Origin: Bacteroidales bacterium
Lineage (GTDB): Bacteria; Bacteroidota; Bacteroidia; Bacteroidales; UBA932
Assembly: GCA_016282145.1 (NCBI GenBank)
Contig: JAEEJZ010000079.1
Location: forward strand, 7,327 to 71,326
Length of the DNA stretch: 64,000 nucleotides
Direction: 5' to 3'
This document shows, one piece after another, positions 1 through 64,000 of this stretch. The translations under genes and the position numbers were made by a program. Under the pieces are notes generated by a model. That model was not told the DNA's origin, searched no databases, and saw nothing but the letters and a program-made list of their open reading frames with translations. The first letter of the stretch is position 1. Each line of letters begins with the position of its first letter.

Positions 1-1
1 C

Positions 2-718
2 GTGATGGACGGACGCTGGAGCAGCGAGGACGTGGTGAAGAGCACCAAGACCACCATCCCCTTCGTCAAGGATCACGAATTCGACTATAAATGGCTCTCC
101 CCCTTCAAGGGACGCTGGGGCTGGTACACCAAGTGGGGCATCTATATGCTGATGATCGTCCTGGTCATCACGGCCTGCTCCAACGGCGCCAACCTCACGG
201 ACGGGATGGACGGCCTGGCCTCCGGAACCTCGGCCATCGTCGCCATCGTCATCGCCCTGCTGGCCTGGCTGGGCGGCAACATCGTCAATGCCGGCTACCT
301 GCACATCATGTACATTCCCGGCAGCGGTGAGATTGCGGTGTTCATGGCCGCCTTCGCGGGCGCGCTCATCGGCTTCCTCTGGTACAATACCTTCCCCGCC
401 CAGGTGTTCATGGGCGATACGGGCAGCCTCACCATCGGCGGCATCATCGGCGTAAGCGCCGTACTGATCCGCAAGGAACTGCTGCTGCCCCTGCTGTGCG
501 GTATTTTCTTCGCGGAAAGCGCTTCGGTCCTGATCCAGCGCTTCTGGTTCCGCCGCACCAAAAAGAAATACGGTGAGGGACGGCGCGTCTTCCTGATGGC
601 GCCCCTGCACCACCACTATCAGAAAAAAGGCATTCCGGAGCCGCGCATCGTCACGCACTTCTGGATTGTCGGCATCATCATCGGACTGGCTACACTGGCT
701 ATATTGAAAATCAGATAA
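2..718 (+). CDS. mraY: Phospho-N-acetylmuramoyl-pentapeptide transferase MraY, C-terminal part (5' end lies outside the window)
   Basis: ORF 2..718. Motifs [21 protein letters not shown] and APLHHHY are typical of MraY. It heads the mraY-murD-ftsW-murG-murC-ftsQ gene order. Confidence 0.9.
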
Positions 719-723
719 GAGAT

Positions 724-2064
724 ATGAATAAGATCGTAGTATTGGGCGGAGCGGAAAGCGGCGTGGGCGCTGCGGTGCTCGCGAAGGTGAAGGGTTTCGA
801 CGTCTTCCTCTCCGACAACGGCAGCATCAAGGAAGAATACGCAAAGACCCTGCGCCAATGGGACATTCCCTTCGAGCAGGGCGGACACAGCGAGGAGAAG
901 GTGCTCTGCGCCGATGAGGTCATCAAGAGCCCCGGCATCCCCTCCACGGCCCCTCTCGTGCAGAAACTCGTCCAACAGGGCACGCACATCGTCTCCGAGA
1001 TCGAGTTCGCTTCGCGCTACGACAAGGCGAAGAAGATCTGCATCACCGGGTCCAACGGCAAGACCACCACGACCTCCCTCATCCACTACCTGCTCAAGGA
1101 AGCGGGGCTGAACGTGGGCCTGGGCGGGAACATCGGCAAGAGCTACGCCTTGCAGGTGGCCACCGAGCAGCACGACTACTATGTCCTGGAAATCAGCAGT
1201 TTCCAGCTGGATGACACCTACGATTTCCGGCCGGACATCGCCATCATCACGAACATCACCCCGGACCATCTGGACCGCTACGACCATGATATGGAGAATT
1301 ATGTCCGCGCGAAGTTCAAGATTACCCAGAACCTCCGTCCCGAGGACTGCTTCATCTTCGACTCCGACGACGCCATCACCGTCGAGCACCTGAGCAAGAT
1401 CGTGCTCAAGGCCAAGATGCTCCCCTTCTCCCAGGAGAAGGAAGTGGAGCAGGGCGCCTTCGTCCGCGACGACAAGATGGTCGTCCGGGTGGACAAGGGC
1501 GAGAGCGAGTTCTTCCTGGAAAGCCTCGCGCTGAGCGGACGGCACAACCTCTACAACTCGATGGCCGCGGCCATCGCCGCGAAAGTCAGCGGCGTACGCG
1601 ACGAGGTCATCCGTGAATCCCTGAGTTCCTTCAAGGGCATCGAGCACCGTCTGGAGAACGTGCTCAGCATCGGCGGCGTACTCTATGTCAACGACTCCAA
1701 GGCCACCAACGTGGATGCCGCCTGGTACGCGCTCGAATGCCAGACCCGGCCCGTCGTCTGGATCGTGGGCGGCAAGGACAAGGGAAACGACTACGAAGTG
1801 CTCAAGCCCCTCGTGGAAAAGAAGGTGCGCGCCATCGTCTGCCTGGGGGTAGACAACAGCAAGATCCACGCGGCCTTCGAGGACATCGTCGGGGCGCAGA
1901 ACATCAGCGATACGCACAGTGCCGCGGAAGCCGTCAAGGTAGCCGCCGCCTTCGCCACCAAGGGCGATGTCGTGCTGCTGAGCCCCTGCTGCGCCAGTTT
2001 CGACCTCTTCCAGAGTTACGAAGACCGCGGACGTCAGTTCAAAGCCGCCGTAAGGAGCCTCTGA
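724..2064 (+). CDS. murD: UDP-N-acetylmuramoylalanine--D-glutamate ligase
   Basis: 446-aa ORF with the Mur-ligase P-loop GSNGKTTT, NITPDHLDRY and a C-terminal LLSPCCASFD. Positioned between mraY and ftsW. Confidence 0.93.
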   Translation: MNKIVVLGGAESGVGAAVLAKVKGFDVFLSDNGSIKEEYAKTLRQWDIPFEQGGHSEEKVLCADEVIKSPGIPSTAPLVQKLVQQGTHIVSEIEFASRYDKAKKICITGSNGKTTTTSLIHYLLKEAGLNVGLGGNIGKSYALQVATEQHDYYVLEISSFQLDDTYDFRPDIAIITNITPDHLDRYDHDMENYVRAKFKITQNLRPEDCFIFDSDDAITVEHLSKIVLKAKMLPFSQEKEVEQGAFVRDDKMVVRVDKGESEFFLESLALSGRHNLYNSMAAAIAAKVSGVRDEVIRESLSSFKGIEHRLENVLSIGGVLYVNDSKATNVDAAWYALECQTRPVVWIVGGKDKGNDYEVLKPLVEKKVRAIVCLGVDNSKIHAAFEDIVGAQNISDTHSAAEAVKVAAAFATKGDVVLLSPCCASFDLFQSYEDRGRQFKAAVRSL

Positions 2065-2065
2065 T

Positions 2066-3370
2066 ATGCAGAAGAAGAAAAACTCGTGGGTGCTGGCGAT
2101 GATGGACCGGCTGCAGGGGGACAAGGTCATCTGGATGATCCTCCTGATGCTCATCCTCATCTCCGTGGTCTGTATGTTTTCCTCCACCTCCCGGCTGCTG
2201 GAGGGCGGACGCACCCGTGTGGACATCGTCCGCAGCCAGTTGGGAATCGTCGCCGTAGGCCTGGGCATCGTGCTGGTCTGCTACAACATCCGCAGCATCG
2301 AGTTTTTCCGGAAACTTTCCTTCTGGATGCTTCCTCTCTCCCTGTTCATGCTCATCGCGCTCAGGGTACTGCCCGGCGGGAACGGCTTCATCAGCGCTCC
2401 CACCATCAACGGCGCGAAGCGCGTGCTCGCCATCATGGGAAAGCAGATCCACGTCCTGGAAATCGTCAAGATCGCCATGGTGCTCTACCTGGGCTGGGCC
2501 CTGGACGCGCTCAAGAACAAGCGCCTCGTCTGGCCCGAGAAAGAGATCTGGCAGAATATCCTCTATATCTACCTGCCCTTCATCGCCGTGTTCGTACTGG
2601 CTCTGCCCAGCAGTAACACCGCCGCCCTGTTCATCGGCGGCATCATGTTCCTGGTCATCCTGCTCGGCGGCGGCAGCAAGCGCGACCTCGGCGTCATCCT
2701 CGCTGCGGCCATCGTGATCCTTGCGCTCTGCTTCGGCATCTACAAAGTCAGCGACGGAAAGGTCCTCGGGCGCATCGGGACGGGTATTTCGCGCGTATTC
2801 AACCATACCGACTGGGAAAAGCAGTTCCTGGAAAGCGAGAAATACACCAAGGACTGGGACGACGCCCGCGACCACCTGCAGCAGGGCTACAGCGCCAAGA
2901 TCGCGATGCACGAAGGCGGCATCCTGGGCAAGGGACCCGGCCAGAGCACCCAGCGCTACATCGTGCCGGATATGCCCTCGGACTATATGTACAGTTTCAT
3001 CGTCGAGGAATACGGGCTCTGGGGGGCCATCCTGGTCCTCGCCCTCTATGTCTCGCTGATGGCGCGGGGGGCGATCATCGCCCGGGACATCGGGGACAAT
3101 CTCTACGCCAAACTCGTCGTCGCAGGGCTCTGCCTGCTCATCGTAGGCCAGGCCTTCCTGCATATGCTCGTCAATGTGGACATCGGGCCGATGACGGGAC
3201 AGACGCTCCCGATGATCAGCCACGGCAACTCGGCCTTCCTGTGCTTCTCCCTGGCCTTCGGCATCCTGCTGTCGTTCAGCCGCCAGGCCCGCAAGCGCAT
3301 CGAAAGCGAAACCGCCAAGGCGGCGCCCATTATCGAAGACCCTGTAAGCTTTGAAAAAGATGAGTTATAA
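2066..3370 (+). CDS. ftsW: SEDS-family peptidoglycan glycosyltransferase FtsW
   Basis: 434-aa polytopic membrane ORF with an FtsW/RodA-like C-terminal core (PDMPSDYMYSFIVEEYG, GQTLPMISHGNSA). Positioned between murD and murG. Confidence 0.9.
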   Translation: MQKKKNSWVLAMMDRLQGDKVIWMILLMLILISVVCMFSSTSRLLEGGRTRVDIVRSQLGIVAVGLGIVLVCYNIRSIEFFRKLSFWMLPLSLFMLIALRVLPGGNGFISAPTINGAKRVLAIMGKQIHVLEIVKIAMVLYLGWALDALKNKRLVWPEKEIWQNILYIYLPFIAVFVLALPSSNTAALFIGGIMFLVILLGGGSKRDLGVILAAAIVILALCFGIYKVSDGKVLGRIGTGISRVFNHTDWEKQFLESEKYTKDWDDARDHLQQGYSAKIAMHEGGILGKGPGQSTQRYIVPDMPSDYMYSFIVEEYGLWGAILVLALYVSLMARGAIIARDIGDNLYAKLVVAGLCLLIVGQAFLHMLVNVDIGPMTGQTLPMISHGNSAFLCFSLAFGILLSFSRQARKRIESETAKAAPIIEDPVSFEKDEL

Positions 3371-4484
3371 AGCATTGCGTGTCATTATCAGCGGCGGCGG
3401 CACCGGCGGGCACATCTTTCCCGCCATATCCATCGCCGACGCCCTGAAAAAGGCCAATCCCGACACGGAGATCCTCTTCGTCGGCGCGAACGGCAAGATG
3501 GAGATGGAGAAAGTGCCGTCGGCGGGCTACCGCATCGTGGGTCTGCCCGTAGCGGGACTACAGCGCAAACTGACGCTCCAGGGCATCTGGCGGAACCTCC
3601 AGCTCCCGTTCAAACTGCTCGCCAGCAACGCCAGGGCGGGAAAGGTGCTGAAGGAGTTCCGGCCCGATATCGCCGTAGGCGTGGGCGGATACGCCAGCGC
3701 TCCCCTGCTCCGCAAGGCGCAGCAATACCGTATTCCGACGCTGCTCCAGGAGCAGAACGGCTTCGCGGGGATGACCAACAAACTGCTGGGAGCCAAGGCG
3801 GGATGCATCTGCGTAGCCTATGAGGGGATGGAGCGTTTCTTCCCCGCCGACCGCATCGTCATGACCGGCAATCCCATCCGCTCCGACATTCATCCCTACG
3901 GGCAGGAGGAACGCAGCGCGGGCATGGTCTACTATGGACTCGACAGCTCGAAAAAGCATATCCTGATCATCGGCGGAAGCCTCGGCAGCGCCACCCTCAA
4001 TCGCAGCATGCAGCGCTGGATAGAAGCCGGCTGCCCCGGCGGCGAGGAAGTGGAAGTGCTCTGGCAGTGCGGCGGTGGCTACATTGCGCAGACCGATGCC
4101 TTTATGGCCGCGCATCGCCCGGAGCAGGTCCGGCACAGCGCCTTCCTCAAAAGGATGGATCTGGCCTATGCCGTTGCCGACGTGGTGATTTCGCGCTCCG
4201 GCGCCTCCTCCGTTTCGGAGATCTGCGCCGCCGGCAAGGCTGCGATGTTCGTCCCTTCGCCCAATGTGGCCGAGGACCATCAGACGCACAATGCGATGGC
4301 GCTGGTGCGACGTGACGCCGCCCTCCTCGTGAAGGATGCCGAAGCGCCGGAGAAAATGATGGAGACGGCCCTGGGGCTGCTCGCTGACGAGCCGCGCCGC
4401 AAGACGCTGGAAAAGAATGCCCTGGCGATGGCGCTGCCGGATGCCGCACAGAAAATCGTTGAAGAAATCTACAAACTGATATGA
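3360..4484 (+). CDS. murG: Undecaprenyldiphospho-muramoylpentapeptide beta-N-acetylglucosaminyltransferase
   Basis: ORF 3351..4484. The ATG at 3360 gives MSYKALRVIISGGGTGGHIFPA, which contains the MurG G-loop. It overlaps the ftsW stop by 11 nt. The TTG at 3351 is an alternative start. Confidence 0.92.
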   Translation: MSYKALRVIISGGGTGGHIFPAISIADALKKANPDTEILFVGANGKMEMEKVPSAGYRIVGLPVAGLQRKLTLQGIWRNLQLPFKLLASNARAGKVLKEFRPDIAVGVGGYASAPLLRKAQQYRIPTLLQEQNGFAGMTNKLLGAKAGCICVAYEGMERFFPADRIVMTGNPIRSDIHPYGQEERSAGMVYYGLDSSKKHILIIGGSLGSATLNRSMQRWIEAGCPGGEEVEVLWQCGGGYIAQTDAFMAAHRPEQVRHSAFLKRMDLAYAVADVVISRSGASSVSEICAAGKAAMFVPSPNVAEDHQTHNAMALVRRDAALLVKDAEAPEKMMETALGLLADEPRRKTLEKNALAMALPDAAQKIVEEIYKLI

Positions 4485-5833
4485 ACGTCTATTTTATAGG
4501 AATCGGCGGTATCGGCATGAGTGCCATCGCCCGCTATTACAAGCGCAAAGGGAACGAAGTGTCGGGCTATGACCGGACGCCTTCACCCCTGACGGCCGAA
4601 CTCGAAGCCGAAGGCATTGCGGTGCACTACAGTCCGGACTGCTCGCAGATTCCCGCGGACAAGGGCGCAACGCTCGTCATCTGGACCCCTGCCATTCCGC
4701 AGGATATGGAGGAACTGGTCTATGTGCGCGAAAACGGCTACCGCCTCATCAAGCGCTCCCGCGCGCTCGGAGAAATCTGCATCGGGCAGCGCTGCCTGGC
4801 CGTCGCCGGCACCCACGGCAAGACGACCACCACGACCCTGACGGCGCATATCATGAACGAGAGCGGCCCCGGCGCTTCGGCTTTCCTCGGCGGCATCTCC
4901 AAGAATTACGGGACCAACCTCCTGGTCAGTCCTGAAAAGAACATCGTCGTGGAAGCGGACGAATTCGACCGTTCCTTCCTGCAGCTGAACCCCACGGTGG
5001 CGGTGATTACCGCGATGGACGCCGATCACCTGGACATCTACGGCGACCTCGAGCACGTGCAGGAGGCCTACCGGCAGTTCGCCTCGCAGGTGGAAGGGAC
5101 GCTCATCCTCAAATACGGACTCCCCATCACGCAGGACGACATCCGCGCCCACCTCTACACCTATCACCTGGACCAGGCGGAAGCGGATTTCCACGGTGAG
5201 AACCTCGTAGCCGGGCCCGACGGGCATTATCGCTTCGACCTGGTCTATCCCGGCGGCGTGATCGAGGACATCCGCGCCGGCATTCCCGGCTGGATCGGCG
5301 TGGAGAACAGCATCGCCGCGGCCGCCGTCTGCCTCTGCGAAGGCGTTACGCACGAGGGCATCCGCAAGTCCGTCGGCAGTTTTAGCGGCGTACGCAGAAG
5401 GCTGGACGAGCGCTTCTCGGCCCCCGGCCTGAATTACATCGACGATTATGCCCACCATCCCGCGGAACTCGCCGCAGCCATCAGTTCGCTGCGCAATGTA
5501 TTCCCGGGCCGGAAACTCACGGGCATCTTCCAGCCGCACCTCTACACCCGCACGCGGGATTTCGCCCCTGAATTCGCTGCGGCGCTCAGCACCCTGGACA
5601 GCCTGATCCTGCTGGACATCTATCCCGCCCGCGAGGAGCCCATCCCCGGCGTGACTTCGGAAATGATCCTCAAGGACGTCACTTGCCCGGAGAAAGTGCT
5701 GATCCGCAAGGACGCGCTCCTGGATTACCTGAAGGACCGGCCCCTGGACGTGCTGGCGACCTTCGGCGCCGGCGACATCGACCGGCTCGTAGAACCGATA
5801 GCCGATATGCTTCGCGCTCGGAGTCCGCGGTAG
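4481..5833 (+). CDS. murC: UDP-N-acetylmuramate--L-alanine ligase
   Basis: 450-aa ORF with IGIGGIGMSA, GTHGKTTTT and DDYAHHP motifs. ATGA overlap with the murG stop. Confidence 0.93.
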   Translation: MNVYFIGIGGIGMSAIARYYKRKGNEVSGYDRTPSPLTAELEAEGIAVHYSPDCSQIPADKGATLVIWTPAIPQDMEELVYVRENGYRLIKRSRALGEICIGQRCLAVAGTHGKTTTTTLTAHIMNESGPGASAFLGGISKNYGTNLLVSPEKNIVVEADEFDRSFLQLNPTVAVITAMDADHLDIYGDLEHVQEAYRQFASQVEGTLILKYGLPITQDDIRAHLYTYHLDQAEADFHGENLVAGPDGHYRFDLVYPGGVIEDIRAGIPGWIGVENSIAAAAVCLCEGVTHEGIRKSVGSFSGVRRRLDERFSAPGLNYIDDYAHHPAELAAAISSLRNVFPGRKLTGIFQPHLYTRTRDFAPEFAAALSTLDSLILLDIYPAREEPIPGVTSEMILKDVTCPEKVLIRKDALLDYLKDRPLDVLATFGAGDIDRLVEPIADMLRARSPR

Positions 5834-5924
5834 AGCTCCTTCGGCTCCGCAATACGCAGGAGCTTAGTCGCCTCAGGGGCAGCTACCGCTCCCTTGACGC
5901 GCAAAGCAAAAAAAATGAAATGAT

Positions 5925-6650
5925 ATGAACAACGGATTGATGCGATATCTATTGGGCGCCGCCTTTGCAGCGGGCGTGGCCATCCTTACCGGCGCCGGCA
6001 TCTCCGGATACAGCCGGAGCGTCGCCGATATGGGCTGCAACTCCCTGGAGGTCAGTTTCGAGGGTGGCGAGCCTTTCCTCAAGGCAGAGGAAGTACTGGA
6101 CCTGCTGGAAACGGAATACGGTGTCTTTGTGGGGCAGCGTATCCAGGACATTCCCCTGAGCCGCATCGAGGCCATCCTGGACGAAAGCGGGCCCGTGAAG
6201 AAAAGCGAGGCCTGGATGAGCGGGGACGGGGTGCTGCACGTCTCCATTACGCAGCGCGACCCGGTCCTGCGCTTCAATGACGGCCGCAGCGGTTTCTATG
6301 TCGATGCGGACGGGGTCGTCTTTCCCCTGCATCCCAGCCACACCGCCGCCGTCCCCGTCGTCTTCGGACCGTGTCCGGAGGACGCCGACTGGCGCGGGAA
6401 GGTCCTTCGCACCTATGCTTTCCTTCAGAAAATGGAATGCGCCGCCGATTCCCTTTGCTGCACTTCGGGCGGCGAACTGACGCTCATCGGCACGCAGGGC
6501 GAGCGCATCCTGCTCGGGCAGCCGGAGAGCATCGAAAGGCAGTATCCGCTGCTGGAATGCTATTACAGCCGCATCGTGCCCGAAAGGGGCGCTTTCCGCT
6601 CCATCAATCTCAAATACGACAAGCAGATTATCTGCCGCCAGACAGACTGA
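5925..6650 (+). CDS. ftsQ: Cell division protein FtsQ (N-terminal membrane anchor plus POTRA-like region)
   Basis: 241-aa ORF directly after murC, with a single N-terminal hydrophobic segment. The call rests mainly on position and size. Confidence 0.75.
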   Translation: MNNGLMRYLLGAAFAAGVAILTGAGISGYSRSVADMGCNSLEVSFEGGEPFLKAEEVLDLLETEYGVFVGQRIQDIPLSRIEAILDESGPVKKSEAWMSGDGVLHVSITQRDPVLRFNDGRSGFYVDADGVVFPLHPSHTAAVPVVFGPCPEDADWRGKVLRTYAFLQKMECAADSLCCTSGGELTLIGTQGERILLGQPESIERQYPLLECYYSRIVPERGAFRSINLKYDKQIICRQTD

Positions 6651-8598
6651 TTCCGAGTTCAACTGGAGATTCTGCGCAGAGCGGCAGCCAGAGGATGAGG
6701 CTGGGGCCGTCCCAGGCCTGGTGGATACCCGCCTTGAAATCCTCGTACGCCGCCCCGTTCACCGTAACGGCAGCAGGCAGGCATCCCTCTCCCCGTACGA
6801 TAAGACAGAGGCCCTGCAGCGGCTTTTCCGCACTGGCTTCCACCTTCAGCGGGCCGGACAGGGCATTCAGGACATAGGCCCGCTCTTTCACCTCATAGGG
6901 CACTTCTTCCCCGTTGCAGCTCAGGCGCGGGGCGCGGAGCCAGGACTTCGCCAGCGGAAGCAGGGAGGCCGCATCGCCTTCCGTACAGCCGCAGAGCATC
7001 AGTTTCGTCATCTTGTTCCCTTCTATGCTGTGCGGCGCATTGTACTGGGTGGCCGTGTAGGTATGCGAAGGGGCATCGGCGACGCAGGCATAGCGGCCGA
7101 TGACATAATCCTGCGCCACGGGCCAGTGGTTGCGCCAGGGGAAATCGGAATATTCGGACCATCTGCCCGCATAGCGGTGGATTTCAGGGCCGCTGTGACC
7201 CTTTTCGTTCAGGCCGGGGCCATCCTCCAGGATCAGGAAGGGATTCCAGCGGCTGCGCAGGTAAGTGACCTGGATATTGGCACCGTCCAGCGAAGGCTCA
7301 TTCTGGCGCGGCTTTCCCTCGAAATTCCAGCCATATTCGGCACTGCGGCCGTCCATCGCGGCGACGGACATGATGCGCGAGGCTTCCAGCACATCCTCCG
7401 GGCACTGGGAGGGATGCAGGACCTGTAGACTCTGGCACCACTCGTACCACTTGTCCAGATGTGAACTCCAGACATCCATACGGCGTATGCCCACACCGTC
7501 CGGATAAAAGATATAGGTCTCCTCCGAGCAGTCGCCCCACTGGGTCTCCTCGCTCTGGTAGGGAATCTTCTGGTTCACGCCCACCGGCAGGTTGCGCCAG
7601 ACCACTACGGTCCGCGCCGGCGTATTCTCGAGGATACGAACACTGGAGAAGTCCGCGTGCTTGTCGCTCATACTCTCCGGGCAACCCCAGCCCGTCACCT
7701 TCTGGCGCTCCACGAACTCGTTGCACATCCAGTTGCCCTTCTCGGTCACGAAGCAGGGCGCATAGGAAATACCCCGCCAGAAGACCACCTTCCAAGGGTG
7801 GTCCTCACCGAATCCCACCACCACGTCCGGCACTTCTCCGCGCCAGCGCGCATCGAAGGCCTCGTAGTACTTCAGCGGGATATACCAGGCGCCGAAGGCC
7901 AGTTTCTCCGGCCCGGACGGCAGTATGCGCTCCTCAAAGACAGGTGCGACCGGGCGCACGAACTTCTCTTTCAGGACACGGGCGTAAGCATGCCTGTCGG
8001 CATAGATATTCAGTTCATCCAGCGCCCCGTCCAGGGAACTGTAGATAGGTATTTTCTTGTTCTCAAAGAAACTCGGGGTACGCACCGGCGTACGGCCGAT
8101 CCACAGGTCCCAGGCCTCCTGCTCCACCCAGGGCAGTTCCAGGGGCAGTTTCGCCACCTGGGTCCCGTCGATGGCGAGGAACAGTCCGCTTCCGGCACGG
8201 AACAGGGCCGTCAGGCGCGACCACTGCCGCAGCGGAAGGCCCGCGGGCGATTCGACGCTGACCCACTCCCCTGCCGAAGCCACGCTGAAATGCACCTTTC
8301 CCTGCGCATCCAGCCAAAGGGACCAGCCTCCGGGCGTTTCGTTATTCTGCCGGCAGGCCACCGGGCAGGGGCTCTTGGGGAAAGCCACCGGGCATACCCA
8401 GACATCCACCGTAAAATGCGTCGCCGGGGCCGGCACGTCGGCCGCAGGGACGACGATCCGGCTGTCGAAGCCGTCAAAAAAGGCCGCCTGGCCTTTTGCG
8501 CCGGCAACGGCTCCGTCGTCAAAAGAAAGGGAAAAAATTGCGGAAAGCGCCGCAAGGACGATACAGGATACAGCCATAATAGCGATGGTGCGGGTCAT
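6628..8598 (-). CDS. Secreted or anchored LamG (concanavalin-A-like jelly-roll) domain protein with a ~450-aa C-terminal region of unknown family
   Basis: ORF 6628..8625. The ATG at 8598 gives MTRTIAIMAVSCIVLAALSAIFS, a signal or anchor. The N-terminal ~190 aa look like Laminin_G_3 (FTVDVWV..., GGWSLWLD..GKVHFSV, LDELNIYADR). I did not recognise the rest. The 3' end overlaps ftsQ by 23 nt, convergently. Confidence 0.65.
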   Translation of the reverse strand: MTRTIAIMAVSCIVLAALSAIFSLSFDDGAVAGAKGQAAFFDGFDSRIVVPAADVPAPATHFTVDVWVCPVAFPKSPCPVACRQNNETPGGWSLWLDAQGKVHFSVASAGEWVSVESPAGLPLRQWSRLTALFRAGSGLFLAIDGTQVAKLPLELPWVEQEAWDLWIGRTPVRTPSFFENKKIPIYSSLDGALDELNIYADRHAYARVLKEKFVRPVAPVFEERILPSGPEKLAFGAWYIPLKYYEAFDARWRGEVPDVVVGFGEDHPWKVVFWRGISYAPCFVTEKGNWMCNEFVERQKVTGWGCPESMSDKHADFSSVRILENTPARTVVVWRNLPVGVNQKIPYQSEETQWGDCSEETYIFYPDGVGIRRMDVWSSHLDKWYEWCQSLQVLHPSQCPEDVLEASRIMSVAAMDGRSAEYGWNFEGKPRQNEPSLDGANIQVTYLRSRWNPFLILEDGPGLNEKGHSGPEIHRYAGRWSEYSDFPWRNHWPVAQDYVIGRYACVADAPSHTYTATQYNAPHSIEGNKMTKLMLCGCTEGDAASLLPLAKSWLRAPRLSCNGEEVPYEVKERAYVLNALSGPLKVEASAEKPLQGLCLIVRGEGCLPAAVTVNGAAYEDFKAGIHQAWDGPSLILWLPLCAESPVELGISLSGGR

Positions 8599-8599
8599 A

Positions 8600-8613
8600 T
8601 GTGCCCGAACACA
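8600..8613. promoter_or_regulatory. Degenerate (11/14) copy of the island palindrome, TGTGCCCGAACACA; possible weak LacI-type operator
   Basis: Compared by eye with TGTGTGCGCACACA at 20042 and 23247. It lies between the -7-like box (8614..8621) and the LamG start codon (8598). Confidence 0.35.
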
Positions 8614-8621
8614 CAAATATA
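8614..8621 (-). promoter_or_regulatory. Bacteroidota -7-type promoter box TATATTTG (minus strand) for the LamG gene
   Basis: The plus strand reads CAAATATA, a match to the TAnnTTTG consensus. It sits 15 nt upstream of the ATG at 8598. Confidence 0.45.
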
Positions 8622-8653
8622 GCAAAATATTTCCTTAAATCCATCTGAAAAAC

Positions 8654-8661
8654 TATATTTG
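8654..8661 (+). promoter_or_regulatory. Bacteroidota -7-type promoter box TATATTTG for the MBL hydrolase gene
   Basis: Exact TAnnTTTG match, 7 nt upstream of the ATG at 8669. It mirrors the box at 8614..8621. Confidence 0.5.
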
Positions 8662-8668
8662 TCCTGTT

Positions 8669-9949
8669 ATGGATAGACGAGATTTCATCAAAACCTCGCT
8701 GCTGGGCGGGGCAGCACTGTGCCTGACCGACTGGGAAAAAGCCTTTGCCATGGGACGCGACGACATCCAGGTCGGCAAAGCCTGGCAGGGCTGGAAAGAA
8801 GGCCAGTTCCAGATTCATTTCATCTATACTGGCGTCGCCGAATCGATGTTCCTCATCTTCCCGGACGGGACCACGATGCTGCTGGACTGCGGCGACTTCG
8901 ACGCGCTCGCCCGGGGCGAAAAGGCCGTTCCCCTGCTGCCCAGTGCGCAACGGCACGCCGGCGAATGGATCGCACGCTACGTCACGCGGGTCAATCCGGC
9001 CGTCACGGACGTGGATTACATGCTGCTCACCCACTACCATAACGACCACGCCGGCAGCGACCGCTTCTACGCGGAAAAAATCATCCGGGACGGGGAAGAA
9101 TACGCGCTCAGCGGCTTCTCGCAGGCGGCGGAGACGCTGAATTTCCGCAAAGCCATCGACCGCTGCTATCCGGATGCCGATGAGGTCCTGCAATATGCCG
9201 ATGCCGAAACCGTCGGCCATATGCAACGCTTCTACCGCTATATGCAGCGGCACCGCGGGCTGGAGATCGAAAAGTTCCGCCTCGGGGCCAGCGACCAGAT
9301 TGTCCAGTTGCACCATCCGTCGAAATACCCCCAGTTCCGCGTACGGAACATTTGCGGGGGCGGCTGCATCGCCGCCGAGGACGGCAGTATCACCGACCTT
9401 TTCGCAGCGCGGAAGGCCGCGGGCAAAGCGGTCAAGAGCGAAAATGCGATGTCCCTGGGCATGGTTTTCAGTTACGGGGACTTCCGCTTCTACACGGCCG
9501 GGGACTTCTCCGCCCGCTTCAAGGACCCTGACGGGACGCCGCGCTTCATCGAGGACGACATCGCCCGCGTCTGCGGCCCCGCCCACGTGGCCAAGGTCAA
9601 CCATCACGGTCACAACTCGATGAGCCGTGCCCTGGTCTCCGCCCTGCGCAGCCGGGTCTGGGTCAGTTGCGTCTGGGACCAGTTGCACAACCTGCCGCCC
9701 TGTATGGAACTGCTTTCCGACCGCAGCCTCTACCCCAGCGACCGTATCATCTGCCCCACCATCATGCCGGCGGAACGCCGTGCCAAGGACGGCGACGCCG
9801 CCTGGATGAAAGACATAGCCCGCCCCTCGTATGAGGGCGGGCATGTCGTCGTAAACGTCGAGAAGGGCGGCGGACGCTACTCAGTTTCCTACCTTTCTGC
9901 GCAGGATGAGTCTATGACCGTCCGCAGCGTCCTTCATTTCAAGGTCTGA
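8669..9949 (+). CDS. Tat-signal metallo-beta-lactamase-fold hydrolase, ComEC/COG2333-like subtype (candidate periplasmic nuclease or phosphodiesterase)
   Basis: 426-aa ORF. The twin-arginine motif is MDRRDFIKTSLLGGAAL. MBL motifs are LLDCGD, LLTHYHNDHAGS and a late AKVNHHGHNS, which resembles the HHGS motif of ComEC-type MBL domains. Confidence 0.75.
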   Translation: MDRRDFIKTSLLGGAALCLTDWEKAFAMGRDDIQVGKAWQGWKEGQFQIHFIYTGVAESMFLIFPDGTTMLLDCGDFDALARGEKAVPLLPSAQRHAGEWIARYVTRVNPAVTDVDYMLLTHYHNDHAGSDRFYAEKIIRDGEEYALSGFSQAAETLNFRKAIDRCYPDADEVLQYADAETVGHMQRFYRYMQRHRGLEIEKFRLGASDQIVQLHHPSKYPQFRVRNICGGGCIAAEDGSITDLFAARKAAGKAVKSENAMSLGMVFSYGDFRFYTAGDFSARFKDPDGTPRFIEDDIARVCGPAHVAKVNHHGHNSMSRALVSALRSRVWVSCVWDQLHNLPPCMELLSDRSLYPSDRIICPTIMPAERRAKDGDAAWMKDIARPSYEGGHVVVNVEKGGGRYSVSYLSAQDESMTVRSVLHFKV

Positions 9950-11956
9950 TTACTTGATGACATAGTTGAACGATTGTGCGCTTTCATCGTAATTGACACC
10001 ATAGAGGAGCGACATCGCATTACCTGAAGTAATCACCGTACCGTTCACGGAACCGGACACCTCCACAGGAGCGACGCTGGAGCCGATGCTGGCCTTGATC
10101 TGATTCTTTGCGAAACCGCCCACAAGCATACCGGCCTCGGATCCCCCAAGACAAGTAATCTTGCCGGAGAAGCTTCCGCCCTCGACGCTGGCTTCCTGCG
10201 ATTCCTTGGAGGAATTGCCGACCCATCCGAAGAAACCACCGACATCCAATATGGCCGTTCCTTCGATATCGGCCGTGGAGGAACAGTTCTTAATGGTCTG
10301 GGCAAATCCCCAGTGATGACCGGCGATACCGCCGATTTCCGCGAAATCCTGTGCGCCTTCTATGGTAATCTTGCCGGTATTGGTACAATTCTCCATATAA
10401 GGAGTGACACCGACCAATCCGCCCACACGGACCTTGCCATTACCTTTCAAGATGATATCCCCGCTGTTGCGGCAATTGGACATGACGCCCCAGAGGCTCG
10501 CATTTTTACTGTCGTTTTCGCCATCGGGCCAGCCAACGATGCCACCCAGGTGTGCCCAGTCTTTAGCGGTGTTGACTTCCACGGTAATTTTACCGCTGTT
10601 CGTGCAATCGCTCACGCTGCATCCCCTGTTTTTACTGGGGGAATCATCGGACGGATTATTGAACGCGCCGAAAACGCCTCCCATACAGTGCTGATGGTTC
10701 TGACCGGTAAACGGTTCTCCGGTACTGGAAACCACCTTGATCACCAGTTCTCCGGAATTGGAGCAGTCTGACACTGCGCCATAATAGGTTCCTGCGACAC
10801 CGCCGGTAAAGATTCGTGCGGGAGATGTCGACATCCCTTCCACCTTGCTTTCCGTCCAGGATATCTTGCCCTCGTTCTTGCACTTGTCCAGAGGGCCGAT
10901 AGCCCAAGAAACCACACCGCCCAGTGCGGTGGACACTTTCTTGCTGTAGAACTCACCCTTTTCGATGTTTTCAGGGTCCAGAGGATCCCTGACCGGGCAG
11001 GCTCGCCTGGCGTGATAGCCACCGGAGAGGCTCAGGTCGCCATAATTCTCGCAGTTGGAAAGCGGGGTCAACGAATAGGATACGACGCCGGCCACACCCT
11101 GCGTGGTGAAGGCTCCATTGTCCTTAACTACCAGGGATATCTTACCATAGTTCTTGCAGCCTGAAATGACGACACCGGACTCTTCCTTGGGCGAAGAGAC
11201 ACCGATGAGCCCGGCCACCAGATTGCTGAACTTGTCGGTATGACTGATGGTACGGGTAACATCGGCCTTGTTGATGCAGTCCTTGACGACACCGTTGTTG
11301 CGGGCCACCAGGGCGCCGAAAATCAGGGTATCGGGCTCAAAGGAACAGGAAGCATCGATGACGATGTCCTTCAGCGTTCCGCTGTTGACCAGGAACAGCG
11401 GCTTGGTGGACACCAGATTCTTGATGGAATGGCCCTGCCCGTCCAGCACGCCGGAGAAGTTCTCCGCCGGGACCAGGGTAATCCCCGCCATATCGATGTC
11501 AGCTGCCAGGCGGGCCTCATCCAGGGACACTTCGGTCAACTTGGACAGCCACTCCGCAAGGGCGGCGCCGGTCTTTATGGTCACCTTGTTGTCTCCCTTC
11601 TGCTGTACCGTAAGGGTATTGGTAGTAGAAGTCAGTTCGGGGGCGAACACCACAGAGCCGACCCTGCCGTCCACATTTTCGTTGTCCGTCACGCTGATGG
11701 TCACGGTGACCGTACCGCTGCCCGAATCCGGAGATACGGTAATCCAGTCCGGGGCTTCGGAAGTCCAGGAACCGTCAGCATAGACCTTCATCGTCTGGCT
11801 TTCCGCGCCGACAGCCTCAAACTGCAAGGTTGCAGGGGCAACCCGCACAACCGTAGCCGGAGTATCGGTGCCGCCACCGCCGCCACCACCGCCGGGATTC
11901 TTTTCGCAGGCACCCAGCACTGCGAGAGACATGATCAGGAAAAAGAACTTTTTCAT
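9950..11956 (-). CDS. Surface lipoprotein: poly-Gly linker, BACON-like Ig domain, then a GLUG-type repeat beta-helix
   Basis: 668-aa ORF with lipobox LAVLGAC followed by EKNPGGGGGGGG. The BACON-like segment is TLQFEA..SWTSEAPDWITVSPDSGSGTVTVTISV. It is followed by FSGVLDGQGHSIKNL and about 9 repeats of C-x-N-x-G ... GG[IV]xG. Confidence 0.7.
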   Translation of the reverse strand: MKKFFFLIMSLAVLGACEKNPGGGGGGGGTDTPATVVRVAPATLQFEAVGAESQTMKVYADGSWTSEAPDWITVSPDSGSGTVTVTISVTDNENVDGRVGSVVFAPELTSTTNTLTVQQKGDNKVTIKTGAALAEWLSKLTEVSLDEARLAADIDMAGITLVPAENFSGVLDGQGHSIKNLVSTKPLFLVNSGTLKDIVIDASCSFEPDTLIFGALVARNNGVVKDCINKADVTRTISHTDKFSNLVAGLIGVSSPKEESGVVISGCKNYGKISLVVKDNGAFTTQGVAGVVSYSLTPLSNCENYGDLSLSGGYHARRACPVRDPLDPENIEKGEFYSKKVSTALGGVVSWAIGPLDKCKNEGKISWTESKVEGMSTSPARIFTGGVAGTYYGAVSDCSNSGELVIKVVSSTGEPFTGQNHQHCMGGVFGAFNNPSDDSPSKNRGCSVSDCTNSGKITVEVNTAKDWAHLGGIVGWPDGENDSKNASLWGVMSNCRNSGDIILKGNGKVRVGGLVGVTPYMENCTNTGKITIEGAQDFAEIGGIAGHHWGFAQTIKNCSSTADIEGTAILDVGGFFGWVGNSSKESQEASVEGGSFSGKITCLGGSEAGMLVGGFAKNQIKASIGSSVAPVEVSGSVNGTVITSGNAMSLLYGVNYDESAQSFNYVIK

Positions 11957-11978
11957 AAAGGAAGGATTAAAGGGTTGT

Positions 11979-12965
11979 TTATTTTTTATCCGTATAAGCG
12001 AAATCCGTCAGTACCGGATAATGGTCGGAAATATAGAAAATTCCATAATTCCTTTTATCAACGGTATAAGTCAGCGCCTTGAGCGGGCCGCTGAAGAAGA
12101 TATGGTCGATCAGACCGCCGCTCTTCCCATAACCGTTATCCGTATTCATGTCCCGGGAACTGGATTTTTCCGCATCCAGCCGGGCATAGCCCAGCGGGAA
12201 TTTGATCAGCATCTGCAACGCGTCGGTATCCGAATTCGTATTGAAGTCCCCGATCAGGAAGACGGGATCCTTGCATCCCGGGCCCAGGACTCCACCGATC
12301 ATTCCGGGAATCCGGCTCAGGTGCAGGTTGCTTTCCATAATCCGCAGGTCCCCGGCATTGGGGCAGTTCTTGTTGTTCTGGAAATGCGTGTTGAACAGCC
12401 ACACCGGCCGGCCGAGCTGTTCCTTGTCGGCCAGCTTGAGCCAGGAGGTAATCCAGGGATGCGTGGTATGCCAGGAGCCATAATCGTTGGACTTGTTCTT
12501 GACCGAGACCTGATCCGGCGTATCGCTGTGCCAGAAGGTCCCCTTGTCTGCCAGGTCGAAACGGGACTTCTTGTAGAGTATCGTCTTTGAAGTTTCGTCC
12601 GTGCTCGTTTTCAGGATATCCTTTCCCGTCTCGCGGCCGATGCCGTAAAGGCCGTACTCGTCCTTCACCTTGGAGAGGATATACTCCGCCTGCACCCGTT
12701 CCACCTCCTGCATTCCGATGATATCCGGCTTGCGGGTAAGGATGAACTTGCAGACCGCATCCTTCCGGTTGTCCCAGATATAGTCCCCGTCAGCGGGTTC
12801 GGGATAACGGATATTGAAGGTGCAGATCAAAAGGTCCGCCGTTTCGACCGGCGGGGTCGGCGTCGGATCGTCTCCCTTTTCCCCGCAAGCGCAGAATACG
12901 CCGAGGGAAAGGGCCAGGACCGCCGTCAGAAAGCATTTATTGGATGACATATACTTTTTCATCAA
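11979..12965 (-). CDS. Endonuclease/exonuclease/phosphatase (EEP) family lipoprotein
   Basis: 328-aa ORF with lipoprotein signal ...LGVFCACGEKGDD. EEP motifs are TFNIRY, GMQEV, NTHF, IGDFNT, IDHIF and SDHYPV. Confidence 0.85.
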   Translation of the reverse strand: MMKKYMSSNKCFLTAVLALSLGVFCACGEKGDDPTPTPPVETADLLICTFNIRYPEPADGDYIWDNRKDAVCKFILTRKPDIIGMQEVERVQAEYILSKVKDEYGLYGIGRETGKDILKTSTDETSKTILYKKSRFDLADKGTFWHSDTPDQVSVKNKSNDYGSWHTTHPWITSWLKLADKEQLGRPVWLFNTHFQNNKNCPNAGDLRIMESNLHLSRIPGMIGGVLGPGCKDPVFLIGDFNTNSDTDALQMLIKFPLGYARLDAEKSSSRDMNTDNGYGKSGGLIDHIFFSGPLKALTYTVDKRNYGIFYISDHYPVLTDFAYTDKK

Positions 12966-12975
12966 CTGAGATTGA

Positions 12976-14796
12976 TTAGTAGGAGAGTCCGTCGGGCCAG
13001 TTGGGATTCTGAAGCAGAGCGTGATTCATCACCCGCTCATTGGTCGGGATGGGATAGAGATAATCCCTTTCTGGATCCAGGGAAATCGTATAGGTAGGAT
13101 TAGGATTCACATAACCCTTCGTGCCCTCCGTAAGGGTGATGTCAGTGCCGATCTTATAGACGAAAGTCGCGTCCGAAGAAGGCTTGGAACCGGTATAGAG
13201 GCAGATGTCCGCCTTGCCGTCCTTGTCCCAGTCATATTCGCCCGGGCCGGGGAAATACATACCGTACAGGCCCTGAAGGATACGTCCATAGGAAGCCCAG
13301 CGGAGAAGGTCAGCATAGCGCAGTCCTTCCATGGCCAGTTCCACCACCCGCTCGCGGCGGATTTCCAGAATCACCCCCTTGTTCTCCCCGGTCACATTGG
13401 GATAACCGGTAGCCTCGGAAGTCAGATAAGGATCCGGCGTACGGTTGGCAGCATTCATATCCAGATCAGGCATACCGGCGCGCCTGCGCAGCAGGTTCAC
13501 GCTTTTGTCCAGGTCGGCCTGCTTGAGCGTTCCCAGTTCCGCCTTTGCCTCGGCGAAGATCAGGTACACCTCCGCGATACGGATGACCGGCATATCGTTG
13601 TAGGAATTGCTGCGGATGTTGTTCATCACCATATTGTCGGAAGGCATGACGAACTTATTGATGGAATAACCCGTCAGGGAAACGTCCATATCGCAGAAAG
13701 AAGCCCGGTTGGTCGTCAGTTTGGTATAACTGTAGCCGGGAATCCGGATGGTCTGGTGAAGCCGGGGATCCCTCCCCTTCACCTGCTCCTCAAAGGTCTT
13801 CGTGCTCCAGCCCTCCACGGAAGAATAGCGTTTCCCGTCGGCCATCAGGTAATGGTCGATGAAGCCGCGCGTAGGGCTGTTGCGGCCACAGACCGACAGC
13901 AGGGCCACACCGCTGGCATCGTGCGTACAGGTGAAACCGTAATCATAATCGATGGCCAGGATGTATTCCTTGGGATCCGCATCGTACTGGGCAAAGAGGT
14001 TCTGGTAGTCATAGTCCGGATGCCCCGTAGAATAGAGGGAATGCGGTCCCAGGTCAATCAGTTCTTCGGCAGCCTCGGCGGCCAATTGCAGATAATACTC
14101 CGGAGGATTGGCATCCACGGGCAGGGTCCAGAGCGTGATGTCCCCCGCGTGATACTTGCGGAAAGTGCCTTCAAACAGGCAGAAACGCGCCTTGAGGGCA
14201 AGCGCCGCCCATTTCGTAGCCCGGTAGGTCTTGCCGTTCGCGTACGAGGACGGAAGTCCGGCGATAGCCTCGTCGATATCCTCGATCATCCGCGCCATCA
14301 CATAGTCGCGGTTGTCACGGGGATGATACAGGGCCTCCTTTTCGTCAGAGGCAAGTTCGTGGTCAATCCAGGGGACATCCCCGAAGCGCTGCACCTTGTC
14401 AAAATAGAACCAGGCCCGGAAGAACTTGCAGAGGGCATTATACTCCTTGACAGCCGCCTCGTCCTTGCAACGGTAGAGGTTTCCCAGGCAGGTATTGATT
14501 TTGCGCAGGGTTGTCCAGGACCAGCCGCCACCGGAGGCGGGGACGGTACGGAAGGAACTGTTCGTCAGCAGGTTACTGAGCCTCGTCGCGACCATGAGGT
14601 CACTCTGCTCATCGTAAGGGACATCGGGGAGGATGGAAGAATAGAACGAGTTGGTGAACAACTGGAGTTGCGTCGCCGTCTCGAAGTACGCCTCCTCGGT
14701 AATACTATCCAGCGGATATTTGTTCAGGGCATCATCGCAGGCAGCCAGAAACATCCAGGCAGCCAGGAGAGTGACTATGCGGTAAATCTTTTTCAT
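12976..14796 (-). CDS. susD: SusD/RagB-family outer-membrane lipoprotein
   Basis: 606-aa ORF with lipobox FLAAC-DD and a TPR-like SusD N-terminus (NKYPLDSITEEAYFET). It lies immediately downstream of the SusC-like gene. Confidence 0.9.
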   Translation of the reverse strand: MKKIYRIVTLLAAWMFLAACDDALNKYPLDSITEEAYFETATQLQLFTNSFYSSILPDVPYDEQSDLMVATRLSNLLTNSSFRTVPASGGGWSWTTLRKINTCLGNLYRCKDEAAVKEYNALCKFFRAWFYFDKVQRFGDVPWIDHELASDEKEALYHPRDNRDYVMARMIEDIDEAIAGLPSSYANGKTYRATKWAALALKARFCLFEGTFRKYHAGDITLWTLPVDANPPEYYLQLAAEAAEELIDLGPHSLYSTGHPDYDYQNLFAQYDADPKEYILAIDYDYGFTCTHDASGVALLSVCGRNSPTRGFIDHYLMADGKRYSSVEGWSTKTFEEQVKGRDPRLHQTIRIPGYSYTKLTTNRASFCDMDVSLTGYSINKFVMPSDNMVMNNIRSNSYNDMPVIRIAEVYLIFAEAKAELGTLKQADLDKSVNLLRRRAGMPDLDMNAANRTPDPYLTSEATGYPNVTGENKGVILEIRRERVVELAMEGLRYADLLRWASYGRILQGLYGMYFPGPGEYDWDKDGKADICLYTGSKPSSDATFVYKIGTDITLTEGTKGYVNPNPTYTISLDPERDYLYPIPTNERVMNHALLQNPNWPDGLSY

Positions 14797-14808
14797 ATCT
14801 TCACAAAA

Positions 14809-17800
14809 TTAGAACTGGATATCCACACCGAACATAAAACTTTTCTGCCAGGGATAGAAGGAGCGGCCGTAGCTTTCGGAATCGTCGTGCTCCATCGCTT
14901 CCGGATCCAGATAAGAGCAATGATCGAACAGCGGCGACCAGCAGGCCAGGTTCTCTCCGGTGAAATACACCCTGATCTTTTCGAGTTTGATCTTCCGGGT
15001 GAGGTTCTGGGGAATGGTATAACCTACCGTCACATTCTTGACACGCAGATAACGGCAGTTCTGCAGATAGCGGGTATTGGTCCTGTTCAGGGTACCGCCG
15101 CTGATTTCTGCGATATAACCGCGTGCCCGGGGGAAGTAGGCATCGGTATTGTTATAATCCCACACGTCCTTCAGGAAATCGCGACGCATAAAACTCTGCA
15201 TCGGATTGGAATAGGGCCCCCAGAAGGGGAAGCACCAACGCGGAGGATACCAGTAATGGTCGCCGGTACCCTGGAAGAAGACGCTGGCGTCAAAACCGTA
15301 CCAGTCCACGGAGAAAGTAGCACCGTATGACAGGCTGGGCAGGGAGTTACCGAGTATCCTGCGGTCACCCGGATCATCCACGGTATTCGCGCCGATGCCG
15401 ATGGTACCGTCACCGTCCAGGTCCTCGTATTTGAGGTCACCTGCGCTCCAGCCATAGCCCATACCGGCGGTAACGTAACTGAGGTCCACTGCCTCCGCGT
15501 AGTCCATCGCCTCGATGTCATTCGCAAACAGCTTATCTGCCTTGAAGCCCCAGATTTCACCCAGGCGCTTGCCGACATAATAGTCGCTCAGCAACTTGTT
15601 GGGATTGTTATCGTACTTCGTGATGTAGGAGTCGTAGTTACTGAGGTTGAAAGAGACGCCGTAGCCGAACGGGCTGCCGGCCAGACGGAACTGGTCTTTC
15701 CAGCTGACGGACAGTTCATAGCCGCGGGTGCGCAGGTTGGCTGAATTCTGCTTCGGGGAGGACGCGCCGTACACTGCAGGCAGCGCTTCTCCCGACACCA
15801 GCATTCCCAGGGTGTTACGGATGTAGGCCTCTCCGGTAAACTGGAGGCGGTCCTTGAAAAATCCTGCGTCAAGGCCCAGGTTATACTGCTGCACGGTCTC
15901 CCAACTAAGGTCTCCGGCATTCGGGGCGGAGATGGAGGCAGAACGGGCCAGAGCTCCTTCCCCGAACATATAATCGGCATTATCCACCGAAATCTTACGG
16001 AGATAGGCGTAGTTGCTGACGACCTGGTTGCCCAGCGAACTGAACGAGAACCTGACTTTCAGGTTGTTCATCACATCCTTCGCCGGAGCGAAGAAGGGTT
16101 CCTCGCTGATGCGCCAGCCTGCGGAAGCCGAAGGGAAGAATCCCCAGCGATGTCCTCTGGCAAAGCGGGAAGAACCGTCATAACGGCCGGAGACTTCCAG
16201 CAGGTAGCGGCCTTTATAGTCGTAATTAAACCTCCCGAAGAAGCCCAGCAGGGCATACTCGCTCTGCCAGCCGTCAATGTATTGTTTGGACGAACCGTCC
16301 GCCGCGGTTCCCGCCAGCGAAAGGTCGCTGAGTTTATCGGAAATCAGGTTATAGGCAATGGCCTCCAGATACTGGCTGTATTGCGTTTCCCAGTTGCCGC
16401 CGAGCACGGCGGTGACGTGGTGTCCGTCAAAGTTATCCTCATAGGTGGCAAAGACATTGGCTGACATATAGGAGTAATTCCAGGTCTTTTCATCCAACTG
16501 GTTGGTCCCCACACCGTCCGACTTGGTGATGGGCTCTTCGTCAGGATACATCTTATACTGGAAACTCGTCATACGGGCGGTAGTATGGTCACGCCTTTTG
16601 CGGAAGGTAAAGTTACCGGTCAGCCTCAGCTGTTTGATCGGGGTAATGTTGATTTCCGTCGTATTGGCAAACTCATTCTTCCGTTCGATGTGCCGGTCCT
16701 TGTTCTCGCTGAACTTGATGTGCGCCGCATTCGCGACCGCATAACTGCTCGTAAAGTACTGCGAATAATAGACCCAGGAGCCATCCGGATTCTGGAACGG
16801 AAAAATCGGGAGGGCGTGGGCAGCGAGATGGGTAAAGGTACGGTCCACATTCGACATCGTAGTCGCAGGATAGTTATACTTCTGGTCGTAGTAGGAGGTA
16901 TTGTTGGAGATGCTCATCCACTTGGTGACATTCGCCTCGAACCGGGCCCTGAGCTGATACTTGTCCAGATAATCGGGATTGATATTGATGATACCCTGCC
17001 TATGGTCCCACAGGCCGGAAATGAAGTATTTGAAATTCTTCCCGCCGCCGGTCACCGACAGGCTCTGCTGGTGCAAGGGGTTACGGTCCGTGAAGAGTTT
17101 GTGGTACCAGTCGTTGTTCCCATAGTACTTCCACTGTTTGACCCCGCCTACGGTCTCCTCCACCACCCAGGGACGGGCCGGATTCTCCGTTACGTCATTG
17201 ACGCGGGCCAGCAGTTCGTTCATATCGTTGTCATTGTACTTGAGATACTTGTCCCCCGGATAACGCGCATCCCAGAACTTGTTGATGGTATAGACGCTCC
17301 AATAGCCCCGGGTTTCAAAGTCGGTACTGGTGGTCGGTTCCTGCCAGCCCCAGCGGCCGCTGTAGCGGATGGTGGCCTTCCCTTCCGCCGCAGAACCGGA
17401 CTTGGTGGTCACGAGGATGACACCGAAGGCGGCACGGGCGCCATAGACGGCTGCAGCCGCACCGTCCTTGATGACGGAGATGCTTTCCACATCATTGGGG
17501 TTCACCCTGCTGAGGTCGCCCTCGGCTCCGTCGATCAAGACCATCGGGCTGGCGCCGTTGATGGAGGTATAGCCTCGGATGTTGATATCCGGAGCTTCGT
17601 TCATAACGGCCGACGAAGCGACGATGTTCAGGCCCGGGACGGCGCCCTGAAGCATACTGGTGACATTGGCGGCGGTACGGTTCTGCAGGTCATCGCCCTT
17701 CACCGCCGTGATGGCGCCGGTCAGGTTCACCTTCTTCTGGGTACCATAACCCACGACCACCGTCTCTTCGAGCATCAGGTTGTCGTTCTCAAGCACCAGG

Positions 17801-18084
17801 TCCACGGTCGCCCTGCCGGCAGGGACCTTCACAGAAGCGGAAGTATAACCCAGGCAGGAGACCTCCAATGTAACCTCATCGGTACTAACGCCGCCGAGGG
17901 TCCATTTACCGTCGATGTTGGTGACTGTCCCTCCTTTTGCGCCCTTAATCACGATACCGGCGCCGGGGATGCCCTCCCCTGTGGTATCGGTGACTCTTCC
18001 GGACAGCGTTCGCTGAGCCAGCGCCACCAGGCTGGCTGCTCCGAACAGGAACAGCGTTAAACCGATTTTTTGGAATGTATTCAT
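14809..18084 (-). CDS. susC: SusC/RagA-family TonB-dependent transporter
   Basis: 1091-aa ORF with a signal peptide, a carboxypeptidase-regulatory-like domain (GRVTDTTGEGIPGAGIVIKG), a plug region (VVVGYGTQKKVNLTGAI) and a C-terminal ...FGVDIQF. There is no N-terminal STN or anti-sigma domain. Confidence 0.93.
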   Translation of the reverse strand: MNTFQKIGLTLFLFGAASLVALAQRTLSGRVTDTTGEGIPGAGIVIKGAKGGTVTNIDGKWTLGGVSTDEVTLEVSCLGYTSASVKVPAGRATVDLVLENDNLMLEETVVVGYGTQKKVNLTGAITAVKGDDLQNRTAANVTSMLQGAVPGLNIVASSAVMNEAPDINIRGYTSINGASPMVLIDGAEGDLSRVNPNDVESISVIKDGAAAAVYGARAAFGVILVTTKSGSAAEGKATIRYSGRWGWQEPTTSTDFETRGYWSVYTINKFWDARYPGDKYLKYNDNDMNELLARVNDVTENPARPWVVEETVGGVKQWKYYGNNDWYHKLFTDRNPLHQQSLSVTGGGKNFKYFISGLWDHRQGIININPDYLDKYQLRARFEANVTKWMSISNNTSYYDQKYNYPATTMSNVDRTFTHLAAHALPIFPFQNPDGSWVYYSQYFTSSYAVANAAHIKFSENKDRHIERKNEFANTTEINITPIKQLRLTGNFTFRKRRDHTTARMTSFQYKMYPDEEPITKSDGVGTNQLDEKTWNYSYMSANVFATYEDNFDGHHVTAVLGGNWETQYSQYLEAIAYNLISDKLSDLSLAGTAADGSSKQYIDGWQSEYALLGFFGRFNYDYKGRYLLEVSGRYDGSSRFARGHRWGFFPSASAGWRISEEPFFAPAKDVMNNLKVRFSFSSLGNQVVSNYAYLRKISVDNADYMFGEGALARSASISAPNAGDLSWETVQQYNLGLDAGFFKDRLQFTGEAYIRNTLGMLVSGEALPAVYGASSPKQNSANLRTRGYELSVSWKDQFRLAGSPFGYGVSFNLSNYDSYITKYDNNPNKLLSDYYVGKRLGEIWGFKADKLFANDIEAMDYAEAVDLSYVTAGMGYGWSAGDLKYEDLDGDGTIGIGANTVDDPGDRRILGNSLPSLSYGATFSVDWYGFDASVFFQGTGDHYWYPPRWCFPFWGPYSNPMQSFMRRDFLKDVWDYNNTDAYFPRARGYIAEISGGTLNRTNTRYLQNCRYLRVKNVTVGYTIPQNLTRKIKLEKIRVYFTGENLACWSPLFDHCSYLDPEAMEHDDSESYGRSFYPWQKSFMFGVDIQF

Positions 18085-18104
18085 AAATTGGGGGTTAATG
18101 ACGA

Positions 18105-18299
18105 TTAAAAATAAATGATGCCCTGGTCATCTTCCGACATGCCTTCCAGCCCCGGGGTGTCCGGCCCTTCCGTTTCACCCGTCTGCGGGACCATGTCCTG
18201 CGTGACGACCCCGGTGTGGACCATACCCTCCTTTGCCTCGCAGCCGGAAAACAGCAGCGCGAGGCTCAGGATAACGATGAGGGGCAGGGGTTTCATCAT
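18105..18299 (-). CDS. 64-aa acidic, Pro/Gly-rich lipoprotein of unknown function
   Basis: MMKPLPLIVILSLALLFSGC-EAKEG... has a classic lipobox. Its start overlaps the upstream EEP gene stop (ATGA), and it ends 20 nt upstream of susC. Coding status is supported by the signal peptide and the coupling, not by homology. Confidence 0.55.
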   Translation of the reverse strand: MMKPLPLIVILSLALLFSGCEAKEGMVHTGVVTQDMVPQTGETEGPDTPGLEGMSEDDQGIIYF

Positions 18300-20023
18300 T
18301 GATAATCAAACACCAGTGTAGCCGTAATGGGCCAGTGGTCAGAAATGTATTGTACACTGGAATAAGTACGGTAGTCCGTCCCGAACGTACCTGCCTTTAG
18401 GCCATGCTTGCTGTTTTCGTAACAGTAACGGTAAAAAATATGGTCGAGGTTGGAACGGTTGCCGCTGCAAGTACCGCTGCTGTAGATGGTGGAAAAGCCG
18501 GAACAGCTCGTATCGAAACCGTTATAACTCGTCGGGTAGGACGTCTTGCTGGTCTTGCCGTCCTGATTGCGGGCAAAATAGTAGTTGGACCATCGGCTGT
18601 CCCCTTTCTCCGGATTGCAGATGTCGGTCGCGGACTCATTGAGGTCTCCGGTCACGATCATCGGCAGGTGCTCGGAATTAATCGCTTCCAGCTGGTCATA
18701 CAGAACGACGGCCTCAGCAAGGCGGGCGGCATAGGCCTCATCCGTATAATGGGCCGTAAAGTGGGTATTGACGAAATAGAACACATAGCCGTTCTCCTTC
18801 CAGCGGAACTTGATCCACGAGCAGCAGTGACCGTCATCGGAACCCACTGACGAGGGATTGTTCGAAAGCCAGAAGGTTCCCTTGTCGATAATGTCGAACT
18901 TGCTCGTCTTGTAGAAGATGGCATTGGAGGAGTCTGTGTTATAATCTTTCTTGTTCCACCAGGAACCGCTGGAACCGCTGGATTCCTTACCATAATCTTC
19001 GCCCAGGCCGTAGGCCGCATAACCGGAAGTATTGTCAAGGATATTCACCCGCTGACGGTATTCGCACTCCTGGGTACCGATGATATCGGGACTCATCTCA
19101 TTGAAGAAGGCATAGATGCCCGGTTTGCGGACACTCCAGTAATGGCTGCTGTCCCAGCCGCTGTTGTCGTCATTCTTCTGACAGGCGACATTGAAGGACC
19201 AGACCGTCAGTTCCGGACGGGTGCTCAGGCTGGGCGGCGGCATCAATCCGGACAGGGTGGTAATCTGGGAACGGGTGATGGTAAAGGGCGTGCTCACCGA
19301 TTTGGTGGCATAGTTCCCGTTCTCCATATTGGCCCGGATAGTCATCCCGTCATACTCCCCTGCCGGCAGCACGAAGTAGAACTCCAGGGGCACCGTTTCG
19401 TCCAGTTCCAGATTCGGGGGACAGTTCATTGTCACCTTCCGGTTCTCCGCGGAACTGCCCGTCATGGTCAGGGTATTCCCCCCGCGGGCCACGTTTCCCG
19501 GTCCGCTGACGCTGGAAGCAAAAAGAAGTTCCAGGCTGCTCACGTCAATGGTTCCGGTCAGACGGAGCCGAAGTACGCCGCAGAGGTTCTTCATCGAGAA
19601 GGCGGAGATGTCATTGGAGGTGGCAGAAAGCATGGGATTGGAGCCGGGGGCGAAAGTCCCCTCGGTATATTCCACTTCAGCAGGCAGGGTAAAGGTGAAG
19701 GTACTCGCGCCGTTGTAGGTCGCGCTAGGCGGATAAACGGCAAAGAACGTGTCTCCGGCCGGAATCGGCCCATAGAAATTGCCGACGGAAGTGCCTTCCC
19801 CGCTGCTCAGGACAAATGTTTTGCCACTGGCGTCCGAGGTAGAGAACACCTTCATCTTGTCTCCGCGGCACCAAATGACGCTGTTTCCGTCAAGGGCTGT
19901 CTTGGAAGTCTCCTCTCCGTACACCGTAATCTCGGCATACTCCGCTACCTGGGCCTCCTCCTTGCTACAGGAAAAGAGCAGGGCAAGGAGAGCAGGCGCA
20001 AGGAATTTAACGCTAATTTTCAT
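18296..20023 (-). CDS. Surface lipoprotein: fimbrillin-like N-terminal module fused to a C-terminal EEP domain
   Basis: ORF 18296..20056. The ATG at 20023 gives MKISVKFLAPALLALLFSC-SKEE. The N-terminal module carries SKTALDGNSVIWCRGDKMKVF, the pattern seen in Bacteroidales fimbrillin-like lipoproteins. C-terminal EEP motifs are SFNVAC, GTQEC, NTHFT, TGDLNE, LDHIFY and SDHWPI. Confidence 0.8.
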   Translation of the reverse strand: MKISVKFLAPALLALLFSCSKEEAQVAEYAEITVYGEETSKTALDGNSVIWCRGDKMKVFSTSDASGKTFVLSSGEGTSVGNFYGPIPAGDTFFAVYPPSATYNGASTFTFTLPAEVEYTEGTFAPGSNPMLSATSNDISAFSMKNLCGVLRLRLTGTIDVSSLELLFASSVSGPGNVARGGNTLTMTGSSAENRKVTMNCPPNLELDETVPLEFYFVLPAGEYDGMTIRANMENGNYATKSVSTPFTITRSQITTLSGLMPPPSLSTRPELTVWSFNVACQKNDDNSGWDSSHYWSVRKPGIYAFFNEMSPDIIGTQECEYRQRVNILDNTSGYAAYGLGEDYGKESSGSSGSWWNKKDYNTDSSNAIFYKTSKFDIIDKGTFWLSNNPSSVGSDDGHCCSWIKFRWKENGYVFYFVNTHFTAHYTDEAYAARLAEAVVLYDQLEAINSEHLPMIVTGDLNESATDICNPEKGDSRWSNYYFARNQDGKTSKTSYPTSYNGFDTSCSGFSTIYSSGTCSGNRSNLDHIFYRYCYENSKHGLKAGTFGTDYRTYSSVQYISDHWPITATLVFDYQ

Positions 20024-20041
20024 CTTCTTGTGTTTTAAAAA

Positions 20042-20055
20042 TGTGTGCGCACACA
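20042..20055. promoter_or_regulatory. Perfect 14-bp palindrome TGTGTGCGCACACA; candidate LacI-family operator at the susCD-operon promoter
   Basis: Self-complementary with a central CG. The 18-mer AAATGTGTGCGCACACAC is identical at 20039..20056 and 23244..23261. It lies between the -7 box (20062..20069) and the ATG at 20023. Confidence 0.6.
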
Positions 20056-20061
20056 CAATTG

Positions 20062-20069
20062 CAAATATA
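20062..20069 (-). promoter_or_regulatory. -7-type promoter box TATATTTG (minus strand) for the EEP-susC-susD operon
   Basis: The plus strand reads CAAATATA. It sits 6 nt upstream (in the transcription sense) of the palindrome, so the expected start site falls in or next to the operator. Confidence 0.5.
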
Positions 20070-20119
20070 GAATATTTGCCTGAATTATCAAAATAATTTT
20101 AACGGGGTATTTTAACAAA

Positions 20120-20148
20120 CTCCCGGCAGGGATCGGACCTGCCGGGAG
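20120..20148 (-). terminator. Intrinsic terminator after the 947-aa GLUG gene
   Basis: Perfect 11-bp stem CTCCCGGCAGG / CCTGCCGGGAG with a 7-nt loop. On the minus strand it is followed by TTTGTTAAAAT. It sits 26 nt past the stop at 20174. Confidence 0.5.
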
Positions 20149-20173
20149 CCTGAAAAAAAGCGCTAAAACTTCC

Positions 20174-23017
20174 CTACTCGATGCCTGACACAGCCGGAGT
20201 GGACAGGACAAAGTTAAAGTCAACCTTGGAAGCGTCGCTGGTGCCGCTGGTAGCATCGTAAAGGGAACTTGAAGCTCCCATCAGCCACTTGCAGGCCTTC
20301 GCTGTCGTAGTGATTGTTTCGCTGCTGCCCGGCACATCCGCGAACTCAATGCGGCAATTGTTGACAATCAGAATCGGATTCGACGCGGTACCGAAGACCA
20401 ATTTATAAGAAGTACTGCTGGTACTGAAGGTCTTGCCGGCGATGAGCGCCGTCCAGTCGGAACAATTATCAGCATTCGTCTTGTTACTGATCGTACAAGC
20501 CACCACACAGTCCGTGACATTGTCGGTCACGTCACTGGTAGGAGCTTCAACACGGCCGAACAGACCAGCCATATAATAGTCTTTTTTCTGATAACTGGTC
20601 ACCGTAGAACTCGGCGTATTGCCGGAACCACCAGAATAGAAATTACCGCTGGTGATCAGGCCGGTACTCGTGCACCCACGCACCTCCGTGTCAGAGGGGT
20701 AGAATCTCGCAAGGATACCGCCTGTGATGGACGAGCCCGTCGTGTTATATGGACCAAGGTATCCGTTGTTCGTGCAGTTCAGCACCCTCGTGGGCTTATA
20801 GCTACTACTATAGCCTCCGCAGATGCCACCGATATAGGTTGTAAGATTGCCAGCCCAGGTGAAGATATATCCGTTGTTGGTGCAATTGAGTATGCTTCCC
20901 TTGGAGTTTCCGCAGATACCGCCTGCATTGAAGTCCTTCTTCACATTCTGCCCGGACGGGTCGCTTACCAAGCGGCCGTTGTTGATGCTGTATTCCACGG
21001 TACCGCTCGATGTCATATAGCCGACTATGCCACCGAACCAGGTCTCATGATCATGCTTTTTGTAGTGGAAAATTTCGCCGCTGTTGGTATTGGGGGTGCC
21101 ATCCTCCGCTTGGGTCAAAACCAGATTCGAAGAAGTCCCCGCACCCAGGATTCCTCCCATCGAAAGGTCGGAATTGACCACGGCATTGTCGTAAACCTTG
21201 CCTGTGTTCGAACAGCCCCGCACCGTACACTTATAGATGATAGTACCTATAACTCCTCCATAAGCCTGACGGTGATCGCTGACTGTTTCAGCTCCGAGAC
21301 AGATCTGGCCTTCGTTGAAACATTTGTCAATATAGTTGTTGGTGTTGTTGTTCTTACCGAACCTGCCGAGAACGCCACCGACGGCGACGGCCTTGTCCCA
21401 GTTGTTGGTCCCGCTCGTCACGGATGCCGCGGCGTTGGTGACGTTGGCGTGGTTGCTGCATTCCTCCATTCTGAAAGATTGGCAGGTAGCCTTGCCCATA
21501 ATGCCACCGATGCAGGAAACACCCACGCAGTTGTTGGTCACGACACCATAGTTCTCGCAGCCCGAAACGGTGAGCCCTTGGGAATCGTTCCAGCCCACAA
21601 CGCCACCCATCGCAGAATCCTGCGTGGTCGCGCAAGTCGAGTTGTCGGTAACGGGAGCCCGGTTGACGCAGTTCTCCAAAGTCACGTTCTCATTGGTCAT
21701 ACCGACGATTCCTCCAAACGCATGCTTGGTAGTAACGGCAGAGGATACGGAAACGGGAACGAAGTTCGTAACGTTCTGAATCGTGCTGTTACGGTGAGCA
21801 TAGCCCACAATACCCGCATACAGCCAAGCATCGGAGCTTGACTTTGTCATGGTTATAGAACTCGAGCCGTCGGCCGTGGTGCCGTTAGAAGAGCCAAAGA
21901 CAGTATTCTTAAGGACCGCCGCATATCCATTCGATGACCCGAGGGTACTGATGAACCCAAGCCTGTTACTGGAAGCATCCTCTACGGTGAAATTATAAAT
22001 CTTATGGTTCTGTCCATTGAAAATGCCTACAAATTCCGAAACCGGCGTCCAGGCATATCCGCCCAGATTGATATCCGCACCGAGTTTCACCTCATCGCCT
22101 TCACCATAAGCCCCGGCCTCTGCCAGGCGGCGCCACATCTTGAGCTGGGCGGCCGTCATAATGGTCGAAGGGCACCAGGTACTCTTATTGTCAATCTCAC
22201 CCAGGTTGGCACCGCCATTCCGTTCATAAGTCACGGACTCGGATGTATTCAGCATCGTCTTGCTGCCGTCTTCGAGGGTCAGGATCAATCTGTATCCGGC
22301 CGTGAATGCCTTAGGCCAGATAACCATAAAATAATCCCCGGCGGGGAAAGCCGCAGGATCCTCCCCGTCCTTGCAGACCAGAGTCACCTGTACTCCTTCA
22401 GCACTGGAATAATCCATCCGCGGAGCACCTTCCCCAGCGTAGATGAAATGGCTGGTACCGCAGATCACCTCGCTGTTGTTCCCCTTGAGTTGGACAGAGA
22501 CTACATCGCTGCGGGTCAGGGAAACCTTGACGACGGCGAACTGATTCTGGAAATAAAAGGAACCGGTACCGGAATCCTCCGCCGTAGAGACCAGGGCGTC
22601 GGAAGACACGCAACGGCCCAGCTGGACCGTCTGGGTTCCGGGAATCTTGACACCAATCCAGGATTCCGCCGGCTTATAATTATTGACGACCCCATAAGGC
22701 GCAACGGCTAAATAATTTGACACTTCCGCGGCAGAGCCGGAGAAAGACGCAGTCTGCTTGCCCTCGGAACCGGGGGCGATGTCAAATTGGTTTTTGGATG
22801 TTCCATCAAAGACGGCAATGGCGTCCCCGTCGTTCCAAACAAAAGAAGAGCCGCTGATATTGGCCTTGGAATCTTCCGCTGCGGCGGTAAAGGTCATAGG
22901 AACCTTAACCGTCTCACCCCCATCGATGGGGTCAGTATCCGGAGCAAGCTCCTTGTTACAGGAAAGGATGGCAAAGGAAGCAAGGCCCAGCGCAAGAATG
23001 GAAAAATACTTTTTCAT
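20174..23017 (-). CDS. Large surface lipoprotein: fimbrillin-like N-terminal module plus a GLUG-type repeat beta-helix
   Basis: ORF 20174..23068. The ATG at 23017 gives MKKYFSILALGLASFAILSC-NKE. The N-terminal module (DSKANISGSSFVWNDGDAIAVF) parallels that of the 18296..20023 protein. It is followed by FVGIFNGQNHKIYNF and about 10 repeats of C-x-N-x-G ... GG[IV]xG. Confidence 0.72.
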   Translation of the reverse strand: MKKYFSILALGLASFAILSCNKELAPDTDPIDGGETVKVPMTFTAAAEDSKANISGSSFVWNDGDAIAVFDGTSKNQFDIAPGSEGKQTASFSGSAAEVSNYLAVAPYGVVNNYKPAESWIGVKIPGTQTVQLGRCVSSDALVSTAEDSGTGSFYFQNQFAVVKVSLTRSDVVSVQLKGNNSEVICGTSHFIYAGEGAPRMDYSSAEGVQVTLVCKDGEDPAAFPAGDYFMVIWPKAFTAGYRLILTLEDGSKTMLNTSESVTYERNGGANLGEIDNKSTWCPSTIMTAAQLKMWRRLAEAGAYGEGDEVKLGADINLGGYAWTPVSEFVGIFNGQNHKIYNFTVEDASSNRLGFISTLGSSNGYAAVLKNTVFGSSNGTTADGSSSITMTKSSSDAWLYAGIVGYAHRNSTIQNVTNFVPVSVSSAVTTKHAFGGIVGMTNENVTLENCVNRAPVTDNSTCATTQDSAMGGVVGWNDSQGLTVSGCENYGVVTNNCVGVSCIGGIMGKATCQSFRMEECSNHANVTNAAASVTSGTNNWDKAVAVGGVLGRFGKNNNTNNYIDKCFNEGQICLGAETVSDHRQAYGGVIGTIIYKCTVRGCSNTGKVYDNAVVNSDLSMGGILGAGTSSNLVLTQAEDGTPNTNSGEIFHYKKHDHETWFGGIVGYMTSSGTVEYSINNGRLVSDPSGQNVKKDFNAGGICGNSKGSILNCTNNGYIFTWAGNLTTYIGGICGGYSSSYKPTRVLNCTNNGYLGPYNTTGSSITGGILARFYPSDTEVRGCTSTGLITSGNFYSGGSGNTPSSTVTSYQKKDYYMAGLFGRVEAPTSDVTDNVTDCVVACTISNKTNADNCSDWTALIAGKTFSTSSTSYKLVFGTASNPILIVNNCRIEFADVPGSSETITTTAKACKWLMGASSSLYDATSGTSDASKVDFNFVLSTPAVSGIE

Positions 23018-23246
23018 AGCTGTAATCTGGTTAAGGTTAATCTTCCGCATCCCATACGGGTGCACCATCTAAATCCGTCAGGTCCTCTCTGCCGGACCCG
23101 AAAGAATCGCACAAGACACGCTTGAACGATGCTTCAATTGGAAAAGCGTTCGGGGCGGAATACTTTCCCCTCTCACTGAGATGAAGTCTGATTTTATTCA
23201 TATAATATATATTAAGTTATTATCGTCGATTCCCTTTTTCCGTAAA

Positions 23247-23260
23247 TGTGTGCGCACACA
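23247..23260. promoter_or_regulatory. Second perfect copy of the palindrome TGTGTGCGCACACA; candidate LacI-family operator
   Basis: Identical 18-mer context to 20039..20056. It lies in the 308-nt gap between the lacI-like stop (23326) and the GLUG gene start (23017). Confidence 0.6.
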
Positions 23261-23325
23261 CTTATCCATATAATCTTGTCGCAATATTACGACATATTTT
23301 TTAAACCGCCAAATTTTTTGGATTT

Positions 23326-24393
23326 TCAGACCTCGTCGTGCCAGTAAGGCAGGCTCTCGCGAAAGACGATATCGATGGGAAGATACTCCCGTAAGGTCTT
23401 GTCCGGAGCACCGTAGAGAAGGAAATGCAGGATGGATTCCACGGAATAGAAGCCCTGCCTCTCCGGATGCTGGTTGATCAGGAAATCCAGGGTCCCCTCC
23501 TCCACGCAGCGGGCATTGCCCTCGGTCACGTCAAAACCGCCCACCACCAGGTTTCCCTTTCCGCCGGAAAGCGCATCGGAAATCAGATACCCTGCCGAGA
23601 TGACCACGGCTACGCCGCCGACGCCCGGATGCCCCGCCAGGAAAGCACGGATATCGGCATGGCTCTTGACCGGATTATCTATGGAGAAGTAGCCCTCCAC
23701 GACATCCCGGTTCCGCTTTCCTTCGCTGAAGAAGGACTTGAAAGACGCCATCCGGACAGCCGAGTTATTGGACATCTGCGTACCGATACGCCGGGGCAGG
23801 AGCAGGGCCAGTTTCCTTCCGGAGGGCGTGAGTCCGTCCATCAGGTGAGCAAGGAGCCGGCCGCAGGCCTCCTGGTCTGCAAGATAGGCGGCTACCGGAT
23901 GAGTCTCCGCCACTTTACCGTCCAGGAACACATAGGGAATCTCCCTGGAATCCAGCACGTTGCAGAGTTCCCGGGTCTCGTCCACAAAGGTGGTACCCAG
24001 GATGACGGCCGAGCAGCTCAGGGAAGCCACGGTATGGAAGGCATCCCGGCAGGAAAGGGAGTTAAACTGGTCGAAGAACACGAACTTGCTCTTGATGGAG
24101 ATGTCTCCATATTCCACAAAGGCTTTTTCCACACCCTTGCGCACCAGGTCCCAGTACTCGCCCTTCTCAGAAAAGGGAATCGCCACCACGATCTTGAACG
24201 ATTTCCGGGTCTTCTTGAAGGCCACAGCAGAAGTGTGCAGATTGTAATTGTAAGACTGTGATTCCAACACGGACTGGACAGCAGCCAGCGCCTCCGGAGA
24301 GACCTTTCCACGGTTGTGCAAGACACGGTCAACCGTCCCCGCCGACACGCCTGACAGGGCTGCAATCTGCTTTATGGTAAGTTGTCCGGGCAT
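23326..24393 (-). CDS. LacI/PurR-family transcriptional regulator
   Basis: This is the C-terminal part of the 885-aa read-through ORF 23326..25983. The ATG at 24393 gives MPGQLTIKQIAALSGVSAGTVDRVLHNRGKVS, the LacI helix-turn-helix, followed by a periplasmic-binding-fold sensor domain. The ATG at 24432 (MKKNPYIVRNFER...) is an alternative start. Confidence 0.88.
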   Translation of the reverse strand: MPGQLTIKQIAALSGVSAGTVDRVLHNRGKVSPEALAAVQSVLESQSYNYNLHTSAVAFKKTRKSFKIVVAIPFSEKGEYWDLVRKGVEKAFVEYGDISIKSKFVFFDQFNSLSCRDAFHTVASLSCSAVILGTTFVDETRELCNVLDSREIPYVFLDGKVAETHPVAAYLADQEACGRLLAHLMDGLTPSGRKLALLLPRRIGTQMSNNSAVRMASFKSFFSEGKRNRDVVEGYFSIDNPVKSHADIRAFLAGHPGVGGVAVVISAGYLISDALSGGKGNLVVGGFDVTEGNARCVEEGTLDFLINQHPERQGFYSVESILHFLLYGAPDKTLREYLPIDIVFRESLPYWHDEV

Positions 24394-24431
24394 ACGCTCA
24401 AAATTCCGCACAATATACGGATTTTTTTTCA

Positions 24432-24439
24432 TACCTTTG
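24432..24439 (+). promoter_or_regulatory. Candidate -7-type box TACCTTTG for ftsA-ftsZ
   Basis: Matches TAnnTTTG, 32 nt upstream of the ftsA ATG (24472) and preceded by a T8 tract. It overlaps the alternative lacI start codon on the other strand. Confidence 0.4.
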
Positions 24440-24471
24440 TTAGCTGTCCACGGACTATTTTCACTAACTAT

Positions 24472-25890
24472 ATGCAGGAAAGATACATAACCGCCATCGA
24501 CTTGGGTTCGAGCAAGATCGCTTTGAGTGTAGCCAAGCTCTCCGGACGCGACATCCAGGTCATCTATTACGACGAATGCCCCTCCGACGGCATCCGCTAC
24601 GGAAGCGTTTTCAATCCCAAGAAAGCGTCGATTCCCGTCGGCGAAGCCATCCGCAAGGCCGAGGATGAACTCGGCATCCGCATCCGCCAGGTAGTAACGG
24701 GACTCCCCCGCTACCGCGTGCGCCAGGAGATGAGCCCGGCCAAGGCGATGCGGCCCAACCCGGAAAGCTGCATCACGCGCGAGGAAATCGAGGCCATCAA
24801 GAATGCGGCCATCGACACCTATCCCATCGAGGACGAGACCCGCGAGGTGCTCTACGGCGCCATCAACCAGTCCTTCTCTACCGAGGACCTTATCCAGGCC
24901 TGCGAGGAGGACGTCATCGGCTGCACCGGCGACTTCGTGGAAGGCAATTTCAAACTCTATGTCGGGGACAGGCGGCCTTTGTCGAACCTGGAAAAACTCT
25001 TCGCCGAGCTGGACGTCACCCTGGCCGGCCGCTACTTCATGCCGGAAGTGACCGCGGACGCGGTACTGACCGAGGAGCAGAAGGAGAACGGCGTAGCCCT
25101 CATAGAAATCGGCGGCGGCGTCACTTCCCTGACCATCTATGCGGACAATATCCTGCGCCATTTCAGTTCCCTGCCCTTCGGCGGAAAGAGCGTGACCGCG
25201 GACATCAAGGCCGAGAGCGGCTTTCGCGAGAAACTCTGCGAGAACATCAAACTCGCCTTCGGCAACTGTCAGCCCGACCGCCTGGCCAATATGGCGGAAA
25301 AGGTCATCCAGGTCAACAACAACGAGACCGGCAGTTCCCGCCAGCTCAAGGTATATGACCTCGCCGAGATTGTCGGCGCCCGTATGGAGGAAATTATGGA
25401 TGCGGTGCTCTGGCAGATCGAGGAGAGCGGTTATGCCGACCGCCTGCGCACCGGCATCGTGCTGACCGGCGGCGGCGCGGACCTGACCGGGCTGGTGCCG
25501 ATGATGCGCGAACGCTCGGGCCGCTATGTCGAACTGGGCTTCCCGCGCCGGCATTTCTTCTCGGCGAGCGGCTTCCCTTCGATGCTGCAGACCGGAGCCG
25601 TCGCTTCGGCGGGCCTGCTGCTGCGTGCTGCGGCCGATCCTTACCTCAACTGCATCGAGATGCCGCCCGTCCAGGAAAAACCCTTCGAAGAAGAAGCGGA
25701 AGAAGAACCCACGCTGGTCCTGACCGCCCCCACGGATGAACCGGTCAAACCCAAACCCGCCAAGCCGAAGCCCGCCAGGCCGAAGGCGGATAAGGCGGAG
25801 CAAAAGCCCAATCTCATCTGGGGCAGCATCAAGCGGCTGACCGGCACGCTCTTCGACGGCATAGGTGGAACTTTTGAAGAAATCAACTGA
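24472..25890 (+). CDS. ftsA: Cell division protein FtsA
   Basis: ORF 24382..25890. The ATG at 24472 gives MQERYITAIDLGSSKIALSVA, an actin-like ATPase N-terminus. A Lys/Pro-rich linker and a C-terminal amphipathic tail (LIWGSIKRLTGTLFDGIGGTFEEIN) follow. Confidence 0.92.
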   Translation: MQERYITAIDLGSSKIALSVAKLSGRDIQVIYYDECPSDGIRYGSVFNPKKASIPVGEAIRKAEDELGIRIRQVVTGLPRYRVRQEMSPAKAMRPNPESCITREEIEAIKNAAIDTYPIEDETREVLYGAINQSFSTEDLIQACEEDVIGCTGDFVEGNFKLYVGDRRPLSNLEKLFAELDVTLAGRYFMPEVTADAVLTEEQKENGVALIEIGGGVTSLTIYADNILRHFSSLPFGGKSVTADIKAESGFREKLCENIKLAFGNCQPDRLANMAEKVIQVNNNETGSSRQLKVYDLAEIVGARMEEIMDAVLWQIEESGYADRLRTGIVLTGGGADLTGLVPMMRERSGRYVELGFPRRHFFSASGFPSMLQTGAVASAGLLLRAAADPYLNCIEMPPVQEKPFEEEAEEEPTLVLTAPTDEPVKPKPAKPKPARPKADKAEQKPNLIWGSIKRLTGTLFDGIGGTFEEIN

Positions 25891-25891
25891 T

Positions 25892-27118
25892 ATGAACGAT
25901 ATCCTCATTCCCGCCGACTGGGTGGTTTCCGACGAGATTATCAAGGTGGTCGGCATCGGCGGCGGCGGCTGCAACGCCGTCAACTATATGTACACGCAGA
26001 AGATCCAGGGCTGCAGTTTCGTCGTCTGCAACACTGATTCCCAGGCCCTGCAGGGCAGTCCCGTCCCGGCCAAACTGCAGATGGGTAAGGGACTGGGCGC
26101 GGGCTGCGACCCCGTCAAGGGACGCAACGCCGCCCTCGAGAGCCAGGACGAGATCGACAAGATGATCCTTGGGCCCGAGACCAAGATGCTCTTCATCACC
26201 GCCGGTATGGGCGGCGGCACCGGTACCGGCGCTACGCCCGTCATCGCCAAACTGGCCAAGGACAAGGGCATCCTGACCGTCGCCGTCGTGACGATGCCCT
26301 TCCTCCACGAGGGCAACGAGACGCGCGCCAGGGCCATCGACGGCATCCACGAGCTGGAGCGCCTGGTGGACAGCCTGCTGATCATCAACAACGAAAAACT
26401 CTACGAGTTCTTCGGCGACGCCTTCATCCAGGACGCCTTCCCGCAGGCGGACGAAGTACTTGCGACCGCCGTGCGCGGCATCGTGGAAATCATCAAGAAG
26501 CCGGGCTTCATCAATGTGGACTTCGAGGATGTCAAGACGATGATGCGCAGCAGCGGCATGGCCCTGATGGGACGCGGCAAGGGCAGCGGCCCCAACCGTA
26601 TCGACGACGCCATCCGCGAGGCCTTCCAGTCTCCCCTGCTGAACGATTTCGACCTCAAGTCGGCGCGCAACGTGCTCATCAATATCACGGCAGGCAACAA
26701 CGAGAACGGCCTGAAGATGCGCGACCTCGAACTCATCAACCAGAAAATCAACGAGTTCACCGGCGGCGCAAACAACTTCAAGCGCGGTCTCATCTGGGAT
26801 GACAACCCCGAAGGGGACGCCATCTACATCACCGCCATCGCCACGGGTTTCCGCTTCAACGACCTCATCGGTCCGGACGTAAACCTGGGCAAATACATCA
26901 TGATCGACCAGGATTTCGAATACGACCGCTTCGAGAACATCTCCGAGGATGGCATCTCCCTCCACGAGACCTCCCGCATCGAAATCGACGGCACCGACAC
27001 CTCCCGCCGCTTCCGCTACGACGCGGACGAGATGCCGGGACTGCTCTGGGCTGTCGAACAGGGCAATATCACGGAATTCGAGAATACGCCGGCTTTGCGC
27101 CGAAAGAGAACGAAATAA
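25892..27118 (+). CDS. ftsZ: Cell division GTPase FtsZ
   Basis: The ATG at 25892 lies 1 nt after the ftsA stop. Motifs are VVGIGGGGCNAV, the tubulin signature GMGGGTGTGATPV and a C-terminal peptide ENTPALRRKR. Confidence 0.95.
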   Translation: MNDILIPADWVVSDEIIKVVGIGGGGCNAVNYMYTQKIQGCSFVVCNTDSQALQGSPVPAKLQMGKGLGAGCDPVKGRNAALESQDEIDKMILGPETKMLFITAGMGGGTGTGATPVIAKLAKDKGILTVAVVTMPFLHEGNETRARAIDGIHELERLVDSLLIINNEKLYEFFGDAFIQDAFPQADEVLATAVRGIVEIIKKPGFINVDFEDVKTMMRSSGMALMGRGKGSGPNRIDDAIREAFQSPLLNDFDLKSARNVLINITAGNNENGLKMRDLELINQKINEFTGGANNFKRGLIWDDNPEGDAIYITAIATGFRFNDLIGPDVNLGKYIMIDQDFEYDRFENISEDGISLHETSRIEIDGTDTSRRFRYDADEMPGLLWAVEQGNITEFENTPALRRKRTK

Positions 27119-27120
27119 GC

Positions 27121-28638
27121 ATGAAAACCCGCGTACGCTTTGCGCCCTCCCCCACCGGCCCGCTGCATATGGGCGGTGTGCGCACGGCCCTTTACAATTA
27201 TCTCTACGCCAAGCGCAGGGGCGGCGATTTCATCCTGCGCATCGAGGATACGGATTCGCACCGCTTCGTGCCCGGCGCCGAGCAGTACATCATCGAATCG
27301 CTGCGCTGGTGCGGCATCGTGCCCGATGAGGGCGTAGGCATCGGCGGTCCGCATGCTCCCTACCGCCAGTCGGAACGGCGCGAAATCTATCGGCAGTATG
27401 CCGAGCAGCTCGTCGCTTCGGGCCATGCCTATTATGCTTTCGACAGTGCCGAATCGCTGGAGCAGGCGCGCGCACAGGCGGAAGCCTCCGGGCAGACCTT
27501 CATCTACAATAGCGCGACCCGCAGCGCGATGTGCAATTCCCTGACGCTCAGCGCAGAGGAAACGGAACGTCTGCTGCGCGAGACCGATACCTGGACCATC
27601 CGCTTCAAGATGCCGCTGGGACGCACCGTGCAGATGGACGACCTGATTCGCGGACACGTGGAAATCAACAGCGACACGCTGGACGACAAGGTGCTCTGGA
27701 AGCGGGCCGACAGCCTGCCGACCTACCATCTCGCCAATATCGTGGACGATCACCTGATGGAAATCACCGAGGTCATCCGCGGCGAGGAGTGGCTGCCGTC
27801 GCTCCCCCTGCATTACCTGCTCTATGAAGCCTTCGGCTGGCAGGACTCGATGCCCCGCTTTGCGCATCTGCCCCTGCTGCTCAAGCCCGTGGGCAACGGA
27901 AAACTGAGCAAGCGCGACGGTGACAAGATGGGCTTCCCGGTCTTCCCGCTGCGCTGGGTCAGCCCCACCGGCGAAGTCAGCCGCGGCTACCGCGAGGACG
28001 GCTATTTCCCCGAGGCCTTCGTGAATATGCTGGCGCTGCTGGGCTGGAATCCCGGCACGGAGCAGGAACTTTTCTCGATGGAAGAACTGGTCGAAGCCTT
28101 CTCCCTGGAGAAGGTCAGCAAGAGCGGCGCGAAGTTCAATCCGGAGAAGGCGAAGTGGTTCAACCGCGAATACCTGCGCGGGAAGGACGATGCCGAGCTT
28201 GCCGAAGCGTTCCTGCCGCTGCTGGAAGCGCAGGGCGTCCGGGCCGACAAGGCCTTTGTGGTCAAGGTAGTCGCTCTCATCAAGGAGCGGGCGACCTTCG
28301 TGTCGGATTTCTGGGACATCGCCTGGTATCTCTTCAAGGCCCCGACGGAGTACGATCCCAAGGACGCCGCGAAGTTCTGGAAGGACGAGAATCCTGCCCG
28401 CGTGCAGGAACTGGCCGCGTTCGTACGCGACTTTGACGGAGCGTTCGAGCGGGATGTCATCGGACCGGCGCTCGAAGAGTATATCCGCAGCCGGGAGTGG
28501 CCGATGGGCAAGGTGATGAATGCCTTGCGGCTGGCGCTGACCGGAAGCGGGAGCGGGCTCGGTATCGCCGATGTCGCCGCTTTGATCGGTAAGGAAGAAT
28601 TTTTGGCACGAGTGGATCGTTGTTGCAAATATGCATAA
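27121..28638 (+). CDS. gltX: Glutamate--tRNA ligase
   Basis: 505-aa ORF with RFAPSPTGPLHMGGVRTAL (HIGH region) and KLSKRDG (KMSKS region). Confidence 0.95.
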   Translation: MKTRVRFAPSPTGPLHMGGVRTALYNYLYAKRRGGDFILRIEDTDSHRFVPGAEQYIIESLRWCGIVPDEGVGIGGPHAPYRQSERREIYRQYAEQLVASGHAYYAFDSAESLEQARAQAEASGQTFIYNSATRSAMCNSLTLSAEETERLLRETDTWTIRFKMPLGRTVQMDDLIRGHVEINSDTLDDKVLWKRADSLPTYHLANIVDDHLMEITEVIRGEEWLPSLPLHYLLYEAFGWQDSMPRFAHLPLLLKPVGNGKLSKRDGDKMGFPVFPLRWVSPTGEVSRGYREDGYFPEAFVNMLALLGWNPGTEQELFSMEELVEAFSLEKVSKSGAKFNPEKAKWFNREYLRGKDDAELAEAFLPLLEAQGVRADKAFVVKVVALIKERATFVSDFWDIAWYLFKAPTEYDPKDAAKFWKDENPARVQELAAFVRDFDGAFERDVIGPALEEYIRSREWPMGKVMNALRLALTGSGSGLGIADVAALIGKEEFLARVDRCCKYA

Positions 28639-29068
28639 AATCGGACTATGCGCAGACCACGCCGGGTATGAAATGAAGGACCGGCTGAAGGCCTATCTGA
28701 AGAAGAAGGGCTATGAGGTGGTGGATTTCGGTACGGACGGGCCGCAGAGTATGGATTATCCGGACGTGGCGCATCCGCTGGCCCAGGCCGTTGAGCGTGG
28801 GGCCGTAGACGCCGGAATAGCGTTCTGTGGAAGCGGTGAGGGTATGGCGATGACGCTGAACAAGCATCAGGGCATCCGTGCCGGTCTGGCCTGGTCGCCG
28901 CAGATCGCCGCGCTGACCCGTCAGCACAACGATGCAAATGTGCTGGTGATGCCCGCGCGCTTCATTTCCTGGCGCATGGTCACGCTCATCACTTCGGCCT
29001 GGCTTTCCACGCCTTTCGAGGGCGGACGGCATCAGCGCCGTATCGACAAAATCCCCGTACAGGGATGA
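28631..29068 (+). CDS. rpiB: Ribose-5-phosphate isomerase B
   Basis: 145-aa ORF with CADHAGYEMK, CGSGEGMAMTLNK and HNDANVL, typical of RpiB/LacAB. Confidence 0.9.
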   Translation: MHKIGLCADHAGYEMKDRLKAYLKKKGYEVVDFGTDGPQSMDYPDVAHPLAQAVERGAVDAGIAFCGSGEGMAMTLNKHQGIRAGLAWSPQIAALTRQHNDANVLVMPARFISWRMVTLITSAWLSTPFEGGRHQRRIDKIPVQG

Positions 29069-29889
29069 GTGTCTGCATCGCGCAGAAGGGCTGTCCCCTG
29101 TCCCATCGGCTCGAGGATTACCCCGAGGGGCTGATTCTGCCCCTGGACAAGCCCTGGCGCTGGACCTCGGCGGACCTGGTGCGCAAGGTCAAGTTCGCCG
29201 TCTTCAAGCATTTCGGCAGCAAGCATATCAAGGTCGGGCACGCGGGGACGCTGGATCCGCTGGCGACGGGCGTGCTGCTTATCTGCGTCGGGAAAGCCAC
29301 CAAGCAGGCCGATGCGCTGCAGGCGCACGAGAAAGAATATGTCGCCGGAGTGACTTTCGGGGCGACGACCCCTTCCTACGACCGGGAAAAGGAGATCGAT
29401 GCCTTTTACCCGCTTGAGGGCCTGGACGCCGATGCCGTCGAAGCGGTATTCCCGCAATTTCTGGGCGACCAGATGCAGGTAGCGCCGCTTTTCAGCGCGA
29501 AGTCCGTCGATGGCGTACGCGCCTACGAAACCGCCCGGAAAATGCTTCGGGAGGGCCTTTCCGTCGAGGGAAGCGATATCCTGAAGGCATCGCCCGTTCA
29601 TATTTCCGCGTTGGAATTGCTGGATTTCTGCGACGGTGTTCCGGGCGACGCGGCTAGCGGGACTGAGGCGACCCAGCGAATCAACGTAGCGGAACTGCCC
29701 GCAGAAGGCCTCCGGACCGCGATGATCCGGGTGCAATGCAGCAAGGGCACCTATATCCGCGCCCTCGCCCGCGATCTTGGCGAGGCCCTCGGCAACGGGG
29801 CTTTCCTGAGCTCCCTGCGCCGTACCCGCAGCGGGGCCTTCCGCGTGGAAGACTGCCTGACGCTGGAAGAGGTTCTGGAAATTCTGTAA
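29065..29889 (+). CDS. truB: tRNA pseudouridine(55) synthase
   Basis: 274-aa ORF with DKPWRWTSADLV and GHAGTLDPLATGVLLICVGKATK (catalytic Asp motif). ATGA overlap with rpiB. Confidence 0.9.
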   Translation: MSVCIAQKGCPLSHRLEDYPEGLILPLDKPWRWTSADLVRKVKFAVFKHFGSKHIKVGHAGTLDPLATGVLLICVGKATKQADALQAHEKEYVAGVTFGATTPSYDREKEIDAFYPLEGLDADAVEAVFPQFLGDQMQVAPLFSAKSVDGVRAYETARKMLREGLSVEGSDILKASPVHISALELLDFCDGVPGDAASGTEATQRINVAELPAEGLRTAMIRVQCSKGTYIRALARDLGEALGNGAFLSSLRRTRSGAFRVEDCLTLEEVLEIL

Positions 29890-29913
29890 TAATCCTTTAT
29901 TTATATTGATATT

Positions 29914-31290
29914 ATGACATTTGCCATGATTATCCAGCTGCTGATCGTTCTTGCCGCACTCTATGTGGGCTCGCGTTACGGCAGCCTGGCCCTCGGGGCC
30001 ATTTCCGGCATCGGTCTGGCCATCCTGGTCTTCGGCTTCGGCCTCAAGCCCGGCACGCCGCCGACGGATGTGATTTACATCATCATCGCCGCAGTGACCT
30101 GTGCGGGAACCCTGCAGGCCTCCGGCGGTATGGACTGGATGATCCAGATTGCGGAGAGGCTGCTGCGCCGGCATCCGGAGCGCATTACCTTCCTGGCGCC
30201 GCTGGTCACCTTCTTCCTGACGGTGCTGGTGGGCACGGGACACGTCGTCTATACGATTATGCCCATTATCTGCGATATCGCACTGACCAAGGGCATCCGT
30301 CCCGAGCGTCCCTGCGCCGTCGCCTCCATCGCCTCGCAGGTGGGCATCACCTGCTCGCCCATCGCCGCGGCCGTGGTGGCCTTCGTCACCATCTCCAATG
30401 CCAACGGCTATATGGTGGCCATCCCGCAGGTGCTGATGGTTACGATTCCCGCCTGCCTGATGGGTCTGATGTGTGCGGCTGCCGCTTCCTACCACCGGGG
30501 CAAGGACCTGGACAAAGACCCCAAGTTCCAGGCCCGTCTCAAGGATAAGGAGGCCTATGAATTTATGTTCGGCCGTACCGCCACCACCCTGGACAAGGAG
30601 GTGAGCCGCAAGGGTAAGGCTTCCGTATTCGTATTTCTCGGCGCGCTTCTCGTCATTATCTGCTTCGCGTTCACGCAGATGATCAAGACCGGTGACGGGC
30701 GTCCGCTTTGCGAAGCCCTGGGCATCCCCAAGATGAATATCGTGATTCAGATCATCATGCTGACGGCGGCAGCCCTGAACATTATGTTCTGTGATGCGAA
30801 GCCGCGTGCGGCGGTCTCCGGGCCTGTATGGCAGAGCGGTATGATTGCCGTGGTGGCCATCTACGGCATCGCCTGGCTGGCGGACACCTACTTTGCCAAT
30901 TATATGGACATCATGAAGGCTTCCCTCGGGGAAATCGTGGCGGAGGCACCGTGGGCCATCGCCTTCGTCTTTTTCCTCGTCTCCGTGCTGATCAATTCGC
31001 AGGGCGCCGTGGTGGTGGCGATGCTGCCGCTGGCCTATTCCCTGGGGATCGCCGGGCCGGTACTGCTGGGCGTGATGCCCAGCGTTTACGGTTATTTCTT
31101 CATCCCGAACTATCCTTCGGACATTGCTACGGTCAACTTCGACCGCTCCCGTACGACGGTGATCGGCAAATACCTGCTCAACCACTCGTTCATGATGCCG
31201 GGACTGATCAGCGTCGGCGTATCCACCGTCGTCGGCTACTTGATCTGCAACGTCCTCTTCCCCGGCTACTTCACTTCCTTCATGCAATAA
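29914..31290 (+). CDS. dcuB: Anaerobic C4-dicarboxylate transporter, DcuA/DcuB family
   Basis: 458-aa polytopic membrane ORF. Its size and N-terminus resemble Dcu transporters. Assignment is at family level only. Confidence 0.8.
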   Translation: MTFAMIIQLLIVLAALYVGSRYGSLALGAISGIGLAILVFGFGLKPGTPPTDVIYIIIAAVTCAGTLQASGGMDWMIQIAERLLRRHPERITFLAPLVTFFLTVLVGTGHVVYTIMPIICDIALTKGIRPERPCAVASIASQVGITCSPIAAAVVAFVTISNANGYMVAIPQVLMVTIPACLMGLMCAAAASYHRGKDLDKDPKFQARLKDKEAYEFMFGRTATTLDKEVSRKGKASVFVFLGALLVIICFAFTQMIKTGDGRPLCEALGIPKMNIVIQIIMLTAAALNIMFCDAKPRAAVSGPVWQSGMIAVVAIYGIAWLADTYFANYMDIMKASLGEIVAEAPWAIAFVFFLVSVLINSQGAVVVAMLPLAYSLGIAGPVLLGVMPSVYGYFFIPNYPSDIATVNFDRSRTTVIGKYLLNHSFMMPGLISVGVSTVVGYLICNVLFPGYFTSFMQ

Positions 31291-31329
31291 GGAAGGGACT
31301 TCCCATTTAAGAAAATACCGTTAAAAATG

Positions 31330-31360
31330 AAATCCCAGGGCCCCGAGGACCCTGGGATTT
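31330..31360. terminator. Bidirectional intrinsic terminator between dcuB and the convergent PUL
   Basis: Perfect 11-bp stem AAATCCCAGGG / CCCTGGGATTT with a 9-nt loop. T-rich runs follow on both strands. Confidence 0.6.
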
Positions 31361-31400
31361 TCATATTCAGGCCGTTTTGTGAAATGCCGGGGCCCCGCGG

Positions 31401-34400
31401 CTACTCAGGCATAAAGCCCAGGGCGTAGAGGTTGATGTTGGCCTCTGCGTAGAAGTACACGACCGCAGCTTCCGTGATGCCTTCCAACTGCGCCGCCGTA
31501 ACCGTGTAGGTCATGGCCTCGGCACCGGAGGAAGTCGGCGTGAAGTCGTTCCAGAGCGTGGTCACTTTCTTGCCGTCCGCGGTGGTAGTCACCAGGATGA
31601 CGGCCCCCTTGCGGTCAGCGGCAGAGGAACTGCCGGAGATCAACTTGTGGGTAATCACGCCGGGCTTCGTAATCTTGAAGGAAGCGTAACGCTTGGTCGG
31701 GATGCCGTCCTCACCGAGGGTGGAAGCACCGTTGAACTTGACGCGCTTTCCGCTGGGATCAAAATTCATGGCAGCCCCGGAAGCACCGCAGTAGGTAACC
31801 TTGTCGATGACCTTTGCCTCTTCAAAGGCTCCGGCGGGGAACTTCTCCGCGTTGGTGAAGTCGGCGCTGTAAGCTTCATTGATGGCGTCGGGATCATCGA
31901 TCGGAGAAGGAGGGGTATCCCCTCCGTCCGAAGGCGTCCAGGTGATGGAATACAGGTTGATGCCGCTGTTGGTCGAGTAGATGTTGATGATATCACCCGC
32001 GCCGGAGGCCACTTCCCAACTCAGATCCGCAGGATCGCCGGCCTTGCCGGGCGCGTTCTGCGAAGAGATCAGGCTGCCGCCGATGGCCACGCCCAGGGGA
32101 CGCTCCCCATCCCCGCTGGAACGGGCGGAAATCACCAGGGTACCGGCACCGCCCGCGATGAACTGCAGGGAGGTCTTGACGCCGGGATTCCCGGTTCCAC
32201 CGAGTTGGATGCGCGGTTTCGGGTCCGTATCGGCATTGTCGATGCCGAATTTGAACTTACCGCCGCCGCAGAGCAGGTTCAGGTTGCCATAGACCACGTC
32301 TTTGGTAATCTCCGTACCGTTGCCGAACTTGTTGACGCCGCGCTGCATATAGTCCTTGTCCCAGACGGTGGGCGTCGTCTTGCTGACGGGCTTGAGCGTC
32401 TCATTGATGACAAACGAGGCGGAAGCCAGCTCAGAAGGCTGACGCACGAGATCGGTCTCCGCGGGAAGGGCCCTGACGCCGATCGAGTAATTGTCTGCGG
32501 CATACTTGGAAAGGTCAATGCTATAAGAAGTTTCCGTGGTGGACCAGGTATTGCCGATAAAGAGCAGCTCATAACTGCCCGCCTTGGGCACAGCATCCCA
32601 GGAAACGACCAGGGGCGTAGCGGAACCTTCGACGAACTCGGTCGCGCTGAGCGTCAGGACCGGCGTAGCCAGTTGGGAATCGCCGGGATCGATGTCATCG
32701 GTCCACTGCAGTCCGCTCAGGACGATGGGAGCGGTGGCATAGAGGTAAATCATAGTCTCGCTGCCCTCGACGATGTCCGGGAAGGTGATCATCTCGTTCT
32801 GCGCACCGACGGGGACACCCGCCTTGACGCTGCCGTTCATATTGACGACCAGCATGGCGAGCTGATCCTCCTGCGCCGCCGTGGAAACCACGACTGCACC
32901 GGGACGGTCCACCTTGATGCTGATACCGCCGTCCGCCGGACAGCCTGCGGCCATCGTCGGGGCAGAGGTGAAGCGGAATCCTTCCGGGGTAAACTCGATG
33001 GGGTTGGCGGCCACATAGAAGCGGATGCCGTCACGCACCATATCCTTGTTCGCCGCCTTCTTGAAGTACTTGGGATCCGTGAGGTTCCAGGTCTTGATGG
33101 GAACGGTCACATCCTGCGTCAGGTCTTCGGGCTCTTCCTTGTAAGGCTCGAGCCAGCGGGGATCGCCGGCCTGCGCCGCAGTGACCGCCGTGGAGATGAC
33201 GTAGAAGAGACTGCTTTCGCTGTCCATGCAGGGATCTTCGGAAAGCAGGGCACCGCCGCCGGCGACACACTTCTCCAGACCGAGGGTCTCCGCACTGCTG
33301 ACGATGTGCGAGAAGAAGCTGTCGTCGCAGTTATAGTACCAGTTCTTTGCAATTTCCGTGGGCAGTTTGTCCGCGGAGTTGGTACCGATCAGCGTGCAGC
33401 GCTTCGTGGCTGCGCCCTGGTCGCCGTAGCGCATGTTCAGGAAGACATTCTTCTTCAGGATGATGGCAGGATCGCCGCCCGCCGCATTCTTCGCACGGAC
33501 GTGGATCAGGCCGTTGGTGTTGCCGTCCACCCGGTAGAGCAGGTTGCTGAAGGTGCAATTGCTGATTTCGAGGCTCTCCAGGGTAGGATTCGCATCGATG
33601 CGGATGAACGAACGCATACCGTCGTAGAGCGAACTGTTGCTGAACTTCACGCTGCCGATCGCACATTTCTTACGGAAATCGAAGCAGTCGCCCTGATTGC
33701 CCTCGATATCGTGGATGAGGCAGTGGTCATAGACCACCGACGGGACAGTCAGGCCGTAGTTGTCATAGAAGATACCCTTGCTGTAACCGTGAATGTCGCA
33801 GTTCAGGGCGGTCACCTCGCTCATCGTACCGGCTTTGAGTATGGTGACCATATGGCCGTACTTGTAATCCATGCCGTCGAACTCAATGTTCTCGAAATGC
33901 AGGGAACTCACGACGTTGGGATCCGCCTGGAAGTCGCCCTGGAAGACGGGCTTCGCCCCTTCGAGGGTCTCTTCGCCATAGAGGGCCACGGGACCCGCAA
34001 GTTTCACGCTGAGGAGCATATAAGGCTCCTCGCGGTAGCGAAGCATAATCTTCGGCGCCGCATCTACGAGGGCCGCACGCAGGGCGGTGGTATCGGCCAC
34101 CTCCACTACGCCGGTCATGTCCGGACGGGTCCAGGCATAGACGGCGCCGCGGTCTGCGCTCTTGAAGTGCAGGGTCAGGCTGTAATGGGTAGAGGATTTC
34201 AGTCCTTCGACGATGGCGGCACCAAAGGCCACCTCCGACTCGGACAGGTCCATGCGGGTGTAATCCACGTCCTCGCCCAGCGGCGGGACGATGCGGATAT
34301 GGTCCACTTCCGGATCGGCCGTCCAGCTCATGGAGATACTGGTGGAAGTCCTGTCCACGAGGACGGGCTCCAGGGTACTCTTGATGGCCGTGGTCTCGAG

Positions 34401-34763
34401 TTTCTTTTCACCGATGAACCATTTGGAGGGGTCTTTGCCCTCGGCGGTGCCGCGGACGCGGAACCAGTAGGTCACATCGGCCTCCAGATGGGCCAGGTAA
34501 GGGATTTCACTCTTGTCCAGTTCGAAGTGGAAAGCCGGATCGCCTTCCAGGGCTTCGTTGGTGAAGAGTTCCAGGATATAGACCTCGGTCGTCTTGGCCT
34601 TGTCCCAGTTGAAGTTCACGTACTCGCCGTTCTTGACGACGGCGGTCACGTTGGTCGGCTCGAAGCAGCGGCTCAGGTCCACGTCCTCGATCACCGGCGG
34701 GATCTCCTCCACGCAGGAAACGGCGAACAGTAAGGCTAAGGCCGTATAGATTAATTTTTTCAT
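31401..34763 (-). CDS. 1120-aa surface lipoprotein: FN3 domains, a pectate-lyase-like beta-helix module (DUF4957/DUF5123-like) and three C-terminal beta-sandwich modules; probable surface glycan-binding protein
   Basis: ORF 31401..34790. The ATG at 34763 gives MKKLIYTALALLFAVSC-VEE. It has FN3-like segments (NFNWDKAKTTEVYILE..., SWDAVPKAGSYELL) and a central beta-helix-like region. It lies directly downstream of susD, as in pectin PULs. Confidence 0.7.
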   Translation of the reverse strand: MKKLIYTALALLFAVSCVEEIPPVIEDVDLSRCFEPTNVTAVVKNGEYVNFNWDKAKTTEVYILELFTNEALEGDPAFHFELDKSEIPYLAHLEADVTYWFRVRGTAEGKDPSKWFIGEKKLETTAIKSTLEPVLVDRTSTSISMSWTADPEVDHIRIVPPLGEDVDYTRMDLSESEVAFGAAIVEGLKSSTHYSLTLHFKSADRGAVYAWTRPDMTGVVEVADTTALRAALVDAAPKIMLRYREEPYMLLSVKLAGPVALYGEETLEGAKPVFQGDFQADPNVVSSLHFENIEFDGMDYKYGHMVTILKAGTMSEVTALNCDIHGYSKGIFYDNYGLTVPSVVYDHCLIHDIEGNQGDCFDFRKKCAIGSVKFSNSSLYDGMRSFIRIDANPTLESLEISNCTFSNLLYRVDGNTNGLIHVRAKNAAGGDPAIILKKNVFLNMRYGDQGAATKRCTLIGTNSADKLPTEIAKNWYYNCDDSFFSHIVSSAETLGLEKCVAGGGALLSEDPCMDSESSLFYVISTAVTAAQAGDPRWLEPYKEEPEDLTQDVTVPIKTWNLTDPKYFKKAANKDMVRDGIRFYVAANPIEFTPEGFRFTSAPTMAAGCPADGGISIKVDRPGAVVVSTAAQEDQLAMLVVNMNGSVKAGVPVGAQNEMITFPDIVEGSETMIYLYATAPIVLSGLQWTDDIDPGDSQLATPVLTLSATEFVEGSATPLVVSWDAVPKAGSYELLFIGNTWSTTETSYSIDLSKYAADNYSIGVRALPAETDLVRQPSELASASFVINETLKPVSKTTPTVWDKDYMQRGVNKFGNGTEITKDVVYGNLNLLCGGGKFKFGIDNADTDPKPRIQLGGTGNPGVKTSLQFIAGGAGTLVISARSSGDGERPLGVAIGGSLISSQNAPGKAGDPADLSWEVASGAGDIINIYSTNSGINLYSITWTPSDGGDTPPSPIDDPDAINEAYSADFTNAEKFPAGAFEEAKVIDKVTYCGASGAAMNFDPSGKRVKFNGASTLGEDGIPTKRYASFKITKPGVITHKLISGSSSAADRKGAVILVTTTADGKKVTTLWNDFTPTSSGAEAMTYTVTAAQLEGITEAAVVYFYAEANINLYALGFMPE

Positions 34764-34773
34764 ATGCAGATTT

Positions 34774-36597
34774 CTAATAACCATAGTCATTCTTGATGTA
34801 ACCTACCGCATTGGTGAGGTCGAAGGTGCTGATCGGCCACCACATGTGCTGCTCGGGATTCACGCTGTCCTTGTAGAGGGCATCCGCTCTCTTCTGCAGC
34901 GCGCTGACAGAGTAGTACTTGCTCGCCTCTCCGTCGGAGTTGGTGTACACGGTCCAGCCTGCGGGAGGATCGCTCTCCCCCTTGTTGAGGCCGTACCAGC
35001 GGATCGTACAGCCATCCTCCGCGTAGTCGTAATAGACATAGTCGGGAATGCCGGCGTATTTGCCGCTCTTTTCGGCGAGGGCGGAAAGGTCGGCCTTGGC
35101 CGCATCGAGTTTATCCTTCAGGAGGCCCCAGCGGATGAGGTCGCCCTTGCGGAGCATTTCGCCCACGAACTCAAGCGCCCTTTCTTCCACGATGGCGTCG
35201 AAGAAGTTGGCTTCGGTCAGGGAATTGACATATTCGTTCGCCGCAGCGATATCGTTCGGGAAAGCGCGCTCGCGCACCTGCCTCAGGTAGCCCTTGGCTT
35301 CCGGCAGATAGCCGAGATTAGCCGCGATTTCAGCCGCCATCAGCAACACATCGGCGTAGCGCATATAGATGGGCTTGATGCCGTCGTCGTTGCCTCCGGT
35401 GTAGGGAGATTTGGTCATCCAGTCGAAGCGGTACTTGCCGAAATACCAGGTGGCGCCGCCGTTCAGGAGTTCACGGTCCACACCGTCGACGCATTTTTCC
35501 CAGTGGAAGGGAACGCAACTGATGTCGCGACGCACATCCCCCTCGTCGTACATGTAATAGACCGTAGGAAGCGGGCCGGCGTCTCCGCCACGGCTGGTGG
35601 AAGTGCCGATCCACTTGGTATTGGTCGTATTGGCGACGGCGAAGGTGTAGTTCCAGCGGCCGCGGCCGTCGGAGAAGGGATAGGCGAAGAGCACTTCCTT
35701 GCCCGCGGTCATGTCCATATTGTTGAAGTCCTTCCAGAGCTGTTCGAAGTCGAGGAGTTTCAGGCCGGAACGCTCGATGCAGTCGCGCAGATAGTTCAGC
35801 GCCTTGGGATAGAGGACGGAAGCCTGGAGAAGGGGATCTTTGGTCTGGTCCATCGAGCCCGGATCACCGGTGCCCACCTTCCCCTCGGCAGGACGCCAGG
35901 ACCAGCCGGAGGCAGCGAGCGCCAGACGGGCGTAAAGTCCCTCGGCGAAAGCCTTGCTGATGCGGCCCGTAGAGGCGGTGGCGGCATTTCCGTTCGGATG
36001 GGGCAGATAGGGAATCGCCTCTTCGATATCGGCAAGGATCTGCTTGAAGATGACATCCTTGTCGCTCTTGTTGAGGTAGATCGTCGAAGGAGAGACCGGC
36101 TCGAAGCGGGCCGGGACCTCGCCGTAGGCCTTCATCAGGTCGGCGTACAGGACGGCGCGGAGCACCAGCGCTTCGCCGAGCAGGTAGCGCATATCCTCTT
36201 TCTCGGCGACATTGCCGTACTCGCGGAGTCCCTTGATGCAGAGGTTCACGCGCTCGATGCCTTCATACATACTGGCGAACGGACCCTTGTCCAGGCTCAG
36301 CTGGGAATTGTCCGGCGAGCAGTCGTAGGCGGCGATGTCCAGTTTGACACCGGCCGTCGTAGAGGTATAGGCCTCGATATCGGTATTGATGCCGTAGTAG
36401 CAGAGGTAGCGGCCGCGGTGGCCGTTCTGCGTGCCGAAATCGGCATAGACGCCCATGATGCTGTTTTGCGCGAGGTCGTAGTTGGAGAAGACCACGGACT
36501 CATCGAAGGAGGATTTTGTCGGGGTGGTCAGGTCGATGCAGGAGACGCAGGCGGCCGAGATGGCGCCCAACGCAAATATTTTAAAGATAGTTTTCAT
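34774..36597 (-). CDS. susD: SusD/RagB-family outer-membrane lipoprotein
   Basis: 607-aa ORF with lipobox ...ISAACVSC and SusD-like TPR core motifs. It is adjacent to susC. Confidence 0.9.
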   Translation of the reverse strand: MKTIFKIFALGAISAACVSCIDLTTPTKSSFDESVVFSNYDLAQNSIMGVYADFGTQNGHRGRYLCYYGINTDIEAYTSTTAGVKLDIAAYDCSPDNSQLSLDKGPFASMYEGIERVNLCIKGLREYGNVAEKEDMRYLLGEALVLRAVLYADLMKAYGEVPARFEPVSPSTIYLNKSDKDVIFKQILADIEEAIPYLPHPNGNAATASTGRISKAFAEGLYARLALAASGWSWRPAEGKVGTGDPGSMDQTKDPLLQASVLYPKALNYLRDCIERSGLKLLDFEQLWKDFNNMDMTAGKEVLFAYPFSDGRGRWNYTFAVANTTNTKWIGTSTSRGGDAGPLPTVYYMYDEGDVRRDISCVPFHWEKCVDGVDRELLNGGATWYFGKYRFDWMTKSPYTGGNDDGIKPIYMRYADVLLMAAEIAANLGYLPEAKGYLRQVRERAFPNDIAAANEYVNSLTEANFFDAIVEERALEFVGEMLRKGDLIRWGLLKDKLDAAKADLSALAEKSGKYAGIPDYVYYDYAEDGCTIRWYGLNKGESDPPAGWTVYTNSDGEASKYYSVSALQKRADALYKDSVNPEQHMWWPISTFDLTNAVGYIKNDYGY

Positions 36598-36610
36598 CGT
36601 ATTTCCTCCT

Positions 36611-39600
36611 TTAGAAAGTGATGTTCAGACCACCGACGACGCCGATGCTCTTGGGATAGGCGGAATAATCGACACCCGGGGTAAGCGGGGTGGCGCGACG
36701 GGAATCCACTTCCGGATCGAAGCCGGAGTAGGCGGTCAGGCAGAAGAGGTTCGTACCGGTCACATAGACGCGGAGTTTCTTCATCTTGATCTTCATCGTC
36801 AGGGCCTCAGGCAGGGTGTAGCCGATGGTTGCGGTGGAAAGGCGCAGGAAAGAGCCGTCCTCCATCGCCCAGTCGGTCAGCACGGCGTTCGTGAGCGGAG
36901 ACCACATCGTCGTCCCCTCGTTCATCGCACGCAGCTTGTCGGGGTCGTTGACGACCTCGCCGGTCTTCCAGTCGATATTGTTCCAGCGCTGGTCCGGAGA
37001 CATCGAGGAAAGCAGGTTGCGGCGCCAATAGTCGCGGTAGGAAGTGAACTCCACCTTGTTGGCGTTGTAGATCTTGTTCCCGAAGACATAGTTGAAGTTC
37101 GCGGAGAAATCCACGCCGTAGAGGACACCGCTCAGGGAGAAACCGCCGGAGCCCAGCGGGAGGGTGTTGCCGATGACCTGCAGGTCGGGCGTGCCGTCTC
37201 CGTCATTGTCCTGGAGTTTGAGGGCGCCGGGACGCATAAAGTTGGCACCGACCGCATTGGAGCAGTCCACCACGCCTTCATTCAGGAGCCACTTGCCCTT
37301 GTCGGCATCCCAGGTAAAGTCGTCCACGTCATAGCGGCCGGCCACCTTGTAGCCATAGACATTACCCAGGGGCTGTCCGGGTTCCACCAGGAAGTCCGCA
37401 TAGGGAGTCAGTTTCGTGGAAGCCCAGTTACTGTAGGCGGGAATCGATTCCAGGGCGCCGAGGCTCATCACCCGGTTCTGGTTGAGGGAGATATTGCCGC
37501 TGAAGTTCAGGCCGAAGTTCTTCGTCTCTACGAGCACGGCGCTGAGGCTCAGTTCGATACCGCGGTTGCGGATGGTCCCGGAGTTGCGGTACTGGTACGA
37601 GTAACCGGAGCCGGCGGTCGGGAACTGGATCAGCAGGTTGTCGATCGTATTCTGATAGAGTTCGATGCTACCGTTGATGCGGCTGCGCAGGAAGGAGAAG
37701 TCGATACCTATATTATGGGAATAGGTCGTCTCCCAGGTCAGGTCGGGATTCGGCATGATGGTCTTGCCGTCCACGGTGGTGGAAGCCCAGGGCGTGGTCG
37801 TGCCGTACACCCACTGTGCGGAAGCGTCCGTCAGGGCGGCGAAATACATCGCCTGCACGCCGGAAGGGATATTGTTGTTACCTGCGGTACCGAAACTGTA
37901 ACGCAGTTTGAGGTTGCTCAGCCAGCGGGCATTCTTCATCCAGGATTCATTGGAGATGGTCCAGCCTACGGCAGCCGAGGGGAACACACCCCACTGATGT
38001 CCACGGGAGAAGCGCGAAGAACCGTCGGCGCGCACCGTCGCGGAAAGCGAGTAGCGGCTGTCGAAATCGTAGTTCGCACGGCCGAAGAAGGAAAGCAACT
38101 GATCGTCCGGGTCATAGTATTTGTTGGCGACGCGGGTATAGGCGGCAGAAGACATAAAGTTCCGGGCCAGATCCGAAGTGAAGAAATCCGGGAGGCCTTC
38201 CACCACCATCGTGTTGGTGTTGGCGGTCGTGCGGATGTACTCCACACCGAGGAGGGCGTCCAGGTGATGGCGCTGGTCGGGAATGACCTGGTCGAACTTA
38301 TAGTTCAGGGTATTGGTACTGCGGATCTTGCGGCGGTACAGGGAGACGGCGCGGGCGGCCGGATGTCCCTGGTATTCCTTGACGGCGGTATTGGCGACAT
38401 AGTAGGTCGTCAGGCCGTAGAACTGGTCGTCCGCCTGGCTCCAGTCGTCCAGACCGCCCTCGACGCGGAGGTCGAGGTTCTTGATGATGTGCCAGGTGAC
38501 GGCGGCGTTGAGCGTCCAGTTCTTGCGGATACGCTGCTTGTCGTTGTCGGCCACGCTCTTGAGCGGCGGGGCGTTGTCACCGTAATCCTCCTCCATGTCG
38601 CTGTCGGTAGCGGCATTGTCCAGCGGAATCGGCGTGTACATCACCGCGTGCTTGAGACGGCCGTTGGTGCCGGAGGTGGAACCCGCATCGTTGATGGAGT
38701 TGGCACCCGCACCCATCACCTTCATGAACGAGTAGCGCAGGTTCAGGTCGAAGGTCAACTGCTTGATGGGCTTGTACTGGGTCTTGAAGGCGAGGTTGTC
38801 GCGGTGATAGTCGGAGCCGGTCATGATGGCCTTCTCGTTGATGTGCGCGTAGGAAGCGCTCCACTTGACCTTTTCGCCGCCGCCGCTCACCATCAGGTTG
38901 TGGCTGAAGGTGGTGCCGGTGTGGCCGAAGACCTGCTGTACCCAGTCATTGCCCTGGACGTCCCGATAGAGGTCGATATCGTCAAACGAGCCGAAGAGGG
39001 GCACATAGCGCTCATCGACCTTGTCCAGCACGGAAGCGAGTTCATACTGGCCGCGGACAAAATCGTAGGGGCTCATCACGTCGACGGCTTTCTTGTTCGC
39101 CATCCATTTGGCCCCGCCGTAGGCATTGTAGGAGACACTCACCTTGCCCTTCTCGCCGGACTTGGTGGTGACGAGCACGACACCGTTCGCACCGCGGCTA
39201 CCGTAGATGGCCGTCGAGAATGCATCCTTGAGCACGTCGATGGTCTTGATGTCGGAAGCGGCGATGTCGGAGATGCTCTCCACGGGGAAACCGTCCACGA
39301 TGTAGAGCGGCGAGGAATCCTGGGTAATGGAACCGGAACCGCGCACGCGGATCTTCACGTCGGCATCGGGGTCACCCTCGGTCGTAGTGATCTGGACACC
39401 CGCCATCCGGCCGGTCAGGGCCTCCGTCACGTTGGAGACGGGGGCTGCGGTGATGGTCTTGCTGTCCACGGAGGTGACAGAACCCATGACGTCGCGGCGC
39501 TTGACGGTCGCATAACCGATGACGACGGTCTCGTCGAGGAAATTGGTGTCATCCTGCATCACGACATCGAAGAAAGTCTTGGAGCCGATTTTGATGACCT

Positions 39601-39838
39601 GCGTCTGCAGGCCGATACAGGTAATCTCCAGGGTCTTTGCATTGGGGTCCGCGATATCGATGGAGAAATTACCATCCAAATCGGTGGAAACGCCCTGCGT
39701 CGTCCCCTGGATCATAACGGCCGCACCCGGGATCGGAACACCGGCCGCATCCTTGACTACACCCTTGATTACGTCGGCGTGTGCATTAGCACACAACAAG
39801 AGCGCAATAAGGGCAGTCAGAGTACGAAAGCTTTTCAT
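36611..39838 (-). CDS. susC: SusC/RagA-family TonB-dependent transporter
   Basis: 1075-aa ORF with a signal peptide, a carboxypeptidase-regulatory-like domain (GVVKDAAGVPIPGAAVMIQG), a plug region and a C-terminal ...GGLNITF. Confidence 0.93.
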   Translation of the reverse strand: MKSFRTLTALIALLLCANAHADVIKGVVKDAAGVPIPGAAVMIQGTTQGVSTDLDGNFSIDIADPNAKTLEITCIGLQTQVIKIGSKTFFDVVMQDDTNFLDETVVIGYATVKRRDVMGSVTSVDSKTITAAPVSNVTEALTGRMAGVQITTTEGDPDADVKIRVRGSGSITQDSSPLYIVDGFPVESISDIAASDIKTIDVLKDAFSTAIYGSRGANGVVLVTTKSGEKGKVSVSYNAYGGAKWMANKKAVDVMSPYDFVRGQYELASVLDKVDERYVPLFGSFDDIDLYRDVQGNDWVQQVFGHTGTTFSHNLMVSGGGEKVKWSASYAHINEKAIMTGSDYHRDNLAFKTQYKPIKQLTFDLNLRYSFMKVMGAGANSINDAGSTSGTNGRLKHAVMYTPIPLDNAATDSDMEEDYGDNAPPLKSVADNDKQRIRKNWTLNAAVTWHIIKNLDLRVEGGLDDWSQADDQFYGLTTYYVANTAVKEYQGHPAARAVSLYRRKIRSTNTLNYKFDQVIPDQRHHLDALLGVEYIRTTANTNTMVVEGLPDFFTSDLARNFMSSAAYTRVANKYYDPDDQLLSFFGRANYDFDSRYSLSATVRADGSSRFSRGHQWGVFPSAAVGWTISNESWMKNARWLSNLKLRYSFGTAGNNNIPSGVQAMYFAALTDASAQWVYGTTTPWASTTVDGKTIMPNPDLTWETTYSHNIGIDFSFLRSRINGSIELYQNTIDNLLIQFPTAGSGYSYQYRNSGTIRNRGIELSLSAVLVETKNFGLNFSGNISLNQNRVMSLGALESIPAYSNWASTKLTPYADFLVEPGQPLGNVYGYKVAGRYDVDDFTWDADKGKWLLNEGVVDCSNAVGANFMRPGALKLQDNDGDGTPDLQVIGNTLPLGSGGFSLSGVLYGVDFSANFNYVFGNKIYNANKVEFTSYRDYWRRNLLSSMSPDQRWNNIDWKTGEVVNDPDKLRAMNEGTTMWSPLTNAVLTDWAMEDGSFLRLSTATIGYTLPEALTMKIKMKKLRVYVTGTNLFCLTAYSGFDPEVDSRRATPLTPGVDYSAYPKSIGVVGGLNITF

Positions 39839-39895
39839 ACGTTAAAAATTGTGACTGTTTTGGTTAATATTTTATGTGGTTGCAGTCTTGCGCTA

Positions 39896-39903
39896 CAAAT
39901 ATA
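39896..39903 (-). promoter_or_regulatory. -7-type promoter box TATATTTG (minus strand) upstream of the pectin-PUL susC
   Basis: The plus strand reads CAAATATA, 57 nt upstream of the ATG at 39838, in the divergent intergenic region. Confidence 0.4.
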
Positions 39904-39932
39904 TAAATTTTTTTTATATCTTGCCGCTTAAT

Positions 39933-41471
39933 ATGAAAAATCTACAATTTTTATTCATTTTCTCCTTAATGATACTGTCCGCCTGCGGCGGCAACGAATT
40001 TGATAATTATTACCGGGACCTCCCCTTTGAGATGGCGCGTGTGGAGCGTCCGTCCATCCCCTCGCGGCGCGTTAGCCTGACGGACTTCGGCGCCGTCGGC
40101 GACGGGATGTACCTCAATACCGAAGCCTTTGCGGCCGCCTTTGCGGAACTGGAGCGGCTGGGCGGCGGACACCTGGACGTTCCCGCGGGCATCTGGCTGA
40201 CGGGCCCCATCGAACTGAAAAGCAGGACCGACCTGCACCTTGCCTTCGGTGCCGTGGTGCGCTTCTCTTCCGATCCCGAGCTTTACCCGATCATCAAGAC
40301 TTCGTTCGAAGGGCTGGATACGCGGCGCTGCACTTCCCCGCTGAGCGCCAATGATGCGCACGACATCAGCATCACCGGAGAAGGCGTGTTCGACGGCAGC
40401 GGCGACGCCTGGCGCCCGCTCAAGAAGGGCAAGGTGACCGGCTCGGTCTGGAAGAAGAAAATCGCCTCCGGCGGCGTCCTCAACGAAAAGGGCGACATCT
40501 GGTATCCGGACGAGGATTATCTGGTGGCAGAGCGTACGGCGAATATGAACGTGCCAGACCCGTCGCTGCCCGATGCGGCGGTCAAACGCTTCCTGCGCCC
40601 GGTCATGGTATCGCTGCGCGGCTGCACGAACGTCCTGATGGAGGGCTGCACCTATCAGAACTCCCCCGCGTGGAACCTCCATCCCATGCTTTGCACGAAC
40701 CTTATTATAAAAGGAGTGACGGTGCGCAATCCCGCCTGGTCGCAGAACGGAGACGGCATCGACATTGAATCCTGCACGAATACGCTGCTGCTGGATTCGA
40801 GTTTCGACTGCGGCGACGACGGCATCTGCATCAAGTCCGGCAAGGACGAGGACGGGCGGCGGCGCGGCGTGCCCTGCAAGAACCTGATCATCGACGGCTG
40901 CACGGTCTATCACGGCCACGGCGGCTTCGTGGTGGGCAGCGAGATGAGCGGCGGCGTACAGAACGTCAAGATTGCGAACTGCCGCTTCCTGGGCACCGAC
41001 GTAGGCCTGCGCTTCAAGAGTTGCCGGGGCCGCGGCGGCGTTGTAGAGGGTATCTGGATTTCAGACATCAGCATGACGGACATCGTGGCGGAAGGTCTGC
41101 TCTTCGACCTCCATTATGGCGGGAAATCCGCAGTGGAAGCCCTGGAAGACGGAGACCAGCCGGATATGAAAGAATATCTGGCCGACGAGACGACCCCCGC
41201 TTTCCGGGACATCCATATCCGGGACGTCCGTTGCGACGGGGCCGGACGCGCCATCTACGTGAATGGCCTGCCGGAAATGCCGGTGCGCAACATCGAACTA
41301 CAGCATTGCCTGTTCCGCTCGACAAAGGGAGCGGAGATCAACATAGCAGAAGGCGTAGCGCTGCGCGATGTGACCATCATCCCCACCGAGGGTCCTGCCC
41401 TCAAGCATCAGGCCGTCAAGGGTTTGACCGTAGAAGAAAGCCCGGGCTTGTCAGCGTCGAATCAGCAGTAA
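39933..41471 (+). CDS. Glycoside hydrolase family 28 (polygalacturonase-type) lipoprotein
   Basis: ORF 39876..41471. The ATG at 39933 gives MKNLQFLFIFSLMILSAC-GG. GH28 motifs are SQNGDGIDIES, CGDDGICIKSG, GHGGFVVGSE and LRFKS. Confidence 0.88.
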   Translation: MKNLQFLFIFSLMILSACGGNEFDNYYRDLPFEMARVERPSIPSRRVSLTDFGAVGDGMYLNTEAFAAAFAELERLGGGHLDVPAGIWLTGPIELKSRTDLHLAFGAVVRFSSDPELYPIIKTSFEGLDTRRCTSPLSANDAHDISITGEGVFDGSGDAWRPLKKGKVTGSVWKKKIASGGVLNEKGDIWYPDEDYLVAERTANMNVPDPSLPDAAVKRFLRPVMVSLRGCTNVLMEGCTYQNSPAWNLHPMLCTNLIIKGVTVRNPAWSQNGDGIDIESCTNTLLLDSSFDCGDDGICIKSGKDEDGRRRGVPCKNLIIDGCTVYHGHGGFVVGSEMSGGVQNVKIANCRFLGTDVGLRFKSCRGRGGVVEGIWISDISMTDIVAEGLLFDLHYGGKSAVEALEDGDQPDMKEYLADETTPAFRDIHIRDVRCDGAGRAIYVNGLPEMPVRNIELQHCLFRSTKGAEINIAEGVALRDVTIIPTEGPALKHQAVKGLTVEESPGLSASNQQ

Positions 41472-42465
41472 TCAACAGGGTCTCGGGAGAAGGCCGGACC
41501 GCCCCGCTGCGGCAAAGAGCCAGCGCGGAATCGGCACCGATGACCATAAACCAGGTGGCATAGGCATCGGCCAGGGTGGCGCTCCGATCCTCCGGAGAGC
41601 CGCTGACCGTGACCGTGGCGCTGAGCAGGGAATGCTGCACCGGATAACCGTCGCGCGGGTCGAGGGTATGCGCATACTTGCGCCCCTCGTGCAGGTAGAA
41701 TTTGCGGTAATTGCCGGAAGTGACGATGCCGTAAGCCCCGCCGTCGGAAGCCCAGATCCCGCTGAGCGACGCTCCGGGCGTATTGTTCCCGTCCTCCGGC
41801 GTATCGATACCCACTGTCCAGCCTTCCCCGCGGGGATTCAGGCCTTCGAGGTAGATTTCGCCGATATTGACGAGCATGTCCCTGACCCCGAGCGTATGCA
41901 GCCAGGCGGCGATCAGGTCGCAACTATAGCCCTGGGCGACGGCATTGAAATTAAAGCGCGGGGCGGGGCCGCCGGGTTCCCGCAGAAAATCGTCCGCGCA
42001 GAGCGCAAGGCTGAAATCCAGTTCCGATGGCGCCTTCAGGCGATGCATGCCGCAGGCCGACAGGGTCTTCGCCACCAGCGAAGCCTCCGGTAGCGAGTCG
42101 CGCGAAAAGCCGAAGCCCCAGCAGTCGAAAAGGGGGCCGGCGGCCACGTCCAGCGCACCTTCCGACTGCTGCCACAGCGCGTAGGAAAGGGCGTAGAGTT
42201 CCGCGAACATCGGCGCAAGGAGGAGCGTATCCCCCGCATTGAGGCGGCTGAGCTGCGAATGGCGGTTGTAGCCGGAGAGCACCGTATCGACCTGCAGAAG
42301 CATCTCATCTACCTGTCGGGCGACCTTCGCACGGGAAAGCCGCAGGCCTGCGGCATTGTAGCTGACGCTGTAGGTGCCCCCTTGCGCATAACCGCTCACC
42401 GTCTCGTAGCCGCGGCTACAGGAGACGGTGAGCAGTAAAAGAAGGAAGAGTTTTGCTGTTTTCAG
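41416..42465 (-). CDS. apbE: FAD:protein FMN transferase ApbE (lipoprotein), probably starting at a CTG
   Basis: The track ORF 41416..42399 starts at a GTG inside the mature protein. The 22 in-frame codons upstream encode LKTAKLFLLLLLLTVSC-SRGY, a lipoprotein signal, with no ATG, GTG or TTG. ApbE motifs include NAVAQGYSCD and TSGNYRKF. Confidence 0.75.
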   Translation of the reverse strand: MKTAKLFLLLLLTVSCSRGYETVSGYAQGGTYSVSYNAAGLRLSRAKVARQVDEMLLQVDTVLSGYNRHSQLSRLNAGDTLLLAPMFAELYALSYALWQQSEGALDVAAGPLFDCWGFGFSRDSLPEASLVAKTLSACGMHRLKAPSELDFSLALCADDFLREPGGPAPRFNFNAVAQGYSCDLIAAWLHTLGVRDMLVNIGEIYLEGLNPRGEGWTVGIDTPEDGNNTPGASLSGIWASDGGAYGIVTSGNYRKFYLHEGRKYAHTLDPRDGYPVQHSLLSATVTVSGSPEDRSATLADAYATWFMVIGADSALALCRSGAVRPSPETLLITADSTLTSPGFLLRSNP

Positions 42466-42468
42466 CTT

Positions 42469-43224
42469 CTAATAGGATTTGGCGATCGCGATGAAGTCCT
42501 CCGCCTTGAGGGCGGCGCCTCCGATCAGTCCACCGTCGATATCGGCGCAGGCAAAGAGTTCCTTCGCGTTGGAAGGCTTGCAGCTGCCGCCGTAGAGGAT
42601 GGTCATATCGTCCGCCACCGCGGCACCGAACTTCTCGGCGACGGTCTTGCGGATGAACGCGTGAATCTCCTGCGCCTGCTCAGCGGTCGCGGTCTTGCCG
42701 GTACCGATGGCCCAGACGGGCTCGTAGGCGATGACGATGTTCTTCATCTCTTCCGCGCTGAAAGCGAAGAGGACGTTGCGGGTCTGCTCCCCTACCACGT
42801 CGAAGTGGCGGCCGGCCTCACGCTCGTCCAGGTTCTCACCGACGCAGAGGATGACCTTCAGGCCGCGGGAAAGGGCCAGCTTCACCTTCTCTACGAGTTT
42901 GGCGTCGGTCTCGCCGTAGTACTGACGGCGCTCGGAGTGCCCGAGAATGGTATATTCACAACCCGTGGACACCAGCATATCGACCGATACCTCTCCGGTG
43001 TAGGCACCCTTCTCCTTGTCCGCACAGTTCTGCGCGGAGAGACATACGCGCGTACCTTTCACCACGTCAGCCACAGCGCAGAGATGGGTAAAGGGAACGG
43101 CCACCACGAGCCCGACGCCCGCAGGGACCTCCGCAGAAGCGGCCACGACATCCTTCGCCAGCTGAACACCCTCGGAAACGGTCGTATTCATCTTCCAGTT
43201 TCCTGCTACAATTTTCTTTCTCAT
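42469..43224 (-). CDS. tpiA: Triose-phosphate isomerase
   Basis: 251-aa ORF with VAGNWKMN, ILGHSERR, AYEPVWAIGTG and GGLIGGAALK. Confidence 0.95.
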   Translation of the reverse strand: MRKKIVAGNWKMNTTVSEGVQLAKDVVAASAEVPAGVGLVVAVPFTHLCAVADVVKGTRVCLSAQNCADKEKGAYTGEVSVDMLVSTGCEYTILGHSERRQYYGETDAKLVEKVKLALSRGLKVILCVGENLDEREAGRHFDVVGEQTRNVLFAFSAEEMKNIVIAYEPVWAIGTGKTATAEQAQEIHAFIRKTVAEKFGAAVADDMTILYGGSCKPSNAKELFACADIDGGLIGGAALKAEDFIAIAKSY

Positions 43225-43265
43225 AAGATTTTAAATATTAATTGGAACTTTCTGATCCGGAACCG

Positions 43266-43273
43266 CAAAGTTA
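43266..43273 (-). promoter_or_regulatory. Candidate -7-type box TAACTTTG (minus strand) for tpiA
   Basis: The plus strand reads CAAAGTTA, 41 nt upstream of the tpiA ATG. Confidence 0.35.
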
Positions 43274-43285
43274 ATAATTTTTACA

Positions 43286-43293
43286 TATCTTTG
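43286..43293 (+). promoter_or_regulatory. Candidate -7-type box TATCTTTG for the rubrerythrin gene
   Basis: Matches TAnnTTTG, 48 nt upstream of the ATG at 43342. Confidence 0.4.
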
Positions 43294-43341
43294 TAGGGTA
43301 CGAGTACACGAAACCACAACACATCACAAAAAAAATCAATC

Positions 43342-43890
43342 ATGAAAAAGAAATTCAGATGTATGGTCTGCGGCTATGTTTACGAGGGTGAGAATCCCCC
43401 CGCAGAATGCCCCCAGTGCCACGCAAAATCAGAGAAGTTCGCGGAAATCAAGTCCGAGGGCCTGAACTGGGCCTGTGAGCATAAACTGGGCGACGGCCGC
43501 GTCGAGGATGCGGAGATCATGCAGGGACTGCACGACCACTTCAACGGCGAATGCTCCGAAGTGGGTATGTACCTCGCGATGAGCCGCCAGGCGGACCGCG
43601 AGGGCTACCCCGAAGTCGCCGAGGCCTTCAAGCGTTACGCCTGGGAAGAGGCCGAGCACGCCGCCAAGTTCGCCGAACTGCTGGGCGAGATCGTCTGGGA
43701 CACCAAGACCAATGTCAAGAAGCGTATGGAAGCCGAGTGCGGAGCCTGCGAAGGCAAACTCGAAATCGCCAAGCGCGCCAAGGCGCTGGGCTACGATGCC
43801 ATCCATGACACCGTCCACGAAATGGCCAAGGACGAAGCCCGCCACGGCGCCGGCTTCCAGGGCCTTTGGAAGCGTTTCTTCGAGAAATAA
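43342..43890 (+). CDS. rbr: Reverse rubrerythrin (N-terminal rubredoxin-like CxxC...CxxC, C-terminal ferritin-like di-iron domain)
   Basis: 182-aa ORF with [10 protein letters not shown]...CPQCHA at the N-terminus, followed by [16 protein letters not shown] and EARHG di-iron ligand motifs. Confidence 0.88.
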
Positions 43891-44280
43891 TCAGTCTTCC
43901 TCCAGAAAGGAAAGAAGGGCGCCCATCATACGGCGCTCTTTTTTTGTCGGACGGCCGGCACCGCGGTCCCGTTGAGGAACGGCGGCCAGCATCGGCGAAC
44001 GAAACTTCTCCTTTTCCTCTTCCGGCGTACAATCCTCTAAAAATTGCGGAACAAGTGCCGCGCCGATACGATGTTCCGTAAGCCCCAATACCTTATAACT
44101 GAACAGGGCTATCCCTTTTCGCACAGCAAGCAGATCTCCGGGATTCACCGTCTTGGAAGGCTTGGCATTGTAGCCATTCACTTGCACCTTCCCCGCCGTG
44201 CAGGCCTGTGCGGCATCCGTGCGGGTCTTAAAAATCCGCACAGCCCAAAGGTATTTGTCTATCCTGAGGTTCTCCGGCAT
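43891..44280 (-). CDS. S4-domain RNA-binding protein, Hsp15-like
   Basis: 129-aa ORF. LRIDKYLWAVRIFKTRTDAAQACTAGKVQVNG is an S4 alpha-L motif. Size and the basic C-terminus resemble Hsp15/HslR. Confidence 0.7.
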   Translation of the reverse strand: MPENLRIDKYLWAVRIFKTRTDAAQACTAGKVQVNGYNAKPSKTVNPGDLLAVRKGIALFSYKVLGLTEHRIGAALVPQFLEDCTPEEEKEKFRSPMLAAVPQRDRGAGRPTKKERRMMGALLSFLEED

Positions 44281-44852
44281 TAGTCCAGGTACATTCCGGA
44301 ACGCACACGGGCAGCCGCGTCGGGACCCTTGACGGCCGCAAGGATGGCCAGTCCGAACTCCGTCGCATAACCCGGTCCCCTTCCGGTGATGATACGGCCG
44401 CTGGTCTGGGTACCGGCGGCAGTATATATCGCCCCCTTCGAGAGCATCGGCGTCTCAAAGCCTTCATAGCAGGTGAAGTGCACGCCCGAAACTTCTTCGA
44501 GCTGCGAAAGCACCAGCCCCGGTGCGGCGCAAATCGCCGCAAGGGTACCGCCTGCCGCATAATGCTCGCGCATAAGACGCATCAGGGTCTTGTTCTCCGC
44601 CAGGTTACGGGCTCCGGGCATTCCGCCCGGGAAAATCATCATATCGGCGGCGCTGATTCCCGCAGGGGATGTCTCCAACTCCGAAAGGAAGGCATCGGGG
44701 CCCACGGCGATGCCGTGCGCGGACATCACCACCGGTTCTTCTTCAATCGCCACCAGACGGGCATCCAGCCCGCCCCGGCGAAGTACATCGCAGGGAGCAA
44801 GCGCCTCGACGGGCTCGAAGCCCTCCGCTAAAAAAACATGGACTCCTTTCAT
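44280..44852 (-). CDS. DJ-1/PfpI (ThiJ) family protein
   Basis: ORF 44280..44963. The ATG at 44852 gives MKGVHVFLAEGFEPVEALAPCDVLRRGG. The nucleophile-elbow motif AAICAAPG is present. Confidence 0.8.
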   Translation of the reverse strand: MKGVHVFLAEGFEPVEALAPCDVLRRGGLDARLVAIEEEPVVMSAHGIAVGPDAFLSELETSPAGISAADMMIFPGGMPGARNLAENKTLMRLMREHYAAGGTLAAICAAPGLVLSQLEEVSGVHFTCYEGFETPMLSKGAIYTAAGTQTSGRIITGRGPGYATEFGLAILAAVKGPDAAARVRSGMYLD

Positions 44853-44890
44853 AAAATAACGCGTTTCTGCGAAGATAAGCATTTTTGACT

Positions 44891-44898
44891 TATCTTTG
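44891..44898 (+). promoter_or_regulatory. Candidate -7-type box TATCTTTG for the PMI-like gene
   Basis: Matches TAnnTTTG, 24 nt upstream of the ATG at 44923. Confidence 0.35.
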
Positions 44899-44922
44899 CG
44901 GGCGGTACGACAAAACGAAAGC

Positions 44923-45852
44923 ATGGAAGACAAGAAACTATACCCGATGCGGCTCCTGGGCACGGAGCGCGGCTATATGGAAACCCTGATCGGAGGAGGC
45001 TGGCTGGGCGGCACTTCCCTGGATGAGCTGATGGAACTCTACATGGACCGCGTCACGGGAGAGGATGTCTTCCGCTGGTACGGCCTGCTCTTCCCGGTCC
45101 AGATGCGGCGACTCCGCTTCGAGGAAGGCATGCCGCTGACCGTACATCCCGGCGACGAGGTCGCCCAGGCCCGCTACGATGCCCTGGGCAAGGAAAAATG
45201 GTGGTATATCCTCCAGGCGGCCCCCGGCGCCCGCCTGCAACTGGGCCTGAAGAAGGACTGTGACGCCACCACCCTGTGGGAAGCCCTGAACGGCGGAAAG
45301 GCCGGCGAAATCCTGCATACGGTCACGCCCCGTGGGGGCGAGGCCTATCCCATCCCCGCCGGGACGATCCACGGCATCGAGGGAGATATAGAGCTCATCG
45401 AGGTCTGCCAGTCGTCGGAACTGGATTTCCGTCTGCCGGAAATGCTGGAAGACGCCCTGGATTTCATCGATTACCGCCCGTACAAGAAGGAGAACGGCGC
45501 AGTGGCCCCCGCCCTGCTGCAACTCCCCCAGTTCAGCATCTCACGGCTTCCCCTGAGCCAGCCTCTGCAGATCCGGGGTGCCATCACCGACGCCTATACC
45601 CTGCTCTACGCCCTGGAAGGCGCCTTTACGCTGACAACGGAAAACGGAGAAGTCACGCAGGTCCCCCAGGACGGCATTCTGCTCGTCCCGGCCGAAGTGG
45701 GTGATTACAAGCTTGCGCCCGCCGGGTCAGACTGTACCCTGCTGGCGGTCACGACCGAGCGTCGGGAGGAGAGCGATGACATAACCTACCAGGGCGACCC
45801 CGACAGCGATGCCGACAAGATCCAGCCCGGAAAGGCTGACCGGATAAGCTGA
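44923..45852 (+). CDS. Type I phosphomannose isomerase-like cupin protein
   Basis: ORF 44896..45852. The ATG at 44923 gives MEDKKLYPMRL. LTVHPGDE and KEKWWYILQA resemble class I mannose-6-phosphate isomerases. The last ~40 aa are low-complexity and overlap the convergent lolE-like gene. Confidence 0.6.
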   Translation: MEDKKLYPMRLLGTERGYMETLIGGGWLGGTSLDELMELYMDRVTGEDVFRWYGLLFPVQMRRLRFEEGMPLTVHPGDEVAQARYDALGKEKWWYILQAAPGARLQLGLKKDCDATTLWEALNGGKAGEILHTVTPRGGEAYPIPAGTIHGIEGDIELIEVCQSSELDFRLPEMLEDALDFIDYRPYKKENGAVAPALLQLPQFSISRLPLSQPLQIRGAITDAYTLLYALEGAFTLTTENGEVTQVPQDGILLVPAEVGDYKLAPAGSDCTLLAVTTERREESDDITYQGDPDSDADKIQPGKADRIS

Positions 45853-46950
45853 CACCAGGAAATTCCCCGGCATACGGATGAAGCCCGTCGCCTGCTGCAG
45901 CAGCACCAGGCCGGTTCCCAGCACCAGGCCGACAGCCAGGCCGAGCAGCGAAATCAGCCAACCCTCCAGCACGAAAATCCGGCGGATCAGCGCGGGCGTA
46001 GCCCCCATCGCCGCAAAGATGCGGATATCCTCGCGCTTCTCGAGCATCAGCATAGACAGCGCTCCGAAGATATTGAACGCGATAATCAGCACCACGAACA
46101 GCAGGATCAGGTAGATGGCCGCCTTCTCGAAGCGCATCATACGGTAAAGCGTCTCGTGCTGCGCGTAGCGGTCCTTGAAGACCAGTCCGGGAGTATCGGC
46201 CCAGTCGCGGATGAAGCGGCGCGCCGCCCGGTCTCCCTTTTCGACGAGCGCCAGTTCCAGCGCACTCACCCGTCCCGGCTGCGCCTCGCTTTCCAGCAGC
46301 CGTTCCATCAGCTCGAAAGGCAGGATGACGAGTTTCGCATCCACGTCAGCGCTGATGGAGAAGAGCGACGATACCCCAAGTTTTTCGCTTCGCATCGACG
46401 CAGCGGGATTTCGCGGCGATATCTGCGCATCCGGATCGGGGAACCAGAGTTCGAGCGGAGTCAGGAACTGCGGGCGGATGCCGGCATTCCAGGCCAGGGC
46501 CGCTCCCGCCGAGGCCAGCGGCTTCTCGCCACGCCACAGGGCAAACTCACCTGCCGTGCAGTGACGGGGCAGGCCGGAACGCTCTGCGAAGCCCTCATCG
46601 ACGCCTTTGGCAAAGACGAGCGCCTGGGCATCGCCATAGCGCAAAAAGACATTTTCCTCGAGCACGGGACCCCAGGAGGCGACGCGTCCGTCCGCGGCAA
46701 GGGCCTGCTTCAGCGAGTCCGAAGGCACGAAGAACTTAGCTTCGCGCGCTTCGATGCGCACTTGCGGGTCCAGGTCCGAAAGGTTCTCGCGGACCAGGGC
46801 GTCGAAGCCGTTATACACCGACAGGATCACGACGAGCGCCGCCGTCCCCACGGCCATGCCCGCGGCACTTACCGCAGAAATGATATTGATGACATTGTGC
46901 GATTTACGCGCAAAAAGATAGCGCAGGGCGATGAAGAGCGGCAGCCTCAC
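45727..46950 (-). CDS. FtsX/LolC/LolE-family ABC transporter permease
   Basis: 407-aa ORF. The N-terminus MRLPLFIALRYLFARKSHNVINIISAVSAAGMAVGTAALVVILSVYNGF is typical of LolC/E-like permeases. Four predicted TM segments with a large loop. Confidence 0.8.
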   Translation of the reverse strand: MRLPLFIALRYLFARKSHNVINIISAVSAAGMAVGTAALVVILSVYNGFDALVRENLSDLDPQVRIEAREAKFFVPSDSLKQALAADGRVASWGPVLEENVFLRYGDAQALVFAKGVDEGFAERSGLPRHCTAGEFALWRGEKPLASAGAALAWNAGIRPQFLTPLELWFPDPDAQISPRNPAASMRSEKLGVSSLFSISADVDAKLVILPFELMERLLESEAQPGRVSALELALVEKGDRAARRFIRDWADTPGLVFKDRYAQHETLYRMMRFEKAAIYLILLFVVLIIAFNIFGALSMLMLEKREDIRIFAAMGATPALIRRIFVLEGWLISLLGLAVGLVLGTGLVLLQQATGFIRMPGNFLVSAYPVSLSGLDLVGIAVGVALVGYVIALLPTLGRDRQQGTV

Positions 46951-47294
46951 TGCTTCAACAGGGCGTCAATGTGCTCCGCGTAATCGAGGCTGGTATCGAG
47001 GAAGAAGGTCAGTTCGGGCACGATGCGCAGTTGCGACGCCACCTTGCGGCCGAGTTCCCCGCGATACGCGCGGGCATTCTCTTCCAGCATCGGCATCACG
47101 GAATACGCCTTGTCCGAGGGGAAGATGCTCACATAGACCTTCGCCACGGAAAGATCCGGGCTGATGCGCACCTCGCTGACGCTCACCATGGCACCGCCAA
47201 AGACAGCCATCCCCTTGCTGCGGATGATTTCCGCAAGGTCGCGCTGCAGTTCTCTGGCCACGCGGAGCTGACGGGTGGTCGGGGCCTTGTCCAT
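46947..47294 (-). CDS. rbfA: Ribosome-binding factor A
   Basis: 115-aa ORF. RVARELQRDLAEII and VSEVRISPDLSVAKVYVS match RbfA. Confidence 0.88.
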   Translation of the reverse strand: MDKAPTTRQLRVARELQRDLAEIIRSKGMAVFGGAMVSVSEVRISPDLSVAKVYVSIFPSDKAYSVMPMLEENARAYRGELGRKVASQLRIVPELTFFLDTSLDYAEHIDALLKQ

Positions 47295-47296
47295 GG

Positions 47297-48589
47297 CTAT
47301 TTGACTTTGATGATATAGTAATCCTTCTTACCCTTCTGGGCCAGGATGTATTTTCCGTCGATGATGTCCGCCTCCGTGAGCTGTCCCATCGGATCCGTCC
47401 GCTTTTCCTTGTTGATGGAGAAGCCGTTGCCCTGAATCATCTTGCGGGCCTCCCCCTTGGAAGGGAAGATGGCCGTCTCCACCGCCAGGGCGTCGAGCAG
47501 GCCGAGCGGGAGGGCGGAGCGTTCGATCTCGAAGGTGGGAACCCCGTCGAATACGGCGAGGAAGGTCTTCTCGTCCAGGGCGCGCAGGTCATCCGCCGTC
47601 GCCTTGCCGAAAAGCATCGCAGAGGCCTTCAGCGCATTCTCGTACTCCTTCTCCCCGTGGACCATCACCGTCACCTCGCGGGCCAGCAGTTTCTGGAGCG
47701 AGCGCTGCTCGGGGCAGGCGCGGTGCTCCGCAATCGCCGCCTCGATGGTCGGACGGTCGAGCATCGTGAAGATCTTGATATAGCGCTCGGCATCCTCATC
47801 GCTCACGTTCAGCCAGAACTGGTAGAACTGGTAGGGCGTGGTGCGCTCGGCGTCGAGCCAGACATTTCCTTTCTCGGTCTTGCCGAACTTGCCGCCGTCA
47901 GCCTTCGTAATGAGCGGGCAGGTCAGCGCATGCGCTTCCTCGCCAAGCACCCGGCGGATCAGTTCCGTTCCTGTGGTGATGTTCCCCCACTGGTCCGCGC
48001 CGCCGAGTTGCAGCCGCACGTTGCAGTGCTGGAAAAGGTAGAGGAAATCGTAGCCCTGAAGCAGCTGGTAGGAGAATTCCGTGAAGGACATACCTTCGGA
48101 GGAATCGCGCTGGAGACGCTTCTTCACCGAATCCTTGCTCATCATGTAATTGACGGTGATGAGCTTGCCGATGTCGCGGGTGAAATCGATGAAGGTGTAG
48201 TCCTTCATCCAGTCATAGTTGTTCACCAGTTCCGCCTTGTTGGGGGCGTCCGACTGGAAGTCCAGGAAACGGCCCAGCTGGGCCTTGATGCACTCCACGT
48301 TGTGGGCGAGCGTCGCTTCGTCCAGAAGGTTGCGCTCGGCACTTTTCATCGACGGGTCGCCGATCATGCCCGTAGCACCTCCCACCAGCGCATAGGGCTT
48401 GTGCCCGCAGGCCTGGAAGTGCTTCAGGATCATGATACTGACAAGGTGTCCGATGTGCAGGCTGTCTCCCGTGGGGTCGATGCCGACATAGGCGGCCACG
48501 GGACCCTTCATCAGTTCCTGCTCGGCATTCGGGGTGATGTTGTGGATCATCCCGCGCCACTTCAACTCTTCTACGAAATTTTTAACCAT
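47297..48589 (-). CDS. tyrS: Tyrosine--tRNA ligase
   Basis: ORF 47297..48634. The ATG at 48589 gives [17 protein letters not shown]. It has DSLHIGHL (HIGH), KFGKTEKG (KMSKS) and a C-terminal S4 domain. The longer ORF start would overlap the tRNA. Confidence 0.95.
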
Positions 48590-48590
48590 G

Positions 48591-48677
48591 CGGAGAGACG
48601 GGGATTCGAACCCCGGGAGCCCATAAGAGCTCAACAGTTTTCGAGACTGCCCCGATCGACCACTCCGGCATCTCTCC
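48591..48677 (-). tRNA. tRNA-Ser (anticodon CGA), 87 nt, long variable arm, no encoded CCA
   Basis: Manual cloverleaf. The acceptor GGAGAGA pairs with TCTCTCC, with discriminator G. The anticodon stem-loop is GCAGT-CTCGAAA-ACTGT. The variable arm is GAGCTC..GGGCTC and the T-arm is CGGGG-TTCGAAT-CCCCG. Confidence 0.9.
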
Positions 48678-48688
48678 TGTTAGGGCTG

Positions 48689-48696
48689 CAAATATA
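48689..48696 (-). promoter_or_regulatory. -7-type promoter box TATATTTG (minus strand) upstream of tRNA-Ser and tyrS
   Basis: The plus strand reads CAAATATA, 11 nt upstream of the tRNA 5' end. Confidence 0.45.
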
Positions 48697-48722
48697 GGTA
48701 TATTTTCGCAGAGATAAAATAC

Positions 48723-49742
48723 CTATACTACCTCCCAGGTGGAACCGCTGCGGAGCAGTTCGTCCACGCAATGGACCTTCGCCTTTGCGCTGACTTCCTC
48801 CACCTGACGGTTGACCCCCTTGTCGTAGGTATCCGCCGCGACGTCACGCAGGATGCCCAGGGCGACCGGGAAATCGGGTCCCTTCATCTCGGCGAGCATC
48901 AACTGCAGGCCGGGGTCGGCACAGTGGGCGTCGTGGGTAAGGATATCGGCTTCGGTGATACCGTTCTCCCCTATGGTGACGACCTTGAGTTGCATGCCGT
49001 CCAGCACCAGACCCTTGTCGCGATTCGCGCCGAAGATCATCTTTTCGCCGTGACGCAGCACGATCGTACGGTCCGCCTTGACGGCCGGGTCGGAAATCTC
49101 GCGGTGCGTACCGTCGTTGAAGATGACGCAGTTGGTAAGCATCTCCATCACGGACGTGCCCTTGTGACGGGCCGCCTCCACCATGATTTCCTCATTGAGT
49201 TTGAGATCCATGTCCAGGGAGCGGGCGAAGAAGGTTCCCTTGGCGCCGATCACCAGCGAGCCGGGATTGAAAGGCGGCTCCACCGTCCCGTAGGGCGAGG
49301 TCTTGGTAATCGCCCCCAGTTTGGAGGTCGGGGAATACTGTCCCTTCGTCAGACCGTAGATACGGTTGTTGAAGAGCACGATATTGATATCGATGTTCCT
49401 GCGGATGGCATGGATGAAATGGTTGCCGCCGATGGCCAGCGCATCACCGTCGCCGCAGGCCTGCCAGACCGAAAGTTCCGGCCGCGCCACCTTGATGCCG
49501 GTGGAAATGGCCGTCGCCCTGCCGTGAATGCTATGGAAGCCGTAGGTATCCATATAATAAGGCAGACGGGACGAGCATCCGATGCCCGACACCACGACAA
49601 ACTTTTCCTTGGGGAGTTTCTCTTCCTCGCTGACCGAGGGAAGCGCACGCTGCAGTGCAGCCAGCACCGCGTGGTCACCGCAACCGGGGCACCAGCGTAC
49701 TTCCTGGTTGCTCTTAAAATCCTTTGCTGTATATTGTCCCAT
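48723..49742 (-). CDS. korB: 2-oxoglutarate (2-oxoacid):ferredoxin oxidoreductase, beta subunit
   Basis: ORF 48723..49814. The ATG at 49742 gives MGQYTAKDFKSNQEVRWCPGCGDH, followed by the TPP-binding motif GDGDALAIGGNHF. It starts 2 nt after the korA stop. Confidence 0.9.
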   Translation of the reverse strand: MGQYTAKDFKSNQEVRWCPGCGDHAVLAALQRALPSVSEEEKLPKEKFVVVSGIGCSSRLPYYMDTYGFHSIHGRATAISTGIKVARPELSVWQACGDGDALAIGGNHFIHAIRRNIDINIVLFNNRIYGLTKGQYSPTSKLGAITKTSPYGTVEPPFNPGSLVIGAKGTFFARSLDMDLKLNEEIMVEAARHKGTSVMEMLTNCVIFNDGTHREISDPAVKADRTIVLRHGEKMIFGANRDKGLVLDGMQLKVVTIGENGITEADILTHDAHCADPGLQLMLAEMKGPDFPVALGILRDVAADTYDKGVNRQVEEVSAKAKVHCVDELLRSGSTWEVV

Positions 49743-49744
49743 AA

Positions 49745-51580
49745 CTACATCTCCTTTTGAATGGCCTCTACGATTTCCGTAACCAGGAACGGCTGTCCCT
49801 GGACCTTGTTGCACTGGCGGATATCCACCCCGGGGAACAGGCCGCGCAGGTAACGCGCGAACTGGCCGGAATTGAGTTCGCAGACCAGTACTTTCTCAAA
49901 CGAGGAAAGCACCTCGCCCGTATTCGCGGGCAAAGGCAGGATATAGTCAAAATGGGCGAAGGAAACGCCTTCGACCTCGCTCACGGCGCTGAGGATATGC
50001 CCGTAGGTGCCGCCCCAGCCCACGACCAGGAGTTTTCCGGACTGCGGACCGCGGACCTTCAGCGGCGGCAGGCTGGACGCGATGCGCTGGACTTTCTCCG
50101 CGCGCTCCGCCACCATCTGCGCGTGATTGGCCGGATCCGTGGACAGCACGCCGGCGTGGTTCTTCTCCAGACCGCCGACCCGGTGCTCATAGCCCTTGGT
50201 GCCGGGCACGGCCCAGCGGCGCACCAGCGTCTCGGGATCGCGCTCGAAAGGACGGAACTTTTCGCCTTCGGCGAGTTCTCCGCTCACGAAGGGCGGCACG
50301 ATGGCCGGATAATCCTTCATGGAAGGGATGCGCCAGGGCTCGCTGCCATTGCCGAGGAAGCCCTCGGAGAGCAGCAGCACGGGCGTCATATGCTCCAGGG
50401 CGATCTTCGCCGCATTGAAAGCGGCATCGAAGCAGTTGCCCGGAGAATGGGCGGCGACGACCGGCATCGGGCACTCGCCGTTACGGCCGTAGAGCGCCTG
50501 GTCGAGGTCGGTCTGCTCGGTCTTGGTAGGAAGGCCCGTCGAAGGCCCGCCGCGCTGCACGTCCACCACCACGAGCGGCAGTTCAGCCATCACCGCCAGT
50601 CCCATCGCCTCGCTCTTAAGGGAGATACCGGGACCGGAAGTGGTCGTAGCGGCCAGCTGTCCCGCATAGGAGGCGCCGATGGCCGTACAGATGCCGGCGA
50701 TTTCGTCTTCGGCCTGCATCGTCCGTACGTTCAGGTTCTTGTGGAGCGCCAGTTCCTCCAGGATCGCCGTAGCGGGCGTAATCGGGTAGGAACCGCAGAA
50801 CAGCGGCAGTCCGGATTTCTCCGAAGCCGCGATCAGGCCCCAGGCAGTCGCCTGGTTGCCGGTGATGTTGCGGTACGTGCCCTTGGGCAGGTCCGCCGCC
50901 TTGGCAACCGCGTAGGTATTGGGAATGGCCTGGATGTTCGCAGCGTAGTTGAATCCGTCATTGAGCACCTTCTTATTAGGAGCGATGACCTCCGGATGCT
51001 TCTTGGAGAACTTCTTCTCCAGATACTGGTAGATGTACTCGAGCGGACGGCTGTAGATGTAGCAGGCCATGCCGAGCGTGAACATGTTCTTGCATTTGAG
51101 GATGGCCTTCTGGTCCATTCCGCTGTCCTTGAGGCTTTCCTTGGTCAGCGTGGTGATGGGTGCGACGATGAGCGTGCGGTCCTCTACGTGGAGTTCCTCG
51201 AAGGGATTCTCCGTCGTAAAGCCCGCTTTTTTCATTCCCGCCTCATCGAAGGCATCGTCGTCCACCAGGATCATCGCCGTGGGCTTGCACCACTTGGCGT
51301 TGGCCTTGAGGGCGGCCGGATTCATCGCGACCAGCAGATCGCAAAAATCACCGGGAGTGTTGACGGAGCCGTCGCCGATATGCACCTGGAAACCGGAAAC
51401 TCCGGAGACGGTGCCGTGCGGCGCACGGATTTCCGCCGGATAATCAGGGAAGGTCGAAAGTCCGTTGCCGTAGATGGCGGACATATCGGCGAAAAGGGAC
51501 CCGGTCAGCTGCATACCATCCCCGGAGTCCCCCGCAAACCTGATTACGACGTCTTTAACATCAATAACCTTGTTCTGCAT
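49745..51580 (-). CDS. korA: 2-oxoglutarate (2-oxoacid):ferredoxin oxidoreductase, alpha subunit
   Basis: 611-aa ORF with a gamma-like N-terminal domain (RFAGDSGDGMQLTG) fused to an alpha-like domain (YPITPAT). Paired with korB. Confidence 0.9.
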   Translation of the reverse strand: MQNKVIDVKDVVIRFAGDSGDGMQLTGSLFADMSAIYGNGLSTFPDYPAEIRAPHGTVSGVSGFQVHIGDGSVNTPGDFCDLLVAMNPAALKANAKWCKPTAMILVDDDAFDEAGMKKAGFTTENPFEELHVEDRTLIVAPITTLTKESLKDSGMDQKAILKCKNMFTLGMACYIYSRPLEYIYQYLEKKFSKKHPEVIAPNKKVLNDGFNYAANIQAIPNTYAVAKAADLPKGTYRNITGNQATAWGLIAASEKSGLPLFCGSYPITPATAILEELALHKNLNVRTMQAEDEIAGICTAIGASYAGQLAATTTSGPGISLKSEAMGLAVMAELPLVVVDVQRGGPSTGLPTKTEQTDLDQALYGRNGECPMPVVAAHSPGNCFDAAFNAAKIALEHMTPVLLLSEGFLGNGSEPWRIPSMKDYPAIVPPFVSGELAEGEKFRPFERDPETLVRRWAVPGTKGYEHRVGGLEKNHAGVLSTDPANHAQMVAERAEKVQRIASSLPPLKVRGPQSGKLLVVGWGGTYGHILSAVSEVEGVSFAHFDYILPLPANTGEVLSSFEKVLVCELNSGQFARYLRGLFPGVDIRQCNKVQGQPFLVTEIVEAIQKEM

Positions 51581-51659
51581 AGTTAACCAAATTTGTTTAA
51601 CCTAACTATAAATATACTACTACTTTTTTCAACTCTTGGTTGTTCGGCTTCCGTCCTTT

Positions 51660-51743
51660 GAAAAATGGCCTTGCAGCGTTAGGGCGCATTTACCCGGATA
51701 GGGTTGCGAAGCAACAAGCGCTCGCTGCTGCAGGGCATTTTTC
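51660..51743 (-). terminator. Long imperfect hairpin (~84 nt) with A5/T5 flanks; probable terminator after skp
   Basis: The arms GAAAAATGGCCTTGCAGCG (51660..51678) and CGCTGCTGCAGGGCATTTTTC (51723..51743) pair with 2-3 bulges. An inner hairpin GTTGC-GAA-GCAAC lies at 51703..51715. Confidence 0.4.
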
Positions 51744-51758
51744 CAGGAAGTCGAACAA

Positions 51759-52319
51759 CTATTGCTGCGCCTGCTGCTGGGCCTGGAGTTCGGCCTGCAG
51801 GGACTCGAGGGTACGGTCGGCAGGAATGCCGAGTTTCTTGCGGGCCTCGGGCGTGATGTCGGTGCTCTGGGCGGGATCGAAATAGACGAGTCCGTTCACC
51901 TCAAAGACATAGATGTAACCGGCAGCCTTGGCAATTTCCTTGACGACATCCATCGCCTTCTTGTAGATGGGCGCCATCAGTTGCTGCTGCTGTTGCTGCA
52001 GTTCGGTCTGAATGGACTGCTGGAACTCCTGGATGCGGGTCTGGATATCGGTCAGTTCCTTTTCCTTGCTCTCGCGGATGGCCGTCGTCCAGGTCTGTCC
52101 GTTCTGCTCGTATTTCTGGTACTTGGTCTGGAATTCGTCCACCATGGCCTGATAGGTATCCTGGGCCTCTTTGCGGGAAGCCGTCAGGGTAGCACGGGCC
52201 TGGTCGGATTCAGGACAGAGCTGAACCAGTTCTTCGGTATTCACGTGAGCGAACTTCGGCTGGGAAAGTCCGGTCAGGGAGAGAAGTGCCGTAGCAGTGA
52301 TCAAGATTAACTTTTTCAT
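51759..52319 (-). CDS. skp: OmpH/Skp-family periplasmic chaperone
   Basis: 186-aa ORF with a signal peptide and Gln/Glu/Lys-rich coiled-coil sequence. It lies directly downstream of bamA. Confidence 0.85.
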   Translation of the reverse strand: MKKLILITATALLSLTGLSQPKFAHVNTEELVQLCPESDQARATLTASRKEAQDTYQAMVDEFQTKYQKYEQNGQTWTTAIRESKEKELTDIQTRIQEFQQSIQTELQQQQQQLMAPIYKKAMDVVKEIAKAAGYIYVFEVNGLVYFDPAQSTDITPEARKKLGIPADRTLESLQAELQAQQQAQQ

Positions 52320-52330
52320 AACAGTAGAAT

Positions 52331-54922
52331 TTAAAATTGTTGTCCGATAACGAAGTGGAACTGGCTCTTTCCGTGGGTAGGATCATCGAAGCCCCAACCC
52401 CAGTCAACACCGAGCAGACCGATCATCGGGAGGAAGATACGCACGCCCAGACCCGCGCTCCGCTTGATTTGGAAGGGATTGAAGTCGCGGATGTCGGACC
52501 AGCAGTTTCCTCCTTCGAGGAAGGCCAGCACGAAGATGGTGGAAGTCGGCTGGAGGATCACCGGATAGCGGAGTTCCACAGTAAATTTGTCATATACGTT
52601 TCCGTTGTAGGAATAGCCGTTGCTGTTGTAGGCGGTGAGGTTCTGCGGAGTCAGGGAATAGTTCTCGTAACCGCGCAGGGAGATGACCTCGGAGCCGTAG
52701 GTGTTGTAACCCGACATACCGTCACCGCCCACGAGGAAGCCTTCGAAAGGAGAATAGCCCCAGTTGCGGTTGTAGTAGCCCAGGTAACCGAACTGGGCGC
52801 GGGTCATCAGCACCAGGTCGCCCACCAGTTTGGTGTAGGTGGTCGCGGAGAATTTCCATTTGTGATACTCGATCCAGCGATAGCGGTTCTGGGCCGTCCA
52901 GTTGTCGTAATCGACATCCCGCCAACTCTTCACGGGCACCCTCTTCCCGTTGTCGTCGTAATCGTAACGGCGGAAGAGGGAGAAGGGCGGGGTGAGCGAC
53001 AGGGACATCGAGATGTCGGAGCCCTGGCGGGGATAGATCTGCTGGTCGGTGGAATTACGCGACAGGCTGATGGTATAACTGATGTTGTTCGAAGTTCCGG
53101 TATCAAAGATGAAGTAGCCCGAATACCAGTTGGTCAGGCGGTAGGTCTGCCAGCTGAGGCCGTTGTAAAGCACGAAGAAGTTATCCGGCCATTTGAGGCG
53201 GGTACCCAGCGACGCGGAGAAGCCGAAGACCTCGAACTGCTTGTCGTCGTTGAAGATGTTGAGGACGATATTGGAATTGGTCTGGCGGGTGTAATAGGCG
53301 GCCAGGTTCAGCGAGGTCGGCTTCTTGCCGAAGAGCCAGGGCTCGGTAAAGTTCGCAGAAAGCGCAGTGTAGTAGGTACCGTTGGTCTGGAAACGGAAAG
53401 AGAGGTTCTGCGCATCGCCCAGGGGAACGGGACGCCAGGCGCTCTTGTCGAAGAAACGGCGCGTGGAGAAGTTGTTGAAACTCACGCCGACGGTCGCGAC
53501 GAAGGTCTTGCCGCCCCAGCCGCCGGAAAGTTCCAGCTGGCTGGAAGGTTTCTCCGTCACGTTATAGACCAAGTCCACCGTATTGGTCAACTGGTTGGGG
53601 ATGATGGAGTAGCCGGTCGTGGGATTCATGATGGCTTCCGGGTCGAACTGGCCCAGGGAAGCGATTTCACGCACGGAACGCTCGAAGTCCGTCTGGCTGA
53701 ACAGATAGCCGGGACGGGTGAAGACCTGGCGGCGCACCACCCGTTCGTTGGTCAGGTCATTGCCGTTGATGATGATATTGTTGAGCGTCGCCTGCTTGCC
53801 TTCGGAGATGCGCATCTCCACATCGACGGTATCGTTCTGGATATTGGTCTCGACAGGGTTGAGGTTGAAGAAGAGGTAACCATTGTCGCGATACAGTTTG
53901 GAAACGTCGTATTCCCCCTGCTTCCCGCCGCCGAAGAGGCGCTTCTGCATCGTCACCATATCGTAGATATCGCCCTTCTTGATGGAGAGCACGTTATTGA
54001 GCACCTCGGTGGGATAGACGGAATTGCCGGTCCAGCTGATGTCGCCGAAGTAGTATTTCTTGCCCTGTTCCAGATAGAGGTCGATGCCGAGCCTCTTCTT
54101 TCCCTGCTGGGTATAGACGTAATAGATGGAATCCTTCACCAGCCGCGCATCGCGGAAACCCGCTTCATTGAAGGCGCTGATCAGGGATTTCTTGTCGTTG
54201 ATGTACTCTTTCTCGTTGAACTTCTTGCTGTTGAAGAAATTGTACCATTTCGCGGACTTGGTCTTCTTCATCGAGCGGGAGAGTTTGAAATCCTTCAATT
54301 CCTTTTCGCCGATGAAATTGATGGTCTTGACCTTGATCTTCTCGCCCTTGTCGATGTCGAAGTTGACGCGGATGGCGCTGCGCACCATGGTATCCCGCAC
54401 CACCTGCGCCCTGACGTCGCAGAGCAGGAATCCCTTCTCCGCATAGTAGCGCTTGATGATGTCCGCACAGGTCTTCTCGACGTATTCGGAAAACTCCCCG
54501 CCGCGGCGCAGTTTCAGGCGTTCCTGGAGGTCCTTTTTCTCTCCGGAGCGGACGCCGCTGAAGGTCCAGCGCGAAACGCGGGGACGCTCGGTGATACAGA
54601 CCTTGAACCAGGCGGTGTCGCCGGCGGCGTTGGTATGGTCGATTTCAAAGGAAATGTCTTCGAAGAAGCGCTGCATCCAGAGCCTTCGCACGATGGATGA
54701 AGTCTCCTCGCTGGGAACCGTCAGTTCCCTGCCGACGCTGAGGCCCGTGAGCTGCAGGATCTGCTCGGAACGGAAATACTGGTTGCCTTCTACGGAAAGA
54801 CCGCCGATGACATAGGTCCTGGGATGCGCATAATCCACCTCAATGCCTTTCTCATCAGCACGAAGCGGCAGCGACCCCGCAAGGGCAGCCCATATCGTCA
54901 GCGCAAACAGTATCCTTCTCAT
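52331..54922 (-). CDS. bamA: Outer-membrane protein assembly factor BamA
   Basis: ORF 52331..54997. The ATG at 54922 gives MRRILFALTIWAALAGSLPLRA. POTRA repeats and an Omp85 barrel ending ...FHFVIGQQF follow. It sits in a uppS-bamA-skp arrangement. Confidence 0.93.
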   Translation of the reverse strand: MRRILFALTIWAALAGSLPLRADEKGIEVDYAHPRTYVIGGLSVEGNQYFRSEQILQLTGLSVGRELTVPSEETSSIVRRLWMQRFFEDISFEIDHTNAAGDTAWFKVCITERPRVSRWTFSGVRSGEKKDLQERLKLRRGGEFSEYVEKTCADIIKRYYAEKGFLLCDVRAQVVRDTMVRSAIRVNFDIDKGEKIKVKTINFIGEKELKDFKLSRSMKKTKSAKWYNFFNSKKFNEKEYINDKKSLISAFNEAGFRDARLVKDSIYYVYTQQGKKRLGIDLYLEQGKKYYFGDISWTGNSVYPTEVLNNVLSIKKGDIYDMVTMQKRLFGGGKQGEYDVSKLYRDNGYLFFNLNPVETNIQNDTVDVEMRISEGKQATLNNIIINGNDLTNERVVRRQVFTRPGYLFSQTDFERSVREIASLGQFDPEAIMNPTTGYSIIPNQLTNTVDLVYNVTEKPSSQLELSGGWGGKTFVATVGVSFNNFSTRRFFDKSAWRPVPLGDAQNLSFRFQTNGTYYTALSANFTEPWLFGKKPTSLNLAAYYTRQTNSNIVLNIFNDDKQFEVFGFSASLGTRLKWPDNFFVLYNGLSWQTYRLTNWYSGYFIFDTGTSNNISYTISLSRNSTDQQIYPRQGSDISMSLSLTPPFSLFRRYDYDDNGKRVPVKSWRDVDYDNWTAQNRYRWIEYHKWKFSATTYTKLVGDLVLMTRAQFGYLGYYNRNWGYSPFEGFLVGGDGMSGYNTYGSEVISLRGYENYSLTPQNLTAYNSNGYSYNGNVYDKFTVELRYPVILQPTSTIFVLAFLEGGNCWSDIRDFNPFQIKRSAGLGVRIFLPMIGLLGVDWGWGFDDPTHGKSQFHFVIGQQF

Positions 54923-54933
54923 CTGCAAGGGTG

Positions 54934-54941
54934 CAAATATA
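54934..54941 (-). promoter_or_regulatory. Candidate -7-type box TATATTTG (minus strand) upstream of bamA
   Basis: The plus strand reads CAAATATA, 11 nt upstream of the ATG at 54922, in the 34-nt gap between uppS and bamA. Confidence 0.4.
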
Positions 54942-54956
54942 ACAAATATTTCCCTA

Positions 54957-55667
54957 TTACGTTTTAATTTTTCCGTAGCGGCGGTCCCGCTGCGCATAAC
55001 AGGCGATGGCCTCCATCAGGGCTTCCTTCCGAAAATCGGGCCAAAGCGTATCGGTGAAGACGAATTCGGTGTAGGCGCACTGCCAGAGCAGGTAATTGGA
55101 AAGGCGCTCCTCGCCGGAAGTGCGGATGAGCAGGTCGGGATCGGGGACGCCGGCCGTGACGAGCTGCGCGGAAAAATCATCGGCCGAAGGCACGAAAGCA
55201 GGATCGGCGGCCATCTTCGCCGCAATCTTCTTCGAAGCCTGCAAAATATCCCACTGGCCGCTGTAACTGACGAAGAGGATCAGGGTGATGCGGGCCCCCG
55301 CCTCGGTAGCCTCCTCCACCTCGTCGATGAGCGCGTTGAGTTTGGCGGAGAGCCGCGCCCGGTTGCCCAGCACCCGCAGGTGGACGCCGTTCTCGATGAG
55401 GTCCTGCTTTTCGCCGAGCAGGGATTTGGCGAACAGTTCCATCAGCGCGGAAACCTCCTGCTCGGGACGGTTCCAGTTTTCCTCCGAAAAGGCATAGAGC
55501 GAAAGGTAGCGCACTCCGGCATCCGCGGCGGCGCGGACGACCTCGCGGACGCTCCTCACCCCCTCGATATGCCCTTCCACCCGGTTCTTGCCCCGGAGTT
55601 TCGCCCATCGGCCGTTGCCGTCCATAATGATGGAGATGTGCTGCGGAATACGGGTCTGATTTTCCAT
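54957..55667 (-). CDS. uppS: Di-trans,poly-cis-undecaprenyl-diphosphate synthase
   Basis: 236-aa ORF with HISIIMDGNGRWA, the LSLYAFSEENWNRP region and RTSGEERLSNYLLWQ. Confidence 0.93.
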   Translation of the reverse strand: MENQTRIPQHISIIMDGNGRWAKLRGKNRVEGHIEGVRSVREVVRAAADAGVRYLSLYAFSEENWNRPEQEVSALMELFAKSLLGEKQDLIENGVHLRVLGNRARLSAKLNALIDEVEEATEAGARITLILFVSYSGQWDILQASKKIAAKMAADPAFVPSADDFSAQLVTAGVPDPDLLIRTSGEERLSNYLLWQCAYTEFVFTDTLWPDFRKEALMEAIACYAQRDRRYGKIKT

Positions 55668-55672
55668 GGTTT

Positions 55673-56515
55673 CTATCGTTGTTCGCCGGAATTGCGGATA
55701 TCGCCGCCCCAGAGCAGCCGGCTCTTGAGGGCCCCGATGAAATCGGTCTTCCCGGCATTGACGCGCTTCGCCCTGAGCGGAGCCGCACCGAGCCTGATGC
55801 GCGTACCGGAGGGAAGCATATAACTCTTGTTGTCCATCGTGAACATGACGTTGCCGCTGCGTGCCTGCAGGGAAATGCCGATTTCGGTATGCAGGGGGAC
55901 GATCAGCGGGCGCACGTTGAGGTTGTGCGGCGATACGGGAGAGACGATCAGGATCTCCGTATCCGGCAGGCAGATGGGGCCGCCGACGCTCAGGGAATAG
56001 GCGGTGGAACCGGTGCTCGTGGAGACCAGCAGGCCGTCCGCCCAGTAGGTCGGCAGTTTCTCGCAGCCCACCGTCACGTCGATGCCCAGCATCGCGCCGC
56101 CGCAGCGCGTCACGCTCATATCGTTGAGCGCATAGGGCCAGAACGGCGTTTCCGGGAGGAAAGGGGTATCGCCCTCGTCCCGGAACGACACTTCGAGCAT
56201 CGCGCGCTCTTCCACGCAGTATTTGCCGGAAAGCAGCAGGGCGGCGATATCGTCGGCGCCGGTTTCGGAAAGGAAGCCCATCCGTCCCATGTTTACGCCG
56301 AGCACGGGGACGCCGGCTCCGGCGGCGATGCGGGTCGCGTCCAGGAAGGTCCCGTCCCCGCCGATGCTGAGCAGCATCTGCATCTCAGGCTGGAGTCCGT
56401 CCGCCGAGCGGACTTCGACAAGCCCGATCCCGGAGGCTTTCAGGCGGGAAAGCAGCGCCTCCACGCGGGCATCCGTGCGTAGGGCTTCGTTCTTAATGAA
56501 ATAGCCGATTTTCAT
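55673..56515 (-). CDS. nadK: NAD kinase
   Basis: ORF 55673..56536. The ATG at 56515 gives MKIGYFIKNE. Motifs are GGDGTFL, GVNMGRMGFL and STGSTAYSLS. Confidence 0.88.
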   Translation of the reverse strand: MKIGYFIKNEALRTDARVEALLSRLKASGIGLVEVRSADGLQPEMQMLLSIGGDGTFLDATRIAAGAGVPVLGVNMGRMGFLSETGADDIAALLLSGKYCVEERAMLEVSFRDEGDTPFLPETPFWPYALNDMSVTRCGGAMLGIDVTVGCEKLPTYWADGLLVSTSTGSTAYSLSVGGPICLPDTEILIVSPVSPHNLNVRPLIVPLHTEIGISLQARSGNVMFTMDNKSYMLPSGTRIRLGAAPLRAKRVNAGKTDFIGALKSRLLWGGDIRNSGEQR

Positions 56516-56524
56516 ACCAAATTT

Positions 56525-56532
56525 CAAATTTA
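56525..56532 (-). promoter_or_regulatory. Candidate -7-type box TAAATTTG (minus strand) for nadK
   Basis: The plus strand reads CAAATTTA, 9 nt upstream of the ATG at 56515. Confidence 0.4.
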
Positions 56533-56566
56533 GCACTTTTCTTATAATTATTGCGTGTTTTTTGAC

Positions 56567-56574
56567 TACTTTTG
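56567..56574 (+). promoter_or_regulatory. Candidate -7-type box TACTTTTG for pdxJ
   Basis: Matches TAnnTTTG, 6 nt upstream of the ATG at 56581. Confidence 0.45.
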
Positions 56575-56580
56575 CGCATT

Positions 56581-57300
56581 ATGACCCAACTGAGCGTCAA
56601 TATCAACAAAATCGCCACCCTTCGCAATGCCCGCGGGGGGAACCGGCCCGATGTGGTGCAGGCGGCCCTGGACTGCGAGCGCTTCGGCGCGCAGGGCATT
56701 ACCGTCCATCCCCGACCCGACGAGCGCCATATCCGCTATGCCGATGTCAAGCCTCTCCGCTCCGCCATCAAGACGGAATTCAACATCGAAGGGAATCCCA
56801 TCCCCAGTTTTATCGACCTGGTCTGCGCCGTGCGGCCGGAACAGGTCACCCTGGTGCCCGATGCCCCGAACGTAATCACCTCGAACGCCGGATGGAACAC
56901 CGTGACGAGCCGGGAATTCCTGACCGAGACCTGTGCACTGTTCAAGGAAGCAGGCATCCGGGTCTCCATTTTCGTCGATCCGGACCCTGAGATGGTGCGG
57001 GGAGCGCTCGCTTGCGGAGCGGACCGCGTGGAGCTGTACACCGCGTCGTACGCCGAGCATTATGCTGCGGACCGCGATGCCGCCGTCGCCCCCTATGTCC
57101 GGGCGGCCGAAGCAGCGCGCGAATGCGGCCTGGGGCTCAATGCCGGACACGACCTGAGCCTCGAGAACCTTTCCTGGTACATCCGCAACATCCCCTGGAC
57201 GGACGAGGTGTCCATCGGGCACGCCCTCATCTGCGATGCGCTGTACATGGGCTTGGAACGCAGCATCGGCGAATATCTTGACCGAATCAGAAATTATTGA
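56581..57300 (+). CDS. pdxJ: Pyridoxine 5'-phosphate synthase
   Basis: ORF 56572..57300. The ATG at 56581 gives [33 protein letters not shown] and GHDL motifs are present. Confidence 0.93.
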
Positions 57301-57301
57301 T

Positions 57302-57309
57302 TATATTTG
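57302..57309 (+). promoter_or_regulatory. Candidate -7-type box TATATTTG for the second ompH-like gene
   Basis: Exact TAnnTTTG match, 5 nt upstream of the ATG at 57315 and 1 nt after the pdxJ stop. Confidence 0.45.
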
Positions 57310-57314
57310 CATTT

Positions 57315-57935
57315 ATGAAAAAGTTACCCCTTATTTTGAGCATTTGCGCCCTCGTCGTGGCGATTGTCGCCTGCGTATTTTCCCTGACGGGCGGAGAGAA
57401 GAAGGCCGCCAAGGCCGACGAAGCAGCGGAGACCGAGGGAATTCCTGCGGGCTCCATCGTCTATTTCGACTTTGACCGTGTGCTGGAAGAGTACGATATG
57501 GCCAACGACCTGCGCAACAACCTGCAGACCAAGATGCAGAACGTGGAGCAGGAACTGAAGAAGAAGCAGAACCGCATCGAGCGGGACCAGAAGACCTTCC
57601 AGGACAAGATGAACAAGGGCATCCTGACCACCTCCACCGCCAACGAGCAGTACCAGCGCCTGCAGCAGCAGGCCGCCGCCTTCCAGGAGGAAGCCGCCAA
57701 GAAGCAGCAGGAGATGGCCGAGGAGCAGCAGGTGATGATGAACCAGCTCACCGATGCGGTCAAAACCTTCGTGGACAGCTACAACGAGGAGAAGGGCTAC
57801 GATATGATCCTGGCCTACCAGATGCAGCTGAACATGCCCTATCCGCTGGTGACCGCCACGCCTGCCCTTGACATCACCGACGAGATCATCGCCGGCCTGA
57901 ATGCCGAGTACGCCCAGAGCAAGGCCAGCAAGTGA
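57315..57935 (+). CDS. OmpH/Skp-family protein (second paralog)
   Basis: ORF 57297..57935. The ATG at 57315 gives MKKLPLILSICALVVAIVAC. A Gln/Glu/Lys-rich coiled-coil typical of the OmpH family follows. Confidence 0.8.
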   Translation: MKKLPLILSICALVVAIVACVFSLTGGEKKAAKADEAAETEGIPAGSIVYFDFDRVLEEYDMANDLRNNLQTKMQNVEQELKKKQNRIERDQKTFQDKMNKGILTTSTANEQYQRLQQQAAAFQEEAAKKQQEMAEEQQVMMNQLTDAVKTFVDSYNEEKGYDMILAYQMQLNMPYPLVTATPALDITDEIIAGLNAEYAQSKASK

Positions 57936-59053
57936 GAATCGCCATTCTCTCCTGTTTTCATCCCTACAGGGGAGGAATCGCCCAGTTCAACGCCGGAATC
58001 TTTGCGGAGTTGGGCCGGGCGCATCAGGTAAAGGCCTTTAACTTCAAGCGCCAGTATCCCTCGCTGCTTTTCCCGGGCAAGACCCAGTATGTCACGGAGC
58101 AGGACGAGGCGCTTCCGGTACCCTCCGAAGCCGTCCTCGACACCATCAACCCCCTGACCTGGATCCGGACCGCCCGTAAGATACGGAAATGGCAGCCGGA
58201 TATCCTGATCCTGCGCTATTGGATGCCCTTCTTCGCCCCCTCCCTCGGCTTCGTGGCCCGGAGGATGAAAGCCGGCGTGAAGGTCATCGGCATCCTGGAC
58301 AATGTCATTCCGCACGAGCGCCGTCCCTTTGACGGCCTGCTTACGCGCTACTTCCTCTCCGGGCTGGACGGGGCCGTCACCCTCTGCGAGGAGGTGGGGA
58401 AAGACCTCAAGGCACTGCGCGGCACGCTGCCGCATACCGTGCTTCCGCACCCCGTCTATACGCATTTCGGGGAGAAACTGTCCCGCGCCGAGGCGGAAGC
58501 CTCGCTCGGCTTGCTGCCGGGCAGGAAGAACCTGCTCTTTTTCGGGCTCATCCGGGAATACAAGGGACTGGACATCCTGATCGAGGCCTTTTCGCAACTG
58601 GATGACAGTTATCAGTTGATCGTCGCCGGGGAACCTTACGGCTCCTTCGAGAAATACCAGAAACTCATCGATGCCTGCCCCGGGAAAGAGCGGATCCGGC
58701 TCTATCCGGAGTACATCCGCGATTCGGAGGTAAAACGCTGGTTTTCCGCCGCCGATGTGGTCGTCCTCCCCTACCGGAGCGCCACGCAGAGCGGCGTCAG
58801 TTCGGTTTCCTACCATTTTGAAGTCCCGATGATCGTCACGGCCGTCGGCGGGCTGGAAGAAGCCATCGGCAAACGCGGCACGGGAATTGTCGCGTCGGAG
58901 ATCAGTCCTGCGGGCATCGTTTCCTGCATCGAACGCTATTTCGCATCGCCGCAGCTGCAGGAACAGTGCCGGGAAGCCATCCGCGCCGAGAAGGAGCGCC
59001 TGGGCTGGGAGAAATTTTGCAAGGACCTTATCGCATTCGCACAAACGCTATGA
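57932..59053 (+). CDS. Glycosyltransferase, GT4-like (GT-B fold)
   Basis: 373-aa ORF. Its GTG start overlaps the ompH stop (GTGA). The C-terminal half carries LLFFGLIREYKGLD and the E-x7-E-like region YRSATQSGVSSVSYHFEVPMIVT. Confidence 0.75.
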   Translation: MRIAILSCFHPYRGGIAQFNAGIFAELGRAHQVKAFNFKRQYPSLLFPGKTQYVTEQDEALPVPSEAVLDTINPLTWIRTARKIRKWQPDILILRYWMPFFAPSLGFVARRMKAGVKVIGILDNVIPHERRPFDGLLTRYFLSGLDGAVTLCEEVGKDLKALRGTLPHTVLPHPVYTHFGEKLSRAEAEASLGLLPGRKNLLFFGLIREYKGLDILIEAFSQLDDSYQLIVAGEPYGSFEKYQKLIDACPGKERIRLYPEYIRDSEVKRWFSAADVVVLPYRSATQSGVSSVSYHFEVPMIVTAVGGLEEAIGKRGTGIVASEISPAGIVSCIERYFASPQLQEQCREAIRAEKERLGWEKFCKDLIAFAQTL

Positions 59054-60240
59054 AAGGCAAATGGGTCATATCCGCGCTGGTGCTGCTTGCTTTTTCGCAG
59101 GTGGCCTGCGCGCAGTTGAAACTCTTCCCCGCGAAGGGAAAGCAGGAAATCCTGGACACCACCCGTATGGCGGGCAAGGACAGCGTGGCCGTCGCAGCTG
59201 CTGACAGCGTGGCCGCCGCGCCGGTATTCACGCCGCCCTCGACGGTGAAGGTGCAACTGAGGCTCCCGCTGGACGGCAGTGCCGAGCGGAAAGCCGGCTA
59301 TATGAATTTCTACGAAGGTTTTCTGCTGGGTGTCCGGCAGGCCGCTTCGGAAGGCATCCAGGTGGATTTGGAAGCGACGGAATGCGGCGCGGCCGCTCCC
59401 CGGGAGACAGACGGTTTTCACCTGGTGGTGGATGCCGCGCCCGTACAGCAATTGCTTCGCGAAAACAGGGCCGGATGGACGGTGGTTCCCCTGGAGACCG
59501 AAACCGAACAGCTCTGCGATTCCTGCCAGGTCGCGCTCATTCCGGGCGGCTGGCAGACGCGTACCGCCGAACTGGCGCGCTGGATCCGCGAGGACTGGAA
59601 GCCGTGGGACAAACTCTTCGTCCTGGCCCCGGGCACGGACCCCAAGACCGAATTCCTGAAAAAGGCACTGAAAGACAAAGGCTTGTCATTCACACAATTG
59701 GGGAATGATTATCCTCATCAGAATTACGAGAGCATCCGCGGGACAGCCCGCTTCGTCCTGGTGGCCGAAGACCCGGGCTATACCGCCTCGGTGGTCAATT
59801 TCCTCTCCGGGCCGGTCAAGCTGAAGAAAGCGGAGACCGTATTCTACTGCTCCTCGAAGGTCCGCTCCTATGCCCGGCGCTTCGAGGAAGATGCCCTGAG
59901 CAATGCCAATACCCGGATGGTGAGTTCCTACTGCGTGGATTATACCGAGCCGCAGGTCGACAGTTTCATCCTGGATTTCCGGCACTATTACGGCGCGGAG
60001 CCCAACCAGTTCGCCTTCCACGGTTATGATACCGCCCTTTACTTCCTCCGGCTCGCTTCCCTTTACGGGGAGCAATGGGCGCTGGGGCTGGAAAAGGACG
60101 CGACCCCGGCGCAGGGGCTGCTGACCGACTTCCGTTTCCGGCACGAGAACGGCGGGAAAGGACTGGTCAATACCGCCTTCCGGAGAATCACCTATGCTGC
60201 TGATTTAAGCGAGACCGTGGAGTCAGTGTACGCCCAATAG
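59050..60240 (+). CDS. Secreted protein, possibly with a periplasmic-binding-protein type 1 fold; function unknown
   Basis: ORF 58966..60240. The ATG at 59050 (ATGA overlap with the GT stop) gives MKGKWVISALVLLAFSQVACAQ, a signal peptide. The fold suggestion is from general sequence character only. Confidence 0.45.
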   Translation: MKGKWVISALVLLAFSQVACAQLKLFPAKGKQEILDTTRMAGKDSVAVAAADSVAAAPVFTPPSTVKVQLRLPLDGSAERKAGYMNFYEGFLLGVRQAASEGIQVDLEATECGAAAPRETDGFHLVVDAAPVQQLLRENRAGWTVVPLETETEQLCDSCQVALIPGGWQTRTAELARWIREDWKPWDKLFVLAPGTDPKTEFLKKALKDKGLSFTQLGNDYPHQNYESIRGTARFVLVAEDPGYTASVVNFLSGPVKLKKAETVFYCSSKVRSYARRFEEDALSNANTRMVSSYCVDYTEPQVDSFILDFRHYYGAEPNQFAFHGYDTALYFLRLASLYGEQWALGLEKDATPAQGLLTDFRFRHENGGKGLVNTAFRRITYAADLSETVESVYAQ

Positions 60241-61818
60241 CGATTTGGCGTTGGCTACGGCTTCCGGTGTAATGGACGCACCGCTGAGCAGGCGGGCGAT
60301 TTCCTGAATGCGGGCCTCCGGGTCCGCTTTTTTGATGTGGCTGACCGCTCCCCCGTCCGGGAGCAGTTCCTTGCTGACGATAAAATGTGCCTCTCCCTTG
60401 GCCGCCACCTGCGGAAGATGCGTGATGGCCATCACCTGCGCGTGTTCTCCCATAGTACAGATCATCGCGCCCATCTTGTCGGCGACGCTGCCGGAGACTC
60501 CGGTATCGATTTCGTCAAAGATGAGGGTGGGCATCCCACGGAACTCAGACATCAAGGCCTTGAGGCAAAGCATAATGCGGGAAAGTTCGCCGCCCGATGC
60601 ACAGCGGGCCAGGGGCGCGGGCGTCCCGCCGTGGGCGGAAAACACCAGTTGCAGGGCATCCCGGCCCGTAGCACCCGGCTCCGCAGGGCTGAGCTGCGCC
60701 TCGAAGACAGCCCGTTCGAGTTCCAGGTAACGCAGGTCCCCGGCGATGCGCTCCGCGAAGCGGGGGGCCGCCTGGGCGCGCAGTTCCGACAGCCGGTCCG
60801 CCGCAGCCTCATATTCGCGGCGCAGTTGCGAGACCTTATCTTGCAGAACGGCAATCTGCTCATCCAGATGGCCGCTGCCTTCCAGGCGATTTTCCAGTTC
60901 CTTCTGCTGCGCGCACAGTTCCTCCACCGTCCGGCAACCGAAGCGCTGGAACAGGGAATAAATCTTGGAAATCCGGTTTTCTACGGCCTCCAGGCGGCTT
61001 TCGGAGACATCGACGGAAGCCTCCAACTGCTCCAGGGTGGCGACGATGTCATCAATCTCGATACGGGCCGATGCGAGCCTTTCGCCCAGGGCCTCCGTCT
61101 CGGGAAGGAGTTCGTGGATGTGCGAGAGTTTGCGTTCCGCCTCCCGCAGGGCCCGGGTATCGGGCAGTCCCGACGCTTCGGAGAGCGCCTGCTTGATCTG
61201 CTCCGCATGGGCGAGCCGCTTCTGCTCCTCTTCGAGTTCTTCCAACTCCCCTTCGCGCAGGGCCGCCTCCTGCAGTTGCGCCAGGCGTGCCTGGTCGTAA
61301 TCGCTGCGCTGCAGCCCCTCTTCGCGCTCGCGCTGCAGACGGAACAGTTCCGCCTCGGCCGCCCACATCTCCTTGAAGGCCTGTGCGCAGGCTGCCCGCT
61401 CCCCTTCCGCTCCGGCGAAACTGTCGAGTACGGAAAGCTGATAGGCGGAACTCGTGAGCAGCAGGCTGCTGTGCTGGGAATGAATGTCGAAAAGTTCGGC
61501 GCAAACCTGCTCCAACTGCTGCTGGGGCACCGGCTCGTCATTGATGAAGCAGCGGGAACGGCCCGAGCGGGACAGGGTCCGGCGCACGATCAGTTCCTCC
61601 CCGCCCTCCCGCGAGAACTCCGCCTCCACGACGCAGGAATCCGCGCCGGGAGAGATTTTGCTTGCATCCCCCTTGGCTCCGGAAAGCAGGGAAAGGGCGC
61701 CGAGCAGAATGGATTTGCCCGCGCCGGTGGCTCCGGTTATGATGATAAGACCCTCCGGGAACTGAATGTCCAGAGAGTCTATCAGGATAAAATTTTTAAC
61801 GTAGAGGGAACGCAGCAT
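60223..61818 (-). CDS. recN: DNA repair protein RecN
   Basis: 531-aa ORF. The N-terminus is LYVKNFILIDSLDIQFPEGLIIITGATGAGKSIL (Walker A). A long coiled-coil follows, then a C-terminal SGGELSRIMLCLK signature and LIFDEIDTG (Walker B). Confidence 0.92.
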   Translation of the reverse strand: MLRSLYVKNFILIDSLDIQFPEGLIIITGATGAGKSILLGALSLLSGAKGDASKISPGADSCVVEAEFSREGGEELIVRRTLSRSGRSRCFINDEPVPQQQLEQVCAELFDIHSQHSSLLLTSSAYQLSVLDSFAGAEGERAACAQAFKEMWAAEAELFRLQREREEGLQRSDYDQARLAQLQEAALREGELEELEEEQKRLAHAEQIKQALSEASGLPDTRALREAERKLSHIHELLPETEALGERLASARIEIDDIVATLEQLEASVDVSESRLEAVENRISKIYSLFQRFGCRTVEELCAQQKELENRLEGSGHLDEQIAVLQDKVSQLRREYEAAADRLSELRAQAAPRFAERIAGDLRYLELERAVFEAQLSPAEPGATGRDALQLVFSAHGGTPAPLARCASGGELSRIMLCLKALMSEFRGMPTLIFDEIDTGVSGSVADKMGAMICTMGEHAQVMAITHLPQVAAKGEAHFIVSKELLPDGGAVSHIKKADPEARIQEIARLLSGASITPEAVANAKSLLGVH

Positions 61819-61824
61819 CCGCGA

Positions 61825-62148
61825 CTACTTGGCGGTGTCGTCCGTGTTGGCGACGCGGTAGTAGAGTTCGTCGTTCTCGAACTCGGAAATGGCCACGAGG
61901 TCGGGTTTGGGCTGGCGCTCGTAGTATTTGGAGATTTCAATCTGCTCCTTGTTCTCGAAAACCTCTTCCATCGTATCGCGCTCGCTGCGGAAGTCTTCGA
62001 GCTTGGCAGAGAGTTCCTTCTTCTCCGCCAGGGCAATCTGGTTGGCCCGCTTGGAGAGGATGACGACGGATTCATAAATGTTGCCCGTAGGGGCGGCGAG
62101 ACGCTTGACGTCCCGCGTAATGGTGTTTACAGGTATTTTCTTTTCCAT
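61825..62148 (-). CDS. Small conserved protein, RNA polymerase omega (Rpb6)-like
   Basis: 107-aa ORF. NIYESVVILSKRANQI resembles the omega/Rpb6 core. As I recall, a gene of this kind sits next to bamD in Bacteroidota. Confidence 0.5.
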   Translation of the reverse strand: MEKKIPVNTITRDVKRLAAPTGNIYESVVILSKRANQIALAEKKELSAKLEDFRSERDTMEEVFENKEQIEISKYYERQPKPDLVAISEFENDELYYRVANTDDTAK

Positions 62149-62181
62149 ACTTCTATTACGGGAGCTTTCCGGCGGAAAGTT

Positions 62182-62976
62182 TCATTTTTTCTTTTTCACT
62201 TTTTCATACAGGGCGTCCAACTCCTTGCGGTAGGAGGATTCGGGGTACTCGCCGATGAAGTTCAGGTAGTCGTCGGTGAAGACCAGGAAGCGCTCCTTCT
62301 GCTTGGAAGAGACGGACAGGGACGCGAACTTATAGGAAGCCATCGCCGTGTAGTAGAGGATATCCTCGCGGTAACGGTTGTCCGAATCATCCTTGAGGAC
62401 ATTGCGCAGGGCGACCCGCGCCGCCTTGTAGTCCTCCATCTTGTAGTAGAGCCTGGCGTTCTCGAAAGCCTTCTTGTCCAGGCGCTCTTCCAGGTCGTCG
62501 ATCATACGGCGGCAGGCGTCGGCATTCACGGATTCGATGTGTTTGGCCAGATACTGGTTCAGGGCCGTCAGGGCCTTGTAGGTCGGCGTCTGGTCCAGTT
62601 CGTAGCGCAGCGTGGACTTGTACAGGCAGTTCACGTGCAGGAACTCCGCCTGACTGGCGAAAGGACTTCCGGGGAATTCATTCAGGAAGCGCTCGAAATT
62701 GGTTTCCGCCGTATAGAAATCCCGGCCGCGATAGTTGCTCAGGCCCCAGTAGAACTGGACGGTGTCGTCACGCTCCGTTCCGGCGGTGAGCAGCGCCAGG
62801 GATTCGAACAGTTTGGCCGCACGGTTGTAACGGCCGGCATTGAAATAGGCGAAGGCCGCCTCATATTTCTGGTCCGCGGTCCCATTGTCGAGCAGCGCGT
62901 CGAACTGTCCCTTGCAGGAGGGAATCAGCGGCAGGAGCAGCACCAGCGCAAAGAAGAAGGGAAGGAGGCGTTTCAT
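62182..62976 (-). CDS. bamD: Outer-membrane protein assembly factor BamD (TPR lipoprotein)
   Basis: 264-aa ORF with lipobox LIPSC-KGQ and TPR-like repeats (YEAAFAYFNAGRYNRAAKLFE). Confidence 0.85.
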   Translation of the reverse strand: MKRLLPFFFALVLLLPLIPSCKGQFDALLDNGTADQKYEAAFAYFNAGRYNRAAKLFESLALLTAGTERDDTVQFYWGLSNYRGRDFYTAETNFERFLNEFPGSPFASQAEFLHVNCLYKSTLRYELDQTPTYKALTALNQYLAKHIESVNADACRRMIDDLEERLDKKAFENARLYYKMEDYKAARVALRNVLKDDSDNRYREDILYYTAMASYKFASLSVSSKQKERFLVFTDDYLNFIGEYPESSYRKELDALYEKVKKKK

Positions 62977-63893
62977 CTTTTCAGGAATTTTTCCGCGTCG
63001 AGGGCGGCGCGGCAGCCGGAAGCGGCGGCATTGACCGCCTGACGGTAATGCGGGTCCTGGACGTCGCCGGCAGCGAAGACGCCCTCCACGGAGGTGGCGC
63101 TGCTGCAGCCGTCCGTAACGATGTATCCGTTTTCGTCGGTCTTGACCCAGGGGGAGAAGAGTTCCGACACGGGATGGTGGCCGATAGCGACGAAGAAGCC
63201 GTCTATGGCGATATCGAAAGTGCTGCCGTCACTGCGGAGCAGGCGGGCGCCGGTGACGCCGTTCTCATCGCCCAGCACCTCCTGCGTATTGCATTTCCAG
63301 AGGATTTTGATGTTGGGGGTATCCTGCACGCGTTTCTGCATCGCGACGGAAGCGCGGAGGACATCGCGCCGCACGATCAGGTACACCTTGCGGCAGAGGC
63401 CGGCGAGGTAGGTCGCTTCTTCGCAGGCAGTGTCGCCGCCGCCGACGACCGCCACGTCCTTGCGGCGATAGAAAAAGCCGTCGCAGGTAGCGCAGGCGGA
63501 AACGCCCATGCCGCGGAAGCGCTGCTCCGAGGGCAGCCCGAGGTATTTGGCGGTGGCCCCGGTGGCGATGATCAGGGCATCGGCCTCCAGCTGCGCGCCG
63601 CCGTCCGTCTTCAGGCGGAAGGGACGCCGGGACAGGTCCGCCTCGACGATGACGCCGCTGCGGATGTCCGCGCCGAGCTTTTTCGCCTGGCTGCGCATAT
63701 CGGCCATCAACTGGTTGGCATCGACCCCGTCCGGGAATCCCGGGAAGTTCTCTATCATGGTCGTGGTGGTGAGCTGGCCGCCGGGCTCAAGGCCTTCGTA
63801 GAGCACCGGAGAAAGTGCTGCGCGGGAGGCGTAAATCGCCGCCGTATAGCCGGCCGGACCCCCACCGATAATCAGACATTTTATTGATTCCAT
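62973..63893 (-). CDS. trxB: Thioredoxin-disulfide reductase
   Basis: ORF 62973..63902. The ATG at 63893 gives MESIKCLIIGGGPAGYTAAIYA. The redox-active CATCDG and GGGDTACEEA motifs are present. Confidence 0.93.
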   Translation of the reverse strand: MESIKCLIIGGGPAGYTAAIYASRAALSPVLYEGLEPGGQLTTTTMIENFPGFPDGVDANQLMADMRSQAKKLGADIRSGVIVEADLSRRPFRLKTDGGAQLEADALIIATGATAKYLGLPSEQRFRGMGVSACATCDGFFYRRKDVAVVGGGDTACEEATYLAGLCRKVYLIVRRDVLRASVAMQKRVQDTPNIKILWKCNTQEVLGDENGVTGARLLRSDGSTFDIAIDGFFVAIGHHPVSELFSPWVKTDENGYIVTDGCSSATSVEGVFAAGDVQDPHYRQAVNAAASGCRAALDAEKFLKR

Positions 63894-63899
63894 AACTTG

Positions 63900-63907
63900 C
63901 AAATATA
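63900..63907 (-). promoter_or_regulatory. Candidate -7-type box TATATTTG (minus strand) for trxB
   Basis: The plus strand reads CAAATATA, 6 nt upstream of the ATG at 63893. Confidence 0.45.
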
Positions 63908-64000
63908 CAAATTTTATACAATCTTTGTATTTCCATGGCCAGAAGGAGAAAGAAAATACTGGATATCGGACGCTTCAGCGAACTGTTGCGGGACCGGGGC

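Follow-up and report, generated by a model that had tools for sequence, protein, structure and literature searches.

In Bacillus subtilis, several genes lie between divIB and ftsA, and the dcw cluster of Neisseriaceae has reportedly experienced gene gain or loss. Fragmentation of dcw has also been described in Cyanobacteria (PMC8871954). The canonical Bacteroidales dcw cluster had the organization mraZ...murC–ftsQ–ftsA–ftsZ. The window (the whole 64,000-nt stretch of Bacteroidales DNA analyzed here) shared with it the mraY–murD–ftsW–murG–murC–ftsQ order, the intact ftsA–ftsZ pair, and gltX after ftsZ (as in relatives), but it displayed two differences: ftsQ (ending at 6650) and ftsA (starting at 24472) were 17.8 kb apart with opposite-strand genes between them, and ftsA had a new upstream region.

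The ORF coordinates and Pfam confirmed what the sequence-only reading had described, namely a split dcw cluster with ten genes (nine on the minus strand, the 64-aa lipoprotein gene included in the count) between ftsQ and ftsA. The intervening DNA was a conserved LacI-regulated polysaccharide-utilization locus (PUL) rather than a mobile island. Given the gene order, phylogenetic distribution, junction homology, motif positions, and sequence constraint presented below, a single ancestral rearrangement probably put this PUL by ftsA, with ftsAZ capturing an operator-less PUL promoter (probability roughly 0.7). The features were as follows (dcw genes from mraY to ftsZ by ORF coordinates and Pfam):
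2-718, +, mraY
724-2064, +, murD
2066-3370, +, ftsW
3351-4484, +, murG
4481-5833, +, murC
5925-6650, +, ftsQ, now the last gene in the upstream dcw block
6628-8598, -, LamG-like gene, 656 aa, conserved PUL member (Pfam Laminin_G_3)
8598-8668, divergent LamG/MBL promoter region, -7 boxes at 8621-8614 (-) and 8654-8661 (+), operator-like palindrome at 8598-8615
8669-9949, +, metallo-beta-lactamase-fold (MBL) hydrolase with TAT signal (Pfam)
9950-11956, -, BACON plus GLUG surface lipoprotein (Pfam)
11979-12965, -, EEP (endonuclease/exonuclease/phosphatase) enzyme (Pfam), related to the mannosyl-6-phosphatase of PDB 4c1r
12976-14796, -, SusD (Pfam), outer-membrane uptake pair with SusC
14809-18084, -, SusC (Pfam), outer-membrane uptake pair with SusD
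18105-18299, -, 64-aa lipoprotein gene with lipobox LFSGC, the tenth gene of the sequence-only count
18296-20023, -, second EEP-domain lipoprotein, opening the EEP–SusCD operon (Pfam)
20040-20069, -, operator plus -7 box ahead of the EEP–SusCD operon (palindrome 20042-20057, box 20069-20062)
20174-23068, -, GLUG-repeat surface protein, 964 aa (Pfam)
23245-23262, third operator palindrome, upstream of the GLUG gene
23326-24393 (or to 24432), -, LacI-family regulator, 355 aa from the second Met (Pfam LacI plus Peripla_BP_4)
24394-24471, LacI–ftsA spacer, 78 nt, with T-run and -7 box TAccTTTG at 24432-24439 (+)
24472-25890, +, ftsA, severed from ftsQ
25892-27118, +, ftsZ
27121-28638, +, gltX, after ftsZ

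Both junctions were as tight as had been read from the sequence. At the left one, ftsQ and the LamG-like gene converged with an overlap of exactly 23 nt (6628-6650): the last ~5 LamG-like codons (LSGGR-stop) ran antisense through the ftsQ tail, the LamG-like C-terminus exceeded its homologues by 3-5 aa (the extra residues being those antisense to ftsQ), and the window's ftsQ ended in IICR-QTD-stop versus the ancestral IICR-KDI-stop, which lay inside ftsA. At the right one, LacI had two candidate starts, 24432 (39 nt from the ftsA ATG) and 24393 (78 nt); its homologues began at the second Met with M(A/P)QQLTIKQ, and the ATG at 24432 was an extra in-frame one upstream.

The sequence comparison was applied to related Bacteroidales contigs. 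In the canonical L001, L002, and L107, ftsQ overlapped ftsA by 19 nt (an overlap was also present in L003), and the window's ftsQ shared 68-69% aa identity with those of L001/L002; in L004, L005, and L007, murC lay ~0.8 kb upstream of ftsA, which by murC position fitted the canonical order. Judged from these gene orders, the split arrangement is derived, as the sequence-only reading had it, with the sister clade and outgroups retaining the ftsQ/ftsA overlap. The LacI–ftsA junction was common to three species-level lineages, whose FtsA shared 83%, 89%, and 99-100% identity with that of the window. In the FtsA neighbor-joining tree, the canonical genomes formed one clade (96% bootstrap) and the split genomes were its sister group, the window group plus the L102 group being joined at 97% and the addition of L099 at 69%; the GltX distances favored a different pairing for L099. 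The spacer was common to the window and L099, including the linker 3' of the -7 box, and L102 matched its first 50 nt. Since the three lineages grouped on the FtsA tree and had a homologous junction, the data fit a single, old rearrangement within a clade of about genus rank among uncultured rumen Bacteroidales; the split was thus a lineage trait at about genus level and not, as had been considered, of the whole family. Of the two origins originally offered, insertion or rearrangement, a simple insertion was only one of several possible histories, because the PUL of the L099/L016 species had GH63–SDR–Nramp, not ftsQ, beyond its far end (ftsQ itself was not located there); insertion between ftsQ and ftsA was demonstrated only for the window's species.

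The PUL was composed of SusC/SusD, two EEP phospho-hydrolases, the MBL hydrolase, the LamG-like protein, BACON/GLUG surface proteins, and LacI, and L016, L017, and L104 carried these genes at loci elsewhere, in almost unchanged order. Compared to L016/L017, the SusC/SusD pair displayed 76-79% aa identity and the MBL protein 80-88%. The LamG-like protein had 229 homologues, with 55-79% identity among the matches listed and one conspecific at 98%; in an AF2 model searched with Foldseek, the recognizable part was limited to a predicted N-terminal lectin-like domain. The 64-aa lipoprotein was also an annotated gene in L010, L012, L013, and L104. The GLUG-repeat protein was hypervariable among strains (61% aa identity in L010, whose FtsA was 100% identical).

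A perfect LacI-type palindrome, TGTGTGCGCACACACA (20042-20057), closely followed the -7 box TATATTTG (20069-20062). The corresponding operator TGTGTG-N4-CACACA had 7 matches at ≤2 mismatches versus 0.84 expected, clustered at 4 positions (three island promoters and 39780-39795 in the neighboring PUL), and the same palindrome was present upstream of LacI homologues of only ~30% identity. In relatives, LacI was divergent from SDR–Nramp–PfkB–gnd at ten loci (L014, L018-L022, L024, L026, L027, and L104), with the palindrome directly 3' of the -7 box in nine of them (one arm mismatch in L024) and upstream of the box in L027; this attached operon encoded a glucose-1-dehydrogenase-like SDR, a PfkB scoring as a KDG-kinase-like sugar kinase, and gnd. 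No such operon was found for the window's species.

The sequence-only reading had overlooked that the PUL regulatory region abutted ftsA, offering it a promoter-like -7 box. This box (TAccTTTG, 32 nt before the ftsA ATG) and the T-run both pointed at ftsA; the Bacteroidetes -7 consensus and typical 5'UTR lengths were taken from PMC7366714. TAnnTTTG occurred 19 times in 128 kb (both strands), 15 of them preceding a plausible start by 5-100 nt, and the copy at 24432 was the only one near ftsA. When the spacer was aligned to the LacI-side intergenic regions of relatives, local scores were 30-41 versus 26-30 for the top of 200 shuffles, beating the shuffle maximum in 6/10 relatives in the same orientation; with the spacer flipped, the SDR promoters from L104 and L024 also aligned (41 versus 26). 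Because both ancestral promoters aligned and both had the T-run/-7 design, ftsA may use either an ex-SDR-operon promoter or an ex-LacI promoter, and the region may be mosaic, with the 31 nt from the -7 box to the ftsA ATG lacking a clear source. Five conspecific contigs carried the spacer at 100% identity, and between the window and L099 it kept 75% identity overall and 93% in its central 42 nt, while third codon positions were 45-55%; the spacer thus diverged far slower than synonymous sites, which is sequence constraint. From the motif, its rarity, and its conservation, ftsAZ are most likely read from a predicted sigma-ABfr-type promoter, PUL-derived and without operator.

The unusual tightness of the two junctions (23-nt overlap and 39-78-nt spacer) could raise the suspicion that a dcw contig and a PUL contig had been chimerically joined, but the probability of this is negligible, since both junctions recurred in independent assemblies: the left one was crossed by contig L009 (99.65% identical) and the right one by L010-L013 and L015, which came from different samples and assemblers, included a 121-kb scaffold, and carried spacers 100% identical to the window's, as well as by contigs of two other species. 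Recent horizontal insertion of a foreign, strain- or species-specific genomic island would account for the GC3 of 0.63-0.73 in block 9950-24393 versus 0.78-0.86 in the flanks, with the second PUL of the window being core-like, and for mosaic tracts of 65-90% nt identity between strains within the island; yet the LamG and MBL genes were core-like, the GC3 offset extended to L099 and L102, and the same LacI–ftsA junction was present in lineages with FtsA identity of just 83-89%. Moreover, every conspecific contig recovered carried the island, no intact ftsQ–ftsA overlap was found among contigs with FtsA identity of at least 98.7%, and the search (Pfam for integrase and transposase domains) gave neither mobility genes nor flanking tRNA (the sole tRNA being at 48590) nor direct repeats at the island edges. 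Such an arrival is very unlikely, and the offset seems to be an enduring feature of the block or the outcome of continuing allele exchange. The absence of these elements, noted at the outset, held and agreed with an old, fully domesticated locus; what had originally been called an "accessory locus" was a conserved PUL carried elsewhere in relatives, with no feature pointing to a mobile island.

As for regulation, ftsZ promoters inside ftsQ/ftsA are known for E. coli and Bacillus, so that ftsAZ might always have had its own promoter within ftsQ, the 24432 box being incidental or serving the LacI side only, with no regulatory consequence. A non-canonical promoter would escape the motif scan; still, TAnnTTTG was absent from the coding strand of 12.7 kb of L001/L002 dcw DNA and from the plus strand of window 1-6700, the 24432 box faced ftsA at typical 5'UTR distance and was kept in three species, and the ancestral ftsQ 3' region was no longer upstream of the window's ftsA, therefore any promoter there would be lost. 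This possibility is unlikely, and equally so is continued LacI (nutrient) control, which would wire cell division to PUL substrate availability. The latter draws on the position of LacI just 78 nt from ftsA, the operator control of the relatives' promoter facing away from LacI, and an operator half-like TGCGGA plus a small palindrome GTCC-AC-GGAC in the spacer. LacI could act on ftsAZ via an unrecognized site, but TGTGTG-N4-CACACA had no match in 24300-24600 even at 3 mismatches, the small palindrome was not kept in L099, and repression of the essential ftsAZ without sugar should be strongly counter-selected. As the palindrome was absent upstream of ftsA, ftsAZ expression should be constitutive, not sugar-controlled.

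For the single ancestral rearrangement, we infer the order of events, the promoter use, and the loss of LacI control as follows. A chromosomal rearrangement in the ancestor of the clade would have broken the 19-nt ftsQ/ftsA overlap, by translocation or insertion of the resident PUL or by nested inversions, setting the PUL directly upstream of ftsA with its LacI end leading. The ftsA–ftsZ pair would no longer have been co-transcribed with ftsQ, and a probable translational coupling to it would have gone as well (the originally proposed uncoupling from the upstream dcw genes was supported), and the pair is now most likely transcribed from the T-run plus TAccTTTG, with a predicted 5'UTR of ~25-30 nt, within a spacer similar to the two-way regulatory region on the LacI side of the PUL. 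Relatives have a promoter directed away from LacI that drives the SDR–Nramp–PfkB–gnd catabolic operon, with the operator right after its -7 box; this operator is missing upstream of ftsA, while three of the island's own promoters still have one. Tail-to-tail joining of ftsQ with the LamG-like gene presumably took place in the window's lineage, each frame reading on to the first stop available on the other gene's side, and the island appears to have continued to rearrange and recombine since.

The split was a real, inherited change in a gene order that is usually fixed; it is a moderate curiosity and does not represent a new type of system. It resembled remodeled dcw clusters in other phyla in being a break or gene gain that became fixed in one lineage within a cluster otherwise inherited vertically, but differed in that (i) the break occurred within Bacteroidales at about genus level and (ii) the intervening DNA was a complete nutrient-uptake regulon with its own promoter region abutting ftsA. 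The rus-like ribose-utilization PULs of Bacteroides (bioRxiv 10.1101/574913) likewise combined SusC/SusD, variable enzymes, and a LacI-family regulator, and a PfkB kinase operon was attached in the window's relatives; unlike them, the island contained no ribokinase, nucleoside hydrolase, or rusT-type permease, its enzymes being EEP/MBL phospho-hydrolases. EEP328 matched the yeast-mannan PUL phosphatase BT3783 (PDB 4c1r, mannosyl-6-phosphatase; E 3e-10), but this similarity was distant, the uncharacterized 3g6s was a closer match, and the island had no mannan-specific glycoside hydrolases; the 4c1r match suggests action on a phosphorylated glycan.

The ftsQ-ftsA-ftsZ order is among the most stable bacterial gene orders. 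In the window (G+C about 60%), ftsQ did not directly overlap ftsA but lay 17.8 kb from it, and ten genes, nine of them on the minus strand, stood between the two, just as the sequence-only reading had described; ftsA and ftsZ were adjoining, with a 1-nt gap. The genes were arranged as follows:

ftsQ at 5925-6650, plus strand, last of the contiguous, co-oriented run mraY (partial)-murD-ftsW-murG-murC-ftsQ
6628-8598, minus strand, Laminin_G_3-like (LamG-like) protein
8669-9949, plus strand, TAT-signal hydrolase of the metallo-beta-lactamase fold (MBL)
9950-11956, minus strand, BACON/GLUG lipoprotein
11979-12965, minus strand, endonuclease/exonuclease/phosphatase (EEP) enzyme
12976-14796, minus strand, SusD
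14809-18084, minus strand, SusC
18105-18299, minus strand, 64-aa lipoprotein
18296-20023, minus strand, second EEP protein
20174-23068, minus strand, 964-aa GLUG protein
23326-24393, minus strand, LacI-family regulator
from 24472, plus strand, ftsA, then ftsZ, then gltX

The junctions were as tight as that reading had it: ftsQ (stop at 6648-6650) and the LamG-like gene (stop at 6628-6630) overlapped convergently by 23 nt, the ftsQ stop falling within the final LamG-like codons, and LacI could start in frame at either of two sites, 39 nt and 78 nt away from the ftsA ATG, the second Met (78 nt away) being the one at which LacI homologues start. A chimeric assembly join could be dismissed because both junctions recurred in independent contigs: (i) L009 (99.65% identical) spanned murG, the ftsQ stop, and the LamG-like gene, and (ii) L010-L013 and L015 (five contigs from other samples and assemblers) had LacI back to back with ftsA. 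A 54-aa ORF at about 23035-23199, within the 257-nt LacI-GLUG leader, was called as a gene in L010, L011, and L013, and not in L012.

The intervening DNA (the island) is a polysaccharide-utilisation locus (PUL), which in related rumen Bacteroidales is located at other sites. It had a SusC-like TonB-dependent transporter adjoining a SusD-like lipoprotein (Pfam Plug, CarbopepD_reg_2, TonB_dep_Rec_b-barrel, and SusD_RagB), co-located with enzymes and surface binders (two EEP proteins, one MBL hydrolase, BACON/GLUG lipoproteins, and the LamG-like protein). The set EEP-SusC-SusD-BACON/GLUG-EEP-MBL-LamG was present at other sites in the loci L016, L017, and L104 (protein identity 61-88%), with GH63-like, melibiase, GH39, and similar genes as neighbours. 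The regulator carried an N-terminal LacI HTH domain (PF00356) plus a periplasmic-binding-protein-like domain (PF13407), placing it in the LacI family, and its orthologues at ten loci (L014, L018-L022, L024, L026, L027, and L104) were divergent from a four-gene operon encoding a glucose-1-dehydrogenase-like SDR, an Nramp-family transporter, a PfkB sugar kinase (KDG-kinase-like), and 6-phosphogluconate dehydrogenase (gnd). None of these ancestral-site partners (GH63, SDR, Nramp, PfkB, gnd, melibiase, and GDSL) was detected in the window, nor was any recognised glycoside hydrolase; in relatives a GH63-like gene lay next to the locus. NCBIfam gave the island proteins no match besides weak LacI-family ones, and the MBL protein had no match among PDB sequences. 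One EEP enzyme was similar to mannosyl-6-phosphatase BT3783 (PDB 4c1r), a likeness that hints at a phosphorylated glycan as the PUL substrate. After SusD, the order was EEP then BACON/GLUG in the window (9950-12965) and BACON/GLUG then EEP in three relatives (L016 5702-8678, L017 14328-17286, and L104 7070-9998), so that two neighbouring genes had traded places. The junctions of this swap were very tight, with no nucleotide separating the stop codons of MBL and BACON. The window had a second, minus-strand PUL (31401-39838), encoding a DUF4957-like protein (1129 aa), SusD (607 aa), and SusC (1075 aa).

The LamG-like protein belonged to a large, well-conserved rumen Bacteroidales family of about 650 aa (homologues P0121-P0240) in which numerous Trp, Cys, Asp, and Glu residues were invariant. 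It had no match among PDB sequences; its AF2 model (pLDDT 73) found structural neighbours only for the N-terminal LamG/CBM-like (lectin-like) domain, and the C-terminal 400 residues had neither a sequence nor a fold match in PDB. This C-terminal region is possibly a new catalytic domain.

Among species-representative genomes, the closest were the rumen MAGs RUG11938 (L001, FtsA 85%) and RGIG3510 (L002, 81%). Both had an unbroken dcw cluster with a 19-nt ftsQ/ftsA overlap, and ftsZ and gltX came next, the same as in the window; L107 (FtsA 86%) likewise had an unbroken cluster with a 19-nt overlap, and the two genes also overlapped in L003 (67%). In L004, L005, and L007 (FtsA about 30%), the position of murC, some 0.8 kb upstream of ftsA, agreed with the canonical arrangement. 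The split arrangement was thus derived, given the canonical overlap in L001, L002, L003, and L107, and it was not private to this genome: three species-level lineages shared the split. The second lineage, L099 (JGI Ga0310690_10000005; a 522-kb contig continuous with L016; FtsA 83%), displayed ftsZ-ftsA, an 80-nt spacer, and LacI-GLUG-EEP-SusC-SusD-BACON-EEP-MBL-LamG; beyond LamG, in place of ftsQ, came GH63, SDR, Nramp, and a GLUG protein of 1705 aa. The third, the L102/L103 species (FtsA 89%), had LacI and the same promoter box, then a GDSL-type esterase gene, with ftsA 11 nt on; ftsAZ would accordingly be co-transcribed with a PUL enzyme there. This GDSL/GxDLY esterase (L102 938-2150, also in L103) was 65% identical to the L017 PUL esterase. 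In a neighbour-joining FtsA tree, canonical genomes formed one clade (96% bootstrap) and split genomes were sister to it, the window group pairing with the L102 group (97%) and these with L099 (69%); GltX distances did not back this pairing. Homology between the window and L099 spacers was plain over the full length and took in the 31 nt that separate the -7 box from the ATG. These comparisons are most simply read as one event, ancestral to a genus-level clade, with local changes afterwards; it could have come about by translocation, through an insertion and a later deletion, or by way of two nested inversions.

As the earlier scan had reported, the island lacked mobility genes and edge repeats: domain searches (Pfam and NCBIfam) of its nine larger proteins found no integrase, transposase, or recombinase, Pfam gave nothing for the 64-aa gene, and tRNA, repeat, and Rfam scans found no flanking tRNA, direct repeats (att sites), or Rfam elements there. 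Presence/absence polymorphism among close strains was not seen, the island being in all contigs with FtsA identity of at least 98.7%. A target-site duplication was considered and rejected: both junctions resembled the ancestral overlap CAAATCATATGCAGG weakly (11/15 and 12/15), and this similarity was at chance level beyond about 12 nt, so no transposition signature can be claimed.

A compositional difference from the flanks held for part of the island only: GC3 was 0.63-0.73 for 9950-24393 versus 0.78-0.86 for the core, whereas the LamG-like and MBL genes were core-like. The block also fell below the second PUL (31401-39838; core-like at 0.78-0.81), and its lower GC3 recurred in L099 and L102, i.e., across three species. 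Within the species, the GLUG surface protein of L010 (window 20174-23068) was 61% identical although FtsA was 100% identical, and the LacI 3' half of L015 (C-terminal; window 23326-24100) had 65-68% nucleotide identity, with ftsA at 98-100%. Such strain mosaicism suggests allele replacement by recombination with the PULs of other species. A GC3 offset that persists across species, together with mosaic tracts among strains, suggests continuing allele exchange with relatives and not recent foreign arrival.

At the left junction, the ancestral ftsQ tail ATC ATA TGC AGG AAA GAT ATA TAG held the ftsA start, and the window counterpart read ATT ATC TGC CGC CAG ACA GAC TGA, with clear homology through ...IIC(R) and chance-level similarity after it. 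Compared with its homologues, the LamG-like protein had 3-5 additional residues, and this added LSGGR was encoded antisense to the last ftsQ codons. Both reading frames appear to cross the breakpoint to the first available stop, which would explain the ftsQ/LamG overlap. The rebuilt ftsQ tail (6623-6635) also contained a perfect 6+1+6 palindrome, GCAGAT-T-ATCTGC, missing in the ancestral tail, with a T-rich run behind it on the minus strand; the palindrome resembled a weak terminator-like hairpin for the LamG-like gene, inside the ftsQ coding sequence.

At the right junction, the 78-nt spacer (24394-24471) was alignable with LacI-side intergenic regions of relatives, its local alignment scores (30-41) exceeding the best of 200 shuffles (26-30) in 6/10 relatives. 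The same orientation aligned better in 6/10, and the flipped orientation did so for L104 and L024, where 24404-24471 aligned to the SDR promoters as ATGAAAAAAAATCCGTATAT---TGTGCGGA (score 41). The flipped match covered the SDR promoter plus the left operator half (L104 16511-16596 and L024 3915-4000). A 13-nt piece of the ftsA linker (ACGGACTATTTTC) recurred, inverted, between LacI and SDR in L024, and L104/L105 matched over 12 nt; this may reflect internal inversion or duplication of a bidirectional promoter, the match being too short to build on. Because the ancestral SDR-side and LacI-side promoters look alike, the ftsA-facing promoter could have either origin, and the spacer may be a mosaic. 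Five conspecific contigs with differing flanks had a 100% identical spacer; between the window and L099 it was 75% identical overall and 93% across the central 42 nt, with third codon positions of ftsA and LacI at 45-55%. This pattern of identity indicates that the spacer is under constraint.

The Bacteroidetes promoter consensus is TAnnTTTG at about -7 (PMC7366714). Relatives had two divergent promoters of this type in the LacI-side spacer, each with a T-run plus TAnnTTTG, and upstream of ftsA in the window there were a T-run and a TAccTTTG box (24432-24439), 32 nt from the ATG, a plausible distance for a sigma-ABfr promoter. TAnnTTTG was an informative motif in this genome: it occurred just 19 times in the 64-kb window (both strands), 15 of these lying 5-100 nt upstream of a plausible start, and the dcw genes carried none on their coding strand, either in the window or in 12.7 kb of L001/L002. 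A sigma-70-type promoter scan was uninformative for Bacteroidetes. Boxes at 8654, 14811, 56532, 56567, 57302, and 63907 ended 5-9 nt before a predicted ATG, implying leaderless or near-leaderless mRNAs. Such mRNAs are reported to be rare (about 3.7%) in B. thetaiotaomicron.

In relatives, the SDR-facing promoter was directly followed by the palindrome TGTGTG-N4-CACACA at nine of the ten loci (one arm mismatch in L024); in L027 it was placed upstream of the -7 box instead. This palindrome is very probably the LacI operator, and it appears to be a widespread operator of this LacI subfamily, one apparently undescribed so far. Allowing two mismatches, the window had seven matches versus 0.84 expected, at four positions:

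8598-8615, predicted operator between the LamG-like and MBL genes
20042-20057, predicted operator upstream of the EEP-SusCD operon, perfect and just after the -7 box TATATTTG
23247-23262, predicted operator upstream of the GLUG gene
39780-39795, palindrome match in the neighbouring PUL, outside the island

No copy was found at up to three mismatches in 24300-24600, around the ftsA start, which places ftsAZ outside the predicted regulon. Exact copies also stood about 85-100 nt upstream of LacI homologues of about 30% identity (L048-L089; human-gut and other metagenomes).

Taken together, the split is a real, inherited, clade-level rearrangement with plausible promoter capture. On this reading, ftsQ would now close the upstream dcw operon, its overlap with ftsA lost; ftsAZ would form an independent transcription unit whose promoter lies within a PUL-type regulatory region and, being without an operator, should be constitutive; and the island would stay a LacI regulon with three operator-bearing promoters. 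The bolder proposal that ftsAZ moved onto the carbohydrate regulon's regulatory region, survived because the operator was lost, and in at least some lineages may still feel LacI or substrate influence strikes us as quite improbable; one candidate lineage would be the L102 species, with its PUL esterase between promoter and ftsA, and any such influence would couple division-gene dosage to nutrient supply. The case shows that the ftsQ-ftsA-ftsZ order is breakable and can remain broken over several species, and it suggests a way in which the break was borne, with a ready-made strong promoter of a neighbouring nutrient regulon, without its repressor site, standing before ftsAZ. The clade offers a natural experiment on the importance of dcw co-transcription and ftsQ-ftsA translational coupling in Bacteroidales, and the analysis also sets apart a widespread, uncharacterised family of rumen PULs, probably targeting a phosphorylated glycan. 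The practical reach of the finding is limited, as these bacteria are uncultured and fragmented dcw clusters were already known from other phyla.

Related dcw studies reportedly exist for Neisseriaceae. A limited literature search found no report of a PUL splitting a Bacteroidales dcw cluster or of ftsAZ behind a PUL promoter. PULs with LacI regulators are known, rus-like ribose-utilisation systems being an example; these are defined by ribokinase (10.1101/574913), and the island, having none, falls outside them. Fragmentation of dcw is documented in other phyla (PMC8871954), and the present case is a known sort of event, here by a PUL with putative promoter capture, of moderate interest.

Follow-up and report, generated by a model that had tools for sequence, protein, structure and literature searches.

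The locus in our window (the whole 64,000-nucleotide stretch of Bacteroidales DNA that was analysed) may be a cut-down version of a Sus-like regulon under LacI repression which forages a phosphodiester-linked glycosylated polymer, a reading drawn from gene context that we prefer while holding it at somewhat less than even chances; the favoured candidate substrate is a teichoic-acid-like poly(polyol/glycosyl phosphate) or a phosphoglycan. Relatives of the locus add sugar-cleaving enzymes, and a phosphate-linked sugar polymer is therefore most likely, rather than DNA. The sequence-only reading had put nucleic acid in its headline and teichoic acid or phosphoglycan in a hedge, and it is the hedge which fits the data better; the phosphoesterase theme it recognised was borne out by EEP and MBL proteins in the window and GDPD and NPP proteins in the relatives, giving four phosphoesterase folds within one regulon.

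ORF and Pfam analyses found all ten genes where they had been placed before, give or take a few codons, with domains as described earlier except for one 'fimbrillin-like' label (see below). The operon lies on the minus strand and encodes, in order, NEEP, a 575-aa lipoprotein with an N-terminal domain followed by an EEP domain (18296–20023; PF03372); a small acidic 64-aa lipoprotein with a lipobox (18105–18299); a SusC-like TonB-dependent transporter (14809–18084; TIGR04056, 845 bits, with Plug and CarboxypepD_reg); a SusD-like lipoprotein (12976–14796; PF07980, E 1e-45); the EEP1 lipoprotein (11979–12965; PF03372, E 1e-12); and a BACON+GLUG lipoprotein (9950–11956; Pfam BACON and Glug). Intergenic gaps range from -4 to 22 bp, with a 4-bp overlap between the gene for the 64-aa lipoprotein and the one preceding it. 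This small protein is also found in L088 and L089 (L numbers denote the related loci), and shares a conserved C-terminal motif, G.EGM.ED.QG.I.F, with its counterparts in L002 and L003. The order SusD, EEP, BACON/GLUG is as given earlier and is peculiar to the window's lineage. Upstream on the same strand are the 947-aa GLUG2 lipoprotein (20174–23017; a weak Glug match) and a LacI-family repressor (23326–24393; Pfam LacI HTH and Peripla_BP_4). A hairpin with a GC-rich stem and T-run was read 3' of the GLUG2 stop codon (20114..20148, minus strand; CTCCCGGCAGG ... CCTGCCGGGAG TTTGTT), and this terminator-like site would set GLUG2 apart from the operon. At the other end, a Tat-signal Lactamase_B protein, referred to here as MBL (8669–9949, plus strand; E 2e-8, with a TAT_signal match), diverges from a Laminin_G_3 protein, LamG (6628–8598, minus strand; PF13385, E 2.5e-14).

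The same core is kept in ~16 orthologous loci from metagenome-assembled genomes (MAGs) of uncultured ruminant-gut Bacteroidales, with EEP identities of 54–99%. Most of these add a GH63-like α-glucosidase, and several add GH3, SGNH esterase, GH36, GH2, GDPD or NPP phosphodiesterase genes. The window locus is not an intact unit, having lost four downstream genes relative to the 96% identical sister strain L088: blastn aligned L088 1–16307 with window 22964–6656 and L088 20866–20984 with window 6638–6520, revealing a clean 4.56-kb deletion (junction 6639..6655) where L088 carries SDR, a Nramp-type transporter, a PfkB kinase and Gnd, and comparison of the LamG C-termini indicated that the last ~6 residues have been rewritten by the deletion. 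No GH, PL, CE or sulfatase model in Pfam or NCBIfam matched any of the ten window proteins, and for these the earlier description 'CAZyme-free' stands; it fails as a defining property because most of the related loci carry the GH63-like gene, and the absence in the window stems from gene loss in this strain. We note that an endo-glycanase is absent from every locus, with the GH families represented (GH63-like, GH3, GH36 and GH2) being exo-acting only.

A palindromic operator occurs in each of the window's three promoter regions, in perfect form in two of them and in degenerate form in the third. The first perfect copy, TGTGTGCGCACACA at 20042..20055, precedes the operon, with 19 bp separating it from the start codon of NEEP and a TAnnTTTG -7 box (20062–20069) close by on its upstream side; the second (23247..23260) is upstream of GLUG2, and the degenerate copy, TGTGCCCGAACACA at 8600..8613, lies in the 70-bp divergent region between LamG and MBL. 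The pattern TGTGN6CACA gave 5 matches against 0.42 expected, and the operator background was 14 sites in ~1.1 Mb of unrelated loci. The same 14-mer is found before NEEP in eight relatives (L006, L007, L008, L009, L011, L015, L088 and L089), L088, L089 and L007 carry the degenerate LamG/MBL site at the corresponding position, and in L002 and L015 operator-type sites separate GH3 from GH63. Elsewhere among the relatives the palindrome is located at GH63/SDR (L090), SDR-Nramp-PfkB-Gnd (L088), GDPD-GH63-MBL and GH36 (L085), NPP (L010) and SDR-LamG/LacI (L004), and LacI orthologues sit beside it in L004 and L085. A link from the repressor to CytR and PurR, suggested previously, was not upheld: the best NCBIfam model is the sugar-type RbsR (E 5e-13, residues 5–232), with CytR matching the HTH end only (E 6e-4). 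Nucleoside or nucleotide catabolic and transport genes were absent from the window and the ~16 related loci, and together these sites appear to define one sugar-type LacI regulon which includes no such genes.

Among the surface proteins, only the two EEP lipoproteins have a catalytic domain that can be recognised. All the catalytic motifs claimed for both were located in EEP1 (FNI50/QEV86/NTHF192/GDFN239/DHIF287/SDH313) and in NEEP (FNV277/QEC318/NTHF419/GDLN459/DHIF527/SDH561), and the catalytic columns are invariant across 22 orthologues. Lipoprotein signals (surface-type C-GEKGDD in EEP1 and C-SKEE in NEEP, the latter followed by an N-terminal domain of ~270 aa and a complete EEP domain), with acidic export-type residues after the Cys, predict that both are at the cell surface; this and the Tat signal of MBL fit the earlier topology of surface EEPs and a periplasmic MBL. 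The 'fimbrillin-like' label for the NEEP N-domain found no support in Pfam or the PDB, and this domain is instead homologous to that of GLUG2 (E 2e-8). EEP1 matched 3g6s first and BT3783 next among PDB entries, the best matches for NEEP were 3mpr/4c1r (both BT3783, E 2e-21), and BT3783 (3MPR/4C1R) is the closest characterised homologue of both proteins. It should be noted, against our preferred reading, that BT3783 is a glycan phosphatase acting as a phosphomonoesterase and not as an endo-phosphodiesterase.

This homology lends support to the sugar-phosphatase alternative raised earlier (of the yeast-mannan PUL type), and an ordinary glycan PUL in which BT3783-type EEPs strip phosphate, with the depolymerase being an unrecognised glycanase or lyase in GLUG or the C-terminal part of LamG, is the best of the other explanations, though we consider it unlikely. 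Many lyases and hydrolases have a β-helix fold, and weak GH49, tailspike and fucoidan-lyase matches were seen. The BACON+GLUG protein has a poly-Gly linker, a BACON domain and a GLUG right-handed β-helix (AF2 model, pLDDT 88.9), and Foldseek aligned it best with the BACON domain of BoGH5A, with 3n6z and with the N-terminal β-helix of IgA1 protease, the last two being non-catalytic, while its matches to GH49 and tailspike proteins are generic and weak (TM<0.3); it is a candidate surface substrate-binding protein. GLUG2 has a C-NKE lipoprotein signal, its NEEP-like N-domain and a long GLUG-type β-helix sharing 24–25% identity with the BACON/GLUG protein over ~570 aa, and GLUG relatives elsewhere carry fused metallophosphoesterase and purple-acid-phosphatase domains, which speaks for our preferred reading. 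LamG is predicted to be periplasmic, with a Sec-type signal, Laminin_G_3 and then a highly conserved uncharacterised domain of ~430 aa with no Pfam match even at E<=10. It is conserved like an enzyme (229 homologues, 55–98% identity), shares an operon with GH63 and the esterase in relatives, and in other genomes adjoins GH2, Hepar_II_III and MFS genes. GLUG or LamG could be glycanases missed by profiles, and the AF2 model of LamG, poor in residues 220–520 and with Foldseek matches to the LamG/CBM part only, cannot tell; however, neither profile nor fold searches link them with any recognised GH or PL family. A decoration-removing phosphatase would also be expected in the periplasm, whereas the two EEPs are invariant members of the core that both bear surface-type lipoprotein signals, and the regulon includes three further phosphodiesterase families.

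Distinctly improbable, in our assessment, is the use of nucleic acid (eDNA or RNA) or eDNA processing, in which the EEPs act as DNases or RNases, SusCD imports oligonucleotides, a ComEC-like MBL (with NPP in relatives) finishes them, and PfkB serves as a ribokinase under the RbsR-like LacI. Such a SusCD system had been thought undescribed, yet it has precedents: the PusCD proteins of the Flavobacterium Pus systems (PMC8115612) and the B. thetaiotaomicron BT3560–3563 operon, which combines a TonB-dependent receptor with an EEP lipoprotein, BT3563, that is an extracellular DNase, are known, and variants of the latter loci include a BACON-domain protein (PMC8851478). CCR4, nocturnin and TDP2 are also the nearest solved EEPs outside the Bacteroides clade, the RbsR match of LacI would suit this reading, and in L010 the operator governs an NPP-type phosphodiesterase. 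The MBL protein has the N-terminus MDRRDFIK in the translated ORF, and its family conserves HYHNDH, AGD and NHHGH; the family profile ranks ComEC MBL domains high among its PDB matches (E 3e-8), in agreement with the earlier 'ComEC-type' label, but Pce/CbpE (1wra/2bib) ranks above them (E 1e-9). MBL is accordingly best described as a predicted periplasmic, Tat-exported Pce/ComEC-type phosphodiesterase, and Pce, its closest solved relative, is a teichoic-acid phosphorylcholine esterase. Against nucleic acid, genes for nucleoside phosphorylases or hydrolases, nucleotidases, nucleoside transporters and deoxyribose use are missing from the ~16 loci; the genes sharing the operator in relatives are GH63-like, GH3, GH36, GH2, SGNH, GDPD, NPP, SDR, PfkB and Gnd, that is, glycosidases, esterase, phosphodiesterases and sugar-acid genes; the PfkB protein scores as KDG-kinase-like or IolC-like and not as a ribokinase; and EEP1 is only 30–33% identical to the tandem EEPs of Alistipes L062, taken as BT3560-like from architecture alone.

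Least probable is the uptake of polar-lipid head groups, glycosyl-glycerols and glycerophosphodiesters set free in the rumen from membrane lipids of plant or microbial origin (such as galactolipids, phospholipids, inositol-phospho-ceramide glycans or lipoteichoic acid anchors), which would suit the ruminant-gut source of the MAGs, the GDPD, GH36 α-galactosidase, GH2 and SGNH 'lipase/acylhydrolase' of L085, GlpA near L004, and the GH31 and GlpK-GlpF genes adjoining sister EEPs, but small molecules rarely need SusCD, two large β-helix binders and surface enzymes, the glycerol-gene adjacency is loose, and a search confined to one paper library gave nothing on inositol-phospho-ceramide glycan use by Bacteroides.

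Some observations count against a phosphodiester-linked glycopolymer as well. The SDR, KDG-kinase-like PfkB and Gnd genes, together with CE15, Hepar_II_III and β-glucuronidase-like GH2 neighbours, point to uronic or aldonic acids, which are atypical of classical teichoic acids, and this uronate-type catabolic module also suits a glycan PUL; and fusions of MBL family members to GH28, GH78 and AXE1 (others carry GDSL or Metallophos domains) suggest plant-wall glycans. The earlier scheme of polymer cleavage, SusCD import and periplasmic finishing nonetheless holds as a general idea. Our preferred reading also draws on more distant relatives: sister EEP clades occupy SusCD loci that contain GH31, GH97 and a SASA esterase and adjoin GlpK-GlpF, although the proximity of GlpK/GlpF and of GlpA may be coincidence. 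Under our preferred phosphodiester-linked glycopolymer reading, the two β-helix GLUG lipoproteins and SusD would hold a polyanionic substrate at the surface, where the EEPs, judging from their localisation signals and intact active sites, would cut or uncap phosphoester bonds to give importable fragments; SusC and the small lipoprotein would import these, and MBL and LamG would finish them in the periplasm. GDPD, NPP, HAD phosphatase, the GH63-like α-glucosidase, the GH3/GH36/GH2 exo-glycosidases and SGNH esterase would join the finishing in fuller regulons (GlpQ, of the GDPD family, is a known teichoic-acid hydrolase; PMC7086022), where SDR, the transporter, PfkB and Gnd may pass the sugar or sugar-acid product to central metabolism, with the LacI repressor governing all units by its predicted binding to the operator. 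The window strain, lacking GH63, GH3 and this cytoplasmic module, would then either use genes elsewhere in its genome or be losing the pathway.

ORF mapping and profile searches bore out the ten genes that the sequence-only reading had assigned to the locus. One tight minus-strand operon (20023–9950) holds SusC and both EEP lipoproteins; it begins with NEEP (20023–18296), in which an N-domain of ~270 aa precedes the EEP domain, and continues with a 64-aa lipoprotein (18299–18105), SusC (18084–14809; TIGR04056, 845 bits), SusD (14796–12976; PF07980, E 1e-45), EEP1 (12965–11979) and a BACON+GLUG protein (11956–9950), with the susC and susD homologues adjacent and separated by 12 bp. Outside the operon are a second GLUG lipoprotein, encoded upstream on the same strand as a separate gene (23017–20174) with a terminator-like hairpin at its end, the LacI gene (24393–23326, minus strand), the convergent gene for the Tat-signal metallo-beta-lactamase-fold protein MBL (8669–9949, plus strand) and the gene for the Laminin_G_3 protein LamG (8598–6628, minus strand). 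No GH, PL, CE or sulfatase model from Pfam or NCBIfam matched any of the ten proteins, and GH63 and GH3 are absent throughout the 64-kb window. Antisense ORFs as long as 769 aa also lie over real genes (13021–15330 and 16585–18060 on the plus strand, 8519–9844 on the minus strand, and others), and these are typical artefacts of 55–62% G+C rather than genes.

Acidic residues behind the lipobox mark surface export in the Bacteroidota, and the N-termini of EEP1 (C-GEKGDD), NEEP (C-SKEE), SusD (C-DD) and both GLUG proteins carry them, while LamG has a Sec-type signal and MBL an RRxF Tat signal. The small lipoprotein (18105–18299; 59–64 aa and acidic) is conserved directly upstream of SusC across the orthologous loci with a C-terminal motif, G.EGM.ED.QG.I.F, and may be a SusC-associated subunit. 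Residues 21–29 of the BACON/GLUG protein (window 11860–11890) include a run of eight glycines right after the lipoprotein Cys region, which is probably a flexible tether for a surface protein.

The 17.7-kb locus interrupts an otherwise canonical dcw cluster, with murD-ftsW-murG-murC-ftsQ on one side and ftsA-ftsZ on the other (window 5925–25890), and the G+C content of 0.60–0.62 in the flanks dips to 0.51–0.56 between 10 and 24 kb. The same site is occupied in a sister strain (L088; 96.4% DNA identity over 16.3 kb); more distant orthologous loci sit elsewhere in their genomes. A mobile-element origin for the dcw position was set aside, as no integrase or tRNA was found among the annotated neighbours of the locus and the sister strain has it at the same site. 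In the sister strain LamG and ftsQ are separated by four further genes, for an SDR, an Nramp-family transporter, a KDG-kinase-like PfkB and a true 6-phosphogluconate dehydrogenase (Gnd), and at this place the window has a clean 4.56-kb deletion (window 6628–6660 compared with L088 16307–20866). The deletion changes the LamG C-terminus from VELTILCK* to VELGISLSGGR* and creates a 23-bp overlap between LamG and ftsQ. The window holds a reduced copy of the locus from which glycosidase and catabolic genes have been lost.

What the full system contains is seen from the orthologous loci. The EEP1 orthologue group consists of 47 clusters sharing 54–99% identity and is well separated from the next homologues, which start at 38%; all of the clusters are from uncultured Bacteroidales, recorded for the most part as MAGs from the rumen or the ruminant gut (an exact-match look-up of the window SusD returned one 6-kb contig only). 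An invariant core of NEEP, small lipoprotein, SusC, SusD, BACON/GLUG protein and EEP1 is found in ~16 loci, and is almost always adjoined by MBL (79–85% identity) and LamG (64–79%). EEP1 precedes the BACON/GLUG gene after SusD in the window, the sister strain and two other related loci (L001 and L089), whereas in all of the more distant orthologues (L002–L015 and L090) the BACON/GLUG gene comes first, and we therefore regard the window-type order as a lineage-specific swap. Most of the related loci carry extra enzymes, with a GH63-like protein (PF22422) in most and GH3 in several; a GxDLY/SGNH esterase and an HAD-IB phosphatase are both recurrent, and one locus encodes an NPP-type phosphodiesterase, a CE15-like esterase and a Hepar_II_III protein. 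The regulon is more complete in L085 (1968–21890), where the SusCD pair is different (SusD is 30% identical to that of the window) and orthologues of MBL (79%), GH63 (71%), LamG (64%), LacI (68%) and SDR (80%) are accompanied by a GDPD glycerophosphodiesterase that matches the UgpQ model only weakly, GH36, a beta-glucuronidase-like GH2, an NPP-type phosphodiesterase, an SGNH esterase, PfkB, Gnd and Nramp. The description of the locus as CAZyme-free thus holds for the ten window proteins as judged with Pfam and NCBIfam but not for the system, since relatives carry GH63, GH3 and other glycosidases, and it characterises a reduced strain instead.

These genes appear to be tied together by a shared operator. 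The window has exactly two perfect copies of a 14-bp palindrome, TGTGTGCGCACACA, one 19 bp upstream of the NEEP start codon and right behind a TAnnTTTG -7 box, and one upstream of the second GLUG gene, with a degenerate copy, TGTGCCCGAACACA (8600–8613), in the 70-bp divergent region between LamG and MBL; all three promoter regions of the window locus therefore have an operator copy, and the LacI gene is adjacent (the pattern TGTGN6CACA gave 5 matches where 0.42 were expected, and unrelated loci totalling about 1.1 Mb gave a background of 14 operator sites). In eight related loci TGTGTGCGCACACA precedes NEEP. It is also found between GH3 and GH63 (L002 and L015), between GH63 and SDR (L090), before the NPP gene (L010), and before SusC, before SDR-LamG/LacI and before the gene for a 1250-aa protein (L004), while L085 has three sites, one ahead of GDPD-GH63-MBL and GH36, one ahead of LamG and one between LacI and the SDR operon. 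The SDR, Nramp, PfkB and gnd genes removed from the window by the deletion are likewise preceded by their own perfect operator in the sister strain. This phylogenetic-footprint evidence suggests that one LacI regulon joins the surface and transport module, the phosphodiesterases, the exo-glycosidases, the esterase and a sugar-acid catabolic module. HTCS or ECF regulators are more usual for PULs than LacI. The sequence-only reading had pointed to the nucleoside and purine sensors CytR and PurR. Regulation of this type was rejected, for neither model matches the protein over its full length; the CytR model matches residues 5–96 (the HTH region) only, with E 6e-4, and the best NCBIfam model is RbsR (E 5e-13, far below the cutoff of the model), so that from its profile matches the regulator is judged to be sugar-type. 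Inositol catabolism through an IolC-like PfkB was not favoured because KDG-kinase-type models score better. A second Sus-like pair is also present in the window (region 31401–39838; SusC 36611–39838, SusD 34774–36597) together with a 1129-aa fn3/DUF4957/DUF5123 protein, and a site near the start of this SusC, TGTGCATTAGCACA (39780–39793), resembles the operator arms.

Both EEP domains (PF03372) retain the full set of catalytic and metal-binding motifs (N, E, H, D-N, D-H, D-H), as had been noticed from the sequence, and the motifs do not vary among 22 orthologues. Among solved structures the nearest are 3g6s, which is uncharacterised, and 3MPR and 4C1R, which are both BT3783 (3MPR being the apo form); this is the best characterised PDB match of both EEPs (E 2e-21 for NEEP and 2e-15 for the EEP1 profile). 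CCR4, nocturnin and TDP2 are the next solved matches, and DNase I, ExoIII and the sphingomyelinases are absent from the PDB matches. Some members of sister EEP clades (35–40% identity) belong to other SusCD loci, where their neighbours are PKD/beta-propeller lipoproteins, GH31, GH97 and SASA esterases, and others belong to FecR-controlled loci that encode GLUG-like lipoproteins. At four places (L017, L023, L025 and L027) the sister EEP genes adjoin GH31, and GlpK (827 bits) and the aquaglyceroporin GlpF lie across a divergent GT2 gene from them.

The MBL protein belongs to a family of 1126 homologues whose profile matches Pce/CbpE, a phosphorylcholine esterase acting on teichoic acid, first (E 1e-9) and then ComEC MBL domains (E 3e-8), and its metal ligands are conserved (H122/H124/D126/H127, D279 and H312/H313). 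It shares the HxHxDH ... D ... HH metal-binding pattern with Pce/CbpE and the ComEC nuclease domain, but the 426-aa window protein consists of a Tat signal and an MBL domain only, and profile searches found in it neither choline-binding repeats nor ComEC membrane channel or OB domains. The family further differs from Pce and ComEC in being fused to GH28, GH78, CE7 and SGNH modules (homologues P0377, P0380, P0391, P0396 and P0403 carry GH28+FGE-sulfatase, Metallophos, AXE1, GH78 and GDSL modules), which suggests that these Tat-MBL proteins may be an unrecognised carbohydrate-associated esterase or phosphodiesterase family. The AF2 model of the BACON/GLUG protein (pLDDT 88.9) has a BACON domain and a right-handed beta-helix, the GLUG repeats being PF07581, and in Foldseek it aligned best with the BACON domain of BoGH5A, with 3n6z and with the helix at the N-terminus of IgA1 proteases. 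A hidden GH or PL (GH28, GH49, PL1 and so on) was rejected for the GLUG protein, as it has no Pfam or PDB sequence match and only weak whole-fold similarity (TM 0.16–0.28 for the generic matches to GH49, tailspikes and fucoidan lyase). Remote relatives of the GLUG proteins occur as fusions with purple-acid-phosphatase and metallophosphoesterase domains. The LamG family is large and conserved like an enzyme; profile searches (E<=10) found no Pfam or PDB relative of its ~430-aa C-terminal part, and an AF2 model built from a 33-sequence alignment (pLDDT 72.6, with residues 220–520 unreliable) gave LamG/CBM matches only in Foldseek.

The sequence-only reading had stated that no SusCD system dedicated to nucleic acid was known to have been described, and this is too strong because the Pus systems (PMC8115612) and the BT3560–BT3563 operon are precedents. 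The Pus (PusCD) loci of Flavobacterium johnsoniae are SusCD loci with phosphoesterases in place of CAZymes (Lidbury et al. 2021, PMC8115612). In gene content they resemble the window locus in having a SusC/SusD-like pair beside phosphodiesterases or phosphomonoesterases rather than CAZymes, as well as beta-helix hypothetical lipoproteins ('polygalacturonase-like'), and the scavenging of phosphodiesters (lipid head groups, nucleic acids) has been proposed for both. However, Pus is induced by phosphate depletion, whereas the window locus appears to be controlled by its sugar-type LacI through a palindromic operator and has no PhoBR gene adjacent, and the enzymes are Metallophos/PhoA-type in Pus but EEP and Pce-type MBL here. 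The window-type regulon also includes glycosidases and carbon catabolism, so that carbon rather than phosphorus is probably what is gained. The architecture of BT3560–BT3563 of Bacteroides thetaiotaomicron is comparable, with a TonB-dependent receptor, two EEP lipoproteins and a hypothetical protein in the operon, and strain variants carry a BACON-domain protein (Bechon et al. 2022, PMC8851478). BT3563, exposed on the surface or on OMVs, has been shown to act as a DNase and to play a part in biofilm formation but not to serve in nutrition, and the LacI, GLUG, MBL and LamG partners of the window locus are not reported for this operon (PMC8851478). BT3783 is the mannose-6-phosphatase of the yeast-mannan PUL (Cuskin et al. 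2015, PMC4978465; PDB 3MPR/4C1R), a Mg-dependent EEP inside a PUL for a phosphorylated glycan. No characterised homologue is closer to either EEP of the window locus, although the identity is only ~25–30%. It is a single accessory enzyme in a PUL rich in GH92, GH76, GH38 and GH125, whereas the window has two core EEPs with surface-type signals and these GH families are found neither there nor in the related loci.

The glycosidase families of the regulon are all exo-acting and are found together with four phosphoesterase folds, and as the two EEPs are the only proteins catalytically recognisable at the surface, we favour a phosphodiester polymer as the target. In the simplest reading this would have phosphodiester bonds in its backbone or at its branch points, and units bearing glucosyl or galactosyl groups and ester substituents. 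The surface EEPs would fragment or uncap the polymer, SusCD would import the pieces, and the periplasmic enzymes would dismantle them.

A poly(polyol/glycosyl phosphate) of the teichoic-acid type fits several of the clues from gene content. The GH63-like enzyme has relatives that remove alpha-glucosyl or mannosyl groups from glycerate, the regulon esterase could remove D-alanyl groups, there are glycerol genes nearby, and MBL resembles Pce. GDPD is the family of the GlpQ teichoicases, GlpQ itself degrading poly(glycerol phosphate) teichoic acids (Walter et al. 2020, PMC7086022); the GDPD gene of L085 heads the operator-controlled GDPD-GH63-MBL operon, whereas the window has no GDPD gene. We raise as a tentative and rather doubtful proposal that this is the first Sus-like system dedicated to polymers of this type from Gram-positive cell walls, in which the GLUG beta-helix binders would hold the poly(polyol/glycosyl phosphate) chains while the EEP lipoproteins at the surface cut them as endo-'teichoicases', and the fragments would be stripped in the periplasm by the Pce-like MBL, GDPD, NPP, the GH63-like alpha-glucosyl-polyol hydrolase and the esterase. 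An acidic glycan is suggested instead by the KDG-kinase-like PfkB, SDR and Gnd in the regulon, the beta-glucuronidase-like GH2, the CE15 and Hepar_II_III neighbours and the plant-wall fusion partners of the MBL family. Nucleic acid, the substrate first put forward, has a parallel in the DNase BT3563, itself an EEP lipoprotein of a TonB-receptor operon (PMC8851478), but nothing in the ~16 loci handles nucleosides or nucleotides and we think it unlikely.

Our literature searches found no paper linking SusCD or PULs to teichoic acids, none characterising GLUG, EEP, Tat-MBL and LamG proteins together under LacI, and nothing relevant on glycosyl-inositol with Bacteroides or on GLUG with BACON. Sus-like systems are normally interpreted through their glycoside hydrolases, and surface Sus-like loci armed with phosphoesterases are almost unstudied, the Pus systems and BT3560–BT3563 being the only leads that we found. 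We know of no PUL for phosphodiester-linked glycopolymers such as teichoic acids and phosphoglycans. The locus family described here is widespread in ruminant-gut Bacteroidales, its operator and regulon are now defined, and the pairing of four phosphoesterase folds with exo-glycosidases only makes foraging by Bacteroidota on such polymers a testable hypothesis. It also offers three uncharacterised candidate families for new activities, the LamG-plus-430-aa proteins, the GLUG lipoproteins and the Tat-MBL proteins, and is a good experimental lead, with the window itself of lower value as a reduced copy. If the teichoic-acid proposal is true, rumen Bacteroidales would have in this system a dedicated means of using dead Firmicutes as food.

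Follow-up and report, generated by a model that had tools for sequence, protein, structure and literature searches.

The perfect 14-bp palindrome TGTGTGCGCACACA, located at positions 20042..20055 of the 64-kb window (the whole stretch of 64,000 nucleotides that was analysed, from a rumen Bacteroidales bacterium), is predicted with good confidence to be the operator of the adjacent LacI-family repressor (23326..24393), which would act by promoter occlusion. A preliminary description had read this element as a LacI operator of an EEP-susC-susD operon. The comparison across related loci supports this reading through the recurrence of the motif, its co-occurrence with the regulator gene and its coupling to the -7 box.

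The palindrome and the promoter of the susC/susD operon

On the minus strand, the elements are arranged in the order TTTG (20092..20089), 19 nt, TATATTTG (20069..20062), caattg, TGTGTGCGCACACA (20055..20042), 18 nt and ATG (20023). Direct reading confirmed that the palindrome is exactly self-complementary, with its centre at C20049/G20048, and the distances given in the preliminary description are correct: 6 nt separate it from the -7 box and 18 nt from the ATG at 20023. This predicted operator, referred to here as O1, carries the central CG and obtained the top score with the position weight matrix (PWM; 26.1 bits). The TATATTTG box (20062..20069, minus strand), 6 nt upstream of O1, is a -7 box of a Bacteroidota primary sigma factor promoter, and the TTTG at 20089..20092 (minus strand), 19 nt upstream of the box, is the -33 element. 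The Bacteroidota promoter consensus, as cited in PMC7366714, combines a -33 TTTG with a -7 TAnnTTTG. The O1 promoter shows the pattern of the primary sigma factor, with TAnnTTTG, a TTTG about 19-21 nt upstream and a short distance to the gene, and its 19-nt spacing between the -33 and -7 elements is also present in L016 and L005. The earlier placement of the palindrome directly downstream of a canonical -33/-7 pair, in front of an EEP-susC-susD operon, therefore held when the sequence and the Pfam domains were read.

The list of open reading frames gives a GTG start at 20056, which would render the palindrome coding. This start was rejected, as the lipoprotein signal peptide MKISVKFLAPALLALLFSC begins at ATG 20023 and the orthologue in L016 agrees, its start codon following the local copy of the site after 14 nt; the palindrome is thus non-coding. 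Further upstream, a strong GC-rich hairpin followed by TTTGTT (20116..20152, minus strand) was found by folding and probably terminates the transcription of the lipoprotein gene upstream; the 81-nt stretch with this terminator-like hairpin folds with -38.1 kcal/mol (z = -5.4). With such a hairpin upstream, the O1 promoter would form an independent transcription unit. Transcription in Bacteroides starts a few nucleotides after the -7 box, and the +1 of the O1 promoter is predicted at about 20055-20058, where the palindrome begins on its upstream side. The 5' UTR predicted from this start would be about 32 nt long, the median length reported for B. thetaiotaomicron (PMC7366714).

The promoter is followed by six genes on the minus strand. 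The first encodes a lipoprotein with a C-terminal endonuclease/exonuclease/phosphatase (EEP) domain (18296..20023) and is followed by a 64-aa small lipoprotein ORF (18105..18299), whose start overlaps the EEP stop (ATGA) and which is called as a gene in L021 and L022. Next are a susC-like TonB-dependent transporter with Plug, TonB_dep_Rec and CarboxypepD_reg domains (14809..18084), a susD-like gene with a SusD_RagB domain (12976..14796), a second EEP-family gene (11979..12965) and, as the last gene, a surface protein with BACON and GLUG domains assigned by Pfam (9950..11956). Because the intergenic gaps across the EEP-to-BACON unit measure just 10-22 nt, these genes very probably constitute one operon, and all six are very probably driven by the palindrome-bearing promoter. 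Beyond the operon lie a metallo-beta-lactamase-fold gene with an MDRRDF start on the plus strand (8669..9949) and a ConA-like gene on the minus strand (6628..8598).

The adjacent susC-like and susD-like genes correspond to the core of a Sus-like PUL, and no glycoside hydrolase or lyase domains were found in the operon that would represent the associated carbohydrate-active enzymes of a PUL. Both EEP proteins resemble PDB 4c1r, a mannosyl-6-phosphatase. No Pfam or NCBIfam families were found for the 64-aa lipoprotein, for the 947-aa lipoprotein located upstream of O1, or for the small peptides encoded near it.

The regulator and the recurrence of the associated motif

The LacI-family gene, previously placed 3.3 kb upstream on the same strand, was confirmed at 23326..24393 (minus strand). 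It encodes a protein of 355 aa with an N-terminal HTH_LacI domain (PF00356, residues about 6-49, 34 bits against a cutoff of 27) and a periplasmic-binding-protein-like, sugar-binding domain (PF13407, Peripla_BP_4, E = 2.2e-20). The sugar-binding domain also matches PDB 3gbv, deposited as a putative LacI-family regulator (E = 6.8e-32, residues 63-354). The best NCBIfam matches (RbsR, GalR, TreR and GntR) reached 29-49 bits against cutoffs of 357-557. An exact-sequence look-up returned no identical database sequence for the window LacI, and P0001, a relative with 97% identity, was used as a substitute query. All members of the clade, from 40% to 100% identity, share an unchanged recognition helix region, GVSxGTVDRxLHxRG, which agrees with the conserved TGTGT/ACACA arms of the motif. 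An even palindrome with a central CG is a hallmark of LacI-family motifs, observed for 1173 of the 1303 regulators analysed in PMC4052901, and the motif described here fits this hallmark, as it is likewise even and keeps its central CG almost without exception.

In the PWM scan, for which the matrix was derived from the sites of relatives and the threshold set at 9 bits, only three sites were detected in the 64 kb, plus one match 2 nt out of register over the first site. All three are located inside the lacI-bearing block between ftsQ and ftsA. Matches to TGTGTGCGCACACA with up to three mismatches were limited to 23247..23260, an identical palindrome designated O2, and 8600..8613, with no other non-overlapping match in the window. 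The TAnnTTTG box is more common: 12 copies would be expected in the window and 19 are present, several of which shortly precede long ORFs.

With the LacI protein as query, 19 orthologue loci with 62-72% identity and a single paralogue locus (31%) were obtained from rumen Bacteroidales MAGs, and further relatives with 97%, 82-83%, 56%, 52%, 44% and 42% identity were taken in. In the window and loci L001-L035, which together comprise 433 kb, TGTGTnCGnACACA with at most one mismatch occurs 60 times, against 0.45 +/- 0.74 expected from Markov simulations. The motif was found in 18 of the 19 orthologue loci of the first retrieval and in every further orthologue locus, and it accompanies lacI orthologues of 52-100% identity, including the 97%, 82-83% and 52-56% relatives. 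The 31% paralogue locus (L019) had no site, and one orthologue locus (L020) had none within the stretch examined.

The sites are located at gene boundaries, including the intergenic region that separates lacI from a divergently oriented SDR gene, the position just downstream of lacI, and the regions upstream of susC, EEP, GLUG-lipoprotein and fn3/PAP-like genes. Among the 36 unique sites, 12 positions carry about 1.6-1.8 bits each, and the central C/G is present in 70 of the 72 half-site counts. The flanks are unrelated between loci, and the 14-bp core is nearly invariant. The target genes also vary (GLUG lipoproteins, fn3/PAP-like proteins, susCD, EEP, the SDR operon, uxuB-like and uxuA), so that the constant neighbour of the sites is the regulator gene and not the targets. 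By the standard comparative criterion, the motif can be assigned to the regulator because the targets vary while the regulator stays. The anatomy of the sequence, the recurrence of the motif, its co-occurrence with the regulator and its positional coupling to -7 boxes are all directly seen, and the expectation that the motif tracks the regulator orthologues was borne out over dozens of rumen Bacteroidales contigs with differing flanks and targets.

The same conservation was observed at closer range. The contigs of the same species (L021, L022 and L030) retain both O1 and O2 while nearby bases differ; in L021, one substitution falls inside the -7 box and the sites are unchanged. In L031 and L033, whose LacI proteins share 82-83% identity with that of the window, O2 is retained despite diverged flanks. 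The EEP-susC promoter of L016 presents the O1 layout, with TTTG, 19 nt, TATCTTTG, 6 nt, the operator, 14 nt and ATG, the last gap measuring 18 nt in the window. The O1 sequence itself is unchanged in this promoter.

Most relatives carry a site in the lacI-SDR intergenic region, unlike the window, where the lacI promoter (24394..24471) revealed no credible site by PWM or by reading and only the degenerate, half-site-like ATTGTGCGGAAT. Autoregulation, described for 72% of LacI-family regulators (PMC4052901), is therefore not supported in this genome.

The more distant relatives (42-44% identity, UxuR-like) share the core of the motif, with T/A in place of G/C at positions 6 and 9. These relatives are encoded beside uxuB-like/uxuA, GH2 and kduI genes, carry TGTGT[T/A]CG[T/A]ACACA sites and have the same recognition helix as the window regulator. 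The sites in the window could accordingly be the operators of a paralogous LacI-family regulator encoded elsewhere, for example a UxuR- or KdgR-like protein, instead of or besides the adjacent one, and several such paralogues have been reported in B. thetaiotaomicron (PMC3878776, PMC4052901). This alternative is improbable, however, given that positions 6 and 9 differ by clade, with G/C here and T/A beside the UxuR-like genes. In the clade of the window regulator, these positions are G/C in 49 of the 72 counts, as in both O1 and O2, and the G/C-type sites follow its orthologue group in more than 25 loci whatever the targets.

The placement of the sites relative to the promoter elements was also consistent. 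In the window and L001-L020, a strict TAnnTTTG box ends between -2 and +10 nt upstream of the site in 27 of 40 cases. In the SDR promoters, the -7 box overlaps the first two operator bases, and in the susC, EEP and lipoprotein promoters, the gap between box and operator is 3-10 nt. In three loci, the proximal operator lies 25 nt downstream of the box, with a second operator on the upstream side of the box. This placement bears on the possibility that a LacI-family protein activates from the site, or that the site serves another factor such as a global Crp-like regulator, which we consider very unlikely as a whole. In most promoters, the operator lies downstream of or overlaps the -7 box, a position incompatible with classical activation, and activation by the regulator from O1 is unlikely for this reason. 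A CRP-type site was rejected as well: the CRP consensus has the spacing TGTGA-N6-TCACA, and here TGTG and CACA are 6 nt apart. A precedent for activation is found in RusR, a PUL-adjacent regulator that is not of the LacI type and is needed for activation of the Bacteroides ribose system (10.1101/574913). A Crp-like palindromic motif also exists in Bacteroides, but the motif reported, TATGTTnTAnAACATA, differs from the palindrome (PMC3878776), and no further regulator gene is conserved near the sites.

The palindrome might also work as RNA, either as a 5'-UTR hairpin or as a small terminator or attenuator (a hairpin followed by UUUUU). The terminator scan flagged 20057..20042 plus TTTTTAAAAC as terminator-like (this output was kept, and the sigma-70 promoter scan was disregarded as uninformative for Bacteroidota), and the element is probably located at the 5' end of the transcript. 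The reading as an RNA hairpin or terminator was nevertheless rejected and is hardly plausible, because the hairpin, with -6.5 kcal/mol, is weak and does not stand out from shuffled sequences (z = -0.05), the T-run after the motif is not conserved among relatives, some copies are located upstream of the -7 box, where they would be untranscribed (L001 7116, L003 5060 and L016 7073), and no Rfam match was found at E <=1.

The window contains ten perfect 14-bp palindromes, where first-order Markov simulations predict 5.3 +/- 1.8, and a single one is not statistically significant here. That this palindrome, an alternation of purines and pyrimidines, is a functionless chance product of alternating TG/CA simple sequence is nonetheless the least credible of the alternatives and can practically be dismissed, given the exact duplicate in the window, the 60 sites observed against 0.45 expected over the loci, and the conservation of the site amid diverged flanks.

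Proposed repression mechanism and additional predicted operators

With the palindrome taken as the operator of the adjacent LacI-family protein, we infer from sequence the binding by this regulator, the repression, the start of transcription and the class of effector. When no inducer is present, a repressor dimer would bind to TGTGTGCGCACACA, beginning 6 nt past the -7 box. From this distance, the operator would span roughly +1 to +14 of the promoter of the six-gene operon. The bound dimer would occupy roughly -4 to +18 and, in the manner of lac O1, exclude RNA polymerase or block its escape from the promoter. Release of the repressor would come from a cytoplasmic metabolite formed from the imported substrate.

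The inducer is likely a sugar acid or a sugar phosphate, since relatives of the regulator adjoin an operon for an SDR, an Nramp-like transporter, a PfkB kinase and a 6-phosphogluconate dehydrogenase, and also uxuB-like and uxuA genes. In most relatives, lacI is divergent from the SDR operon, with the operator mostly located 11-13 nt before the SDR start codon. In some relatives, lacI is adjoined by uxuB-like and uxuA genes, and L002 presents uxuB-like, uxuA and lacI in tandem on one strand.

The predicted second operator, O2 (23247..23260), follows the lacI stop at a distance of 65 nt and precedes a small ORF by 45 nt, and it shares with O1 the 18-mer GTGTGTGCGCACACATTT (minus strand). An imperfect -7 box, TAATATTG (23282..23289, minus strand), with one mismatch to TAnnTTTG, was identified 21 nt upstream of O2, and a TTTG is present at 23310..23313, 20 nt upstream of this box. 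The stretch with the TAATATTG box is conserved in L021 and L022. Together, the box and the TTTG form a candidate promoter for the small-ORF/lipoprotein unit, predicted to be weaker than the O1 promoter. No strict TAnnTTTG box was found near O2, and the assignment of the promoter is weak for this reason. O2 may serve as a roadblock at about +15 to +30.

O2 would govern a unit composed of a small peptide gene and a gene for a GLUG-repeat lipoprotein. The first is a 54-aa ORF, MNKIRLHLSERGKYSAPNAFPIEASFKRVLCDSFGSGREDLTDLDGAPVWDAED (23037..23201, minus strand), which belongs to a small conserved peptide family and is called as a gene in L022. The second encodes the 947-aa lipoprotein with GLUG-like repeats (20174..23017, minus strand), with a probable start at ATG 23017 (MKKYFSILALGLASFAILSC).

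Genes for peptides of 45-55 aa with the pattern M..Y.SP.C...LLC.S...R..D.L.DA..DWD occur as single or tandem copies and always fall between the operator and the genes of big lipoproteins. This family is present in the window and in L010, L011, L013, L016 and L017, with a more divergent version in L001 and L002. A profile search with the small peptides returned 34 clusters, none of which contained a Pfam domain; where names were given, they were 'hypothetical protein'.

A probable third operator, TGTGCCCGAACACA, with a score of 17.3 bits, was identified at 8600..8613, directly next to a minus-strand TATATTTG box (8614..8621). It sits 1 nt upstream of ATG 8598, the start of the ConA-like protein gene (6628..8598), which it probably governs. 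This operator would be weaker than the other two, being asymmetric and known from the window alone.

Relation to known regulators and wider context

The arrangement proposed here resembles that of the classical repressor of E. coli, whose lac O1 is centred at +11. As predicted for the window, the E. coli system comprises a LacI/GalR-family repressor, a CG-centred even palindrome overlapping the transcription start, and auxiliary operators. The inner 14 bp of the ideal symmetric lac operator, TGTGAGCGCTCACA, differ from TGTGTGCGCACACA by one position per half-site. The window, in contrast, has a promoter of the Bacteroidota -33/-7 kind, the predicted targets encode uptake proteins of the outer membrane, and the regulator is distant from E. 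coli LacI, with its best NCBIfam scores far below the cutoffs. The cre sites of CcpA (e.g. TGTAAGCGCTTACA) are likewise 14-bp palindromes of the TGT..GCGC..ACA type with a central CG. CcpA, however, is a global regulator of Firmicutes that needs HPr-Ser-P as a co-repressor, whereas the window regulator would be local, and there is no taxonomic relation between the two.

Among the regulators of Bacteroides, the LacI-family members UxuR, UxaR, KdgR and UxmR have been predicted and their regulons reconstructed (PMC3878776, PMC4052901). UxaR, UxuR and KdgR constitute a taxon-specific branch of local regulators of sugar-acid catabolism in Bacteroidales (PMC3878776, PMC4052901). The 42-44% relatives of the window regulator resemble this predicted branch in their uxuB-like/uxuA, GH2 and kduI neighbours and in the TGTGT-CG-ACACA core. 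The published regulons of these four regulators consist mainly of cytoplasmic pathways, whereas the regulon predicted here includes large lipoproteins of the cell surface and a susC/susD operon. Bacteroides LacI regulons are named in the supplements of PMC3878776, which list no operator sequences for regulators such as BT1434, BT0487 and BT0824, and in the literature searched, no experimentally defined operator was found for LacI-type PUL regulators.

The closest experimentally characterised analogue of the mechanism proposed here is AusR of Zobellia galactanivorans, a GntR-family repressor of an alginate PUL whose binding was shown by EMSA (PMC7641319). AusR is likewise a cytoplasmic one-component repressor encoded in a PUL, with 1-3 operators overlapping or adjoining a TAnnTTTG box, and its inducers are catabolic intermediates, the type of inducer also proposed for the window regulator (PMC7641319). 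The two systems differ in that AusR belongs to the GntR/FadR family, recognizes another operator consensus and comes from another phylum branch, and in that the operator of the window is a prediction from sequence comparison.

LacI-type genes are listed among PUL regulators in PMC7641319, and next to rus-like PULs they rank second in prevalence among the regulator types (10.1101/574913). A LacI-type gene is also drawn with susC/susD in a Gramella forsetii locus (PMC4069401). In both of these cases, as in the window, the LacI-type gene adjoins susC/susD; the passages cited give the presence of the gene only, and the window adds a comparatively supported motif. The preliminary description rightly called LacI control of Sus-like operons less common, although precedents exist (PMC7641319, 10.1101/574913 and PMC4069401). 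With LacI regulators beside PULs and Bacteroides LacI regulons already described, the switch is of a known kind. The novelty, which is well supported at the level of predicted regulation, lies in a sharp operator motif, with a rule for its placement, that applies to a clade of uncultured rumen Bacteroidales, and in the extension of this motif to a susC/susD operon with phosphoesterases and without CAZymes.

It is conceivable, although doubtful at present, that this LacI clade joins the 6-phosphogluconate pathway (SDR, Nramp-like, PfkB and 6-phosphogluconate dehydrogenase) with a previously undescribed CAZyme-free surface uptake system in a mobile regulon, inserted here between ftsQ and ftsA. 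Such a system would comprise SusC/SusD, EEPs related to mannose-6-phosphatase, giant GLUG-repeat lipoproteins and the 45-55-aa peptides ending in DWD, and the regulon would then be dedicated to a phosphorylated or acidic glycan or to a non-glycan nutrient.

One-component cytoplasmic repressors of PULs are far less studied than hybrid two-component, SusR and ECF sigma/anti-sigma systems. For this type of repressor, the locus offers a sharp and testable motif, TGTGTgCGcACACA, with about 60 instances and a clear rule of placement relative to the -7 box. Its predicted regulon connects, in uncultured rumen Bacteroidales, the genes for uptake at the surface with a sugar-acid pathway of the cytoplasm. 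The results could be used to annotate regulons in rumen MAGs, to make a first guess of the substrate for PULs with phosphoesterases but without glycoside hydrolases, and to provide a compact repressor/operator part for genetic tools in Bacteroidota. The locus represents a solid but ordinary gene switch, and the understanding of gene regulation is unchanged by it.

Regarding the genomic setting, the block 6628..24393 is inserted between the ftsQ-like gene and ftsA of the murD-ftsW-murG-murC-ftsQ/ftsA-ftsZ cluster. In L032, whose FtsA shares 86% identity, murC, ftsQ and ftsA are contiguous, and the lacI-ftsA junction is common to L031 and L033. The G+C content is 0.51-0.56 across 10-24 kb of the window, against about 0.60 in the surrounding sequence.

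Gene content of the susC/susD operon

In the susC/susD operon (window 9950..20023), no recognisable glycoside hydrolase was found. The operon encodes two proteins of the endonuclease/exonuclease/phosphatase (EEP) family, for which a related structure is the mannosyl-6-phosphatase of B. thetaiotaomicron (4c1r), along with BACON/GLUG proteins, while additional giant proteins with fn3 / purple-acid-phosphatase-N-domain are encoded in related loci. Taken together, these features suggest that the substrate of the operon is phosphorylated. Between the EEP gene and susC, a 64-aa lipoprotein ORF (MMKPLPLIVILSLALLFSGC..., 18105..18299, minus strand) was observed, the start of which overlaps the EEP stop codon. 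This ORF received no family assignment, and a gene is called at the equivalent position in the related loci L021 and L022.

Genes associated with the predicted operator in the window and in relatives

A third operator-like site, TGTGCCCGAACACA, was identified at window 8600..8613. It is directly abutted by a minus-strand TATATTTG box (8614..8621), and the ATG of a gene for a 656-aa ConA/Laminin_G_3-like protein lies 1 nt downstream of the site, an arrangement implying an almost leaderless mRNA. The site also lies 55 nt from, and on the upstream side of, a divergent metallo-beta-lactamase (MBL)-fold gene, whose product begins MDRRDF.

Most relatives carry a conserved operon divergent from lacI, comprising an SDR, an Nramp-family transporter, a PfkB kinase and a 6-phosphogluconate dehydrogenase (L001 1402-5880, with equivalent positions in L002, L004-L009, L011-L013, L015-L018, L023, L024, L028 and L029). 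The Nramp-like protein is an unexpected member of a sugar-acid operon. In most of these loci, the operator is located 11-13 nt ahead of the SDR ATG and overlaps the SDR -7 box. The 64-kb window itself lacks this SDR operon. Among the orthologue loci, only L020 has no operator-like site in the 9 kb of its sequence that was covered; its LacI shares 64% identity with that of the window, and the gene next after lacI is GDSL-lipase-like and encoded on the other strand.

Furthermore, a conserved family of 45-55-aa ORFs, frequently in tandem pairs, was observed between the operator and large GLUG-repeat lipoprotein genes (window 23037..23201, minus strand; L010 1110-1460, L011 7117-7460, L013 2814-3040, L016 7128-7515 and L017 7139-7480). 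They share the pattern M..Y.SP.C...LLC.S...R..D.L.DA..DWD, and no signal peptide was apparent by eye. A profile search retrieved only 34 clusters, all devoid of Pfam domains and, where a source name was given, labelled 'hypothetical protein'.

Genomic setting

Three long minus-strand ORFs of 1129 aa (31401..34790), 607 aa (34774..36597) and 1075 aa (36611..39838) are located immediately downstream of a TATATTTG box at 39896..39903. Their sizes suggest a candidate second susC/susD-like cluster; no operator-like site is associated with them in the window.

The block 6628..24393 (ConA-like gene, MBL-fold gene, polysaccharide utilisation locus and lacI) is inserted in the dcw cell-division cluster, between an ftsQ-like gene and ftsA (region 5925..24472). 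In L032, a relative with 86% FtsA identity, murC-ftsQ-ftsA are contiguous, and the lacI-ftsA junction is common to the window, L031 and L033. The ftsA gene has its own TACCTTTG box (24432..24439), and G+C falls to 0.51-0.56 over window 10-24 kb.
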